A DNA stretch of 64,000 nt from Eledone cirrhosa (Eukaryota): the NCBI GenBank assembly GCA_964016885.1, contig OZ024744.1, positions 30,752,001 through 30,816,000 of the forward strand. Direction: 5' to 3'. The notes under the pieces are model-generated. The model did not search any database. It saw only the letters and a list, made by a program, of their open reading frames with translations, and was not told where the DNA came from. Shown piece by piece: positions 1 through 64,000 of this stretch; positions within the stretch are counted from its first letter, which is position 1; the number at the start of each line of letters is the position of its first letter. Both the position numbers and the translations under genes were made by a program.

Positions 1-344
1 GTCCTGTAGAATCTCATCTATATTAACATTTTTGATACCCATATACCTGATGATTTCTAAAGAATGAAACAGTTCTAGTCCAGTATGAATCTCATCTATA
101 TAAAAAAATGTTGATACACAGATTCCTTATGATTTCTAAAGAATGAAACAGTTCTAGTCCGGTAGAATCTCATCTATATTAACATTTTTTTATACGCAGA
201 TTCCTGATGATTTCTAAAGAATGAAACATCTCTAGTCCTGTAGAACTTCATCTATATTAAAAATTTTTGATACCCAGATTCCTGATGATTTCTATAGAAT
301 GACACAGTTCTAGTCCTGTAGAATCTCATCTATATAAACATTTT

Positions 345-416
345 TTGATACCCAGATTCCTGATGATTTCTAAAGAATGAAACAGTTCTAGTCCTGTAGA
401 ATCTCATCTATATTAA
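345..416 (+). ncRNA. Putative hammerhead ribozyme motif, representative consensus monomer (repeated in most monomers)
   Basis: TTGATA(345-350)-CCC-AGATTC(354-359)-CTGATGA(360-366)-T-TTC-TAAA-GAA-T(367-378)-GAA(379-381)-ACAG(382-385)-TTCTAGTC-CTGT(394-397)-A398^-GAATCT(399-404)-CATCTA-TATTAA(411-416). All conserved core nucleotides and three helices lie in the correct order. Position 10.1-11.1 is U-U instead of the usual purine-pyrimidine pair. Confidence 0.8.
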
Positions 417-1365
417 AACTTTTGATACCCAGATTCCTGATGATTTCTAAAGAATGAAGCAGTTCTCGTCCTGTAGAATCTCATCTATATTAAAAATTTT
501 TGATACCCAGATTCCTGATGATTTCTAAAGAATGAAACAGTTCTAGTCCTGTAGAATCTCATCTATATTAACATTTTTTGACACCCAGATTCCTGATAAT
601 TTCTAAAGAATGAAACAGTTCTAGTCCTGTAGAATCTCATCTATATTAACATTTTTGATACCCATATACCTGATGATTTCTAAAGAATGAAACAGTTCTA
701 GTCCAGTATGAATCTCATCTATATAAAAAAATGTTGATACACAGATTCGTTATGATTTCTAAAGAATGAAACAGTTCTAGTCCGGTAGAATCTCATCTAT
801 ATTAACATTTTTTTATACGCAGATTCCTGATGATTTCTAAAGAATGAAACAGTTCTAGTCTTGTAGAATCTCATCTATATTAACATTTTTGATACCCAGA
901 TTCCTGATGATTTCTAAAGAATGAAACAGTTCTAGTCCTGTAAAATCTCATCTATATAAAAAAATGTTGATACACAGATTCCTTATGATTTCTAAAGAAT
1001 GAAATAGTTCTAGTCCTGTAGAATCTCATCTATATTAACATTTTTTGATGCCCAGATTCCTGATGATTTCTAAAGAATGAAACAGTTCTAGTCCTGTAGA
1101 ATCTCATTTATATTAAAATTTTTTGATACCCAGATTCCTGATGATTTCTAATGAATGAAACAGTTCTAGTCCTGTAGAATCTCATCTATATTAACATTTT
1201 TTGATAAGCAGATTCCTGATGATTTCTAAAGAATGAAACAGTTCTAGTCCTGTAGAATCTCTTCTATATTAATATTTTTTGATACGCAGATTCCTGATGA
1301 TTTCTAAAGAATGAAACAGTTCTAGTCCTGTAGAATCCCATCTATATTAACATTTTTTGATACCC

Positions 1366-1416
1366 AGATTCCTGATGAATTCTAAAGAATGAAACAGTTC
1401 TAGTACTGTAGAATCT
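1366..1416 (+). ncRNA. Fully paired hammerhead variant monomer (4-bp stem II, 5-bp stem III); second copy at 3471-3521
   Basis: AGATTC CTGATGA ATTC-TAAA-GAAT GAA ACAGT-TCTAGT-ACTGT A^ GAATCT. All three stems are Watson-Crick paired; predicted cleavage after A1410. Confidence 0.82.
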
Positions 1417-4400
1417 CATCTATATTAAAAATTTTTGATACCCAGATTCTTGATGATTTCTAAAGAATGAAACAGTTCTAGTCCGGTAGAATCTCATCTA
1501 TATTAAAATTTTTTTATACCCAGATTCCTGATCATTTCTAAAGAATGAAACAGTTCTAGTCCTGTAGAATCTCATCTATATTAACATTTTTGATACCCAG
1601 ATTCCTGATGATTTCTAAAGAATGAAACAGTTCTCGTCCTGTAGTATCTCATCTATATTAAAATTTTTTGATACCAGATTCCTGATAATTTCTAAAGAAT
1701 GAAACAGTTCTAGTCCTGTAGAATCTCATCTATATTAAAAATTTTTGATACCCAGATTCCTGATGATTTCTAAAGAATAAAACAGTTCTCGTCCTGTAGA
1801 ATCTCATCTATATTAAAAAATTTTGATACCCAGATTCCTGATGATTTCTAAAGAATAAAACAGTTCTAGTCCTGTAGAATCTCATCTATACTAAGAATTT
1901 TTGATACCCAGATTCCTGGTGATTTCTAAAGAATGAAACAGTTCTAGTCCTGTAGAATCTCATCTATATTAAAAAATTTTGATACCCAGATTCCTGATGA
2001 TTTCTAAAGAATGAAACAACTCTAGTCCTGTAGAACCTCATCTATATTAAAAATGTTTGATACCCAGATTCCTGATGATTTCTAAAGAATGAAACAGTTC
2101 TAGTCCTGTAGAATCTCATCTATATAAACATTTTTTGATACCCAGATTCCTGATGATTTCTAAAGAATGAAACAGTTCTAGTCCTGTAGAATCTCATCTA
2201 TATTAAAACTTTTGATACCCAGATTCCTGATGATTTCTAAAGAACGAAACAGTTCTAGTCCTGTAGATTCTCATCTATATAAAACATTTTTGATACCCAG
2301 ATTCCTGGTGATTTCTAAAGAATGAAACAGTTCTAGTCCTGTAGAATCTTATCTATATAAATATTTTTTGATACCCCCCAGATTCCTGATGATTTCTAAA
2401 GAATGAAACAGTTCTAGTCCTGTAGAATCTCATCTATATAAACATTTTTTGATACCCAGATTCCTGATGATTTCTAAAGAATGAAACAGTTCTAGTCCTG
2501 TAGAATCTCATCTATATTAACAATTTTTGATACCCAGATTCCCGATGATTTCTAAAGAATGAAACAGTTCTAGTCCTGTAGAATCTCATCTATATTAAAA
2601 TTTTTTGATACCCAGATTTGTGATAATTTCTAAAGAATGAAATAGTTCTAGTCCTGTAGAATCTCATCTATATTAACATTTTTTGATACCCAGATTCCTG
2701 ATGATTTCTAAAGAATGAAACAGTTCTAGTCCTGTAGAATCTCATCTATATTAAAAATGTTTGATACCCAGATTGCTGATGATTGCTAAAGAATGAAACA
2801 GTTCTAGTCCTGTAGAATCTCATCTATATTAACATATTTTGATACCCAGATGTCTGATGAATTCTAAAGAATGAAACAGTTCTAGTCCTGTAGAATCTCA
2901 TCTATATTAAAATTTTTGGATACCCAGATTGCTGATGATTTCTAAAGAATGAAACAGTTCTAGTCCTGTAGAATCTCATATATATTAACATTTTTTGACA
3001 CCCAGATTCCTGATGATTTCTAAAGAATGAAACAGTCCTAGTCGTGTAGAATCTCATCTATGTTAAACATTTGTGATACCCAGATTCCTGATGATTTCTA
3101 AAGAATGAAACAGTTCTAGTCCTGTCGAATATTATCTATATTAACATTTTTTGATACCCAGTTTCCTGATGATTTCTAATAAATGAAACAGTTCTAGTCC
3201 TGTAGAATCTCATCTATATTAACATTTTTCACACCCAGATACCTGATGATTTCTAAAGAATGAAACAGTTCTAGTCCTTTAGAATCTCATCTATATTAAC
3301 ATTTTTTGATAAGCAGATTCCTGATGATTTCTAAAGAATGAAACAGTTCTAGTCCTGTAGAATCTCTTCTATATTAATATTTTTTGATACGCAGATTCCT
3401 GATGATTTCTAAAGAATGAAACAGTTCTAGTCCTGTAGAATCTCATCTATATTAACATTTTTTGATACCCAGATTCCTGATGAATTCTAAAGAATGAAAC
3501 AGTTCTAGTACTGTAGAATCTCATCTATATTAAAAATTTTTGATACCCAGATTCTTGATGATTTTTAAAGAATGAAACAGTTCTAGTCCGGTAGAATCTC
3601 ATCTATATTAACATTTTTTTTTACCCAGATTCCTGATCATTTCTAAAGAATGAAACAGTTCTAGTCCTGTAGAATCTCATCTATATTAACATTTTTGATA
3701 CCCAGATTCCTGATGATTTCTAAAGAATGAAACAGTTCTCGTCCTGTAGTATCTCATCTATATTAAAATTTTTTGATACCAGATACCTGATAATTTCTAA
3801 AGAATGAAACAGTTCTAGTCCTGTAGAATCTCATCTATATTAAAAATTTTTGATACCCAGATTCCTGATGATTTCTAAAGAATAAAACAGTTCTCGTCCT
3901 GTAGAATCTCATCTATATTAAAAAATTTTGATACCCAGATTCCTGATGATTTCTAAAGAATAAAACAGTTCTAGTCCTGTAGAATCTCATCTATACTAAG
4001 AATTTTTGATACCCAGATTCCTGGTGATTTCTAAAGAATGAAACAGTTCTAGTCCTGTAGAATCTCATCTATATTAAAAAATTTTGATACCCAGATTCCT
4101 GATGATTTCTAAAGAATGAAACACCTCTAGTCCTGTAGAACCTCATCTATATTAAAAATGTTTGATACCCAGATTCCTGATGATTTCTAAAGAATGAAAC
4201 AGTTCTAGTCCTGTAGAATCTCATCTATATAAACATTTTTTGATACCCAGATTCCTGATGATTTCTAAAGAATGAAACAGTTCTAGTCCTGTAGAATCTC
4301 AACTACATTAAAACTTTTGATACCCAGATTCCTGATGATTTCTAAAGAACGAAACAGTTCTAGTCCTGTAGATTCTCATCTATATTAAACTTTTTTGATA

Positions 4401-4599
4401 CCTAGATTCCTGATAATTTCTAAAGAATGAAACAGTTCTAGTCCGGTAGAATCTCATCTATATTAATATTTTTTGATACGCAGATTCCTGATGATTTCTA
4501 AAGAATGAAACAGTTCTAGTCCTGTAGATTCTCATCTATATTAAACTTTTTTGATACCCAGATTCCTGATGATTTCTAAAGAATGAAACAGTTCTAGTC

Positions 4600-7260
4600 C
4601 TCTAGAATCTCATCTATATTAACATTTTTTGGATTCCCACATTCCTGACGATTTCTAAAGAATGAAACAGTTCTAGTCCTTTAGAATCTCATCCATATTA
4701 AAATTTTTTGATACCCAGATTCCTGATGATTTCTAAATAAATGAACAGTTCTAGTCCTGTAGAACCTCATCTATATTAACATTTTTTGATACCCAGATTC
4801 CTGATGATTTCTAAAGAATGAAACAGTTCTAGTCCTGTAGAATCTCATATATATTAACATTTTTTGACACCCAGATTCCTGATGATTTCTAAAGAATGAA
4901 ACAGTCCTAGTCGTGTAGAATCTCATCTATATTAAACATTTGTGATACCCAGATTCCTGATGATTTCTAAAGAATGAAACAGTTCTCGTCCTGTAGAATC
5001 TTATCTATATTAAAAAATTTTGATACCCAGATTCCTGATGTTATCTAAAGAATGAAACAGTTCTAGTCCTGTAAAATATCATCTATATTAAAATTTTTTG
5101 ATACCCAGTTTCCTGATGATTTCTAATGAATGAAAACAGTTCTAGTCCTGTAGAATCTCATCTATATTAACATTTTTTGACACCCAATATTCCTGATGAT
5201 TTCTAAAGAATGAAACAGTTCTAGTCCGGTAGAATCTCATGTATATTAAAATTTTTTGACACCCAGGTTCCTGATGATTTCTAAAGAATGAAATAGTTGT
5301 AGTTCAGTAGAATCTCATCTATATTAACACTTTTTGATACCCAGATTCCTGATGATTTCTAAAGAATGAAACAGTTCTAGTCCTGTAGAATCTCATCTAT
5401 ACTAAGAATTTTTGATACCCAGATTCCTGGTGATTTCTAAAGAATGAAACACTTCTAGTCCTGTAGAATCTCATCTATATTAAACATTTTTGATACCCAG
5501 ATTCCTGATGATTTCTAAAGAATGAAACATCTCTAGTCCTGTAGAACTTCATCTATATTAAAAATTTTTGATACCCAGATTCCTGATGATTTCTAAAGAA
5601 TGAAACAGTTCTAGTCCTGTAGAATCTCATCTATATAAACATTTTTTGATACCCAGATTCCTGATGATTTCTAAAGAATGAAACAGTTCTAGTCCTGTAG
5701 AATCTCATCTATATTAAAACTTTTGATACCCAGATTCCTGATGATTTCTAAAGAATGAAGCAGTTCTCGTCCTGTAGAATCTCATCTATATTAAAAATTT
5801 TTGATACCCAGATTCCTGATGATTTCTAAAGAATGAAACAGTTCTAGTCCTGTAGAATCTCATCTATATTAACATTTTTTGACACCCAGATTCCTGATAA
5901 TTTCTAAAGAATGAAACAGTTCTAGTCCTGTAGAATCTCATCTATATTAACATTTTTTGGATTCCCACATTCCTGACGATTTCTAAAGAATGAAACAGTT
6001 CTAGTCCTTTAGAATCTCATCCATATTAAAATTTTTTGATACCCAGATTCCTGATGATTTCTAAATAAATGAACAGTTCTAGTCCTGTAGAACCTCATCT
6101 ATATTAACATTTTTTGATACCCAGATTCCTGATGATTTCTAAAGAATGAAACAGTTCTAGTCCTGTAGAATCTCATATATATTAACATTTTTTGACACCC
6201 AGATTCCTGATGATTTCTAAAGAATGAAACAGTCCTAGTCGTGTAGAATCTCATCTATATTAAACATTTGTGATACCCAGATTCCTGATGATTTCTAAAG
6301 AATGAAACAGTTCTCGTCCTGTAGAATCTTATCTATATTAAACAATTTTGATACCCAGATTCCTGATGTTATCTAAAGAATGAAACAGTTCTAGTCCTGT
6401 AAAATATCATCTATATTAAAATTTTTTGATACCCAGTTTCCTGATGATTTCTAATGAATGAAAACAGTTCTAGTCCTGTAGAATCTCATCTATATTAACA
6501 TTTTTTGACACCCAATATTCCTGATGATTTCTAAAGAATGAAACAGTTCTAGTCCGGTAGAATCTCATGTATATTAACATTTTTTGACACCCAGGTTCCT
6601 GATGATTTCTAATGAATGAAATAGTTGTAGTTCAGTAGAATCTCATCTATATTAACACTTTTTGATACCCAGATTCCTGATGATTTCTAAAGAATGAAAC
6701 AGTTCTAGTCCTGTAGAATCTCATCTATACTAAGAATTTTTGATACCCAGATTCCTGGTGATTTCTAAAGAATGAAACACTTCTAGTCCTGTAGAATCTC
6801 ATCTATATTAAACATTTTTGATACCCAGATTCCTGATGATTTCTAAAGAATGAAACATCTCTAGTCCTGTAGAACTTCATCTATATTAAAAATTTTTGAT
6901 ACCCAGATTCCTGATGATTTCTAAAGAATGAAACAGTTCTAGTCCTGTAGAATCTCATCTATATAAACATTTTTTGATACCCAGATTCCTGATGATTTCT
7001 AAAGAATGAAACAGTTCTAGTCCTGTAGAATCTCATCTATATTAAAACTTTTGATACCCAGATTCCTGATGATTTCTAAAGAATGAAGCAGTTCTCGTCC
7101 TGTAGAATCTCATCTATATTAAAAATTTTTGATACCCAGATTCCTGATGATTTCTAAAGAATGAAACAGTTCTAGTCCTGTAGAATCTCATCTATATTAA
7201 CATTTTTTGACACCCAGATTCCTGATAATTTCTAAAGAATGAAACAGTTCTAGTCCTGTA
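4600..7260. repeat. Tandem duplication of a 17-monomer block (period ~1328 bp); boundaries approximate
   Basis: The rare variant GGATTCCCACATTCCTGACG occurs at 4631 and 5959 and is followed by the same variant series. Confidence 0.85.
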
Positions 7261-10200
7261 GAATCTCATCTATATTAAGATTTTTGATACCCAGATTCCT
7301 GATGATTTCTAAAGAATGAAGCAGTTCTAGTCCGGTAGAATCTCATATATATTAAAACTTTTGATACCCAGATTCCTGATGATTTCTAAGGAATGAAACA
7401 GTTCTAGTCCTGTAGAATCTCATCTATATTAATATTTTTTGATACCCAGAATCCTGATAATTTCTAAAGAATGAAACAGTTCTAGTCCTGTAGAATCTCA
7501 TCTATATTAACATTTTTCACACCCATATACCTGATGATTTCTAAAGAATGAAACAGTTCTAGTCCAGTATGAATCTCATCTATATAAAAAAATGTTGATA
7601 CACAGATTCCTTATGATTTCTAAAGAATGAAACAGTTCTAGTCCGGTAGAATCTCATCTATATTAACATTTTTTTATACGCAGCTTCCTGATGATTTCTA
7701 AAGAATGAAACAGTTCTAGTCTTGTAGAATCTCATCTATATTAACATTTTTGATACCCAGATTCCTGATGATTTCTAAAGAATGAAACAGTTCTAGTCCT
7801 GTAAAATCTCATCTATATAAAAAAATGTTGATACACAGATTCCTTATGATTTCTAAAGAATGAAATAGTTCTAGTCCTGTAGAATCTCATCTATATTAAC
7901 ATTTTTTGATGCCCAGATTCCTGATGATTTCTAAAGAATGAAACAGTTCTAGTCCTGTAGAATCTCATTTATATTAAAATTTTTTGATACCCAGATTCCT
8001 GATGATTTCTAATGAATGAAACAGTTCTAGTCCTGTAGAATCTCATCTATATTAACATTTTTTGACACCCAGATTCCTGATGATTTCTAAAGAATGAAAC
8101 AGTTGTAGTTCAGTAGAATCTCATCTATATTAACACTTTTTGATACCCAGATTCCTGATGATTTCTAAAGAATGAAACAGTTCTAGTCCTGTAGAATCTC
8201 ATCTATACTAAGAATTTTTGATACCCAGATTCCTGGTGATTTCTAAAGAATGAAACAGTTCTAGTCCTGTAGAATCTCATCTATATTAAACATTTTTGAT
8301 ACCAAGATTCCTGATGATTTCTAAAGAATGAAACACCTCTAGTCCTGTAGAACATCATCTATATTAAAAATTTTTGATACCCAGATTCCTGATGATTTCT
8401 AAAGAATGAAACAGTTCTAGTCCTGTAGAATCTCATCTATATTAAAGTTTTTTGATACCCAGATTCCTGATGATTTCTAAAGAATGAAACAGTTCTAGTC
8501 CTGTAGAATCTCATGTATATTAAAATTTTTCGATACCCAGATTCCTGATGATTTCTAAAGAATGAAACATTCTAGTCCTGTAGAATCTCATCTATATTAA
8601 AATTTTTTGATACGCAGATTCCTGATGATTTCTAAAGAATGAAACAGTTCTAGTCCTTTAGAATCTCACCTATATTAACATTTTTTGATACGCAGATTCC
8701 TGATGATTTCTAAAGAATGAAACAGTTCTAGTCCTGTAGAATCTCATCTATATTAACATTTTTCACACCCAGATACCTGATGATTTCTAAAGAATGAAAC
8801 AGTTCTAGTCCTGTAGAATCTCATCTATATAAAAAAATGTTGATACACAGATTCCTTATGATTTCTAAAGAATGAAACAGTTCTAGTCCTGTAGAATCTC
8901 ATCTATATTAACATTTTTTTATACCCAGATTCCTGATGATTTCTAAAGAATGAAACAGTTCTAGTCCTGTAGAATCTCATCTATATTAACATTTTTGATA
9001 CCCAGATTCCTGATGATTTCTAAAGAATGAAACAGTTCTAGTCCTGTAGAATCTCATCTAAATTAAAATATTTTGATACCCAGATTCCTGATAATTTCTA
9101 AAGAATGAAACAGTTCTAGTCCTGTAGAATCTCATCAATATTAAAAATTTTTGATACCCAGATTCCTGATGATTTCTAAAGAATGAAATAGTTCTAGTCC
9201 TGTAGAATCTCATCTATATTAACATTTTTTGATACCCAGATTCCTGATGATTTCTAAAGAATGAAACAGTTCTAGTCCTCTAGAATCTCATCTATATTAA
9301 CATTTTTGGATACCCAGATTCCTAATGATTTCTTAAGAATGAAACAGTTCTAGTCCTGTAGAACCTCATCTATATTAACATTTTTTGATACCCAGATTCC
9401 TTATGATTTCTAAAGAATGAAACAGTTCTAGTCCTGTAGAATCTCATCTATATTAAAATTTTTTGATACCCAGATTCCTGATGATTTCTAAAGAATGAAA
9501 CAGATCTAGTCCTGTAGAATCTCATATATATTAACATTTTTTGACACCCAGATTCCTGATGATTTCTAAAGAATGAAACAGTTCTAGTCGTGTAGAATCT
9601 CATCTATATTAAACATTTGTGATACCCAGATTCCTGATGATTTCTAAAGAATAAAACCGTTCTCGTCCTGTAGAATCTCATTTATAATAAACATTTTGAT
9701 ACCCAGATTCCTGATGATTTCTAAAGAATGAAACAGTTCTAGTCCTGTAGAATCTCATCTATACTAAGAATTTTTGATACCCAGATTCCTGGTGATTTCT
9801 AAAGAATGAAACAGTTCTAGTCTTGTAGAATCTCATCTATATTAAAATTTTCTCATACCCAGATTCCTGATGATTTCTAAAGAATGAAACATTCTAGTCC
9901 TGTAGAGTCTCATCTATATTAACATTTTTTGAAACCCAGATTCCTGATGATTTCTAAAGAATGAAACAGTTCTAGTCCTGTAGAACCTCATCTATATTAA
10001 AATTTTTGGATACCCAGATTCCTGATGATTTCTAAAGAATGAAACAGTTCTAGTCCTGTAGAATCTCATCTATATTAACATTTTTCACACCCAGATACCT
10101 GATGATTTCTAAAGAATGAAACAGTTCTAGTCCTGTAGATTCTCATCTATATAAAAAAATGTTGATACACAGATTCCTTATGATTTCTAAAGAATGAAAC

Positions 10201-13200
10201 AGTTCTAGTCCTGTAGAATCTCATCTATATTAACATTTTTTTATACCCAGATTCCTGATGATTTCTAAAGAATGAAACAGTTCTAGTCCTGTAGAATCTC
10301 ATCTATATTAAAATTTTTTGATACCCAGATTCTTGATAATTTCTAAAGAATGAAACAGTTCTAGTCCTGTAGAATCTCATCAATATTAAAAATTTTTGAT
10401 ACCCAGATTCCTGATGATTTCTAAAGAATGAAATAGTTCTAGTCCTGTAGAATCTCATCTATATTAACATTTTTGATACCCAGATTCCTGATGATTTCTA
10501 AAGAATGAAACAGTTCTAGTCCTCTAGAATCTCATCTATATTAACATTTTTTGAAACCCAGATTCCTGATGATTTCTAAAGAATGAAACAGTTCTAGTCC
10601 TGTAGAATCTCATCTATATTAAAATTTTTGGATACCCAGATTCCTGATGATTTCTTAAGAATGAAACAGTTCTAGTCCTGTAGAACCTCATCTATATTAA
10701 CATTTTTTGATACCCAGATTCCTGATGATTTCTAAAGAACGAAACAGATCTAGTCCTGTAGAATCTCATATATATTAACATTTTTTGACACCCAGATTCC
10801 TGATGATTTCTAAAGAATGAAACAGTCCTAGTCGTGTAGAATCTCATCTATATTAATATTTTTTGATACGCAGATTCCTGATGATTTCTAAAGAATGAAA
10901 CAGTTCTAGTCCTGTAGAATCTCATCTATATTAACATTTTTGACACCCAGATACCTGATGATTTCTAAAGAATGAAACATTTCTAGTCCTGTAGAATCTC
11001 ATCTATATAAAAAATTTTTGATACACAGATTCCTTATGATTTCTAAAGAATGAAACAGTACTAGTCCGGTAGAATCTCATCTATATTAACATTTTTTGAT
11101 ACCCAGATTCCTGATGATTTCTAAAGAATGAAACAGTTCTAGTCCTGTAGAATCTCATCAATATTAAAAATTTTTGATACCCAGATTCCTGATGATTTCT
11201 AAAGAATGAAATAGTTCTAGTCCTGTAGAATCTCATCTATATTAACATTTTTGATACCCAGATTCCTGATGATTTCTAAAGAATGAAACAGTTCTAGTCC
11301 TCTAGAATCTCATCTATATTAACATTTTTTGAAACCCAGATTCCTGATGATTTCTAAAGAATGAAACAGTTCTAGTCCTGTAGAATCTCATCTATATTAA
11401 AATTTTTGGATACCCAGATTCCTGATGATTTCTTAAGAATGAAACAGTTCTAGTCCTGTAGAATCTCATCTATATTAACATTTTTTGACACCCAGATTCC
11501 TGATGATTTCTAAAGAATGAAACAGTCCTAGTCGTGTAGAATCTCATCTATATTAAACATTTGTGATACCCAGATTCCTGATGATTTCTAAAGAATAAAA
11601 CCGTTCTCGTCCTGTAGAATCTCATTTATAATAAAAAATTTTGATACCCAGATTCCTGATGATTTCTAAAGAATGAAACAGTTCTAGTCCTGTAGAATCT
11701 CATCTATACTAAGAATTTTTGATACCCAGATTCCTGGTGATTTCTAAAGAATGAAACAGTTCTAGTCCTGTAGAATCTCATCTATATTAACATTTTTTGA
11801 TACCCAGATTCCTGATGATTTCTAAAGAATGAAACAGTTCTAGTCTTGTAGAATCTCATCTATATTAAAATTTTCTCATACCCAGATTACTGATGATTTC
11901 TAAAGAATGAAACATTCTAGTCCTGTAGAATCTCATCTATATTAACATTTTTTGATACGCAGATTCCTGATGATTTCTAAAGAATGAAACAGTTCTAGTC
12001 CTTTAGAATCTCATCTATATTAACATTTTTTGATACGCAGATTCCTGATGATTTCTAAAGAATGAAACAGTTCTAGTCCTGTAGAATCTCATCTATATAA
12101 AAATATTTTGATACACAGATTCCTTATGATTTCTAAAGAATGAAACAGTTCTAGTCTTGTAGAATCTCATCTATATTAAAATTTTCTAATACCCTGATTC
12201 CTGATGATTTCTAAAGAATGAAACAGTTCTAGTCCTCTAGAATCTCATCTATATTAACATTTTTTGAAACCCAGATTCCTGATGATTTCTAAAGAATGAA
12301 ACAGTTCTAGTCCTGTAGAATCTCATCTATATTAAAATTTTTCGATACCCAGATTCCTGATGATTTCTTAAGAATGAAACAGTTCTAGTCCTGTAGAACC
12401 TCATCTATATTAACATTTTTTGATACCCAGATTCCTGATGATTTCTAAAGAACGAAACAGATCTAGTCCTGTAGAATCTCATATATATTAACATTTTTTG
12501 ACACCCAGATTCCTGATGATTTCTAAAGAATGAAACAGTCCTAGTCGTGTAGAATCTCATCTATATTAATATTTTTTGATACGCAGATTCCTGATGATTT
12601 CTAAAGAATGAAACAGTTCTAGTCCTGTAGAATCTCATCTATATTAACATTTTTGACACCCAGATACCTGATGATTTCTAAAGAATGAAACATTTCTAGT
12701 CCTGTAGAATCTCATCTATATAAAAAATTTTTGATACACAGATTCCTTATGATTTCTAAAGAATGAAACAGTACTAGTCCGGTAGAATCTCATCTATATT
12801 AACATTTTTTGATACCCAGATTCCTGATGATTTCTAAAGAATGAAACAGTTCTAGTCCTGTAGAATCTCATCTATATAAAAAAATGTTGATACACAGATT
12901 CCTTATGATTTCTAAAGAATGAAACAGTTCTAGTCCTGTAGAATCTCATCTATATTAACATTTTTTTATACCCAGATTCCTGATGATTTCTAAAGAATGA
13001 AACAGTTCTAGTCCTGTAGAATCTCATCAATATTAAAAATTTTTGATACCCAGATTCCTGATGATTTCTAAAGAATGAAATAGTTCTAGTCCTGTAGAAT
13101 CTCATCTATATTAACATTTTTGATACCCAGATTCCTGATGATTTCTAAAGAATGAAACAGTTCTAGTCCTCTAGAATCTCATCTATATTAACATTTTTTG

Positions 13201-16200
13201 AAACCCAGATTCCTGATGATTTCTAAAGAATGAAACAGTTCTAGTCCTGTAGAATCTCATCTATATTAAAATTTTTGGATACCCAGATTCCTGATGATTT
13301 CTTAAGAATGAAACAGTTCTAGTCCTGTAGAACCTCATCTATATTAACATTTTTTGACACCCAGATTCCTGATGATTTCTAAAGAATGAAACAGTCCTAG
13401 TCGTGTAGAATCTCATCTATATTAAACATTTGTGATACCCAGATTCCTGATGATTTCTAAAGAATAAAACCGTTCTCGTCCTGTAGAATCTCATTTATAA
13501 TAAAAAATTTTGATACCCAGATTCCTGATGATTTCTAAAGAATGAAACAGTTCTAGTCCTGTAGAATCTCATCTATACTAAGAATTTTTGATACCCAGAT
13601 TCCTGGTGATTTCTAAAGAATGAAACAGTTCTAGTCCGGTAGAATCTCATCTATATAAAAAAATCTTGATACCCAGATTCCTGATGATTTCTAAAGAATG
13701 AAACAGTTCTAGTCTTGTAGAATCTCATCTATATTAAAATTTTCTCATACCCAGATTCCTGATGATTTCTAAAGAATGAAACATTCTAGTCCTGTAGAAT
13801 CTCATCTATATTAACATTTTTTGATACGCAGATTCCTGATGATTTCTAAAGAATGAAACAGTTCTAGTCCTTTAGAATCTCATCTATATTAACATTTTTT
13901 GATACGCAGATTACTGATGATTTCTAAAGAATGAAACAGTTCTAGTCCTGTAGAATCTCATCTATATAAAAATATTTTGATACACAGATTCCTTATGATT
14001 TCTAAAGAATGAAACAGTTCTAGTCTTGTAGAATCTCATCTATATTAAAATTTTCTAATACCCAGATTCCTGATGATTTCTAAAGAATGAAACAGTTCTA
14101 GTCCTGTAGAATCTCATCTATATTAACATTTTTTGATACGCAGCTTCCTGATGATTTCTAAAGAATGAAACAGTTCTAGTCCTTTAGAATCTCATCTATA
14201 TTAACATTTTTTGATACGCAGATTCCTGATGATTTCTAAAGAATGAAACAGTTCTAGTCCTGTAGAATCTCATCTATATAAAAAAATTTTGATACACAGA
14301 TTCCTTATGATTTCTAAAGAATGAAACAATTCTAGTCCGGTAGAATCTCATCTATATTAACATTTTTTGATACCCAGATTCCTGATGATTTCTAAAGAAT
14401 GAAACAGTTCTAGTCCTGTAGAATCTCATCTATATTAACATTTTTTGATACCCAGATTCCTGATGATTTCTAAAGAATGAAACATTTCTAGTCCTGTAGA
14501 ATCTCATCTATATTAACATTTTTTGATACCCAGATTCCTGATGATTTCTTAAGAATGAAACAGTTCTAGTCCTGTAGAATCTCATCTATATTAACATTTT
14601 TTGACACCCAGATTCCTGATAATTTCTAAAGAATGAAGCAGTTCTAGTCCTGTAGAATCTCATCTATATTAACATTTTTCACACCCAGATACCTGATGAT
14701 TTCTAAAGAATGAAACAGTTCTAGTCCTGTAGAATCTCATCAATATAAAAAAATGTTGATACACAGATTCCTTATGATTTCTAAAGAATGAAACAGTTCT
14801 AGTCCTGTAGAATCTCATCTATATTAACATTTTTTTATACCCAGATTCCTGATGATTTCTAAAGAATGAAACAGTTCTAGTCCTGTAGAATCTCATCTAT
14901 ATTAACATTTTTGATACCCAGATGTCTGATGATTTCTAAAGAATGAAACAGTTCTAGTCCGGTAGAATCTCATCTATATAAACATTTTTTGAAACCCAGA
15001 TTCCTGATGATTTCTAAAGAATGAAACAGTTCTAGTCCTGTAGAACCTCAACTATATTAACATTTTTTGATACCCAGATTCCTGATGATTTCTAAAGAAT
15101 GAAACAGTCCTAGTCGTGTAGAATCTCATCTATATTAACATTTTTTGATACCCAGATTCCTGAATATTTCTAAAGAATGAAACAGTTCTAGTCGTGTAGA
15201 ATCTCATCTATATTAAACATTTGTGATACCCAGATTCCTGATGATCTCTAAAGAATAAAACCGTTCTCGTCCTGTAGAATCTCATCTATATTAACATTTT
15301 TTGATACCCAGATTCCTGAATATTTCTAAAGAATGAAACAGTTCTAGTCGTGTAGAATCTCATCTATATTAAACATTTGTGATACCCAGATTCCTGATGA
15401 TCTCTAAAGAATAAAACAGTTCTAGTCCTGTAGAATCTCATCTATAATAAAAAATTTTGAGACCCAGATTCCTGATGATTTCTAAAGAATGAAACAGTTC
15501 TAGTGTTGTAGAATCTCATCTATACTAAGAATTTTTGATACCCAGATTCCTGGTGATTTCTAAAGAATGAAACAGTTCTAGTCCTGAAGAATCTCATCTA
15601 TATAAAAAAATCTTGATACCCAGATTCCTGATGATTTCTAAAGAATGAAACAGTTCTAGTCTTGTAGAATCTCATCTATATCAAAATTTTCTGATACCCA
15701 GATTCCTGATGATTTCTAAAGAATGAAAGATTCTAGTCCTGTAGAATCTCATCTTTATTAACATTCTTTGATACGCAGATTCCTGATGATTTCTAAAGAA
15801 TGAAACAGTTCTAGTCCTTTAGAATCTCATCTATATTAACATTTTTTGATACGCAGATTCCTGATGATTTCTAAAGAATGAAACAGTTCTAGTCCTGTAG
15901 AATCTCATCTATATTAATATTTTTTGATACGCAGATTCCTGATGATTTCTAAAGAATGAAACAGTTCTAGTCCTGTAGAATCTCATCTATATTAACATTT
16001 TTTGATACCCAGATTCCTGATGAATTCTAAAGAATGAAACAGTTCTAGTCCTGTAGAATCTCATCTATAATAAAAAATGTTGATACCCACATTCTTGATG
16101 ATTTCTAAAGAATGAAACAGTTCTAGTCCTGTAGAATCTCATCTATATTAAAAATTTTTGATACCCAGATTCTTGATGATTTCTAAAGAATGAAACAGTT

Positions 16201-17132
16201 CTAGTCCTGTAGAATCTCATCTATATTAACATTTTTGACACCCAGATACCTGATGATTTCTAAAGAATGAAACAGTTCTAGTCCGGTAGAATCTCATCTA
16301 TATTAACATTTTTTGATACCCAGATTCCTGATGATTTCTAAAGAATGAAACAGTTCTAGTCCTGTAGAATCTCATCTATATTAACATTTTTTGATACCCA
16401 GATTCCTGATGATTTCTAAAGAATGAAACAGTTCTAGTCCTGTAGAATCTCATCTATATTAACATTTTTTGATACCCAGATTCCTGGTGATTTCTTAAGA
16501 ATGAAACAGTTCTAGTCCTGTAGAATCTCATCTATATTAACATTTTTTGACACCCAGATTCCTGGTGATTTCTAAAGAATGAAACAGTTCTAGTCCTGTA
16601 GAATCTCATCTATATTAACATTTTTCACACCCAGATACCTGATGATTTCTAAAGAATGAAACAGTTCTAGTCCTGTAAAATCTCATCTATATAAAAAAAT
16701 GTTGATACACAGATTCCTTATGATTTCTAAAGAATGAAACAGTTCTAGTCCTGTAGAATCAAATCTATATTAAAAATTTGTTGATACCCAGATTCCTGAT
16801 GATTTCTAAAGAATGAAACAGTTCTAGTCCTGTAGAATCTCATCTATATTAACATTTTTTGATACCCAGATTCGTGATAATTTCTAAAGAATGAAACAGT
16901 TCTAGTCCTGTAGAATCTCATCTATATTAACATTCTTTGATATCCAGATTGCTGATGATTTCTAAAGAATGAAACAGTTCTAGTCCTGTAGAATCTCATC
17001 TATATTAAAATTTGTTGATACCCAGATTCCTGATGATTTCTAAAGAATGAAACAGTTCTAGTCCTGTAGAATCTCATCTATATTAAAAATTTTTGATACC
17101 CAGATTCCTGTTGATTTCTAAAGAATGAAACA

Positions 17133-17379
17133 TAGGTGTCACGACAAAAAAACACACATTCCACACTGTAATGTGGCCGTGTAGGCAACACAGTAAAAAT
17201 CTCCCAGACCCACACTGTAAATGTGCTTGGTGTTAGGAAGGGCATCCAACTGTAGAAAACCTGCCAGACAGTCCTATGCGAGCAAGACAATCACTCTTGC
17301 CTCAAGTGGGACTACCCCCGTCCAAACCCATGCAAGCGTGGAACACGGACGTTAAACATTGATGATGATGATGATGATG
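17133..17379 (+). mobile_element. Non-autonomous RTE-type SINE-like retroposon, copy 1 (divergent), 247 bp
   Basis: Non-satellite, more GC-rich sequence ending in GGACGTTAAACATT(GAT)n and flanked by ATGAAACA (17125-17132) and ATGAAATA (17380-17387). The motifs GGTGTTAGGAAGGGCATCC and CCCATGCAAGCGTGGAACACGGACGTTAAA resemble RTE-derived SINE bodies and tails as I recall them (not database-checked). Confidence 0.8.
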
Positions 17380-18416
17380 ATGAAATAGTTCTAGTCCTGT
17401 AGAATCTCATGTATATTAATATTTTTTGATACCCAGATTCCTGATAATTTCTAAAGAAGGAAACAGTTCTAGTCCTGTAGAATCTCATCTATATTAAAAA
17501 ATTTTGATACCCAGATTCCTTATGATTTCTAAAGAATGAAACAGTTCTAGTCCTGTAGAATCTCATCTATATTAACATTTTTTGATACCCAGATTCCTGA
17601 TGATTTCTAAAGAATGAAACAGTTCTAGTCCTGTAGAATCTCATCTATATTAACATTTTTTGATACCCAGATTCCTGATGATTTCTAAAGAATGAAACAG
17701 TTCTAGTCCTGTAGAATGTCATCTATATTAAAATTTTTGGATACCCAGATTCCTGATGATTTCTAAAGAATGAAACAGTTCTAGTCCTTTAGAATCTCAT
17801 CCATATTAAAATTTTTTGATACCCAGATTCCTGATGATTTCTAAAGAATGAAACAGCTCTAGTCCTGTAGAACCTCATCTATATTAACATTTTTTGATAC
17901 CCAGATTCCTGATGATTTCTAAAGAATGAAACAGTTCTAGTCCTGTAGAATCTCATATACATTAACATTTTTTGACACCCAGATTCCTGATGATTTCTAA
18001 AGAATGAAACAGTTCTAGTCCTGTAGAATCTCATCTATATTAACATTTTTTGACACCCAGATTCCTGATAATTTCTAAAGAATGAAACAGTTCTAGTCCT
18101 GTAGAATCTCATCTATATTAACATTTTTGATACCCAGATTCCTGATAATTTCTAAAGAATGAAACAGTTCTAGTCCTGTAGAATCTCATCTATATTAACA
18201 TTTTTGATACCCAGATTCCTGATGATTTCTAAAGAATGAAACAGTTCTAGTCCTGTAGAATCTCATCTATATTAACATTTTTCACACCCAGATACCTGAT
18301 GATTTCTAAAGAATGAAACAGTTCTAGTCCTGTAGAATCTCATCTATATAAAAAAATGTTGATACACAGAATCCTTATGATTTCTAAAGAATGAAACAGT
18401 TCTAAAGAATGAAATA

Positions 18417-18663
18417 TAGGTGTCACCACAAAAAAACACACAGTCCACGCTGTAAAGTGGCCGTGTAGGCAACACGGTAAAGACCTCCCAGACCCACACT
18501 GTAAATGTGGTTGGTGTTAGGAAGGGCATCCAACTGTAGAAAACCTGCCAGACAGTCCTATGCGAGCAAGACAATCACTCTTGCCTCAAGTGGGACTACC
18601 CCCGTCCAAACCCATGCAAGCGTGGAACACGGACGTTAAACGTTGAAGGTGATGATGATGATG
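18417..18663 (+). mobile_element. SINE-like insert copy 2 (subtype B), 247 bp
   Basis: Same element; TSD ATGAAATA/ATGAAACA; preceded by an 18-bp satellite duplication. Confidence 0.8.
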
Positions 18664-20231
18664 ATGAAACAGTTCTAGTCGTGTAGAATCTCATCTATAT
18701 TAAAATTTTTTGATACCCAGATTCCTGATAATTTCTAAAGAATGAAACAGTTCTAGTCCTTTAGAATTTCATCCATATTAAAAATTTTTGATACCCAGAT
18801 TCCTGATGATTTCTAAAGAATGAAACAGTTTTAGTCCTGTAGAATCTCATCTATATTAAAATTTGTGACACCCAGATTCCTGATGATTTCTAAAGAATGA
18901 AACAGTTGTAGTTCAGTAGAATCTCATCTATATTAAAATTTTTTGAAACCCACATTCCTGATGATTTCTAAAGAATGAAACAGTTCTAGTCCTGTAGAAT
19001 CTCATCTATACTAATAATTTTTGATACCCAGATTCCTGGTGATTTCTAATGAATGAAACAGTTCTAGTCCTGTAGAATCTCATCTATATTCAAAATTTTT
19101 GATACCCAGATTCCTGATGATTTCTAAAGAATGAAACACCTCTAGTCCTTTAGAACCTCATCTATTTTAACATTTTTTGACACCCAGATTCCTGATGATT
19201 TCTAAAGAATGAAACAGTTCTAGTACTGTAGAATCTCATGTATACTAAAAATTTTTGATACCCAGATTCCTGATGATTTCTAAAGAATGAACTAGTTCTA
19301 GTCCTGTAGAATCTCATCTATATTAACACTTTTTGATACCCAGATTCCTGATGATTTCTAAAGAATGAAACAGTTCTAGTCCTGTAGAATCTCATCTATA
19401 TTAACATTTTTTGATACCCAGATTCCTGATGATTTCAAAAATAATGAAACAGTTCTAGTCCTGTAGAATCTCATCTATATTAAAATTTTTGGATACCCAG
19501 ATTCCTGATGATTTCTAAAGAATGAAACAGTTCTAGTCCTTTAGAATCTCATCCATATTAAAAATTTTTGATACCCAGATTCCTGATAATTTCTAAAGAA
19601 TGAAACAGTTCTAGTCCTGTAGAATCTCATCTATATTAAAAATTCTTGATACCCAGATTCCTGATGATTTCTAAAGAATGAAACAGTTCTAGTCCTGTAG
19701 AATCTCATTTATATTAACATTTTTTGACACCCAGATTCCTGATGATTTCTAAAGAATGAAACAGTTCTAGTACTGTAGAATCTCATCTAAACTAAACATT
19801 TTTGATACCCAGATTCCTGATGATTTCTAAAGAATGAACCAGTTCTAGTCCTGTAGAATCTCATCTATATTAAAATTTGTTGATACCCAGATTCCTGATG
19901 ATTTCTAAAGAATGAAACAGTTCTAGTCCTGTAGAATCTCATCTATATTAAAATTTTTTGATACCCAGATTCCTGATGATTTCTAAAGAATGAAACAGTT
20001 CTAGTCCTGTAGAATATCATCTATATTAAAAATATTTGATACCCAGATTACTGATGATTTCTAAAGAATGAAACAGTTCTAGTCCTGTAGAATCTCATCT
20101 ATATTAAAATTTGTTGATACCCAGATTCCTGATGATTTCTAAAGAATGAAACAGTTCTAGTCCTGTAGAATCTCATCTATATTAAAAATTTTTGATACCC
20201 AGATTCCTGATGATTTCTAAAGAATGAAACA

Positions 20232-20466
20232 TAGGTGTCACGACAAAAAAACACACAGTCCACACTGTAATGTGGCCGTGTAGGCAACACGGTAAAAACC
20301 TCCCAGACCCACACTGTAGATGTGGTTGGTGTTAGGAAGGGCATCCAACTGTAGAAAACCTGCCAGACAGTCCTATGCGAGCAAGACAATCACTCTTGCC
20401 TCAAGTGGGACTACCCACGTCCAAACCCATGTAAGCGTGGAACACGGACGTTAAACGTTGATGATG
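20232..20466 (+). mobile_element. SINE-like insert copy 3 (subtype A), 235 bp
   Basis: Perfect TSD ATGAAACA at 20224-20231 and 20467-20474; short (GAT)n tail. Confidence 0.8.
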
Positions 20467-22283
20467 ATGAAACAGTTCTAGTCGTGTAGAATCTCATCTA
20501 TATTAAAATTTTTTGACACCCAGATTCCTGATCATTTCCAAAGAATGAAACAGTTCTAGTCCGGTAGAATCTCATCTATATTAAAATTTGTTGATACCCA
20601 GATTCCTGATGATTTCTAAAGAATGAAACAGTTCTTGTCCTTTAGAATCTCATCCATATTAAAATTTTTTGTTACCCAGATTCCTGATAATTTCTAAAGA
20701 ATGAAACAGTTCTAGTCCTGTAGAATCTCATCTATATTAAAATTTTTTGATACCCAGATTCCTGATAATTTCTAAAGAATGAAACAGTTCTAGTATTGTA
20801 GAATCTCATCTATATTAAAAATTTTTGATACCCAGATTCCTGATGATTTCTAAAGTATGAAACAGTTCTAGTCCTGTAGAATCTCATCTATATTAACATT
20901 TTTTGATACCCAGATTCCTGATGATTTCTAAAGAATGAAACAGTTCTAGTCCTGTAGAATCTCATCTATATTAAAATTTTTGGATACCCATATTCCTGAT
21001 GATTTCTATAGAATGAAACAGTTCTAGTCCTGTAGAATCTCATCTATATTAAAATTTTTTGATACCCAGATTCCTGATGATTTCTAAAGAATGAAACAGT
21101 TCTAGTCCTGTAGATTCTCATGTATATTAAAATTTTTTAATACCCAGATTCCTGATGATTTCTAAAGAATGAAACAGTTCTAGTCCTGTAGAATGTCATC
21201 TATACTAAAATTTTTTGATACCCAGATTCCTGGTGATTTCTTAAGAATGAAACAGTTCTAGTCCTGTAGAATCTCATCTATATTAAAATTTTTTGATACC
21301 CAGATTCCTGATGATTTCTAAAGAATGAAACAGTTCTAGTCCTGTAGAATCTCATCTACATTAAAATTTTTTGATACCCAGATTCCTGATGATTTCTAAA
21401 GAATGAAACAGCTCTAGTCCTGTAGAATCTCATCTATATTAAAAATTTTTGATACCCACATTCCTGATGATTTCTAAAGAATGAAACAGTTCTAGTCCTG
21501 TAGAATCTCATCTATACTAATAATTTTTGATACCCAGATTCCTGGTGATTTCTAAAGAATGAAACAGTTCTAGTCCTGTAGAATCTCATCTATATTAAAA
21601 TTTTGTGACACCCAGATTCCTGATGATTTCTAAAGAATAAAACAGTTGTAGTTCAGTAGAATCTCATCTATATTAGAATTTTTTGATACCCACATTCCTG
21701 ATGATTTCTAAAGAATGAAACAGTTCTAGTCCTGTAGAACCTCATCTATATTAACATTTTTTGATACCCAGATTCCTGATGATTTCTAAAGAATGAAACA
21801 GTTCTAGTCCTGTAGAATCTCATATACATTAACATTTTTTGACACCCAGATTCCTGATGATTTCTAAAGAATGAAACAGTTCTAGTCCTGTAGAATCTCA
21901 TCTATATTAACATTTTTTGACACCCAGATTCCTGATAATTTCTAAAGAATGAAACAGCTCTAGTCCTGTAGAATCTCATCTATATTAACATTTTTGATAC
22001 CCAGATTCCTGATAATTTCTAAAGAATGAAACAGTTCTAGTCCTGTAGAATCTCATCTATATTAACATTTTTGATACCCAGATTCCTGATGATTTCTAAA
22101 GAATGAAACAGTTCTAGTCCTGTAGAATCTCATCTATATTAACATTTTTCACACCCAGATACCTGATGATTTCTAAAGAATGAAACAGTTCTAGTCCTGT
22201 AGAATCTCATCTATATAAAAAAATGTTGATACACAGAATCCTTATGATTTCTAAAGAATGAAACAGTTCTAAAGAATGAAATA

Positions 22284-22530
22284 TAGGTGTCACCACAAAA
22301 AAACACACAGTCCACGCTGTAAAGTGGCCGTGTAGGCAACACGGTAAAGACCTCCCAGACCCACACTGTAAATGTGGTTGGTGTTAGGAAGGGCATCCAA
22401 CTGTAGAAAACCTGCCAGACAGTCCTATGCGAGCAAGACAATCACTCTTGCCTCAAGTGGGACTACCCCCGTCCAAACCCATGCAAGCGTGGAACACGGA
22501 CGTTAAACGTTGATGGTGATGATGATGATG
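22284..22530 (+). mobile_element. SINE-like insert copy 4 (subtype B), 247 bp
   Basis: Near-identical to copy 2, with the same junctions. Confidence 0.8.
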
Positions 22531-24488
22531 ATGAAACAGTTCTAGTCGTGTAGAATCTCATCTATATTAAAATTTTTTGATACCCAGATTCCTGATGATT
22601 TCTAAAGAATGAAACAGTTCTAGTCCTTTAGAATCTCATCCATATTAAAAATTTTTGATACCCAGATTCCTGATGATTTCTAAAGAATGAAACAGTTTTA
22701 GTCCTGTAGAATCTCATCTATATTAAAATTTGTGACACCCAGATTCCTGATGATTTCTAAAGAATGAAACAGTTGTAGTTCAGTAGAATCTCATCTATAT
22801 TAAAATTTTTTGAAACCCACATTCCTGATGATTTCTAAAGAATGAAACAGTTCTAGTCCTGTAGAATCTCATCTATACTAATAATTTTTGATACCCAGAT
22901 TCCTGGTGATTTCTAAAGAATGAAACAGTTCTAGTCCTGTAGAATCTCATCTATATTCAAAATTTTTGATACCCAGATTCCTGATGATTTCTAAAGAATG
23001 AAACACCTCTAGTCCTTTAGAACCGCATCTATATTAACATTTTTTGACACCCAGATTCCTGATGATTTCTAAAGAATGAAACAGTTCTAGTACTGTAGAA
23101 TCTCATCTATACTAAAAATTTTTGATACCCAGATTCCTGATGATTTCTAAAGAATGAACTAGTTCTAGTCCTGTAGAATCTCATCTATATTAACACTTTT
23201 TGATACCCAGATTCGTGATGATTTCTAAAGAATGAAACAGTTCTAGTCCTGTAGAATCTCATCTATATTAACATTTTTTGATACCCAGATTCCTGATGAT
23301 TTCAAAAATAATGAAACAGTTCTAGTCCTGTAGAATCTCATCTATATTAAAATTTTTGGATACCCAGATTCCTGATGATTTCTAAAGAATGAAACAGTTC
23401 TAGTCCTTTAGAATCTCATCCATATTAAAAAATTTTGATACCCAGATTCCTGATAATTTCTAAAGAATGAAACAGTTCTAGTCCTGTAGAATCTCATCTA
23501 TATTAAAAATTCTTGATACCCAGATTCCTGATGATTTCTAAAGAATGAAACAGTTCTAGTCCTGTAGAATCTCATTTATATTAACATTTTTTGACACCCA
23601 GATTCCTGATGATTTCTAAAGAATGAAACAGTTCTAGTAATGTAGAACCTCATCTAAACTAAACATTTTTGATACCCAGATTCCTGATGATTTCTAAAGA
23701 ATGAACCAGTTCTAGTCCTGTAGAATCTCATCTATATTAACACTTTTTGATACCCAGATTCCTGATGATTTCTAAAGAATGAAACAGTTCTAGTCCTGTA
23801 GAATCTCATCGATATTAAAATTTTTTGATACCCAGATTCCTGATGATTTCTAAATAATGAAACAGTTCTAGTCCTGTAGAATCTCATCTATATTAAAATT
23901 TTTGGATACCCAGATTCCTGATGATTTCTAAAGAATGAAACAGTTCTAGTCCGGTAGAATCTCATCTATATTAACATTTTTTGATACCCAGATTCCTGAT
24001 GATTTCTAAAGAATGAAACAGTTCTAGTCCTGTAGAATCTCATCTATATTAACATTTTTTGATACCCAGATTCCTGATGATTTCCAAAGAATGAAACAGT
24101 TCTAGTCCGGTAGAATCTCATCTATATTAAAATTTGTTGATACCCAGATTCCTGATGATTTCTAAAGAATGAAACAGTTCTAGTCCTGTAGAATCTCATC
24201 TATATTAAAATTTTTTGATACCCAGATTCCTGATGATTTCTAAAGAATGAAACAGTTCTAGTCCTGTAGAATATCATCTATATTAAAAATATTTGATACC
24301 CAGATTACTGATGATTTCTAAAGAATGAAACAGTTCTAGTCCTGTAGAATCTCATCTATATTAAAATTTGTTGATACCCAGATTCCTGATGATTTCTAAA
24401 GAATGAAACAGTTCTAGTCCTGTAGAATCTCATCTATATTAAAAATTTTTGATACCCAGATTCCTGATGATTTCTAAAGAATGAAACA

Positions 24489-24723
24489 TAGGTGTCACGA
24501 CAAAAAAACACACAGTCCACACTGTAATGTGGCCGTGTAGGCAACACGGTAAAAACCTCCCAGACCCACACTGTAGATGTGGTTGGTGTTAGGAAGGGCA
24601 TCCAACTGTAGAAAACCTGCCAGACAGTCCTATGCGAGCAAGACAATCACTCTTGCCTCAAGTGGGACTACCCACGTCCTAACCCATGTAAGCGTGGAAC
24701 ACGGACGTTAAACGTTGATGATG
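24489..24723 (+). mobile_element. SINE-like insert copy 5 (subtype A), 235 bp
   Basis: Near-identical to copy 3, 4257 bp downstream of it. Confidence 0.8.
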
Positions 24724-26540
24724 ATGAAACAGTTCTAGTCGTGTAGAATCTCATCTATATTAAAATTTTTTGATACCCAGATTCCTGATGATTTCCAAAG
24801 AATGAAACAGTTCTAGTCCGGTAGAATCTCATCTATATTAAAATTTGTTGATACCCAGATTCCTGATGATTTCTAAAGAATGAAACAGTTCTTGTCCTTT
24901 AGAATCTCATCCATATTAAAATTTTTTGTTACCCAGATTCCTGATAATTTCTAAAGAATGAAACAGTTCTAGTCCTGTAGAATCTCATCTATATTAAAAT
25001 TTTTTGATACCCAGATTCCTGATAATTTCTAAAGAATGAAACAGTTCTAGTATTGTAGAATCTCATCTATATTAAAAATTTTTGATACCCAGATTCCTGA
25101 TGATTTCTAAAGTATGAAACAGTTCTAGTCCTGTAGAATCTCATCTATATTAACATTTTTTGATACCCAGATTCCTGATGATTTCTAAAGAATGAAACAG
25201 TTCTAGTCCTGTAGAATCTCATCTATATTAAAATTTTTGGATACCCATATTCCTGATGATTTCTATAGAATGAAACAGTTCTAGTCCTGTAGAATCTCAT
25301 CTATATTAAAATTTTTTGATACCCAGATTCCTGATGATTTCTAAAGAATGAAACAGTTCTAGTCCTGTAGATTCTCATGTATATTAAAATTTTTTAATAC
25401 CCAGATTCCTGATGATTTCTAAAGAATGAAACAGTTCTAGTCCTGTAGAATGTCATCTATACTAAAATTTTTTGATACCCAGATTCCTGGTGATTTCTTA
25501 AGAATGAAACAGTTCTAGTCCTGTAGAATCTCATCTATATTAAAATTTTTTGATACCCAGATTCCTGATGATTTCTAAAGAATGAAACAGTTCTAGTCCT
25601 GTAGAATCTCATCTACATTAAAATTTTTTGATACCCAGATTCCTGATGATTTCTAAAGAATGAAACAGCTCTAGTCCTGTAGAATCTCATCTATATTAAA
25701 AATTTTTGATACCCACATTCCTGATGATTTCTAAAGAATGAAACAGTTCTAGTCCTGTAGAATCTCATCTATACTAATAATTTTTGATACCCAGATTCCT
25801 GGTGATTTCTAAAGAATGAAACAGTTCTAGTCCTGTAGAATCTCATCTATATTAAAATTTTGTGACACCCAGATTCCTGATGATTTCTAAAGAATAAAAC
25901 AGTTGTAGTTCAGTAGAATCTCATCTATATTAGAATTTTTTGATACCCACATTCCTGATGATTTCTAAAGAATGAAACAGTTCTAGTCCTGTAGAACCTC
26001 ATCTATATTAACATTTTTTGATACCCAGATTCCTGATGATTTCTAAAGAATGAAACAGTTCTAGTCCTGTAGAATCTCATATACATTAACATTTTTTGAC
26101 ACCCAGATTCCTGATGATTTCTAAAGAATGAAACAGTTCTAGTCCTGTAGAATCTCATCTATATTAACATTTTTTGACACCCAGATTCCTGATAATTTCT
26201 AAAGAATGAAACAGCTCTAGTCCTGTAGAATCTCATCTATATTAACATTTTTGATACCCAGATTCCTGATAATTTCTAAAGAATGAAACAGTTCTAGTCC
26301 TGTAGAATCTCATCTATATTAACATTTTTGATACCCAGATTCCTGATGATTTCTAAAGAATGAAACAGTTCTAGTCCTGTAGAATCTCATCTATATTAAC
26401 ATTTTTCACACCCAGATACCTGATGATTTCTAAAGAATGAAACAGTTCTAGTCCTGTAGAATCTCATCTATATAAAAAAATGTTGATACACAGAATCCTT
26501 ATGATTTCTAAAGAATGAAACAGTTCTAAAGAATGAAATA

Positions 26541-26787
26541 TAGGTGTCACCACAAAAAAACACACAGTCCACGCTGTAAAGTGGCCGTGTAGGCAACACG
26601 GTAAAGACCTCCCAGACCCACACTGTAAATGTGGTTGGTGTTAGGAAGGGCATCCAACTGTAGAAAACCTGCCAGACAGTCCTATGCGAGCAAGACAATC
26701 ACTCTTGCCTCAAGTGGGACTACCCCCGTCCAAACCCATGCAAGCGTGGAACACGGACGTTAAACGTTGATGGTGATGATGATGATG
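26541..26787 (+). mobile_element. SINE-like insert copy 6 (subtype B), 247 bp
   Basis: Near-identical to copy 4, 4257 bp downstream of it. Confidence 0.8.
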
Positions 26788-28745
26788 ATGAAACAGTTCT
26801 AGTCGTGTAGAATCTCATCTATATTAAAATTTTTTGATACCCAGATTCCTGATGATTTCTAAAGAATGAAACAGTTCTAGTCCTTTAGAATCTCATCCAT
26901 ATTAAAAATTTTTGATACCCAGATTCCTGATGATTTCTAAAGAATGAAACAGTTTTAGTCCTGTAGAATCTCATCTATATTAAAATTTGTGACACCCAGA
27001 TTCCTGATGATTTCTAAAGAATGAAACAGTTGTAGTTCAGTAGAATCTCATCTATATTAAAATTTTTTGAAACCCACATTCCTGATGATTTCTAAAGAAT
27101 GAAACAGTTCTAGTCCTGTAGAATCTCATCTATACTAATAATTTTTGATACCCAGATTCCTGGTGATTTCTAAAGAATGAAACAGTTCTAGTCCTGTAGA
27201 ATCTCATCTATATTCAAAATTTTTGATACCCAGATTCCTGATGATTTCTAAAGAATGAAACACCTCTAGTCCTTTAGAACCTCATCTATATTAACATTTT
27301 TTGACACCCAGATTCCTGATGATTTCTAAAGAATGAAACAGTTCTAGTACTGTAGAATCTCATCTATACTAAAAATTTTTGATACCCAGATTCCTGATGA
27401 TTTCTAAAGAATGAACTAGTTCTAGTCCTGTAGAATCTCATCTATATTAACACTTTTTGATACCCAGATTCGTGATGATTTCTAAAGAATGAAACAGTTC
27501 TAGTCCTGTAGAATCTCATCTATATTAACATTTTTTGATACCCAGATTCCTGATGATTTCAAAAATAATGAAACAGTTCTAGTCCTGTAGAATCTCATCT
27601 ATATTAAAGTTTTTGGATACCCAGATTCCTGATGATTTCTAAAGAATGAAACAGTTCTAGTCCTTTAGAATCTCATCCATATTAAAAAATTTTGATACCC
27701 AGATTCCTGATAATTTCTAAAGAATGAAACAGTTCTAGTCCTGTAGAATCTCATCTATATTAAAAATTCTTGATACCCAGATTCCTGATGATTTCTAAAG
27801 AATGAAACAGTTCTAGTCCTGTAGAATCTCATTTATATTAACATTTTTTGACACCCAGATTCCTGATGATTTCTAAAGAATGAAACAGTTCTAGTAATGT
27901 AGAATCTCATCTAAACTAAACATTTTTGATACCCAGATTCCTGATGATTTCTAAAGAATGAACCAGTTCTAGTCCTGTAGAATCTCATCTATATTAACAC
28001 TTTTTGATACCCAGATTCCTGATGATTTCTAAAGAATGAAACAGTTCTAGTCCTGTAGAATCTCATCTATATTAAAATTTTTTGATACCCAGATTCCTGA
28101 TGATTTCTAAATAATGAAACAGTTCTAGTCCTGTAGAATCTCATCTATATTAAAATTTTTGGATAACCAGATTCCTGATGATTTCTAAAGAATGAAACAG
28201 TTCTAGTCCGGTAGAATCTCATCTATATTAACATTTTTTGATACCCAGATTCCTGATGATTTCTAAAGAATGAAACAGTTCTAGTCCTGTAGAATCTCAT
28301 CTATATTAACATTTTTTGATACCCAGATTCCTGATGATTTCCAAAGAATGAAACAGTTCTAGTCCGGTAGAATCTCATCTATATTAAAATTTGTTGATAC
28401 CCAGATTCCTGATGATTTCTAAAGAATGAAACAGTTCTAGTCCTGTAGAATCTCATCTATATTAAAATTTTTTGATACCCAGATTCCTGATGATTTCTAA
28501 AGAATGAAACAGTTCTAGTCCTGTAGAATATCATCTATATTAAAAATATTTGATACCCAGATTACTGATGATTTCTAAAGAATGAAACAGTTCTAGTCCT
28601 GTAGAATCTCATCTATATTAAAATTTGTTGATACCCAGATTCCTGATGATTTCTAAAGAATGAAACAGTTCTAGTCCTGTAGAATCTCATCTATATTAAA
28701 AATTTTTGATACCCAGATTCCTGATGATTTCTAAAGAATGAAACA

Positions 28746-28980
28746 TAGGTGTCACGACAAAAAAACACACAGTCCACACTGTAATGTGGCCGTGTAGGCA
28801 ACACGGTAATAACCTCCCAGACCCACACTGTAGATGTGGTTGGTGTTAGGAAGGGCATCCAACTGTAGAAAACCTGCCAGACAGTCCTATGCGAGCAAGA
28901 CAATCACTCTTGCCTCAAGTGGGACTACCCACGTCCAAACCCATGTAAGCGTGGAACACGGACGTTAAACGTTGATGATG
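28746..28980 (+). mobile_element. SINE-like insert copy 7 (subtype A), 235 bp
   Basis: Near-identical to copy 5, 4257 bp downstream of it. Confidence 0.8.
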
Positions 28981-31900
28981 ATGAAACAGTTCTAGTCGTG
29001 TAGAATCTCATCTATATTCAAATTTTTTGATACCCAGATTCCTGATGATTTCCAAAGAATGAAACAGTTCTAGTCCGGTAGAATCTCATCTATATTAAAA
29101 TTTGTTGATACCCAGATTCCTGATGATTTCTAAAGAATGAAACAGTTCTTGTCCTTTAGAATCTCATCCATATTAAAATTTTTTGTTACCCAGATTCCTG
29201 ATAATTTCTAAAGAATGAAACAGTTCTAGTCCTGTAGAATCTCATCTATATTAAAATTTTTTGATACCCAGATTCCTGATAATTTCTAAAGAATGAAACA
29301 GTTCTAGTATTGTAGAATCTCATCTATATTAAAAATTTTTGATACCCAGATTCCTGATGATTTCTAAAGTATGAAACAGTTCTAGTCCTGTAGAATCTCA
29401 TCTATATTAACATTTTTTGATACCCAGATTCCTGATGATTTCTAAAGAATGAAACAGTTCTAGTCCTGTAGATTCTCATGTATATTAAAATTTTTTAATA
29501 CCCAGATTCCTGATGATTTCTAAAGAATGAAACAGTTCTAGTCCTGTAGAATGTCATCTATACTAAAATTTTTTGATACCCAGATTCCTGGTGATTTCTT
29601 AAGAATGAAACAGTTCTAGTCCTGTAGAATCTCATCTATATTAAAATTTTTTGATACCCAAATTCCTGATGATTTCTAAAGAATGAAACAGTTCTAGTCC
29701 TGTAGAATCTCATCTACATTAAAATTTTTTGATACCCAGATTCCTGATGATTTCTAAAGAATGAAACAGCTCTAGTCCTGTAGAATCTCATCTATATTAA
29801 AAATTTCTGATACCCACATTCCTGATGATTTCTAAAGAATGAAACAGTTATAGTCCTGTAGAATCTCATCTATACTAATAATTTTTGATACCCAGATTCC
29901 TGGTGGTTTCTAAAGAATGAAACAGTTCTAGTCCTGTAGAATCTCATCTATATTAAAATTTTGTGACACCCAGATTCCTGATGATTTCTAAAGAATAAAA
30001 CAGTTGTAGTTCAGTAGAATCTCATCTATATTAGAATTTTTTGATACCCACATTCCTGATGATTTCTAAAGAATGAAACAGTTCTAGTCCTGTAGAATCT
30101 CATCTATACTAATAATTTTTGATACCCAGATTCCTGGTGATTTCTAAAGAATGAAACAGTTCTAGTCCTGTAGAATCTCATCTATATTAAAAATTTTTGA
30201 TACCCAGATTCGTGATGATTTCTAAAGAATGAAACACCTCTAGTCCTTTAGAACCTCATCTATATTAACATTTTTTGACACCCAGATTCCTGATGATTTC
30301 AAAAGAATGAAACAGTTCTAGTACTGTAGAATCTCATCTATACTAAAAATTTTTGATACCCAGATTCCTGATGATTTCTAAAGAATGAACTAGTTCTAGT
30401 CCTGTAGAATCTCATCTATATTAACACTTTTTGATACCCAGATTCCTGATGATTTCTAAAGAATGAAACAGTTCTAGACCTGTAGAATCTCATCTATATT
30501 AACATTTTTGATACCCAGATTCCTGATGATTTCTAAAGAATGAAACAGTTCTAGTCCTGTAGAATCTCATCTATATTAACATTTTTTGATACCCAGATTC
30601 CTAATGATTTCAAAAATAATGAAACAGTTCTAGTCCTGTAAAATCTCATCTATATTAACATTTTTTGATACCCAGATTCCTGATGATTTCTAAAGAATGA
30701 AACAGTTCTAGTCCTGTAGAATCTCATCTATATTAAAAATTCTTGATACCCAGATTCCTGATGATTTCTAAAGAATGAAACAGTTCTAGTCCTGTAGAAT
30801 CTCATCTATATTATCATTTTTTGATACCCAGATTCCTGATGATTTCTAAAGAATGAAACAGTTCTAGTCCCGTAGAATCTCATCTATATTAAAAAATTTT
30901 GATACCCAGATTCTAGATGATTTCTAAAGAATGAAACAGTTCTAGTCCTGTAGAATCTCATCTATATATAAATTTTTTGATACCCAGATTCCTGATAATT
31001 TCTAAAGAATGAAACAGTTCTAGTCCTGTAGAATCTCATCTATATTAACATTTTTTGATACCCAGATTTCTGATAATTTCTAAAGAATGAAACAGATCTA
31101 GTCCTGTAGAATCTCATCTATATTAACATTTTTTCATACCCAGATTCCTGATAATTTGTAAAGAATGAAACAGTTCTAGTCCTGTAGAATCTCATCTATA
31201 TTAACATTTTTTGATACCCAGATTCCTGATGATTTCTAAAGAATGAAACAGTTCTAGTCCTGTAGAATCTCATCTATATTAAAATTTTTGGATACCCATA
31301 TTCCTGATGATTTCTATAGAATGAAACAGTTCTAGTCCTGTAGAATCTCATCTATATTAAAATTTTTTGATACCCAGATTCCTGATGATTTCTAAAGAAT
31401 AAAACAGTTCTAGTCCTGTAGATTCTCATGTATATTAAAATTTTTTAATACCCAGATTCCTGATGATTTCTAAAGAATGAAACAGTTCTAGTCCTGTAGA
31501 ATGTCATCTATACTAAAATTTTTTGATACCCAGATTCCTGGTGATTTCTTAAGAATGAAACAGTTCTAGTCCTGTAGAATCTCATCTATATTAAAATTTT
31601 TTGATACCCAGATTCCTGATGATTTCTAAAGAATGAAACAGTTCTAGTCCTGTAGAATCTCATCTACATTAAAATTTTTTGATACCCAGATTCCTGATGA
31701 TTTCTAAAGAATGAAACAGCTCTAGTCCTGTAGAATCTCATCTATATTAAAAATTTTTGATACCCACATTCCTGATGATTTCTAAAGAATGAAACAGTTA
31801 TAGTCCTGTAGAATCTCATCTATACTAATAATTTTTGATACCCAGATTCCTGGTGATTTCTAAAGAATGAAACAGTTCTAGTCCTGTAGAATCTCATCTA

Positions 31901-32999
31901 TATTAAAATTTTGTGACACCCAGATTCCTGATGATTTCTAAAGAATAAAACAGTTGTAGTTCAGTAGAATCTCATCTATATTAGAATTTTTTGATACCCA
32001 CATTCCTGATGATTTCTAAAGAATGAAACAGTTCTAGTCCTGTAGAATCTCATCTATACTAATAATTTTTGATACCCAGATTCCTGGTGATTTCTAAAGA
32101 ATGAAACAGTTCTAGTCCTGTAGAATCTCATCTATATTAAAAATTTTTGATACCCAGATTCGTGATGATTTCTAAAGAATGAAACACCTCTAGTCCTTTA
32201 GAACCTCATCTATATTAACATTTTTTGACACCCAGATTCCTGATGATTTCAAAAGAATGAAACAGTTCTAGTACTGTAGAATCTCATCTATACTAAAAAT
32301 TTTTGATACCCAGATTCCTGATGATTTCTAAAGAATGAACTAGTTCTAGTCCTGTAGAATCTCATCTATATTATTATTTTTTGATACCCAGATTCCTGAT
32401 GATTTCTAAAGAATGAAACAGTTCTAGTCCCGTAGAATCTCATCTATATTAAAAAATTTTGATACCCAGATTCTAGATGATTTCTAAAGAATGAAACAGT
32501 TCTAGTCCTGTAGAATCTCATCTATATATAAATTTTTTGATACCCAGATTCCTGATAATTTCTAAAGAATGAAACAGTTCTAGTCCTGTAGAATCTCATC
32601 TATATTAACATTTTTTGATACCCAGATTTCTGATAATTTCTAAAGAATGAAACAGATCTAGTCCTGTAGAATCTCATCTATATTAACATTTTTTCATACC
32701 CAGATTCCTGATAATTTGTAAAGAATGAAACAGTTCTAGTCCTGTAGAATCTCATCTATATTAAAATTTTTTGATACCCAGATTCCTGATGATTTCTAAA
32801 GAATGAAACAGATCTAGTCCTGTAGAATCTCATCTATATTAAAATTTTTTGATACCCAGATTCCTGATGATTTCTAAAGAATGAAACAGTTCTAGTCCTG
32901 TAGAATCTCATCAATATTAACATTTTTTGATACCCAGATTCCTGATGATTTCTAAAGAATGAAACAGTTCTAGTCCTGTAGAATCTCATCTATATTAAC

Positions 33000-35900
33000 A
33001 TTTTTTGATACCCAGATTCCTGATGAATTCTAAAGAATGAAACAGTTCAAGTCCTGTAGAATCTCATCTATATTAACATTTTTGATACCCAGATTCCTGA
33101 TGATTTCTAAAGAATGAAACAGTTCTAGTCCTGTAGAATCTCATGTATATTAACAATTTTTGATACCCAGATTCCTGATGATTTCTAAACAATGAAACAG
33201 TTCTAGTCCTGTAGACTCTCATCTACATTAAATTTTTTAGATACCCAGATTCCTGATGATTTCTAAAGAATGAAATAGTTCTAGTCCTCTAGAATCTCAT
33301 CTATATTAACATTTTTTGATACCCAGATTCCTGATGATTTCTAAAGAATGAAACAGTTGTAGTCCTTTAGAATCTCATCCATAATAAAATTTTTTGATAC
33401 CCAGATTCCTGATGATTTCTAAAGAATGAAACTGTTCTAGTCCTGTAGAATCTCATCTATATTAACATTTTTTGATACCCAGATTCCTGATGAATTCTAA
33501 AGAATGAAACAGTTCTAGTCCTGTAGAATCTCATCTATATTAACATTTTTTGATACCCAGATTCCTGATGAATTCTAAAGAATGAAACAGTTCTAGTCCT
33601 GTAGAATCTCATCTATATTAACATTTTTGATACCCTGATTCCTGATGATTTCTAAAGAATGAAACAGTTCTAGTCATCTAGAATCTCATCTATATTAACA
33701 TTTTTTGATACCCAGATTCCTGATGAATTCTAAAGAATGAAACAGTTCAAGTCCTGTAGAATCTCATCTATATTAACATTTTTGATACCCAGATTCCTGA
33801 TGATTTCTAAAGAATGAAACAGTTCTAGTCCTGTAGAATCTCATGTATTTTAACAATTTTTGATACCCAGATTCCTGATGATTTCTAAAGAATGAAACAG
33901 TTCTAGTCCTGTAGAATCTCATCCATATTAAAATTTTTTGATACCCAGATTCCTGATAATTTGTAAAGAATGAAACAGTTCTAGTCCTGTAGAATCTCAT
34001 CTATATTAACATTTTTTCACACCCAGATTCCTGATGATTTCTAAAGAATGAAACAGTTCTAGTCCTGTAGAATCTCATCTATATTAACATTTTTTGATAC
34101 CCAGATTCCTGATGATTTCTAAAGAATGAAACAGTTCTAGTCCAGTAGAATCTCATCTATATTAACATTTTTTGATACCCAGATTCCTGATGAATTCTAA
34201 AGAATGAAACAGTTCTAGTCCTGTAGAATCTCATCTATATTAAAATTTTTGGATACCCAGATTCCTGATGATTTCTAAAGAATGAAACAGTTCTAGTCCT
34301 TTAGAATCACATTCATATTAAAATTTTTTGATACCCAGATTCCTGATGATTTCTAAAGAATGAAACAGTTCTAGTCCTGTAGAATCTCATCTATATTAAA
34401 ATTTTTTGATACCCCGATTCCTGATGATTTCTAAAGAATGAAACAGTTCTAGTCCTGTAGAATCTCATCTATATTAAAATTTTTGGACACCGAGATTCCT
34501 GATTATTTCTAAAGAATGAAACAGTTCTAGTCCTGTAGAATCTCATCTATATTAACATTTTTTGATACCCAGATTGCTAATGATTTCAAAAATAATGAAA
34601 CAGTTCTAGTCCTGTAGAATCTCATCTATATTAACATGTTTTGATACCCAGATTCCTGATGATTTCTAAAGAATGAAACAGTTCTAGTCCTGTAGAATCT
34701 CATCTATATTAAAAATTCTTGATACCCAGATTCCTGATGATTTCTAAAGAATGAAACAGTTCTAGTCCTGTAGAATCTCATCTATATTAACATTTTTGAT
34801 ACCCTGATTCCTGATGATTTCTAAAGAATGAAACAGTTCTAGTCATCTAGAATCTCATCTATATTAACATTTTTTGATACCCAGATTCCTGATGAATTCT
34901 AAAGAATGAAACAGTTCAAGTCCTGTAGAATCTCATCTATATTAACATTTTTGATACCCAGATTCCTGATGATTTCTAAAGAATGAAACAGTTCTAGTCC
35001 TGTAGAATCTCATGTATATTAACAATATTTGATACCCAGATTCCTGATGATTTCTAAAGAATGAAACAGTTCTAGTCCTGTAGAATCTCATCCATATTAA
35101 AATTTTTTGATACCCAGATTCCTGATAATTTGTAAAGAATGAAACAGTTCTAGTCCTGTAGAATCTCATCTATATTAACATTTTTTCACACCCAGATTCC
35201 TGATGATTTCTAAAGAATGAAACAGTTCTAGTCCTGTAGAATCTCATCTATATTAACATTTTTTGATACCCAGATTCCTGATGATTTCTAAAGAATGAAA
35301 CAGTTCTAGTCCAGTAGAATCTCATCTATATTAACATTTTTTGATACCCAGATTCCTGATGAATTCTAAAGAATGAAACAGTTCTAGTCCTGTAGAATCT
35401 CATCTATATTAAAATTTTTGGATACCCAGATTCCTGATGATTTCTAAAGAATGAAACAGTTCTAGTCCTTTAGAATCACATTCATATTAAAATTTTTTGA
35501 TACCCAGATTCCTGATGATTTCTAAAGAATGAAACAGTTCTAGTCCTGTAGAATCTCATCTATATTAAAATTTTTTGATACCCCGATTCCTGATGATTTC
35601 TAAAGAATGAAACAGTTCTAGTCCTGTAGAATCTCATCTATATTAAAATTTTTGGACACCGAGATTCCTGATTATTTCTAAAGAATGAAACAGTTCTAGT
35701 CCTGTAGAATCTCATCTATATTAACATTTTTTGATACCCAGATTGCTAATGATTTCAAAAATAATGAAACAGTTCTAGTCCTGTAGAATCTCATCTATAT
35801 TAACATGTTTTGATACCCAGATTCCTGATGATTTCTAAAGAATGAAACAGTTCTAGTCCTGTAGAATCTCATCTATATTAAAAATTCTTAATACCCAGAT

Positions 35901-38900
35901 TCCTGATGATTTCTAAAGAATGAAACAGTTCTAGTCCTGTAGAATCTCATCTATATTATCATTTTTTGATACCCAGATTCCTGATGATTTCTAAAGAATG
36001 AAACAGTTCTAGTCCCGTAGAATCTCATCTATATTAACATTTTTTGATACCCAGATTGCTGATGATTTCTAAAGAATGAAACAGTTCTAGTCCTGTAGAA
36101 TCTCATCTATATTAAAAAATTTTGATACCCAGATTCTTGATGATTTCTAAAGAATGAAACAGTTCTAGTCCTGTAGAATCTCATCTATATATAAATTTTT
36201 TGATACCCAGATTCCTGATAATTTCTAAAGAATGAAACAGTTCTAGTCCTGTAGAATCTCATCTATATTAACATTTTTTGATACCCAGATTTCTGATAAT
36301 TTCTAAAGAATGAGACAGATCTAGTCCTGTAGAATCTCATCTATATTAACATTTTTTGATACCCAGATTCCTGATAATTTGTAAAGAATGAAACAGTTCT
36401 AGTCCTGTAGAATCTCATCTATATTAAAATTTTTTGATACCCAGATTCCTGATGATTTCTAAAGAATGAAACAGATCTAGTCCTGTAGAATCTCATCTAT
36501 ATTAAAATTTTTTGATACCCAGATTCCTGATGATTTCTAAAGAATGAAACAGTTCTAGTCCTGTAGAATCTCATCAATATTAACATTTTTTGATACCCAG
36601 ATTCCTGATGATTTCTAAAGAATGAAACAGTTCTAGTCCTGTAGAATCTCATCTATATTAACATTTTTTGATACCCAGATTCCTGATGAATTCTAAAGAA
36701 TGAAACAGTTCAAGTCCTGTAGAATCTCATCTATATTAACATTTTTGATACCCAGATTCCTGATGATTTCTAAAGAATGAAACAGTTCTAGTCCTGTAGA
36801 ATCTCATGTATATTAACAATTTTTGATACCCAGATTCCTGATGATTTCTAAACAATGAAACAGTTCTAGTCCTGTAGAATCTCATCTACATTAAATTTTT
36901 TAGATACCCAGATTCCTGATGATTTCTAAAGAATGAAATAGTTCTAGTCCTCTAGAATCTCATCTATATTAACATTTTTTGATACCCAGATTCCTGATGA
37001 TTTCTAAAGAATGAAACAGTTCTAGTCCTGTAGAATCTCATCTATATTAACATTTTTTGATACCCAGATTCCTGATGAATTCTAAAGAATGAAACAGTTC
37101 AAGTCCTGTAGAATCTCATCTATATTAACATTTTTGATACCCAGATTCCTGATGATTTCTAAAGAATGAAACAGTTCTAGTCCTGTAGAATCTCATGTAT
37201 ATTAACAATTTTTGATACCCAGATTCCTGATGATTTCTAAAGAATGAAACAGTTCTAGTCCTGTAGAATCTCATCCATATTAAAATTTTTTGATACCCAG
37301 ATTCCTGATAATTTGTAAAGAATGAAACAGTTCTAGTCCTGTAGAATCTCATCTATATTAACATTTTTTCACACCCAGATTCCTGAAGATTTCTAAAGAA
37401 TGAAACAGTTCTAGTCCTGTAGAATCTCATCTATATTAACATTTTTTGATACCCAGATTCCTGATGATTTCTAAAGAATGAAACAGTTCTAGTCCAGTAG
37501 AATCTCATCTATATTAACATTTTTTGATACCCAGATTCCTGATGATTTCTAAAGAATGAAACAGTTCTAGTCCTGTAGAATCTCATCTATATTAAAATTT
37601 TTTGATACCCCGATTCCTGATGATTTCTAAAGAATGAAACAGTTCTAGTCCTGTAGAATCTCATCTATATTAAAATTTTTGGACACCGAGATTCCTGATT
37701 ATTTCTAAAGAATGAAACAGTTCTAGTCCTGTAGAATCTCATCTATATTAACATTTTTTGATACCCAGATTCCTAATGATTTCAAAAATAATGAAACAGT
37801 TCTAGTCCTGTAGAATCTCATCTATATTAACATTTTTTGATACCCAGATTCCTGATGATTTCTAAAGAATGAAACAGTTCTAGTCCTGTAGAATCTCATC
37901 TATATTAAAAATTCTTGATACCCAGATTCCTGATGATTTCTAAAGAATGAAACAGTTCTAGTCCTGTAGAATCTCATCTATATTATCATTTTTTGATACC
38001 CAGATTCCTGATGATTTCTAAAGAATGAAACAGTTCTAGTCCCGTAGAATCTCATCTATATTAACATTTTTTGATACCCAGATTGCTGATGATTTCTAAA
38101 GAATGAAACAGTTCTAGTCCTGTAGAATCTCATCTATATTAAAAAATTTTGATACCCAGATTCTTGATGATTTCTAAAGAATGAAACAGTTCTAGTCCTG
38201 TAGAATCTCATCTATATATAAATTTTTTGATACCCAGATTCCTGATAATTTCTAAAGAATGAAACAGTTCTAGTCCTGTAGAATCTCATCTATATTATCA
38301 TTTTTTGATACCCAGATTCCTGATGATTTCTAAAGAATGAAACAGTTCTAGTCCTGTAGAATCTCATCTATATTAAAAAATTTTGATACCCAGATTCTTG
38401 ATGATTTCTAAAGAATGAAACAGTTCTAGTCCTGTAGAATCTCATCTATATATAAATTTTTTGATACCCAGATTCCTGATAATTTCTAAAGAATGAAACA
38501 GTTCTAGTCCTGTAGAATCTCATCTATATTAACATTTTTTGATACCCAGATTTCTGATAATTTCTAAAGAATGAAACAGATCTAGTCCTGTAGAATCTCA
38601 TCTATATTAACATTTTTTGATACCCAGATTCCTGATAATTTGTAAAGAATGAAACAGTTCTAGTCCTGTAGAATCTCATCTATATTAAAATTTTTTGATA
38701 CCCAGATTCCTGATGATTTCTAAAGAATGAAACAGTATCTAGTCCTGTAGAATCTCATCTATATTAAAATTTTTTGATACCCAGATTCCTGATGATTTCT
38801 AAAGAATGAAACAGTTCTAGTCCTGTAGAATCTCATCAATATTAACATTTTTTGATACCCAGATTCCTGATGATTTCTAAAGAATGAAACAGTTCTAGTC

Positions 38901-41900
38901 CTGTAGAATCTCATCTATATTAACATTTTTTGATACCCAGATTCCTGATGAATTCTAAAGAATGAAACAGTTCAAGTCCTGTAGAATCTCATCTATATTA
39001 ACATTTTTGATACCCAGATTCCTGATGATTTCTAAAGAATGAAACAGTTCTAGTCCTGTAGAATCTCATGTATATTAACAATTTTTGATACCCAGATTCC
39101 TGATGATTTCTAAACAATGAAACAGTTCTAGTCCTGTAGAATCTCATCTATATTAAAAATTCTTGATACCCAGATTCCTGATGATTTCTAAAGAATGAAA
39201 CAGTTCTAGTCCTGTAGAATCTCATCTATATTATCATTTTTTGATACCCAGATTCCTGATGATTTCTAAAGAATGAAACAGTTCTAGTCCCGTAGAATCT
39301 CATCTATATTAACATTTTTTGATACCCAGATTGCTGATGATTTCTAAAGAATGAAACAGTTCTAGTCCTGTAGAATCTCATCTATATTAAAAAATTTTGA
39401 TACCCAGATTCTTGATGATTTCTAAAGAATGAAACAGTTCTAGTCCTGTAGAATCTCATCTATATATAAATTTTTTGATACCCAGATTCCTGATAATTTC
39501 TAAAGAATGAAACAGTTCTAGTCCTGTAGAATCTCATCTATATTAACATTTTTTGATACCCAGATTTCTGATAATTTCTAAAGAATGAGACAGATCTAGT
39601 CCTGTAGAATCTCATCTATATTAACATTTTTTGATACCCAGATTCCTGATAATTGGTAAAGAATGAAACAGTTCTAGTCCTGTAGAATCTCATCTATATT
39701 AAAATTTTTTGATACCCAGATTCCTGATGATTTCTAAAGAATGAAACAGATCTAGTCCTGTAGAATCTCATCTATATTAAAATTTTTTGATACCCAGATT
39801 CCTGATGATTTCTAAAGAATGAAACAGTTCTAGTCCTGTAGAATCTCATCAATATTAACATTTTTTGATACCCAGATTCCTGATGATTTCTAAAGAATGA
39901 AACAGTTCTAGTCCTGTAGAATCTCATCTATATTAACATTTTTTGATACCCAGATTCCTGATGAATTCTAAAGAATGAAACAGTTCAAGTCCTGTAGAAT
40001 CTCATCTATATTAACATTTTTGATACCCAGATTCCTGATGATTTCTAAAGAATGAAACAGTTCTAGTCCTGTAGAATCTTATGTATATTAACAATTTTTG
40101 ATACCCAGATTCCTGATGATTTCTAAACAATGAAACAGTTCTAGTCCTGTAGAATCTCATCTACATTAAATTTTTTAGATACCCAGATTCCTGATGATTT
40201 CTAAAGAATGAAATAGTTCTAGTCCTCTAGAATCTCATCTATATTAACATTTTTTGATACCCAGATTCCTGATGATTTCTAAAGAATGAAACAGTTGTAG
40301 TCCTTTAGAATCTCATCCATAATAAAATTTTTTGATACCCAGATTCCTGATGATTTCTAAAGAATGAAACTGTTCTAGTCCTGTAGAATCTCATCTATAT
40401 TAACATTTTTTGATACCCAGATTCCTGATGAATTCTAAAGAATGAAACAGTTCTAGTCCTGTAGAATCTCATCTATATTAACATTTTTTGATACCCAGAT
40501 TCCTGATGAATTCTAAAGAATGAAACAGTTCTAGTCCTGTAGAATCTCATCTATATTAACATTTTTGATACCCTGATTCCTGATGATTTCTAAAGAATGA
40601 AACAGTTCTAGTCATCTAGAATCTCATCTATATTAACATTTTTTGATACCCAGATTCCTGATGAATTCTAAAGAATGAAACAGTTCAAGTCCTGTAGAAT
40701 CTCATCTATATTAACATTTTTGATACCCAGATTCCTGATGATTTCTAAAGAATGAAACAGTTCTAGTCCTGTAGAATCTCATGTATATTAACAATATTTG
40801 ATACCCAGATTCCTGATGATTTCTAAAGAATGAAACAGTTCTAGTCCTGTAGAATCTCATCCATATTAAAATTTTTTGATACCCAGATTCCTGATAATTT
40901 GTAAAGAATGAAACAGTTCTAGTCCTGTAGAATCTCATCTATATTAACATTTTTTCACACCCAGATTCCTGATGATTTCTAAAGAATGAAACAGTTCTAT
41001 TCCTGTAGAATCTCATCTATATTAACATTTTTTGATACCCAGATTCCTGATGATTTCTAAAGAATGAAACAGTTCTAGTCCAGTAGAATCTCATCTATAT
41101 TAACATTTTTTGATACCCAGATTCCTGATGAATTCTAAAGAATGAAACAGTTCTAGTCCTGTAGAATCTCATCTATATTAAAATTTTTGGATACCCAGAT
41201 TCCTGATGATTTCTAAAGAATGAAACAGTTCTAGTCCTTTAGAATCACATTCATATTAAAATTTTTTGATACCCAGATTCCTGATGATTTCTAAAGAATG
41301 AAACAGTTCTAGTCCTGTAGAATCTCATCTATATTAAAATTTTTTGATACCCCGATTCCTGATGATTTCTAAAGAATGAAACAGTTCTAGTCCTGTAGAA
41401 TCTCATCTATATTAAAATTTTTGGACACCGAGATTCCTGATTATTTCTAAAGAATGAAACAGTTCTAGTCCTGTAGAATCTCATCTATATTAACATTTTT
41501 TGATACCCAGATTGCTAATGATTTCAAAAATAATGAAACAGTTCTAGTCCTGTAGAATCTCATCTATATTAACATGTTTTGATACCCAGATTCCTGATGA
41601 TTTCTAAAGAATGAAACAGTTCTAGTCCTGTAGAATCTCATCTATATTATCATTTTTTGATACCCAGATTCCTGATGATTTCTAAAGAATGAAACAGTTC
41701 TAGTCCCGTAGAATCTCATCTATCTTAACATTTTTTGATACCCAGATTGCTGATGATTTCTAAAGAATGAAACAGTTCTAGTCCTGTAGAATCTCATCTA
41801 TATTAAAAAATTTTGATACCCAGATTCTTGATGATTTCTAAAGAATGAAACAGTTCTAGTCCTGTAGAATCTCATCTATATATAAATTTTTTGATACCCA

Positions 41901-44900
41901 GATTCCTGATAATTTCTAAAGAATGAAACAGTTCTAGTCCTGTAGAATCTCATCTATATTAACATTTTTTGATACCCAGATTTCTGATAATTTCTAAAGA
42001 ATGAGACAGATCTAGTCCTGTAGAATCTCATCTATATTAACATTTTTTGATACCCAGATTCCTGATAATTTGTAAAGAATGAAACAGTTCTAGTCCTGTA
42101 GAATCTCATCTATATTAAAATTTTTTGATACCCAGATTCCTGATGATTTCTAAAGAATGAAACAGATCTAGTCCTGTAGAATCTCATCTATATTAAAATT
42201 TTTTGATACCCAGATTCCTGATGATTTCTAAAGAATGAAACAGTTCTAGTCCTGTAGAATCTCATCAATATTAACATTTTTTGATACCCAGATTCCTGAT
42301 GATTTCTAAAGAATGAAACAGTTCTAGTCCTGTAGAATCTCATCTATATTAACATTTTTTGATACCCAGATTCCTGATGAATTCTAAAGAATGAAACAGT
42401 TCAAGTCCTGTAGAATCTCATCTATATTAACATTTTTGATACCCAGATTCCTGATGATTTCTAAAGAATGAAACAGTTCTAGTCCTGTAGAATCTCATGT
42501 ATATTAACAATTTTTGATACCCAGATTCCTGATGATTTCTAAACAATGAAACAGTTCTAGTCCTGTAGAATCTCATCTACATTAAATTTTTTAGATACCC
42601 AGATTCCTGATGATTTCTAAAGAATGAAATAGTTCTAGTCCTCTAGAATCTCATCTATATTAACATTTTTTGATACCCAGATTCCTGATGATTTCTAAAG
42701 AATGAAACAGTTCTAGTCCTGTAGAATCTCATCTATATTAACATTTTTTGATACCCAGATTCCTGATGAATTCTAAAGAATGAAACAGTTCAAGTCCTGT
42801 AGAATCTCATCTATATTAACATTTTTGATACCCAGATTCCTGATGATTTCTAAAGAATGAAACAGTTCTAGTCCTGTAGAATCTCATGTATATTAACAAT
42901 TTTTGATACCCAGATTCCTGATGATTTCTAAAGAATGAAACAGTTCTAGTCCTGTAGAATCTCATCCATATTAAAATTTTTTGATACCCAGATTCCTGAT
43001 AATTTGTAAAGAATGAAACAGTTCTAGTCCTGTAGAATCTCATCTATATTAACATTTTTTCACACCCAGATTCCTGAAGATTTCTAAAGAATGAAACAGT
43101 TCTAGTCCTGTAGAATCTCATCTATATTAACATTTTTTGATACCCAGATTCCTGATGATTTCTAAAGAATGAAACAGTTCTAGTCCAGTAGAATCTCATC
43201 TATATTAACATTTTTTGATACCCAGATTCCTGATGATTTCTAAAGAATGAAACAGTTCTAGTCCTGTAGAATCTCATCTATATTAAAATTTTTTGATACC
43301 CCGATTCCTGATGATTTCTAAAGAATGAAACAGTTCTAGTCCTGTAGAATCTCATCTATATTAAAATTTTTGGACACCGAGATTCCTGATTATTTCTAAA
43401 GAATGAAACAGTTCTAGTCCTGTAGAATCTCATCTATATTAACATTTTTTGATACCCAGATTCCTAATGATTTCAAAAATAATGAAACAGTTCTAGTCCT
43501 GTAGAATCTCATCTATATTAACATTTTTTGATACCCAGATTCCTGATGATTTCTAAAGAATGAAACAGTTCTAGTCCTGTAGAATCTCATCTATATTAAA
43601 AATTCTTGATACCCAGATTCCTGATGATTTCTAAAGAATGAAACAGTTCTAGTCCTGTAGAATCTCATCTATATTATCATTTTTTGATACCCAGATTCCT
43701 GATGATTTCTAAAGAATGAAACAGTTCTAGTCCCGTAGAATCTCATCTATATTAACATTTTTTGATACCCAGATTGCTGATGATTTCTAAAGAATGAAAC
43801 AGTTCTAGTCCTGTAGAATCTCATCTATATTAAAAAATTTTGATACCCAGATTCTTGATGATTTCTAAAGAATGAAACAGTTCTAGTCCTGTAGAATCTC
43901 ATCTATATATAAATTTTTTGATACCCAGATTCCTGATAATTTCTAAAGAATGAAACAGTTCTAGTCCTGTAGAATCTCATCTATATTATCATTTTTTGAT
44001 ACCCAGATTCCTGATGATTTCTAAAGAATGAAACAGTTCTAGTCCTGTAGAATCTCATCTATATTAAAAAATTTTGATACCCAGATTCTTGATGATTTCT
44101 AAAGAATGAAACAGTTCTAGTCCTGTAGAATCTCATCTATATATAAATTTTTTGATACCCAGATTCCTGATAATTTCTAAAGAATGAAACAGTTCTAGTC
44201 CTGTAGAATCTCATCTATATTAACATTTTTTGATACCCAGATTTCTGATAATTTCTAAAGAATGAAACAGATCTAGTCCTGTAGAATCTCATCTATATTA
44301 ACATTTTTTGATACCCAGATTCCTGATAATTTGTAAAGAATGAAACAGTTCTAGTCCTGTAGAATCTCATCTATATTAAAATTTTTTGATACCCAGATTC
44401 CTGATGATTTCTAAAGAATGAAACAGTATCTAGTCCTGTAGAATCTCATCTATATTAAAATTTTTTGATACCCAGATTCCTGATGATTTCTAAAGAATGA
44501 AACAGTTCTAGTCCTGTAGAATCTCATCAATATTAACATTTTTTGATACCCAGATTCCTGATGATTTCTAAAGAATGAAACAGTTCTAGTCCTGTAGAAT
44601 CTCATCTATATTAACATTTTTTGATACCCAGATTCCTGATGAATTCTAAAGAATGAAACAGTTCAAGTCCTGTAGAATCTCATCTATATTAACATTTTTG
44701 ATACCCAGATTCCTGATGATTTCTAAAGAATGAAACAGTTCTAGTCCTGTAGAATCTCATGTATATTAACAATTTTTGATACCCAGATTCCTGATGATTT
44801 CTAAACAATGAAACAGTTCTAGTCCTGTAGAATCTCATCTACATTAAATTTTTTAGATACCCAGATTCCTGATGATTTCTAAAGAATGAAATAGTTCTAG

Positions 44901-47900
44901 TCCTCTAGAATCTCATCTATATTAACATTTTTTGATACCCAGATTCCTGATGATTTCTAAAGAATGAAACAGTTCTAGTCCTGTAGAATCTCATCTATAT
45001 TAACATTTTTTGATACCCAGATTCCTGATGATTTCTAAAGAATGAAACAGTTCTAGTCCTGTAGAATCTCATCTATATTAACATTTTTTGATACCCAGAT
45101 TCCTGATGAATTCTAAAGAATGAAACAGTTCAAGTCCTGTAGAATCTCATCTATATTAAAATTTTTTGATACCCCGATTCCTGATGATTTCTAAAGAATG
45201 AAACAGTTCTAGTCCTGTAGAATCTCATGTATATTAACAATTTTTGATACCCAGATTCCTGATGATTTCTAAAGAATGAAACAGTTCTAGTCCTGTAGAA
45301 TCTCATCCATATTAAAATTTTTTGATACCCAGATTCCTGATAATTTGTAAAGAATGAAACAGTTCTAGTCCTGTAGAATCTCATCTATATTAACATTTTT
45401 TCACACCCAGATTCCTGATGATTTCTAAAGAATGAAACAGTTCTAGTCCTGTAGAATCTCATCTATATTAACATTTTTTGATACCCAGATTCCTGATGAT
45501 TTCTAAAGAATGAAACAGTTCTAGTCCAGTAGAATCTCATCTATATTAACATTTTTTGATACCCAGATTCCTGATGAATTCTAAAGAATGAAACAGTTCT
45601 AGTCCTGTAGAATCTCATCTATATTAAAATTTTTGGATACCCAGATTCCTGATGATTTCTAAAGAATGAAACAGTTCTAGTCCTTTAGAATCACATTCAT
45701 ATTAAAATTTTTTGATACCCAGATTCCTGATGATTTCTAAAGAATGAAACAGTTCTAGTCCTGTAGAATCTCATCTATATTAAAATTTTTTGATACCCCG
45801 ATTCCTGATGATTTCTAAAGAATGAAACAGTTCTAGTCCTGTAGAATCTCATCTATATTAAAATTTTTGGACACCGAGATTCCTGATTATTTCTAAAGAA
45901 TGAAACAGTTCTAGTCCTGTAGAATCTCATCTATATTAACATTTTTTGATACCCAGATTCCTAATGATTTCAAAAATAATGAAACAGTTCTAGTCCTGTA
46001 GAATCTCATCTATATTAACATTTTTTGATACCCAGATTCCTGATGATTTCTAAAGAATGAAACAGTTCTAGTCCTGTAGAATCTCATCTATATTAAAAAT
46101 TCTTGATACCCAGATTCCTGATGATTTCTAAAGAATGAAACAGTTCTAGTCCTGTAGAATCTCATCTATATTATCATTTTATGATACCCAGATTCCTGAT
46201 GATTTCTAAAGAATGAAACAGTTCTAGTCCCGTAGAATCTCATCTATATTAACATTTTTTGATACCCAGATTGCTGATGATTTCTAAAGAATGAAACAGT
46301 TCTAGTCCTGTAGAATCTCATCTATATTAAAAAATTTTGATACCCAGATTCTTGATGATTTCTAAAGAATGAAACAGTTCTAGTCCTGTAGAATCTCATC
46401 TATATGTAAATTTTTTGATACCCAGATTCCTGATAATTTCTAAAGAATGAAACAGTTCTAGTCCTGTAGAATCTCATCTATATTAAAAAATTTTGATACC
46501 CAGATTCTTGATGATTTCTAAAGAATGAAACAGTTCTAGTCCTGTAGAATCTCATCTATATATAAATTTTTTGATACCCAGATTCCTGATAATTTCTAAA
46601 GAATGAAACAGTTCTAGTCCTGTAGAATCTCATCTATATTAACATTTTTTGATACCCAGATTTCTGATAATTTCTAAAGAATGAAACAGATCTAGTCCTG
46701 TAGAATCTCATCTATATTAACATTTTTTGATACCCAGATTCCTGATAATTTGTAAAGAATGAAACAGTTCTAGTCCTGTAGAATCTCATCTATATTAAAA
46801 TTTTTTGATACCCAGATTCCTGATGATTTCTAAAGAATGAAACAGATCTAGTCCTGTAGAATCTCATCTATATTAAAATTTTTTGATACCCAGATTCCTG
46901 ATGATTTCTAAAGAATGAAACAGTTCTAGTCCTGTAGAATCTCATCAATATTAACATTTTTTGATACCCAGATTCCTGATGATTTCTAAAGAATGAAACA
47001 GTTCTAGTCCTGTAGAATCTCATCTATATTAACATTTTTTGATACCCAGATTCCTGATGAATTCTAAAGAATGAAACAGTTCAAGTCCTGTAGAATCTCA
47101 TCTATATTAACATTTTTGATACCCAGATTCCTGATGATTTCTAAAGAATGAAACAGTTCTAGTCCTGTAGAATCTCATGTATATTAACAATTTTTGATAC
47201 CCAGATTCCTGATGATTTCTAAACAATGAAACAGTTCTAGTCCTGTAGAATCTCATCTACATTAAATTTTTTAGATACCCAGATTCCTGATGATTTCTAA
47301 AGAATGAAATAGTTCTAGTCCTCTAGAATCTCATCTATATTAACATTTTTTGATACCCAGATTCCTGATGATTTCTAAAGAATGAAACAGTTGTAGTCCT
47401 TTAGAATCTCATCCATAATAAAATTTTTTGATACCCAGATTCCTGATTATTTCTAAAGAATGAAACAGTTCTAGTCCTGTAGAATCTCATCTATATTAAC
47501 ATTTTTTGATACCCAGATTCCTGATGAATTCTAAAGAATGAAACAGTTCTAGTCCTGTAGAATCTCATCTATATTAACATTTTTTGATACCCAGATTCCT
47601 GATGAATTCTAAAGAATGAAACAGTTCTAGTCCTGTAGAATCTCATCTATATTAACATTTTTGATACCCTGATTCCTGATGATTTCTAAAGAATGAAACA
47701 GTTCTAGTCATCTAGAATCTCATCTATATTAACATTTTTTGATACCCAGATTCCTGATGAATTCTAAAGAATGAAACAGTTCAAGTCCTGTAGAATCTTA
47801 TCTATATTAACATTTTTGATACCCAGATTCCTGATGATTTCTAAAGAATGAAACAGTTCTAGTCCTGTAGAATCTCATGTATATTAACAATTTTTGATAC

Positions 47901-50900
47901 CCAGATTCCTGATGATTTCTAAAGAATGAAACAGTTCTAGTCCTGTAGAATCTCATCCATATTAAAATTTTTTGATACCCAGATTCCTGATAATTTGTAA
48001 AGAATGAAACAGTTCTAGTCCTGTAGAATCTCATCTATATTAACATTTTTTCACACCCAGATTCCTGATGATTTCTAAAGAATGAAACAGTTCTAGTCCT
48101 GTAGAATCTCATCTATATTAACATTTTTTGATACCCAGATTCCTGATGATTTCTAAAGAATGAAACAGTTCTAGTCCAGTAGAATCTCATCTATATTAAC
48201 ATTTTTTGATACCCAGATTCCTGATGAATTCTAAAGAATGAAACAGTTCTAGTCCTGTAGAATCTCATCTATATTAAAATTTTTGGATACCCAGATTCCT
48301 GATGATTTCTAAAGAATGAAACAGTTCTAGTCCTTTAGAATCACATTCATATTAAAATTTTTTGATACCCAGATTCCTGATGATTTCTAAAGAATGAAAC
48401 AGTTCTAGTCCTGTAGAATCTCATCTATATTAAAAATTTTTGATACCCCGATTCCTGATGATTTCTAAAGAATGAAACAGTTCTAGTCCTGTAGAATCTC
48501 ATCTATATTAAAATTTTTGGACACCGAGATTCCTGATGATTTCTAAAGAATGAAACAGTTCTAGTCCTGTAGAATCTCATCCATATTAAAAATTTTTGAT
48601 ACCCAGATTCCTGATAATTTGTAAAGAATGAAACAGTTCTAGTCCTGTAGAATCTCATCTATATTAAAAATTCTTGATACCCAGATTCCTGATGATTTCT
48701 AAAGAATGAAACAGTTCTAGTCCTGTAGAATCTCATCTATATTAACATTTTTTGATAACCAGATTCCTGATGATTTCTAAAGAATGAAACAGTTCTAGTC
48801 CTGTAGAATCTCATCTATATTAAAAATTCTTGATACCCAGATTCCTGATGATTTCTAAAGAATGAAACAGTTCTAGTCCTGTAGAATCTCATCAATATTA
48901 ACATTTTTTGATACCCAGATTCCTGATGATTTCTAAAGAATGAAACAGTTCTAGTCCTGTAGAATCTCATCTATATTAACATTTTTTGATACCCAGATTC
49001 CTGATGAATTCTAAAGAATGAAACAGTTCAAGTCCTGTAGAATCTCATCTATATTAACATTTTTGATACCCAGATTCCTGATGATTTCTAAAGAATGAAA
49101 CAGTTCTAGTCCTGTAGAATCTCATGTATATTAACAATTTTTGATACCCAGATTCCTGATGATTTCTAAACAATGAAACAGTTCTAGTCCTGTAGAATCT
49201 CATCTACATTAAATTTTTTAGATACCCAGATTCCTGATGATTTCTAAAGAATGAAATAGTTCTAGTCCTCTAGAATCTCATCTATATTAACATTTTTTGA
49301 TACCCAGATTCCTGATGATTTCTAAAGAATGAAACAGTTGTAGTCCTTTAGAATCTCATCCATAATAAAATTTTTTGATACCCAGATTCCTGATTATTTC
49401 TAAAGAATGAAACAGTTCTAGTCCTGTAGAATCTCATCTATATTAACATTTTTTGATACCCAGATTCCTGATGAATTCTAAAGAATGAAACAGTTCTAGT
49501 CCTGTAGAATCTCATCTATATTAACATTTTTTGATACCCAGATTCCTGATGAATTCTAAAGAATGAAACAGTTCTAGTCCTGTAGAATCTCATCTATATT
49601 AACATTTTTGATACCCTGATTCCTGATGATTTCTAAAGAATGAAACAGTTCTAGTCATCTAGAATCTCATCTATATTAACATTTTTTGATACCCAGATTC
49701 CTGATGAATTCTAAAGAATGAAACAGTTCAAGTCCTGTAGAATCTTATCTATATTAACATTTTTGATACCCAGATTCCTGATGATTTCTAAAGAATGAAA
49801 CAGTTCTAGTCCTGTAGAATCTCATGTATATTAACAATTTTTGATACCCAGATTCCTGATGATTTCTAAAGAATGAAACAGTTCTAGTCCTGTAGAATCT
49901 CATCCATATTAAAATTTTTTGATACCCAGATTCCTGATAATTTGTAAAGAATGAAACAGTTCTAGTCCTGTAGAATCTCATCTATATTAACATTTTTTCA
50001 CACCCAGATTCCTGATGATTTCTAAAGAATGAAACAGTTCTAGTCCTGTAGAATCTCATCTATATTAACATTTTTTGATACCCAGATTCCTGATGATTTC
50101 TAAAGAATGAAACAGTTCTAGTCCAGTAGAATCTCATCTATATTAACATTTTTTGATACCCAGATTCCTGATGAATTCTAAAGAATGAAACAGTTCTAGT
50201 CCTGTAGAATCTCATCTATATTAAAATTTTTGGATACCCAGATTCCTGATGATTTCTAAAGAATGAAACAGTTCTAGTCCTTTAGAATCACATTCATATT
50301 AAAATTTTTTGATACCCAGATTCCTGATGATTTCTAAAGAATGAAACAGTTCTAGTCCTGTAGAATCTCATCTATATTAAAAATTTTTGATACCCCGATT
50401 CCTGATGATTTCTAAAGAATGAAACAGTTCTAGTCCTGTAGAATCTCATCTATATTAAAATTTTTGGACACCGAGATTCCTGATGATTTCTAAAGAATGA
50501 AACAGTTCTAGTCCTGTAGAATCTCATCCATATTAAAAATTTTTGATACCCAGATTCCTGATAATTTGTAAAGAATGAAACAGTTCTAGTCCTGTAGAAT
50601 CTCATCTATATTAAAAATTCTTGATACCCAGATTCCTGATGATTTCTAAAGAATGAAACAGTTCTAGTCCTGTAGAATCTCATCTATATTAACATTTTTT
50701 GATAACCAGATTCCTGATGATTTCTAAAGAATGAAACAGTCCTAGTCCTGTAGAATCTCATCTATATTAAAAATTTTTGATACCCAGATTCCTGATGATT
50801 TCTAAAGAATGAAATAGTTCTAGTCCTGTAGAATCTCATGTATATTAACAATTTTTGATACCCAGATTCCTGATGATTTCTAAACAATGAAACAGTTCTA

Positions 50901-53900
50901 GTCCTGTAGAATCTCATCTACATTAAATTTTTTAGATACCCAGATTCCTGATGATTTCTAAAGAATGAAACAGTTCTAGTCCTGTAGAATCTCATCTATA
51001 TTAAAATTTTTTGATACCCCGATTCCTGATGATTTCTAAAGAATGAAACAGTTCTAGTCCTGTAGAATCTCATCTATATTAACATTTTTGGACACCGAGA
51101 TTCCTGATGATTTCTAAAGAATGAAACAGTTCTAGTCCTGTAGAATCTCATCCATATTAAAAATTTTTGATACCCAGATTCCTGATAATTTGTAAAGAAT
51201 GAAACAGTTCTAGTCCTGTAGAATCTCATCTATATTAAAAATTCTTGATACCCAGATTCCTGATGATTTCTAAAGAATGAAACAGTTCTAGTCCTGTAGA
51301 ATCTCATCTATATTAACATTTTTTGATAACCAGATTCCTGATGATTTCTAAAGAATGAAACAGTCCTAGTCCTGTAGAATCTCATCTATATTAACATTTT
51401 TTGATACCCAGATTCCTGATGATTTCTAAAGAATGAAATAGTTCTAGTCCTGTAGAATCTCATGTATATTAACAATTTTTGATACCCAGATTCCTGATGA
51501 TTTCTAAACAATGAAACAGTTCTAGTCCTGTAGAATCTCATCTACATTAAATTTTTTAGATACCCAGATTCCTGATGATTTCTAAAGAATGAAACAGTTC
51601 TAGTCCTGTAGAATCTCATCTATATTAACATTTTTTGATACACAGATTCCTGATGATTTCTAAAGAATGAAACAGTTCTAGTCCTTTAGAATCTCATCCA
51701 TATTAAAATTTGTTGATACCCAGATTCCTGATAATTTGTAAAGAATGAAACAGTTCTAGTCCTGTAGAATCTCATCTATATTAAAAATTTTTGATACCCA
51801 GATTCCTGATGATTTCTAAAGAATGAAACTGTTCTAGTCCTGTAGAATCTCATCTATATTAACATTTTTTGATACACAGATTCCTGATGATTTCTAAAGA
51901 ATGAAACTGTTCTAGTCCTGTAGAATCTCATCTATATTAACATTTTTTGATACCCAGATTCCTGATGATTTCTAAAGAATGAAACAGTTCTAGTCCTGTA
52001 GAATCTCATCTATATTAACATTTTTTGATACCCAGATTCCTGATGAATTCTAAAGAATGAAACAGTTCTAGTCCTGTAGAATCTCATCTATAGTAACATT
52101 TTTGATACCCTGATTCCTGATGATTTCTAAAGAATGAAACAGTTCTAGTCCTGTAGAATCTCATCTATATTAACATTTTTTGATACCCAGATTCCTGATG
52201 ATTTCTAAAGAATGAAACAGTTCTAGTCCTTTAGAATCTCATCCATATTAAAATTTGTTGATACCCAGATTCCTGATGATTTCTAAACAATGAAACAGTT
52301 CTAGTCCTGTAGAATCTCATCTACATTAAATTTTTTAGATACCCAGATTCCTGATCATTTCTAAAGAATGAAATAGTTCTAGTCCTCTAGAATCTCATCT
52401 ATATTAACATTTTTTGATACCCAGATTCCTGATGATTTCTAAAGAATGAAACAGTTGTAGTCCTTTAGAATCTCATCCATATTAAAATTTTTTGATACCC
52501 AGATTCCTGATGATTTCTAAAGAATGAAACTGTTCTAGTCCTGTAGAATCTCATCTATATTAACATTTTTTGATACCCAGATTCCTGATGAATTCTAAAG
52601 AATGAAACAGTTCTAGTCCTGTAGAATCTCATCTATATTAACATTTTTTGATACCCAGATTCCTGATGAATTCTAAAGAATGAAACAGTTCTAGTCCTGT
52701 AGAATCTCATCTATATTAACATTTTTGAGACCCTGATTCCTGATGATTTCTAAAGAATGAAACAGTTCTAGTCATCTAGAATCTCATCTATATTAACATT
52801 TTTTGATACCCAGATTCCTGATGAATTCTAAAGAATGAAACAGTTCAAGTCCTGTAGAATCTCATCTATATTAACATTTTTGATACCCAGATTCCTGATG
52901 ATTTCTAAAGAATGAAACAGTTCTAGTCCTGTAGAATCTCATGTATATTAACAATTTTTGATACCCAGATTCCTGATGATTTCTAAAGAATGAAACAGTT
53001 CTAGTCCTGTAGAATCTCATCCAAATTAAAATTTTTTGATACCCAGATTCCTGATAATTTGTAAAGAATGAAACAGTTCTAGTCCTGTAGAATCTCATCT
53101 ATATTAAAATTTTTGGATACCCAGATTCCTGATGATTTCTAAAGAATGAAACAGTTCTAGTCCTTTAGAATCACATCCATATTAAAATTTTTTGATACCC
53201 AGATTCCTGATGATTTCTAAAGAATGAATCAGTTCTAGTCCTGTAGAATCTCATCTATATTAAAATTTTTTGATACCCAAATTCCTGATGAATTCTAAAG
53301 AATGAAACATTTCAAGTCCTGTAGAATCTCATCTATATTAACATTTTTGATACCCAGATTCCTGATGATTTCTAAAGAATGAAACAGTTCTAGTCCTGTA
53401 GAATCTCATGTATATTAACAATTTTTGATACCCAGATTCCTGATGATTTCTAAAGAATGAAACAGTTCTAGTCCTGTAGAATCTCATATACATTAAATTT
53501 TTTAGATACCCAGATTCCTGATGATTTCTAAAGAATGAAACAGTTCTAGTCATCTAGAATCTCATCTATATTAACATTTTTTGATACCCAGATTCCTGAT
53601 GAATTCTAAAGAATGAAACAGTTCTAGTCCTGTAGAATCTCATCTATATTAACATTTTTGATACCCTGATTCCTGATGATTTCTAAATAATGAAACAGTT
53701 CTAGTCATCTAGAATCTCATCTATATTAACATTTTTTGATACCCAGATTCCTGATGATTTCTAAAGAATGAAACAGTTCTAGTCCTGTAGAATCTCATCT
53801 ATATTAACATTTTTTGATACCCAGATTCCTGATGAATTCTAAAGAATGAAACAGTTCTAGTCCTGTAGAATCTCATCTATAGTAACATTTTTGATACCCT

Positions 53901-56900
53901 GATTCCTGATGATTTCTAAAGAATGAAACAGTTCTAGTCCTGTAGAATCTCATCTATATTAACATTTTTTGATACCCAGATTCCTGATGATTTCTAAAGA
54001 ATGAAACAGTTCTAGTCCTTTAGAATCTCATCCATATTAAAATTTGTTGATACCCAGATTCCTGATGATTTCTAAACAATGAAACAGTTCTAGTCCTGTA
54101 GAATCTCATCTACATTAAATTTTTTAGATACCCAGATTCCTGATCATTTCTAAAGAATGAAATAGTTCTAGTCCTCTAGAATCTCATCTATATTAACATT
54201 TTTTGATACCCAGATTCCTGATGATTTCTAAAGAATGAAACAGTTGTAGTCCTTTAGAATCTCATCCATATTAAAATTTTTTGATACCCAGATTCCTGAT
54301 GATTTCTAAAGAATGAAACTGTTCTAGTCCTGTAGAATCTCATCTATATTAACATTTTTTGATACCCAGATTCCTGATGAATTCTAAAGAATGAAACAGT
54401 TCTAGTCCTGTAGAATCTCATCTATATTAACATTTTTTGATACCCAGATTCCTGATGAATTCTAAAGAATGAAACAGTTCTAGTCCTGTAGAATCTCATC
54501 TATATTAACATTTTTGAGACCCTGATTCCTGATGATTTCTAAAGAATGAAACAGTTCTAGTCATCTAGAATCTCATCTATATTAACATTTTTTGATACCC
54601 AGATTCCTGATGAATTCTAAAGAATGAAACAGTTCAAGTCCTGTAGAATCTCATCTATATTAACATTTTTGATACCCAGATTCCTGATGATTTCTAAAGA
54701 ATGAAACAGTTCTAGTCCTATAGAATCTCATGTATATTAACAATTTTTGATACCCAGATTCCTGATGATTTCTAAAGAATGAAACAGTTCTAGTCCTGTA
54801 GAATCTCATCCAAATTAAAATTTTTTGATACCCAGATTCCTGATAATTTGTAAAGAATGAAACAGTTCTAGTCCTGTAGAATCTCATCTATATTAAAATT
54901 TTTGGATACCCAGATTCCTGATGATTTCTAAAGAATGAAACAGTTCTAGTCCTTTAGAATCACATCCATATTAAAATTTTTTGATACCCAGATTCCTGAT
55001 GATTTCTAAAGAATGAATCAGTTCTAGTCCTGTAGAATCTCATCTATATTAAAATTTTTTGATACCCAGATTCCTGATGAATTCTAAAGAATGAAACAGT
55101 TCAAGTCCTGTAGAATCTCATCTATATTAACATTTTTGATACCCAGATTCCTGATGATTTCTAAAGAATGAAACAGTTCTAGTCCTGTAGAATCTCATGT
55201 ATATTAACAATTTTTGATACCCAGATTCCTGATGATTTCTAAAGAATGAAACAGTTCTAGTCCTGTAGAATCTCATATACATTAAATTTTTTAGATACCC
55301 AGATTCCTGATGATTTCTAAAGAATGAAACAGTTCTAGTCATCTAGAATCTCATCTATATTAACATTTTTTGATACCCAGATTCCTGATGAATTCTAAAG
55401 AATGAAACAGTTCTAGTCCTGTAGAATCTCATCTATATTAACATTTTTGATACCCTGATTCCTGATGATTTCTAAATAATGAAACAGTTCTAGTCATCTA
55501 GAATCTCATCTATATTAACATTTTTTGATACCCAGATTCCTGATGAATTCTAAAGAATGAAACAGATCTAGTCCTGTAGAATCTCATCTATATTAAAATT
55601 TTTTGATACCCAGATTCCTGATGATTTCTAAAGAATGAAACAGTTCTAGTCCTGTAGAATCTCATCTATATTAACATTTTTTGATACCCAGATTCCTGAT
55701 GAATTCTAAAGAATGAAACAGTTCAAGTCCTGTAGAATCTCATCTATATTAACATTTTTGATACCCAGATTCCTGATGATTTCTAAAGAATGAAACAGTT
55801 CTAGTCCTGTAGAATCTCATGTATATTAACAATTTTTGATACCCAGATTCCTGATGATTTCTAAACAATGAAACAGTTCTAGTCCTGTAGAATCTCATCT
55901 ACATTAAATTTTTTAGATACCCAGATTCCTGATGATTTCTAAAGAATGAAATAGTTCTAGTCCTCTAGAATCTCATCTATATTAACATTTTTTGATACCC
56001 AGATTCCTGATGATTTCTAAAGAATGAAACAGTTGAAGTCCTTTAGAATCTCATCCATAATAAAATTTTTTGATACCCTGATTCCTGATGATTTCTAAAG
56101 AATGAAACTGTTCTAGTCCTGTAGAATCTCATCTATATTAACATTTTTTGATACCCAGATTCCTGATGAATTCTAAAGAATGAAACAGTTCTAGTCCTGT
56201 AGAATCTCATCTATATTAACATTTTTTGATACCCAGATTCCTGATGAATTCTAAAGAATGAAACAGTTCTAGTCCTGTAGAATCTCATCTATATTAACAT
56301 TTTTGATACCCTGATTCCTGATGATTTCTAAAGAATGAAACAGTTCTAGTCATCTAGAATCTCATCTATATTAACATTTTTTGATACCCAGATTCCTGAT
56401 GAATTCTAAAGAATGAAACAGTTCAAGTCCTGTAGAATCTCATCTATATTAACATTTTTGATACCCAGATTCCTGATGATTTCTAAAGAATGAAACAGTT
56501 CTAGTCCTGTAGAATCTCATGTATATTAACAATTTTTGATACACAGATTCCTGATGATTTCTAAAGAATGAAACAGTTCTAGTCCTGTAGAATCTCATCC
56601 ATATTAAAATTTTTTGATACCCAGATTCCTGATAATTTGTAAAGAATGAAACAGTTCTAGTCCTGTAGAATCTCATCTATATTAACATTTTTTCACACCC
56701 AGATTCCTGATGATTTCTAAAGAATGAAACAGTTCTAGTCCTGTAGAATCTCATCTATATTAACATTTTTTGATACCCAGATTCCTGATGATTTCTAAAG
56801 AATGAAACAGTTCTAGTCCAGTAGAATCTCATCTATATTAACATTTTTTGATACCCAGATTCCTGATGAATTCTAAAGAATGAAACAGTTCTAGTCCTGT

Positions 56901-59900
56901 AGAATCTCATCTATATTAAAATTTTTGGATACCCAGATTCCTGATGATTTCTAAAGAATGAAACAGTTCTAGTCCTTTAGAATCACATTCATATTAAAAT
57001 TTTTTGATACCCAGATTCCTGATGATTTCTAAAGAATGAAACAGTTCTAGTCCTGTAGAATCTCATCTATATTAAAAATTTTTGATACCCCGATTCCTGA
57101 TGATTTCTAAAGAATGAAACAGTTCTAGTCCTGTTGAATCTCATCTATATTAAAATTTTTGGACACCGAGATTCCTGATGATTTCTAAAGAATGAAACAG
57201 TTCTAGTCCTGTAGAATCTCATCCATATTAAAAATTTTTGATACCCAGATTCCTGATAATTTGTAAAGAATGAAACAGTTCTAGTCCTGTAGAATCTCAT
57301 CTATATTAACATTTTTTGATACCCAGATTCCTGATGATTTCTAAACAATGAAACAGTTCTAGTCCTGTAGAATCTCATCTACATTAAATTTTTTAGATAC
57401 CCAGATTCCTGATGATTTCTAAAGAATGAAACAGTTCTAGTCCTGTAGAATCTCATCTATATTAACATTTTTTGATACACAGATTCCTGATGATTTCTAA
57501 AGAATGAAACAGTTCTAGTCCTTTAGAATCTCATCCATATTAAAATTTGTTGATACCCAGATTCCTGATAATTTGTAAAGAATGAAACAGTTCTAGTCCT
57601 GTAGAATCTCATCTATATTAAAAATTTTTGATACCCAGATTCCTGATGATTTCTAAAGAATGAAACTGTTCTAGTCCTGTAGAATCTCATCTATATTAAC
57701 ATTTTTTGATACACAGATTCCTGATGATTTCTAAAGAATGAAACTGTTCTAGTCCTGTAGAATCTCATCTATATTAACATTTTTTGATACCCAGATTCAG
57801 ATTCCTGATGATTTCTAAAGAATGAAACAGTTCTAGTCCTGTAGAATCTCATCTATATTAACATTTTTTGATACCCAGATTCCTGATGAATTCTAAAGAA
57901 TGAAACAGTTCTAGTCCTGTAGAATCTCATCTATAGTAACATTTTTGATACCCTGATTCCTGATGATTTCTAAAGAATGAAACAGTTCTAGTCCTGTAGA
58001 ATCTCATCTATATTAACATTTTTTGATACCCAGATTCCTGATGATTTCTAAAGAATGAAACAGTTCTAGTCCTTTAGAATCTCATCCATATTAAAATTTG
58101 TTGATACCCAGATTCCTGATGATTTCTAAACAATGAAACAGTTCTAGTCCTGTAGAATCTCATCTACATTAAATTTTTTAGATACCCAGATTCCTGATCA
58201 TTTCTAAAGAATGAAATAGTTCTAGTCCTCTAGAATCTCATCTATATTAACATTTTTTGATACCCAGATTCCTGATGATTTCTAAAGAATGAAACAGTTG
58301 TAGTCCTTTAGAATCTCATCCATATTAAAATTTTTTGATACCCAGATTCCTGATGATTTCTAAAGAATGAAACTGTTCTAGTCCTGTAGAATCTCATCTA
58401 TATTAACATTTTTTGATACCCAGATTCCTGATGAATTCTAAAGAATGAAACAGTTCTAGTCCTGTAGAATCTCATCTATATTAACATTTTTTGATACCCA
58501 GATTCCTGATGAATTCTAAAGAATGAAACAGTTCTAGTCCTGTAGAATCTCATCTATATTAACATTTTTGATACCCTGATTCCTGATGATTTCTAAAGAA
58601 TGAAACAGTTCTAGTCATCTAGAATCTCATCTATATTAACATTTTTTGATACCCAGATTCCTGATGAATTCTAAAGAATGAAACAGTTCAAGTCCTGTAG
58701 AATCTCATCTATATTAACATTTTTGATACCCAGATTCCTGATGATTTCTAAAGAATGAAACAGTTCTAGTCCTGTAGAATCTCATGTATATTAACAATTT
58801 TTGATACCCAGATTCCTGATGATTTCTAAAGAATGAAACAGTTCTAGTCCTGTAGAATCTCATCCATATTAAAATTTTTTGATACCCAGATTCCTGATAA
58901 TTTGTAAAGAATGAAACAGTTCTAGTCCTGTAGAATCTCATCTATATTAACATTTTTTCACACCCAGATTCCTGATGATTTCTAAAGAATGAAACAGTTC
59001 TAGTCCTGTAGAATCTCATCCATATTAAAAATTTTTGATACCCAGATTCCTGATAATTTGTAAAGAATGAAACAGTTCTAGTCCTGTAGAATCTCATCTA
59101 TATTAAAAATTCTTGATATCCAGATTCCTGATGATTTCTAAAGAATGAAACAGTTCTAGTCCTGTAGAATCTCATCTATATTAACATTTTTTGATAACCA
59201 GATTCCTGATGATTTCTAAAGAATGAAACAGTCCTAGTCCTGTAGAATCTCATCTACATTAAATTTTTTAGATACCCAGATTCCTGATGATTTCTAAAGA
59301 ATGAAACAGTTCTAGTCCTGTAGAATCTCATCTATATTAACATTTTTTGATACCCAGATTCCTGATGATTTCTAAAGAATGAAACAGTTCTAGTCCTTTA
59401 GAATCTCATCCATATTAAAATTTGTTGATACCCAGATTCCTGATAATTTGTAAAGAATGAAACAGTTCTAGTCCTGTAGAATCTCATCTATATTAAAAAT
59501 TTTTGATACCCAGATTCCTGATGATTTCTAAAGAATGAAACTGTTCTAGTCCTGTAGAATCTCATCTATATTAACATTTTTTGATACACAGATTCCTGAT
59601 GATTTCTAAAGAATGAAACTGTTCTAGTCCTGTAGAATCTCATCTATATTAACATTTTTTGATACCCAGATTCCTGATGATTTCTAAAGAATGAAACAGT
59701 TCTAGTCCTGTAGAATCTCATCTATATTAACATTTTTTGATACACAGATTCCTGATGATTTCTAAAGAATGAAACAGTTCTAGTCCTTTAGAATCTCATC
59801 CATATTAAAATTTGTTGATACCCAGATTCCTGATAATTTGTAAAGAATGACACAGTTCTAGTCCTGTAGAATCTCATCTATATTAAAAATTTTTGATACC

Positions 59901-62900
59901 CAGATTCCTGATGATTTCTAAAGAATGAAACTGTTCTAGTCCTGTAGAATCTCATCTATATTAACATTTTTTGATACACAGATTCCTGATGATTTCTAAA
60001 GAATGAAACTGTTCTAGTCCTGTAGAATCTCATCTATATTAACATTTTTTGATACCCAGATTCAGATTCCTGATGATTTCTAAAGAATGAAACAGTTCTA
60101 GTCCTGTAGAATCTCATCTATATTAACATTTTTTGATACCCAGATTCCTGATGAATTCTAAAGAATGAAACAGTTCTAGTCCTGTAGAATCTCATCTATA
60201 GTAACATTTTTGATACCCTGATTCCTGATGATTTCTAAAGAATGAAACAGTTCTAGTCCTGTAGAATCTCATCTATATTAACATTTTTTGATACCCAGAT
60301 TCCTGATGATTTCTAAAGAATGAAACAGTTCTAGTCCTTTAGAATCTCATCCATATTAAAATTTGTTGATACCCAGATTCCTGATGATTTCTAAACAATG
60401 AAACAGTTCTAGTCCTGTAGAATCTCATCTACATTAAATTTTTTAGATACCCAGATTCCTGATCATTTCTAAAGAATGAAATAGTTCTAGTCCTCTAGAA
60501 TCTCATCTATATTAACATTTTTTGATACCCAGATTCCTGATGATTTCTAAAGAATGAAACAGTTGTAGTCCTTTAGAATCTCATCCATATTAAAATTTTT
60601 TGATACCCAGATTCCTGATGATTTCTAAAGAATGAAACTGTTCTAGTCCTGTAGAATCTCATCTATATTAACATTTTTTGATACCCAGATTCCTGATGAA
60701 TTCTAAAGAATGAAACAGTTCTAGTCCTGTAGAATCTCATCTATATTAACATTTTTTGATACCCAGATTCCTGATGAATTCTAAAGAATGAAACAGTTCT
60801 AGTCCTGTAGAATCTCATCTATATTAACATTTTTGATACCCTGATTCCTGATGATTTCTAAAGAATGAAACAGTTCTAGTCATCTAGAATCTCATCTATA
60901 TTAACATTTTTTGATACCCAGATTCCTGATGAATTCTAAAGAATGAAACAGTTCAAGTCCTGTAGAATCTCATCTATATTAACATTTTTGATACCCAGAT
61001 TCCTGATGATTTCTAAAGAATGAAACAGTTCTAGTCCTGTAGAATCTCATGTATATTAACAATTTTTGATACCCAGATTCCTGATGATTTCTAAAGAATG
61101 AAACAGTTCTAGTCCTGTAGAATCTCATCCATATTAAAATTTTTTGATACCCAGATTCCTGATAATTTGTAAAGAATGAAACAGTTCTAGTCCTGTAGAA
61201 TCTCATCTATATTAACATTTTTTCACACCCAGATTCCTGATGATTTCTAAAGAATGAAACAGTTCTAGTCCTGTAGAATCTCATCCATATTAAAAATTTT
61301 TGATACCCAGATTCCTGATAATTTGTAAAGAATGAAACAGTTCTAGTCCTGTAGAATCTCATCTATATTAAAAATTCTTGATATCCAGATTCCTGATGAT
61401 TTCTAAAGAATGAAACAGTTCTAGTCCTGTAGAATCTCATCTATATTAACATTTTTTGATAACCAGATTCCTGATGATTTCTAAAGAATGAAACAGTCCT
61501 AGTCCTGTAGAATCTCATCTACATTAAATTTTTTAGATACCCAGATTCCTGATGATTTCTAAAGAATGAAACAGTTCTAGTCCTGTAGAATCTCATCTAT
61601 ATTAACATTTTTTGATACCCAGATTCCTGATGATTTCTAAAGAATGAAACAGTTCTAGTCCTTTAGAATCTCATCCATATTAAAATTTGTTGATACCCAG
61701 ATTCCTGATAATTTGTAAAGAATGAAACAGTTCTAGTCCTGTAGAATCTCATCTATATTAAAAATTTTTGATACCCAGATTCCTGATGATTTCTAAAGAA
61801 TGAAACTGTTCTAGTCCTGTAGAATCTCATCTATATTAACATTTTTTGATACACAGATTCCTGATGATTTCTAAAGAATGAAACTGTTCTAGTCCTGTAG
61901 AATCTCATCTATATTAACATTTTTTGATACCCAGATTCCTGATGATTTCTAAAGAATGAAACAGTTCTAGTCCTGTAGAATCTCATCTATATTAACATTT
62001 TTTGATACCCAGATTCCTGATGAATTCTAAAGAATGAAACAGTTCTAGTCCTGTAGAATCTCATCTATAGTAACATTTTTGATACCCTGATTCCTGATGA
62101 TTTCTAAAGAATGAAACAGTTCTAGTCATCTAAAATCTCATCTATATTAACATTTTTTGATACCCAGATTCCTGATGAATTCTAAAGAATGAAACAGTTC
62201 AAGTCCTGTAGAATCTCATCTATATTAACATTTTTGATACCCAGATTCCTGATGATTTCTAAAGAATGAAACAGTTCTAGTCCTGTAGAATCTCATGTTT
62301 ATTAACAATTTTTGATACCCAGATTCCTGATGATTTCTAAAGAATGAAACAGTTCTAGTCCTGTAGAATCTCATGTATATTAACAATTTTTGATACCCAG
62401 ATTCCTGATGATTTCTAAAGAATGAAACAGTTCTAGTCCTGTAGAATCTCATCTATATTAACATTTTTTGATACCCAGATTCCTGATGAATTCTAAAGAA
62501 TGAAACAGTTCTAGTCCTGTAGAATCTCATCTATAGTAACATTTTTGATACCCTGATTCCTGATGATTTCTAAATAATGAAACAGTTCTAGTCATCTAGA
62601 ATCTCATCTATATTAACATTTTTTGATACCCAGATTCCTGATGAATTCTAAAGAATGAAACAGTTCAAGTCCTGTAGAATCTCATCTATATTAACATTTT
62701 TGATACCCTGATTCCTGACGATTTCTAAATAATGAAACAGTTCTAGTCATCTAGAATCTCATCTATATTAACATTTTTTGATACCCAGATTCCTGATGAA
62801 TTCTAAAGAATGAAACAGTTCAAGTCCTGTAGAATCTCATCTATATTAACATTTTTGATACCCAGATTCCTGATGATTTCTAAAGAATGAAACAGTTCTA

Positions 62901-64000
62901 GTCCTGTAGAATCTCATCTATATTAACAATTTTTGATACCCAGATTCCTGATGATTTCTAAAGAATGAAACAGTTCTAGTCCTGTAGAATCTCATCTATA
63001 TATAAATTTTTTGATACCCAGATTCCTGATAATTTCTAAAGAATGAAACAGTTCTAGTCCTGTAGAATCTCATCTATATTAACATTTTTGATACCCAGAT
63101 TCCTGATGATTTCTAAAGAATGAAACAGTTGTAGTCCTGTAGAATCTCATCTATATTAACATTTTTTGATACCCAGATTTCTGATAATTTCTAAAGAATG
63201 AAACAGATCTAGTCCTGTAGAATCTCATCTATATTAAAAATTTTTGATACCCAGATTCCTGATAATTTGTAGAGAATGAAACAGTTCTAGTCCTGTAGAA
63301 ACTCATCTATATTAAAATTTTTTGATACCCAGATTCCTGATGATTTCTAAAGAATGAAACAGATCTAGTCCTGTAGAATCTCATCTATATTAACATTTTT
63401 TGATACCCAGATTCCTGATGATTTCTAAAGAATGAAACAGTTCTAGTCCTGTAGAATCTCATCTATATTAACATTTTTTGATACCCAGATTCCTGATGAA
63501 TTCTAAAGAATGAAACAGTTCTAGTCCTGTAGAATCTCATCTATAGTAACATTTTTGATACCCTGATTCCTGATGATTTCTAAAGAATGAAACAGTTCTA
63601 GTCATCTAGAATCTCATCTATATTAACATTTTTTGATACCCAGATTCCTGATGAATTCTAAAGAATGAAACAGTTCAAGTCCTGTAGAATCTCATCTATA
63701 TTAACATTTTTGATACCCAGATTCCTGATGATTTCTAAAGAATGAAACAGTTCTAGTCCTGTAGAATCTCATGTATATTAACAATTTTTGATACCCAAAT
63801 TCCTGATGATTTCTAAAGAATGAAACAGTTCTAGTCCTGTAGAATCTCATATACATTAAATTTTTTAGATACCCAGATTCCTGATGATTTCTAAAGAATG
63901 AAACAGTTCTAGTCATCTAGAATCTCATCTATATTAACATTTTTTGATACCCAGATTCCTGATGAATTCTAAAGAATGAAACAGTTCTAGTCCTGTAGAA
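33000..64000. repeat. Right-hand satellite subfamily domain with nested higher-order repeats (periods ~1169, ~5691-5769, 1947, 1789, 2265 bp)
   Basis: The same multi-monomer variant cassette (tracked by the 75-aa spurious ORF) starts at 33773, 34942, 37125, 40711, 42816, 47807, 49754, 52871, 54660, 56449, 58714 and 60979. Spacings are near-multiples of 78 (15, 73-74, 25, 23, 29 monomers). Confidence 0.85.
33014..33064 (+). ncRNA. Hammerhead variant with A10.1-U11.1 stem II, representative of the variant common in the right half
   Basis: AGATTC CTGATGA ATTC-TAAA-GAAT GAA ACAG-TTCAAGTC-CTGT A^ GAATCT; predicted cleavage after A33058. Confidence 0.8.

What the first reader, a model, noticed from the sequence alone, without database searches (positions are those of the whole stretch)
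1..64000. Satellite whose 78-bp monomer is essentially a hammerhead ribozyme: ~800 tandem self-cleaving RNA motifs
Seen: on the + strand each consensus monomer contains, in the right order, stem I (AGAUUC/GAAUCU, extended past a CCC/CAUCUA internal loop by UUGAUA/UAUUAA), C3U4G5A6U7G8A9, a stem II hairpin (UUC-UAAA-GAA), G12A13A14, stem III (ACAG/CUGU, with A15.1-U16.1) and an NUH triplet GUA. That covers 72 of 78 nt; the remaining ~6 nt linker is the most variable part. Known: hammerheads occur in tandem repeats of newts (satellite 2), schistosomes (Sm-alpha) and Dolichopoda crickets, in metazoan non-LTR retrozymes and in Penelope-like element pLTRs, but those monomers are typically well over 100 nt and the ribozyme is a minor part. 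Inference: this is a minimal ribozyme-only repeat amplified into a homogeneous array of at least 64 kb with higher-order structure; read-through transcripts would be diced into 78-nt units. Caveat: the majority monomer has U-U at 10.1-11.1, which may reduce activity.
Basis: partly seen in the sequence, partly recalled or inferred. Interest (0 to 1): 0.93.

Follow-up and report, generated by a model that had tools for sequence, protein, structure and literature searches.

The report
Satellite grown from a transposon's ribozyme
In an animal genome, the short self-cutting RNA motif at the end of an active jumping gene was copied head-to-tail about 4,800 times at one spot, and one edge of the array still carries the jumping gene's insertion footprint, giving an unusually clear picture of how ribozyme-bearing satellite DNA is born, although the ribozyme now seems to be decaying as a passenger.

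Summary
Observation confirmed: each 78-bp unit is a type I hammerhead motif on the + strand (1 of 200,000 shuffles matches as well). The window is part of one 377-kb array of about 4,800 units. The unit is the last 78 bp of the pseudo-LTR of a young Hydra-type Penelope-like element (PLE): about 15,460 exact dispersed copies of the hammerhead stretch exist, and 30 of 63 scored ORF copies are full-length without stops. The head-to-tail junction occurs 1,733 times in the genome: 1,732 in this array, once in an 8-unit orphan. The left edge keeps an inverted hammerhead with the PLE's tail and (TA)n, a typical PLE insertion end. Growth was at DNA level: kilobase block duplications, co-duplicated retroposon inserts. 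The catalytic core is not more conserved than the rest (p about 0.14); 23% of units have a broken core. U·U at 10.1-11.1 is inherited from the PLE. Cleavage and transcription are untested. This is a new variant of PLE-derived non-LTR retrozyme repeats (published: units 51-972 bp, up to 300-450 copies), over ten times longer, with parent and seed visible.

The parts
1..64000 (+). Part of a 78-bp satellite array (about 798 units in the window; whole array G000:C28:30,496,726-30,873,730, about 4,800 units, all on one strand)
341..418 (+). Example unit, equal to the array consensus over the 69 scored positions and to the last 78 bp of the PLE pseudo-LTR
343..359 (+). 5' strand of stem I: outer helix 343-350, 3-nt side of the internal loop 351-353, inner helix 354-359
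   Evidence: inner helix has a two-sided A-U to C-G change in a sister subfamily
360..366 (+). Catalytic box C3-A9 (CUGAUGA)
367..378 (+). U10.1, 3-bp stem II with 4-nt loop (368-377), U11.1
   Evidence: loop II varies and stem II is kept among subfamilies
379..382 (+). G12 A13 A14 A15.1
383..398 (+). Stem III (383-385 with 394-396), 8-nt loop with a central 4-nt palindrome (386-393), U16.1 and A17; predicted cut between 398 and 399
   Evidence: self-dimer of the stem III strand -12.8 vs hairpin -1.4 kcal/mol
399..418 (+). 3' strand of stem I: inner helix 399-404, 6-nt side of the internal loop 405-410, outer helix 411-418; the head-to-tail junction follows
   Evidence: junction specific to this array
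17133..17382 (+). Retroposon 3'-end insert, 250 bp, (GAT)n tail, type A; breaks the unit just 3' of GAAA
18417..18666 (+). Insert type B (250 bp)
20232..20469 (+). Insert type C (238 bp)
22284..22533 (+). Insert type B, identical to 18417 over 228 nt
24489..24726 (+). Insert type C; lies 4,257 bp after 20232, in a block with a 2,491-bp exact duplicate
26541..26790 (+). Insert type B, 4,257 bp after 22284
28746..28983 (+). Insert type C, 4,257 bp after 24489

Best explanation
A single-locus satellite born from a Penelope-like element. Step 1 (shown): a young Hydra-type PLE family carries a type I hammerhead at the 3' end of its pseudo-LTR, and the 78-bp unit is that end, cut almost exactly at the two ends of stem I. 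Step 2 (shown for the footprint, inferred for the event): one 5'-truncated, inverted PLE insertion landed in (TA)n at C28:30.4966 Mb; its inverted arm with the roughly 68-nt PLE tail and (TA)n survives as the array's left edge. Step 3 (inferred): the first head-to-tail junction arose at a short microhomology: the bases just 3' of the hammerhead and the bases just 5' of it differ by one letter over 8-9 positions, so slippage, unequal exchange or a reverse-transcriptase template jump deletes everything but the ribozyme. Step 4 (shown in pattern): the dimer grew to about 4,800 units by DNA-level block duplication (unequal exchange or break-induced copying) inside a larger block of other satellites. 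Step 5 (shown statistically): the ribozyme is now a passenger that mutates as freely as the rest of the unit. Step 6 (inferred): if the + strand is ever read through, the roughly 40% of units with intact core and stems could cut at GUA^, most likely not as isolated type I folds but with a neighbour, as a permuted (type III) or dimeric hammerhead, slowly and incompletely.
For: Parent: the exact 25-mer over stem III and the cut site occurs 17,787 times (control 0), 2,322 of them in the 450-kb region, so about 15,460 are dispersed; blastn of a PLE locus against the unit gives 98.7% over 77-79 bp; 15 of 20 top ORF loci have the hammerhead about 130 bp upstream of the ORF match; 30 of 63 scored ORF matches cover all 712 residues without a stop at 96-100% identity. 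Seed: the inverted left arm ends in the same tail plus (TA)n as 17 of 22 dispersed tail copies examined, and its tail letters and loop II match the TAAA subfamily. Uniqueness: junction pattern 1,733 forward, 0 reverse, 1,732 in this array. DNA-level growth: 317 exact repeats of 400 bp or more, longest 4,479 bp at lag 5,999; neighbouring units differ as much as random pairs (4.21 vs 4.20 of 69); 7 inserts of three types repeat with a 4,257-bp period. Passenger: core positions vary 3.3% among 984 distinct units against 4.2% for base-matched non-core positions (p=0.14; rank test p=0.13); stem changes break pairs 809 times, keep them 144 times, 2 two-sided. Function in the parent: two-sided stem I change in 1,921 copies of a sister subfamily against 73 and 40 half-changed copies; other families keep the core with other stems. 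Neighbour-assisted fold: across 35 distinct intact dimers the permuted fold lies a median 2.1 kcal/mol above the minimum, the single type I fold 6.3 (3.4 for one consensus unit).
Against: The core is slightly less variable than the rest (trend in the direction of selection; only 11 positions and shared ancestry of units give low power). Both arms at the left edge begin with the 10 junction letters, which hints that the junction was already in the RNA template, so the seed may have been a reverse-transcribed multimer rather than a DNA slip (AT-rich and palindromic, so weak). The right edge is overwritten by another PLE-family repeat, so no second insertion end or target duplication can be read. 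The 8-unit orphan on C1 shows that pieces can move. Pfam support for the parent protein is below cut-off (GIY-YIG E=0.019) and no tree was built. Folding models leave out Mg2+ and tertiary contacts and also fail to fold the parent's hammerhead in its native flanks, so they may understate activity; in 126 five-unit contexts all hammerhead helices had low probability.
Confidence: 0.8

Rival explanations
1. RNA-first origin: a 78-nt self-cleaved, circularised mini-retrozyme was copied round and round by the PLE reverse transcriptase and inserted as a short multimer with PLE-type ends; DNA-level duplication only enlarged it later.
For: Model proposed for PLE hammerheads and retrozymes (PMC4209133; PMC7229834). 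The unit is almost exactly a closed hammerhead. Both left-edge arms carry the junction letters and the inverted arm has the PLE tail. An active RT source exists. Another hammerhead family in this genome forms dispersed 420-500-bp tandem runs with an inverted arm.
Against: A 78-nt circle needs the junction to exist first. Only one array and one orphan carry the junction among about 15,460 dispersed copies. The orphan's ends are not at the cut site and have no PLE tail or (TA)n, but short microhomologies and a local 17-bp duplication, as in break repair. The array as a whole cannot be a rolling-circle product.
Confidence: 0.25
2. Domesticated array: the host transcribes the satellite and needs its dicing into 78-nt RNAs (heterochromatin or centromere RNA, or a trap that feeds small RNAs against the PLE family).
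For: All units on one strand; 3,627 of 4,717 keep the core; 1,894 keep core and stems. The array sits within a locus-specific satellite block whose 80-bp flanking repeat flips orientation across it. TE-derived tandem arrays can be centromeric (10.64898/2026.09.17.752431, passage). The unit is 97-99% identical to a very abundant active PLE end.
Against: No measurable protection of core or stems; adjacent intact pairs are not enriched (647 observed, 747 expected); inserts that break the core region were amplified along with the rest. No chromatin or RNA data.
Confidence: 0.1
3. The hammerhead match is chance, or the array is an assembly artefact.
For: Rfam scores far below threshold; hammerhead is not the minimum-energy fold.
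Against: 1 of 200,000 shuffles; identity to a PLE pseudo-LTR end, where hammerheads are the rule; two-sided stem change; 1,288 distinct units, no N, block structure; contigs of 3 of 3 public runs span the junction (one sample, possibly the assembly's own).
Confidence: 0.01

Closest known systems
Non-LTR retrozymes of animals (PMC7229834; bioRxiv 10.64898/2026.07.22.740005)
   Same: Head-to-tail repeat with a type I hammerhead in each unit, no coding capacity, GC under 50%, co-occurs with PLEs and derives from a pLTR; the preprint proposes exactly this local birth from a PLE end and reports multimers enriched at chromosome ends and centres. 78 bp lies inside its 51-972 bp range.
   Different: About 4,800 units at one locus against maxima of 62 (coral), 180 (axolotl) and 300 (a beetle); far below the 150-450 bp of tested retrozymes; nothing but the ribozyme in the unit; one array rather than many dispersed short runs; higher-order block structure; the parent's insertion end is still attached; no RNA shown.
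Hammerheads in the pLTRs of Hydra-clade Penelope-like elements (PMC8557442 section 11; PMC4209133)
   Same: The unit is such a hammerhead, 97-99% identical to the dispersed copies; inverted 5'-truncated arm, terminal tail and (TA)n target as described for PLEs; palindromic loop III suited to dimers.
   Different: Detached from the ORF and the rest of the pLTR and amplified in tandem. Stem III is 4 bp with an 8-nt loop, longer than the minimal metazoan PLE form; U·U replaces the usual G10.1-C11.1; the tail is about 68 nt rather than 30-40.
Schistosoma W36.2/Sm-alpha and amphibian satellite 2 / axolotl Rtz331 and Rtz353 (PMC8490949 passages; PMC7229834)
   Same: Satellite-like arrays with hammerheads; axolotl HHR_Amex2 shares the U·U at the base of stem II and cleaves 22% as a monomer, better as a dimer.
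   Different: Units of 330-415 bp, up to 450 copies per family in the schistosome assembly; transcription and cleavage were shown there, not here.
Transposon-derived satellite arrays in centromeric regions (10.64898/2026.09.17.752431, passages)
   Same: A sub-sequence of one transposon amplified to an array of hundreds of kilobases within other satellites.
   Different: The quoted cases are kilobase Athila units; the word ribozyme does not occur in that text; no centromere data here.

Membership tests
Type I hammerhead ribozyme | Core CUGANGA, GAAA and UH in order around a three-way junction | tested here: met
   Consensus and 3,627 of 4,717 gap-free units; 1 of 200,000 shuffles as good
Type I hammerhead ribozyme | Helices I, II, III can form, stem I open-ended, with covariation | tested here: met
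   6+8, 3 and 4 bp; two-sided stem I change in 1,921 copies vs 73 and 40 half-changed (one evolutionary event); other families keep stems with other letters
Type I hammerhead ribozyme | Paired 10.1-11.1 (usual, not obligatory: HHR_Amex2 cleaves without it) | tested here: not met
   U·U in 4,403 of 4,717 units and 35 of 35 dispersed copies; A-U in 237
Type I hammerhead ribozyme | Rfam hammerhead model score at gathering threshold | tested here: not met
   Hammerhead_3 12.6-17.2 bits vs 48.5; no other hammerhead family listed up to E=10
Type I hammerhead ribozyme | Loop I-loop II tertiary contact | tested here: inconclusive
   A 3x6 internal loop sits at the right distance, but loop II varies freely among subfamilies; contacts not modelled
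Type I hammerhead ribozyme | Mg2+-dependent self-cleavage | not testable with these tools
   No assay; folding predictions are lukewarm
Non-LTR retrozyme (sequence definition, bioRxiv 10.64898/2026.07.22.740005) | Tandem repeat with at least two consecutive units bearing a complete type I hammerhead, fold energy below -5 kcal/mol | tested here: met
   647 adjacent pairs with core and all stems intact; -8.7 minimum, -5.3 hammerhead fold
Non-LTR retrozyme | Related to the pLTR of a co-resident PLE; non-coding; GC under 50% | tested here: met
Non-LTR retrozyme (as tested in PMC7229834) | Unit of about 150-450 bp | tested here: not met
   77-81 bp; inside the wider 51-972 bp range of the preprint
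Non-LTR retrozyme | Mobile: many dispersed tandem copies with target duplications | tested here: not met
   One array plus one orphan; orphan lacks PLE ends
Non-LTR retrozyme | Expressed as linear and circular unit-length RNA | not testable with these tools
   No RNA run available
Hydra-clade PLE (parent element) | Single ORF, RT followed by C-terminal GIY-YIG endonuclease | tested here: met
   758-codon frame; Pfam GIY-YIG at the C-terminal end but below cut-off; Atlas neighbours at 0.96-0.99 include GIY-YIG and RVT_1 clusters; RT motifs recognised from memory
Hydra-clade PLE (parent element) | RWK motif, DKT in place of DKG, CxCX5C linker, CxxC and CxH near the end | tested here: met
   RWR, DKT, C-N-C-5-C, C-DL-C and C-M-H read in P0001 against the list in PMC8557442 section 11
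Hydra-clade PLE (parent element) | Insertion into (TA)n, hammerhead in the pLTR, inverted truncated arm | tested here: met
Hydra-clade PLE (parent element) | Generally under 3 kb (typical, not defining) | tested here: not met
   Hammerhead to hammerhead 5,966 bp in the one copy measured, with a microsatellite-rich 3' region
Hydra-clade PLE (parent element) | Placement in the Hydra clade on an RT tree | not tested
   No reference Hydra proteins were fetched

The most novel reading that the evidence does not exclude
The array is read through on the + strand and, because the tandem junction closes stem I into a hairpin and lets the palindromic stem III strands of neighbours pair, it works as a chain of permuted (type III) hammerheads that cut it into 78-nt RNAs or closed 78-nt circles, a ribozyme-only replicon unit; these RNAs mark a centromere-like block or silence the genome's roughly 15,000 parent PLE ends.
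Probability: 0.12. Interest if true: 0.88.

Novelty: new variant of a known kind. Interest (0 to 1): 0.58.

Why it matters
How hammerhead-bearing tandem repeats (retrozymes, amphibian and schistosome satellites) arise has been argued from co-occurrence and sequence trees. Here parent, seed and product sit in one genome: an active PLE family, an insertion end still attached to the array, a junction explained by a short microhomology, and a measurable decay of the ribozyme afterwards. That makes the DNA-slip versus RNA-circle question testable at one locus, and shows that a hammerhead array need not be under selection. At about 4,800 units it is over ten times longer than the arrays in the papers read, and the unit is close to the smallest self-contained closed hammerhead, a ready test object for neighbour-assisted cleavage and for the lower size limit of ribozyme-made circles. 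The same genome holds more than 54,000 exact-pattern PLE hammerhead matches.

Tried and rejected
Rfam: no hammerhead at threshold in the window; a scan of three outside loci was swamped by microsatellite-microRNA noise and is uninformative. Free folding gave no hammerhead as minimum and no better energy than shuffles. The linear and circular unit energies were computed on a natural unit that happened to carry a core substitution and one extra base; not used. Expression: no RNA holder listed; three runs of unrecorded kind from one sample were laid as contigs on one unit and show only that the junction and the PLE-type continuations exist in run data. PDB sequence search with the parent protein: 3 chance-level hits. 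One search used a gap one base too short and so returned only deletion variants (51 matches) of the sister subfamily; the short stem III seen in L087 is such a variant, not a family. Idea that the U·U is an array defect: rejected. Idea that the flanking 80-bp repeat is a genome-wide centromeric satellite: not supported; its first listed match is on C28 and none on C1-C27 (1,224 matches, only 100 listed). Idea that the orphan is a recent copy of a present array block: not supported; longest exact match 142 bp, whereas 60 random array pieces have a median of 494 bp elsewhere in the array; best run differs at 12 places. ORFs in the flanking 18-bp and 80-bp satellites are repeat artefacts. Literature: nine full-text searches showed no description of this repeat, of a cephalopod hammerhead satellite or of an array this long; subscription journals are not covered, and the supplementary tables of the 2026 retrozyme preprint, which list its 51-100 bp families, could not be seen, so a ribozyme-only unit may already be tabulated there. 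One search found nothing on the rate cost of a 10.1-11.1 mismatch. Three look-ups in the scan's earlier findings returned nothing on this repeat.


Full report
Observation. The whole window is a 78-bp tandem repeat (period 78, 89% matches) with 798 unit anchors and 294 distinct units. On the + strand each consensus unit reads as a type I hammerhead: outer stem I, a 3x6 internal loop, a 6-bp inner stem I, CUGAUGA, U10.1, a 3-bp stem II with a 4-nt loop, U11.1, GAAA, a stem III with an 8-nt loop, and GUA at the cut site (coordinates for unit 341-418). One of 200,000 dinucleotide shuffles, read as tandem repeats on both strands, matched with equally long stems. Against this, Rfam's Hammerhead_3 model gives 12.6-17.2 bits for a threshold of 48.5, and the hammerhead fold is 3.4 kcal/mol above the predicted minimum. 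The array is not homogeneous: seven 238-250-bp inserts with a (GAT)n tail interrupt it between 17133 and 28983.

Extent and setting. The window is G000:C28:30,752,001-30,816,000 in a 3.0-Gb assembly. Reading 450 kb around it shows one array from about 30,496,726 to 30,873,730, without N, all on one strand, with 4,802 anchors and 1,288 distinct units among the 4,784 of 74-82 bp. To the left lie a long palindrome, (AT)n, 19 kb of an 18-bp satellite and an 80-bp satellite; to the right a 422-bp repeat in 2.8 copies, (TA)n, and the same 80-bp satellite in the opposite orientation. The organism is an animal by its PLEs and Atlas neighbours; the insert recalls octopus RTE-type retroposon ends, which is memory and was not tested.

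The parent. An exact 25-mer over stem III and the cut site occurs 17,787 times in the genome (control 0), 2,322 times in the 450-kb region. In 20 fetched dispersed loci the hammerhead is preceded by a constant upstream sequence and followed either by (TA)n, or by a tail of about 68 nt and then (TA)n or an open frame; many copies form head-to-head pairs. One locus holds a 758-codon frame; its product P0001 has RWR, DKT, a CxCX5C linker, CxxC and CxH, the marks listed for Hydra-clade PLEs, which also insert into (TA)n and carry hammerheads (PMC8557442, section 11 and passages read). Pfam gives only a sub-threshold GIY-YIG hit at the C-terminal end; Atlas neighbours at 0.96-0.99 include GIY-YIG and RVT_1 clusters; no tree was built. 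Of 63 scored tblastn matches (94,864 first-look candidates) 30 cover all 712 residues with no stop at 96-100% identity, and 15 of the top 20 loci have the hammerhead just upstream of the frame. The family is therefore young. The satellite unit matches the last 77-79 bp of its pseudo-LTR at 98.7%; the 69-position consensus of 35 dispersed copies differs from the array consensus at one loop II base, and 8 of the 35 have the array's loop.

The motif is functional in the parent lineage by comparative evidence. A sister subfamily has C-G for A-U in stem I in 1,921 copies, against 73 and 40 half-changed copies, with a freely varying loop II (one event, counted many times). Two further families keep the core with different stems I and II and a 4-nt palindromic stem III, and also have U·U at 10.1-11.1; a pattern that demands this U·U finds 36,854 matches against 10 controls. 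Metazoan PLE hammerheads tested so far cleave weakly (PMC4209133, parts 1-2 of 4 read).

The seed. The array's left edge is an inverted hammerhead followed by the PLE tail and (TA)n, ending at the same point as 17 of 22 dispersed tail copies examined, with tail and loop letters of the TAAA subfamily. This is the inverted, 5'-truncated arm described for PLE insertions. The head-to-tail junction is found 1,733 times in the genome, all forward: 1,732 in this array and one in an orphan of about 8 units at C1:350,200,252-350,200,843; the pattern catches about 36% of junctions, so tiny arrays could be missed but large ones not. In the PLE the letters just 3' of stem I and those just 5' of it differ by one base over 8-9 positions, enough for a slip or template jump that leaves only the ribozyme (inference). 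Both arms at the left edge begin with ten junction letters, a weak hint that the junction was already in the RNA template. The right edge ends inside a core, at the 422-bp repeat, which carries its own minimal hammerhead.

Growth. There are 317 exact repeats of 400 bp or more, up to 4,479 bp at a lag of 5,999; preferred lags of 17-189 units change along the array, and neighbours differ as much as random pairs (4.21 vs 4.20 of 69 positions). The seven inserts fall into three types, identical or nearly so within type, repeating every 4,257 bp; a second, reversed insert is duplicated near the right end. This is DNA-level duplication. The orphan shares array-type linkers, has no PLE tail, does not end at the cut site and has microhomology and a short local duplication at its ends, which fits capture at a break.

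Is the ribozyme maintained? Among 4,717 gap-free units (81 of 4,798 left out for indels or inserts) mean identity to the consensus is 96.8%; 3,627 keep the core and 1,894 keep core and all three stems (window: 571 and 318 of 766). Among 984 distinct units the 11 core positions vary 3.3% against 4.2% for base-matched others (p=0.14; rank test p=0.13), and stem changes break pairs 809 times, keep them 144 times, 2 two-sided. Adjacent intact pairs number 647 against 747 expected. The trend is towards slight protection but is not significant, and units are not independent. The simplest reading is neutral decay.

How it would act if transcribed (inference). In tandem, the 3' strand of stem I can pair with the next unit's 5' strand across the short linker, and the two stem III strands can form a 12-bp interrupted duplex through the loop palindrome (-12.8 vs -1.4 kcal/mol for the hairpin), giving a type III hammerhead in which one unit's core cuts its upstream neighbour; Rfam's best hit has this topology. 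Over 35 distinct intact dimers this fold lies a median 2.1 kcal/mol above the minimum against 6.3 for the single type I fold, but stem II is rarely formed, and in 126 five-unit contexts all helices are improbable. The same model fails to fold the parent's hammerhead in its own flanks, so these numbers guide an assay and no more. There are no RNA data.

Comparison. Hammerhead tandem repeats are known as non-LTR retrozymes: 150-450 bp and up to 62-mers in coral; 51-972 bp and up to 300 units across 35 genomes, derived from PLE pLTRs, with local birth from a terminal repeat proposed, and 1 of 9 tested dimers active (bioRxiv 10.64898/2026.07.22.740005, parts 1-3 of 5 read, supplements not seen); schistosome W36.2 reaches 450 copies of 333 bp (PMC8490949, passages). 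The giant squid paper counts 235 hammerheads without detail (PMC6962438, passages). The repeat meets the preprint's sequence definition of a retrozyme but not the mobility shown or implied for that class, and expression is unknown; it is best filed as a PLE-pLTR-derived satellite of retrozyme form. New here are the length (over ten times the largest array in the papers read), a unit that is ribozyme only, and a visible parent and seed. Nine searches showed no report of it.

Verdict. Real, explained in origin, a new variant of a known kind; interest 0.58. The bold reading, a self-dicing array that makes 78-nt RNAs or circles with a role, is not excluded (about 0.12).

Noticed in passing
window 17133-28983 (7 copies); G000:C28:30869103 and 30871237 (2 reversed, longer copies): 3' ends of a retroposon with a (GAT)n tail inserted into the unit at tail-like microhomologies, then duplicated with array blocks; useful clocks for array growth. 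Resemblance to octopus RTE-type elements is from memory.
   Followed up: partly
L089:132-1294 (G000:C28:30873732-30874893); similar runs at G000:C1:9968461-9972122 and C1:5541142-5543703: A 422-bp tandem repeat with a minimal hammerhead (palindromic 4-nt stem III, U·U at 10.1-11.1) cuts off the array's right end; the same family forms dispersed 420-500-bp tandem runs with an inverted arm, i.e. ordinary-sized retrozyme-like repeats.
   Followed up: partly
G000 whole genome: Very high hammerhead load: 17,787 exact matches for one family's 25-mer, 1,921 for a sister subfamily pattern and 36,854 for minimal U·U forms; at least three abundant Hydra-like PLE protein families with many open frames.
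   Followed up: partly
G000:C28:30338029-30476244 and from 30879577 to beyond 30903000: An 80-bp GC-rich satellite flanks the hammerhead array on both sides in opposite orientations and was listed only on C28; with the 18-bp and other repeats it forms a composite satellite block of 0.8 Mb or more, a possible centromere or inversion centre.
   Followed up: partly
G000:C28:30476242-30495341: 19-kb array of an 18-bp unit with long stop-free frames (repeat artefacts).
   Followed up: no
G000:C28:30496170-30496540: Near-perfect palindrome with arms of about 190 bp immediately left of the PLE footprint; origin not identified.
   Followed up: no
L088:4252-4843 (G000:C1:350200252-350200843): Orphan of about 8 satellite units on another chromosome, closer to the consensus than average array units and not a copy of any present block; a tRNA gene lies 3.2 kb away (L088:7998-8069).
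   Followed up: yes
L016 (G000:C28:31400001-31403000): Another short tandem repeat of about 48 bp about 0.5 Mb to the right of the array.
   Followed up: no
array-wide, 237 of 4,717 units (68 of 766 in the window): A natural variant restores an A-U pair at 10.1-11.1 and is among the commonest whole-unit types in the window; a built-in comparison for cleavage assays.
   Followed up: partly

Follow-up and report, generated by a model that had tools for sequence, protein, structure and literature searches.

A 377-kb hammerhead satellite of Eledone cirrhosa that probably arose from the terminal repeat of a Penelope-like element

Type I hammerhead ribozymes with a palindromic stem III region are described in the terminal repeats of Penelope-like elements, including those of the (TA)n-targeting, hammerhead-bearing Hydra clade (PMC4209133; PMC8557442), whose insertions form inverted, truncated arms with a tail on one end. 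Terminal repeats of this kind are also the origin of the animal non-LTR retrozymes, which consist of tandem units with one type I hammerhead each and whose circles, as far as they are shown in PMC7229834, measure about 170-400 nt and derive from many loci. Other hammerheads are satellite-borne; those of newt satellite 2 and similar dimer-cleaving systems, with transcribed units of ~330 bp, are cleaved more readily if two copies pair to build stem III (PMC7229834; PMC6765202). Hammerhead tandems derived from Penelope-like ends have been reported with consensus lengths of 51-972 bp and up to 300 units, and local amplification from one inserted end has been proposed for them in the available part of that study (bioRxiv 10.64898/2026.07.22.740005).

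The array analyzed here is of the latter kind but far longer. The window, i.e., the entire stretch of 64,000 nt under study (1..64000, plus strand), consists entirely of a 78-bp satellite in 819 copies and represents the interior of an array of ~377 kb (G000:C28:30,496,540-30,873,730). This array comprises ~4,800 copies, against the maximum of 300 given in the part of the preprint available; the 4,744 units that could be parsed are all on the same strand. Every unit in the window follows the motif pattern CUGAUGA, GAAA, and GUA^, although individual copies are mutated. Like the retrozymes, the array has tandem units with one type I hammerhead motif each and an origin in a Penelope-like terminal repeat; its unit has only 78 bp, less than those of the retrozymes shown and of the newt-type satellites, and, unlike the retrozymes, occurs at two loci. 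A literature search, confined largely to freely accessible text, yielded no description of a 78-nt hammerhead circle or of this satellite.

The unit corresponds to bases -58 to +20 about the cleavage site in the terminal repeat of a Penelope-like element (hereafter the parent), which bears out the link to such repeats in the original prediction. In the 3.0-Gb genome, 8,084 sites match a 29-nt core pattern exactly (5,249 plus, 2,835 minus); 2,489 of them fall into the array and a second, 7.5-unit tandem on C1, leaving ~5,600 dispersed matches. Sixty dispersed loci in the first 68 Mb of C1 yielded 93 copies with common flanks, which end in (TA)n and in many cases form back-to-back pairs in (TA)n. 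Their 3' ends lie at +15 to +22 (51 of 93) or +86 to +94 (32 of 93), and six have their 5' ends at -56 to -59, although the 5' ends seen are biased because the loci were chosen by the core pattern.

The frame downstream of one dispersed copy has 85 scored matches in the genome, with 81-100% identity and in many cases 758 open codons, and a hammerhead is situated just 5' of the long frame at nine of the ten loci fetched for the best protein matches. Three natural 758-codon frames, read by eye against PMC8557442, contain the motifs of the Hydra clade, namely an RWK-like motif (RWR), DKT, a CxCx5C linker, and GIY-YIG at the C-terminus. The parent has a single frame of less than 3 kb and shares with this clade also the (TA)n targets, the inverted, truncated arms with a tail on one end, and the type I hammerhead with its palindromic stem III region in the terminal repeat (PMC4209133; PMC8557442). 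A Pfam search of 12 frames hit none of the parent's but only two unrelated RVT_1 frames; the homologue P0076 matches RVT_1 at 9e-6. Judged by these sequence features, the parent is a young Hydra-clade Penelope-like element. Its tail is longer than quoted for Penelope-like elements in the accessible text (~70 bp vs. 30-40 bp). Other loci (L104-L133) contain no fewer than two additional Hydra-like families, whose open frames have 714 and 719 codons.

All 36 parent copies checked (L047, L063, and others) have a TATA-like box (TATAAA) at -75 to -82. The 78-bp unit lacks this box, so that any RNA of the array would depend on read-through. Parent copies also carry CCAGATT at -47 to -41, which we take to be initiator-like, and 27 of the 93 dispersed 5' ends pile up at -44 to -46, in part owing to the search pattern, which starts at -44. 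Together, pile-up and motif may mean that transcription starts with the first stem I base.

Type I hammerheads have a core with the consensus CUGANGA, GAAA, and UH. A hammerhead of this type is predicted for the 78-bp unit, and its details are best described in the copy on which the original prediction was based (399..475; positions in the hammerhead numbered as in PMC3088659). The 5' end of this monomer is set by the predicted GUA^ of the preceding 78-bp unit (321..398), whose core is intact. The three stems can indeed close, but the predicted closed monomer of 78 nt is in this copy only 77 nt long, because base 476 already starts the next unit. The stem I strand 3' of the cleavage site (GAAUCU, 399..404; parent +1 to +6) pairs over 6 bp with the monomer's own AGAUUC 5' of the core (431..436; parent -45 to -40), exactly as predicted, and RNAfold recovers the closed stem I in this copy. 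Stem I is extended by the pairing of UAUUAAA with UUUGAUA into a distal hairpin (411..427), whose loop (about 417-421) contains the satellite-specific junction of parent +20 with parent -58. The core bases C3-A9 (CUGAUGA, 437..443) are followed by stem II (444..455), which starts with a U10.1-U11.1 mismatch and consists of 3 bp (UUC/GAA) over the loop UAAA. The core bases G12-A15.1 (456..459) precede stem III with U16.1-A17 (GUA^) at 460..475, where, in intact units, CAG/CUG pairs in addition to A15.1-U16.1. The 16-nt segment of stem III is self-complementary around CUAG in most units; the copy at 399..475 has CUCG.

The motif and the pairings of the original prediction are present in the copy at 399..475, but its core is mutated: it has GAAG instead of GAAA, has lost the conserved A15.1, and falls outside the type I core consensus. 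This is exceptional, as GAAA is absent from only 36 of the 790 aligned units of the window. Across the array, 3,630 of the 4,744 units have an intact core, and 1,796 have an intact core together with all three stems. The mismatch at the base of stem II replaces the G10.1-C11.1 pair and sets the unit apart from Penelope-like hammerheads, which begin stem II with G-C, but it is a tolerated natural variant (PMC3088659) and is shared with the axolotl HHR_Amex2. The unit also differs from minimal Penelope-like hammerheads, as far as these are described in the sources available, by its longer stem III (3 bp and an 8-nt loop). A T-to-A change at unit position 47 (67 of 790 units in the window) converts the basal U-U of stem II to an A-U pair; this variant is probably a passenger of amplification. 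GUA is found at natural hammerhead cleavage sites, where it is cleaved more slowly than GUC (PMC1636495).

No Rfam family reached the gathering score in the window, and relaxing the search to E values up to 10 on two other pieces (L047 with a parent copy, L053 from the right edge of the array) retrieved no hammerhead family; the evidence for a hammerhead therefore comes from the motif, from the pairings, and from its location within a Penelope-like terminal repeat. The stems are near-identical between the two subfamilies compared for covariation, and a search of other Hydra families, which covered 30 loci by pattern and 8 by upstream scan, gave no clear hammerhead. Among predicted dimeric hammerheads of Xenopus, eight of nine showed no cleavage, according to the available part of the preprint (bioRxiv 10.64898/2026.07.22.740005).

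The monomer was originally described as poised to self-ligate. Fold energies speak against this wording but are compatible with activity, as the energy model leaves out tertiary contacts and Mg. Folding of four monomers shows no gain over shuffled sequences (z 0.26 to 0.46 in all four). In all six common intact variants, the hammerhead conformer lies above the minimum, by 1.4-2.6 kcal/mol in the linear and by 3.4-4.5 kcal/mol in the circular monomer, and the pairing probability of stem II is 0.00-0.22.

All three circular permutations of the hammerhead are present in the array, but all rotations of a unit occur in any tandem array, and this part of the prediction is a trivial outcome of tandem repetition. 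More informative are the energies predicted for multimers. In three natural trimers, the type I fold (~-13 kcal/mol) and the plain type III fold (~-15 kcal/mol) contrast with a type III fold with palindromic extension of stem III (~-26 kcal/mol in all three); type II equals an inactive chain of local hairpins (-18 to -19 kcal/mol). The self-complementary segment of stem III contributes -12.8 as a duplex with a second copy vs. -1.4 as a lone hairpin, and the minimum-energy folds of the trimers (-37 to -41) retain the inter-unit duplex with a misfolded core. The closure of stem I in cis is predicted to compete with the type I fold of the parent. If the array were read through, these models suggest that cleavage would likely proceed mainly via an inter-unit stem III (type III or dimer-like) rather than via type I; dimer-like cleavage has been described for Penelope-like hammerheads (PMC4209133; PMC6765202). 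A monomer released in this way would close itself inefficiently, and the resulting circle would be able to cut itself open again.

The only bond of the unit that is new with respect to the parent connects +20 to -58, at the open far end of the extended stem I. Cleavage and re-ligation restore the bond between -1 and +1, which already exists in the parent. Since the new bond is located away from the cleavage site and beyond the chemistry of the hammerhead, a self-ligated circle cannot have been the first step. The evidence is best explained if the unit originated from the terminal repeat of the parent, was joined head-to-tail once in a two-armed insertion at this locus, and then expanded to ~4,800 copies like an ordinary satellite, with no need for a self-ligated circle; we consider this scenario probable. 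It builds on the identity of unit and parent, the intact frames of the parent, the place at which the junction lies, its restriction to two loci, the inverted end on the left, and core mutations that spread through the array. We infer that the reverse transcriptase of the element, copying an uncleaved transcript, would have copied as far as -58 and restarted at +20 to +22. The two positions lie opposite one another at the open end of the extended stem I; they have a common near-repeat, TTTT(G)ATAC, and match the usual short 3' end of the element. Two units would then have been enough for unequal exchange. The founding copy number is unrecoverable and leaves room for a short rolling step.

The left edge of the array starts with (TA)n, followed by an inverted end of the parent that reaches +91 and includes the junction, a palindromic center, and the forward array, which is the shape of a two-armed insertion of the parent family. 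The tail (+21 to +91) occurs only here in the fetched array; because it is absent from a 78-nt circle, at least the left arm must have had a longer template. Both the position of the junction and the tail of the founding insertion speak against the proposed seeding of the satellite by a self-ligated circle of 78 nt. Of 145 bases in the left arm, only 1 deviates from the most similar of four parent copies, whereas the units are 3% off their consensus, and the left edge could therefore have formed later than the array.

At its right edge, the array breaks off within a unit and is fused to a 422-bp hammerhead repeat. No transposon end was found at this edge, so that the second arm is inferred only, which weakens the two-armed scenario. 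The repeat comprises 2.8 copies (L053:2733-3894; G000:C28:30,873,732-30,874,893) on the strand of the array and ends in (TA)n; its unit has a type I hammerhead motif with a minimal stem III. As its copies are near-identical (1 of 738 bases differs), it is likely a later insertion that eliminated the original end of the array. The neighbors of the array are an 18-bp satellite on the left (L018:1-5342) and an 80-bp satellite on the right (L053:8578-10000).

Two patterns spanning the junction have 1,640 and 2,094 matches in the genome, none of them on the minus strand. The fetched pieces of the array and the 7.5-mer on C1 account for 1,635 and 2,090 of these, and the few left over fit matches split at piece borders. 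The satellite junction is thus confined to two loci, both on the plus strand, whereas a mobile retrozyme would give many loci on both strands. Although the array consists of tandem units with a type I hammerhead motif each, it does not qualify as a retrozyme, because dispersed insertions at many loci were searched for and not found. The dispersed insertions of the 78-mer that had been anticipated are limited to the single 7.5-mer, which shows microhomology at its right end but neither (TA)n nor a transposon end. It contains five distinct units among six, and five of the six carry the A19C variant common in the array. In our reading, it is array DNA that was captured elsewhere. A search of the array for the source segment found none; the best ordered match has 16 differences, vs. 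14 to the consensus, and as the array commonly contains 136 of the 210 alleles possible, the sharing of alleles is weak evidence for the source.

The idea of a small circle can be extended by the missing first step. A mini-element with an internal deletion (+20 to -58) could have released 78-nt monomers, to be circularized by the ribozyme or a host ligase, and the reverse transcriptase of the element would have rolled round the circle and produced the first run of copies. The unit would be the cleavage-to-cleavage monomer of such a deletion, and all three stems are able to close, but neither a source copy nor dispersed offspring turned up in the genome-wide search by junction patterns. Rolling copying of circles has been proposed for retrozymes and Penelope-like elements (PMC7229834; PMC4209133). 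The left arm, however, requires a tail that is missing from the circle, and the units of the 7.5-mer are heterogeneous, whereas a single circle would give identical ones. The absence of the parent's TATA-like box from the unit also counts against this route, as does the low rate of self-ligation: the retrozyme monomers of axolotl and mussel circularize by themselves to 3% and about 1%, vs. over 80% and about 30% with RtcB, and the authors favor a host ligase (PMC7229834). A small closed monomer, in which a single fold keeps the two ends in place, may ligate better, but an intact circle could be cleaved again. On balance, the mini-element is an unlikely source.

A private tandem at another locus (L046:3730-4420, minus strand) consists of ~3 turns of a 222-bp unit that stems from the terminal region of the same Penelope-like family; the unit has one boundary close to -58, its 3' end is close to +91, and its exact junction occurs only there. 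As a private mini-tandem of the same family that resembles rolling on a small circle, it lends some weight to the mini-element and detracts from the insertion scenario, but it is itself a better candidate for mini-circle rolling than the 78-mer. That a 78-nt circle of a single hammerhead domain was the rolling template on which a Penelope-like reverse transcriptase made the first copies of the satellite, which would make the array a retrozyme caught at birth and the circle about the smallest possible with three stems, is likewise improbable. If true, such circles would be less than half as large as those shown for animal retrozymes in PMC7229834; their junction sequence would be identical to that of the tandem, and short reads would not separate the two.

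A further possibility is that the host keeps the array for an RNA function, e.g., self-processed satellite transcripts at a centromere-like region. The array is situated among other satellites, and the number of units with an intact core (with or without all three stems) is high, but this is the share that 3% divergence gives. The core is slightly more conserved (2.4% divergence) than the stems (3.1%) and the unpaired non-core sites (3.2%; positions 19-26 excluded), albeit without significance (base-matched P=0.26; P=0.28 on 1,266 distinct units) in a test that is weak because the units of an array are not independent. Changes at C3, G5, A6, G8, and G12 have spread in the array, with G8 changed in 7.3% of the 4,744 units, and SINE-like inserts were amplified together with the units. 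Nothing hints at maintenance of the core, which suggests that a host function is very improbable.

The SINE-like insert (~250 bp) has a (GAT)n tail and is co-amplified with the satellite as a higher-order repeat, with seven inserts in the window between 17069 and 29003 (the first at ~17133-17382). There are three lineages, which are 7-8 of 225 bases apart; two longer, reversed copies near the right end of the array (L052, L053) differ from the lineages by 3-5 bases and form the center of a star. Among the changes in distinct units, transversions prevail (2,029 vs. 1,278 transitions). Together with the contrast between the divergence of the units and that of the left arm, this may indicate quicker mutation within the array; a search for traces of RNA editing among the 3,307 changes found no enrichment of A>G (199).

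The least probable reading is a purely DNA-born tandem, formed by slippage at the near-repeat in an inserted copy and with no role of reverse transcriptase in the junction: the TTTT(G)ATAC near-repeat does flank the unit in the parent, and the junction often varies in the length of its poly-T, but the inverted arm and the first forward unit both carry the junction and have the same stop in the palindromic center, which links the origin of the junction to the insertion event or to repair of the insertion.

In this array, the hammerhead domain alone became a 377-kb satellite, a fate that sets it apart from the Penelope-like and Hydra-clade elements described in the available text of PMC4209133 and PMC8557442. 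The array represents a clear and traceable birth of a large satellite from the end of a retrotransposon, with the parent, the junction, and one edge of the insertion still readable. Its junction, located where the ribozyme fold brings distant positions together, is a natural substrate for asking whether RNA structure guides the jumps of Penelope-like reverse transcriptases.
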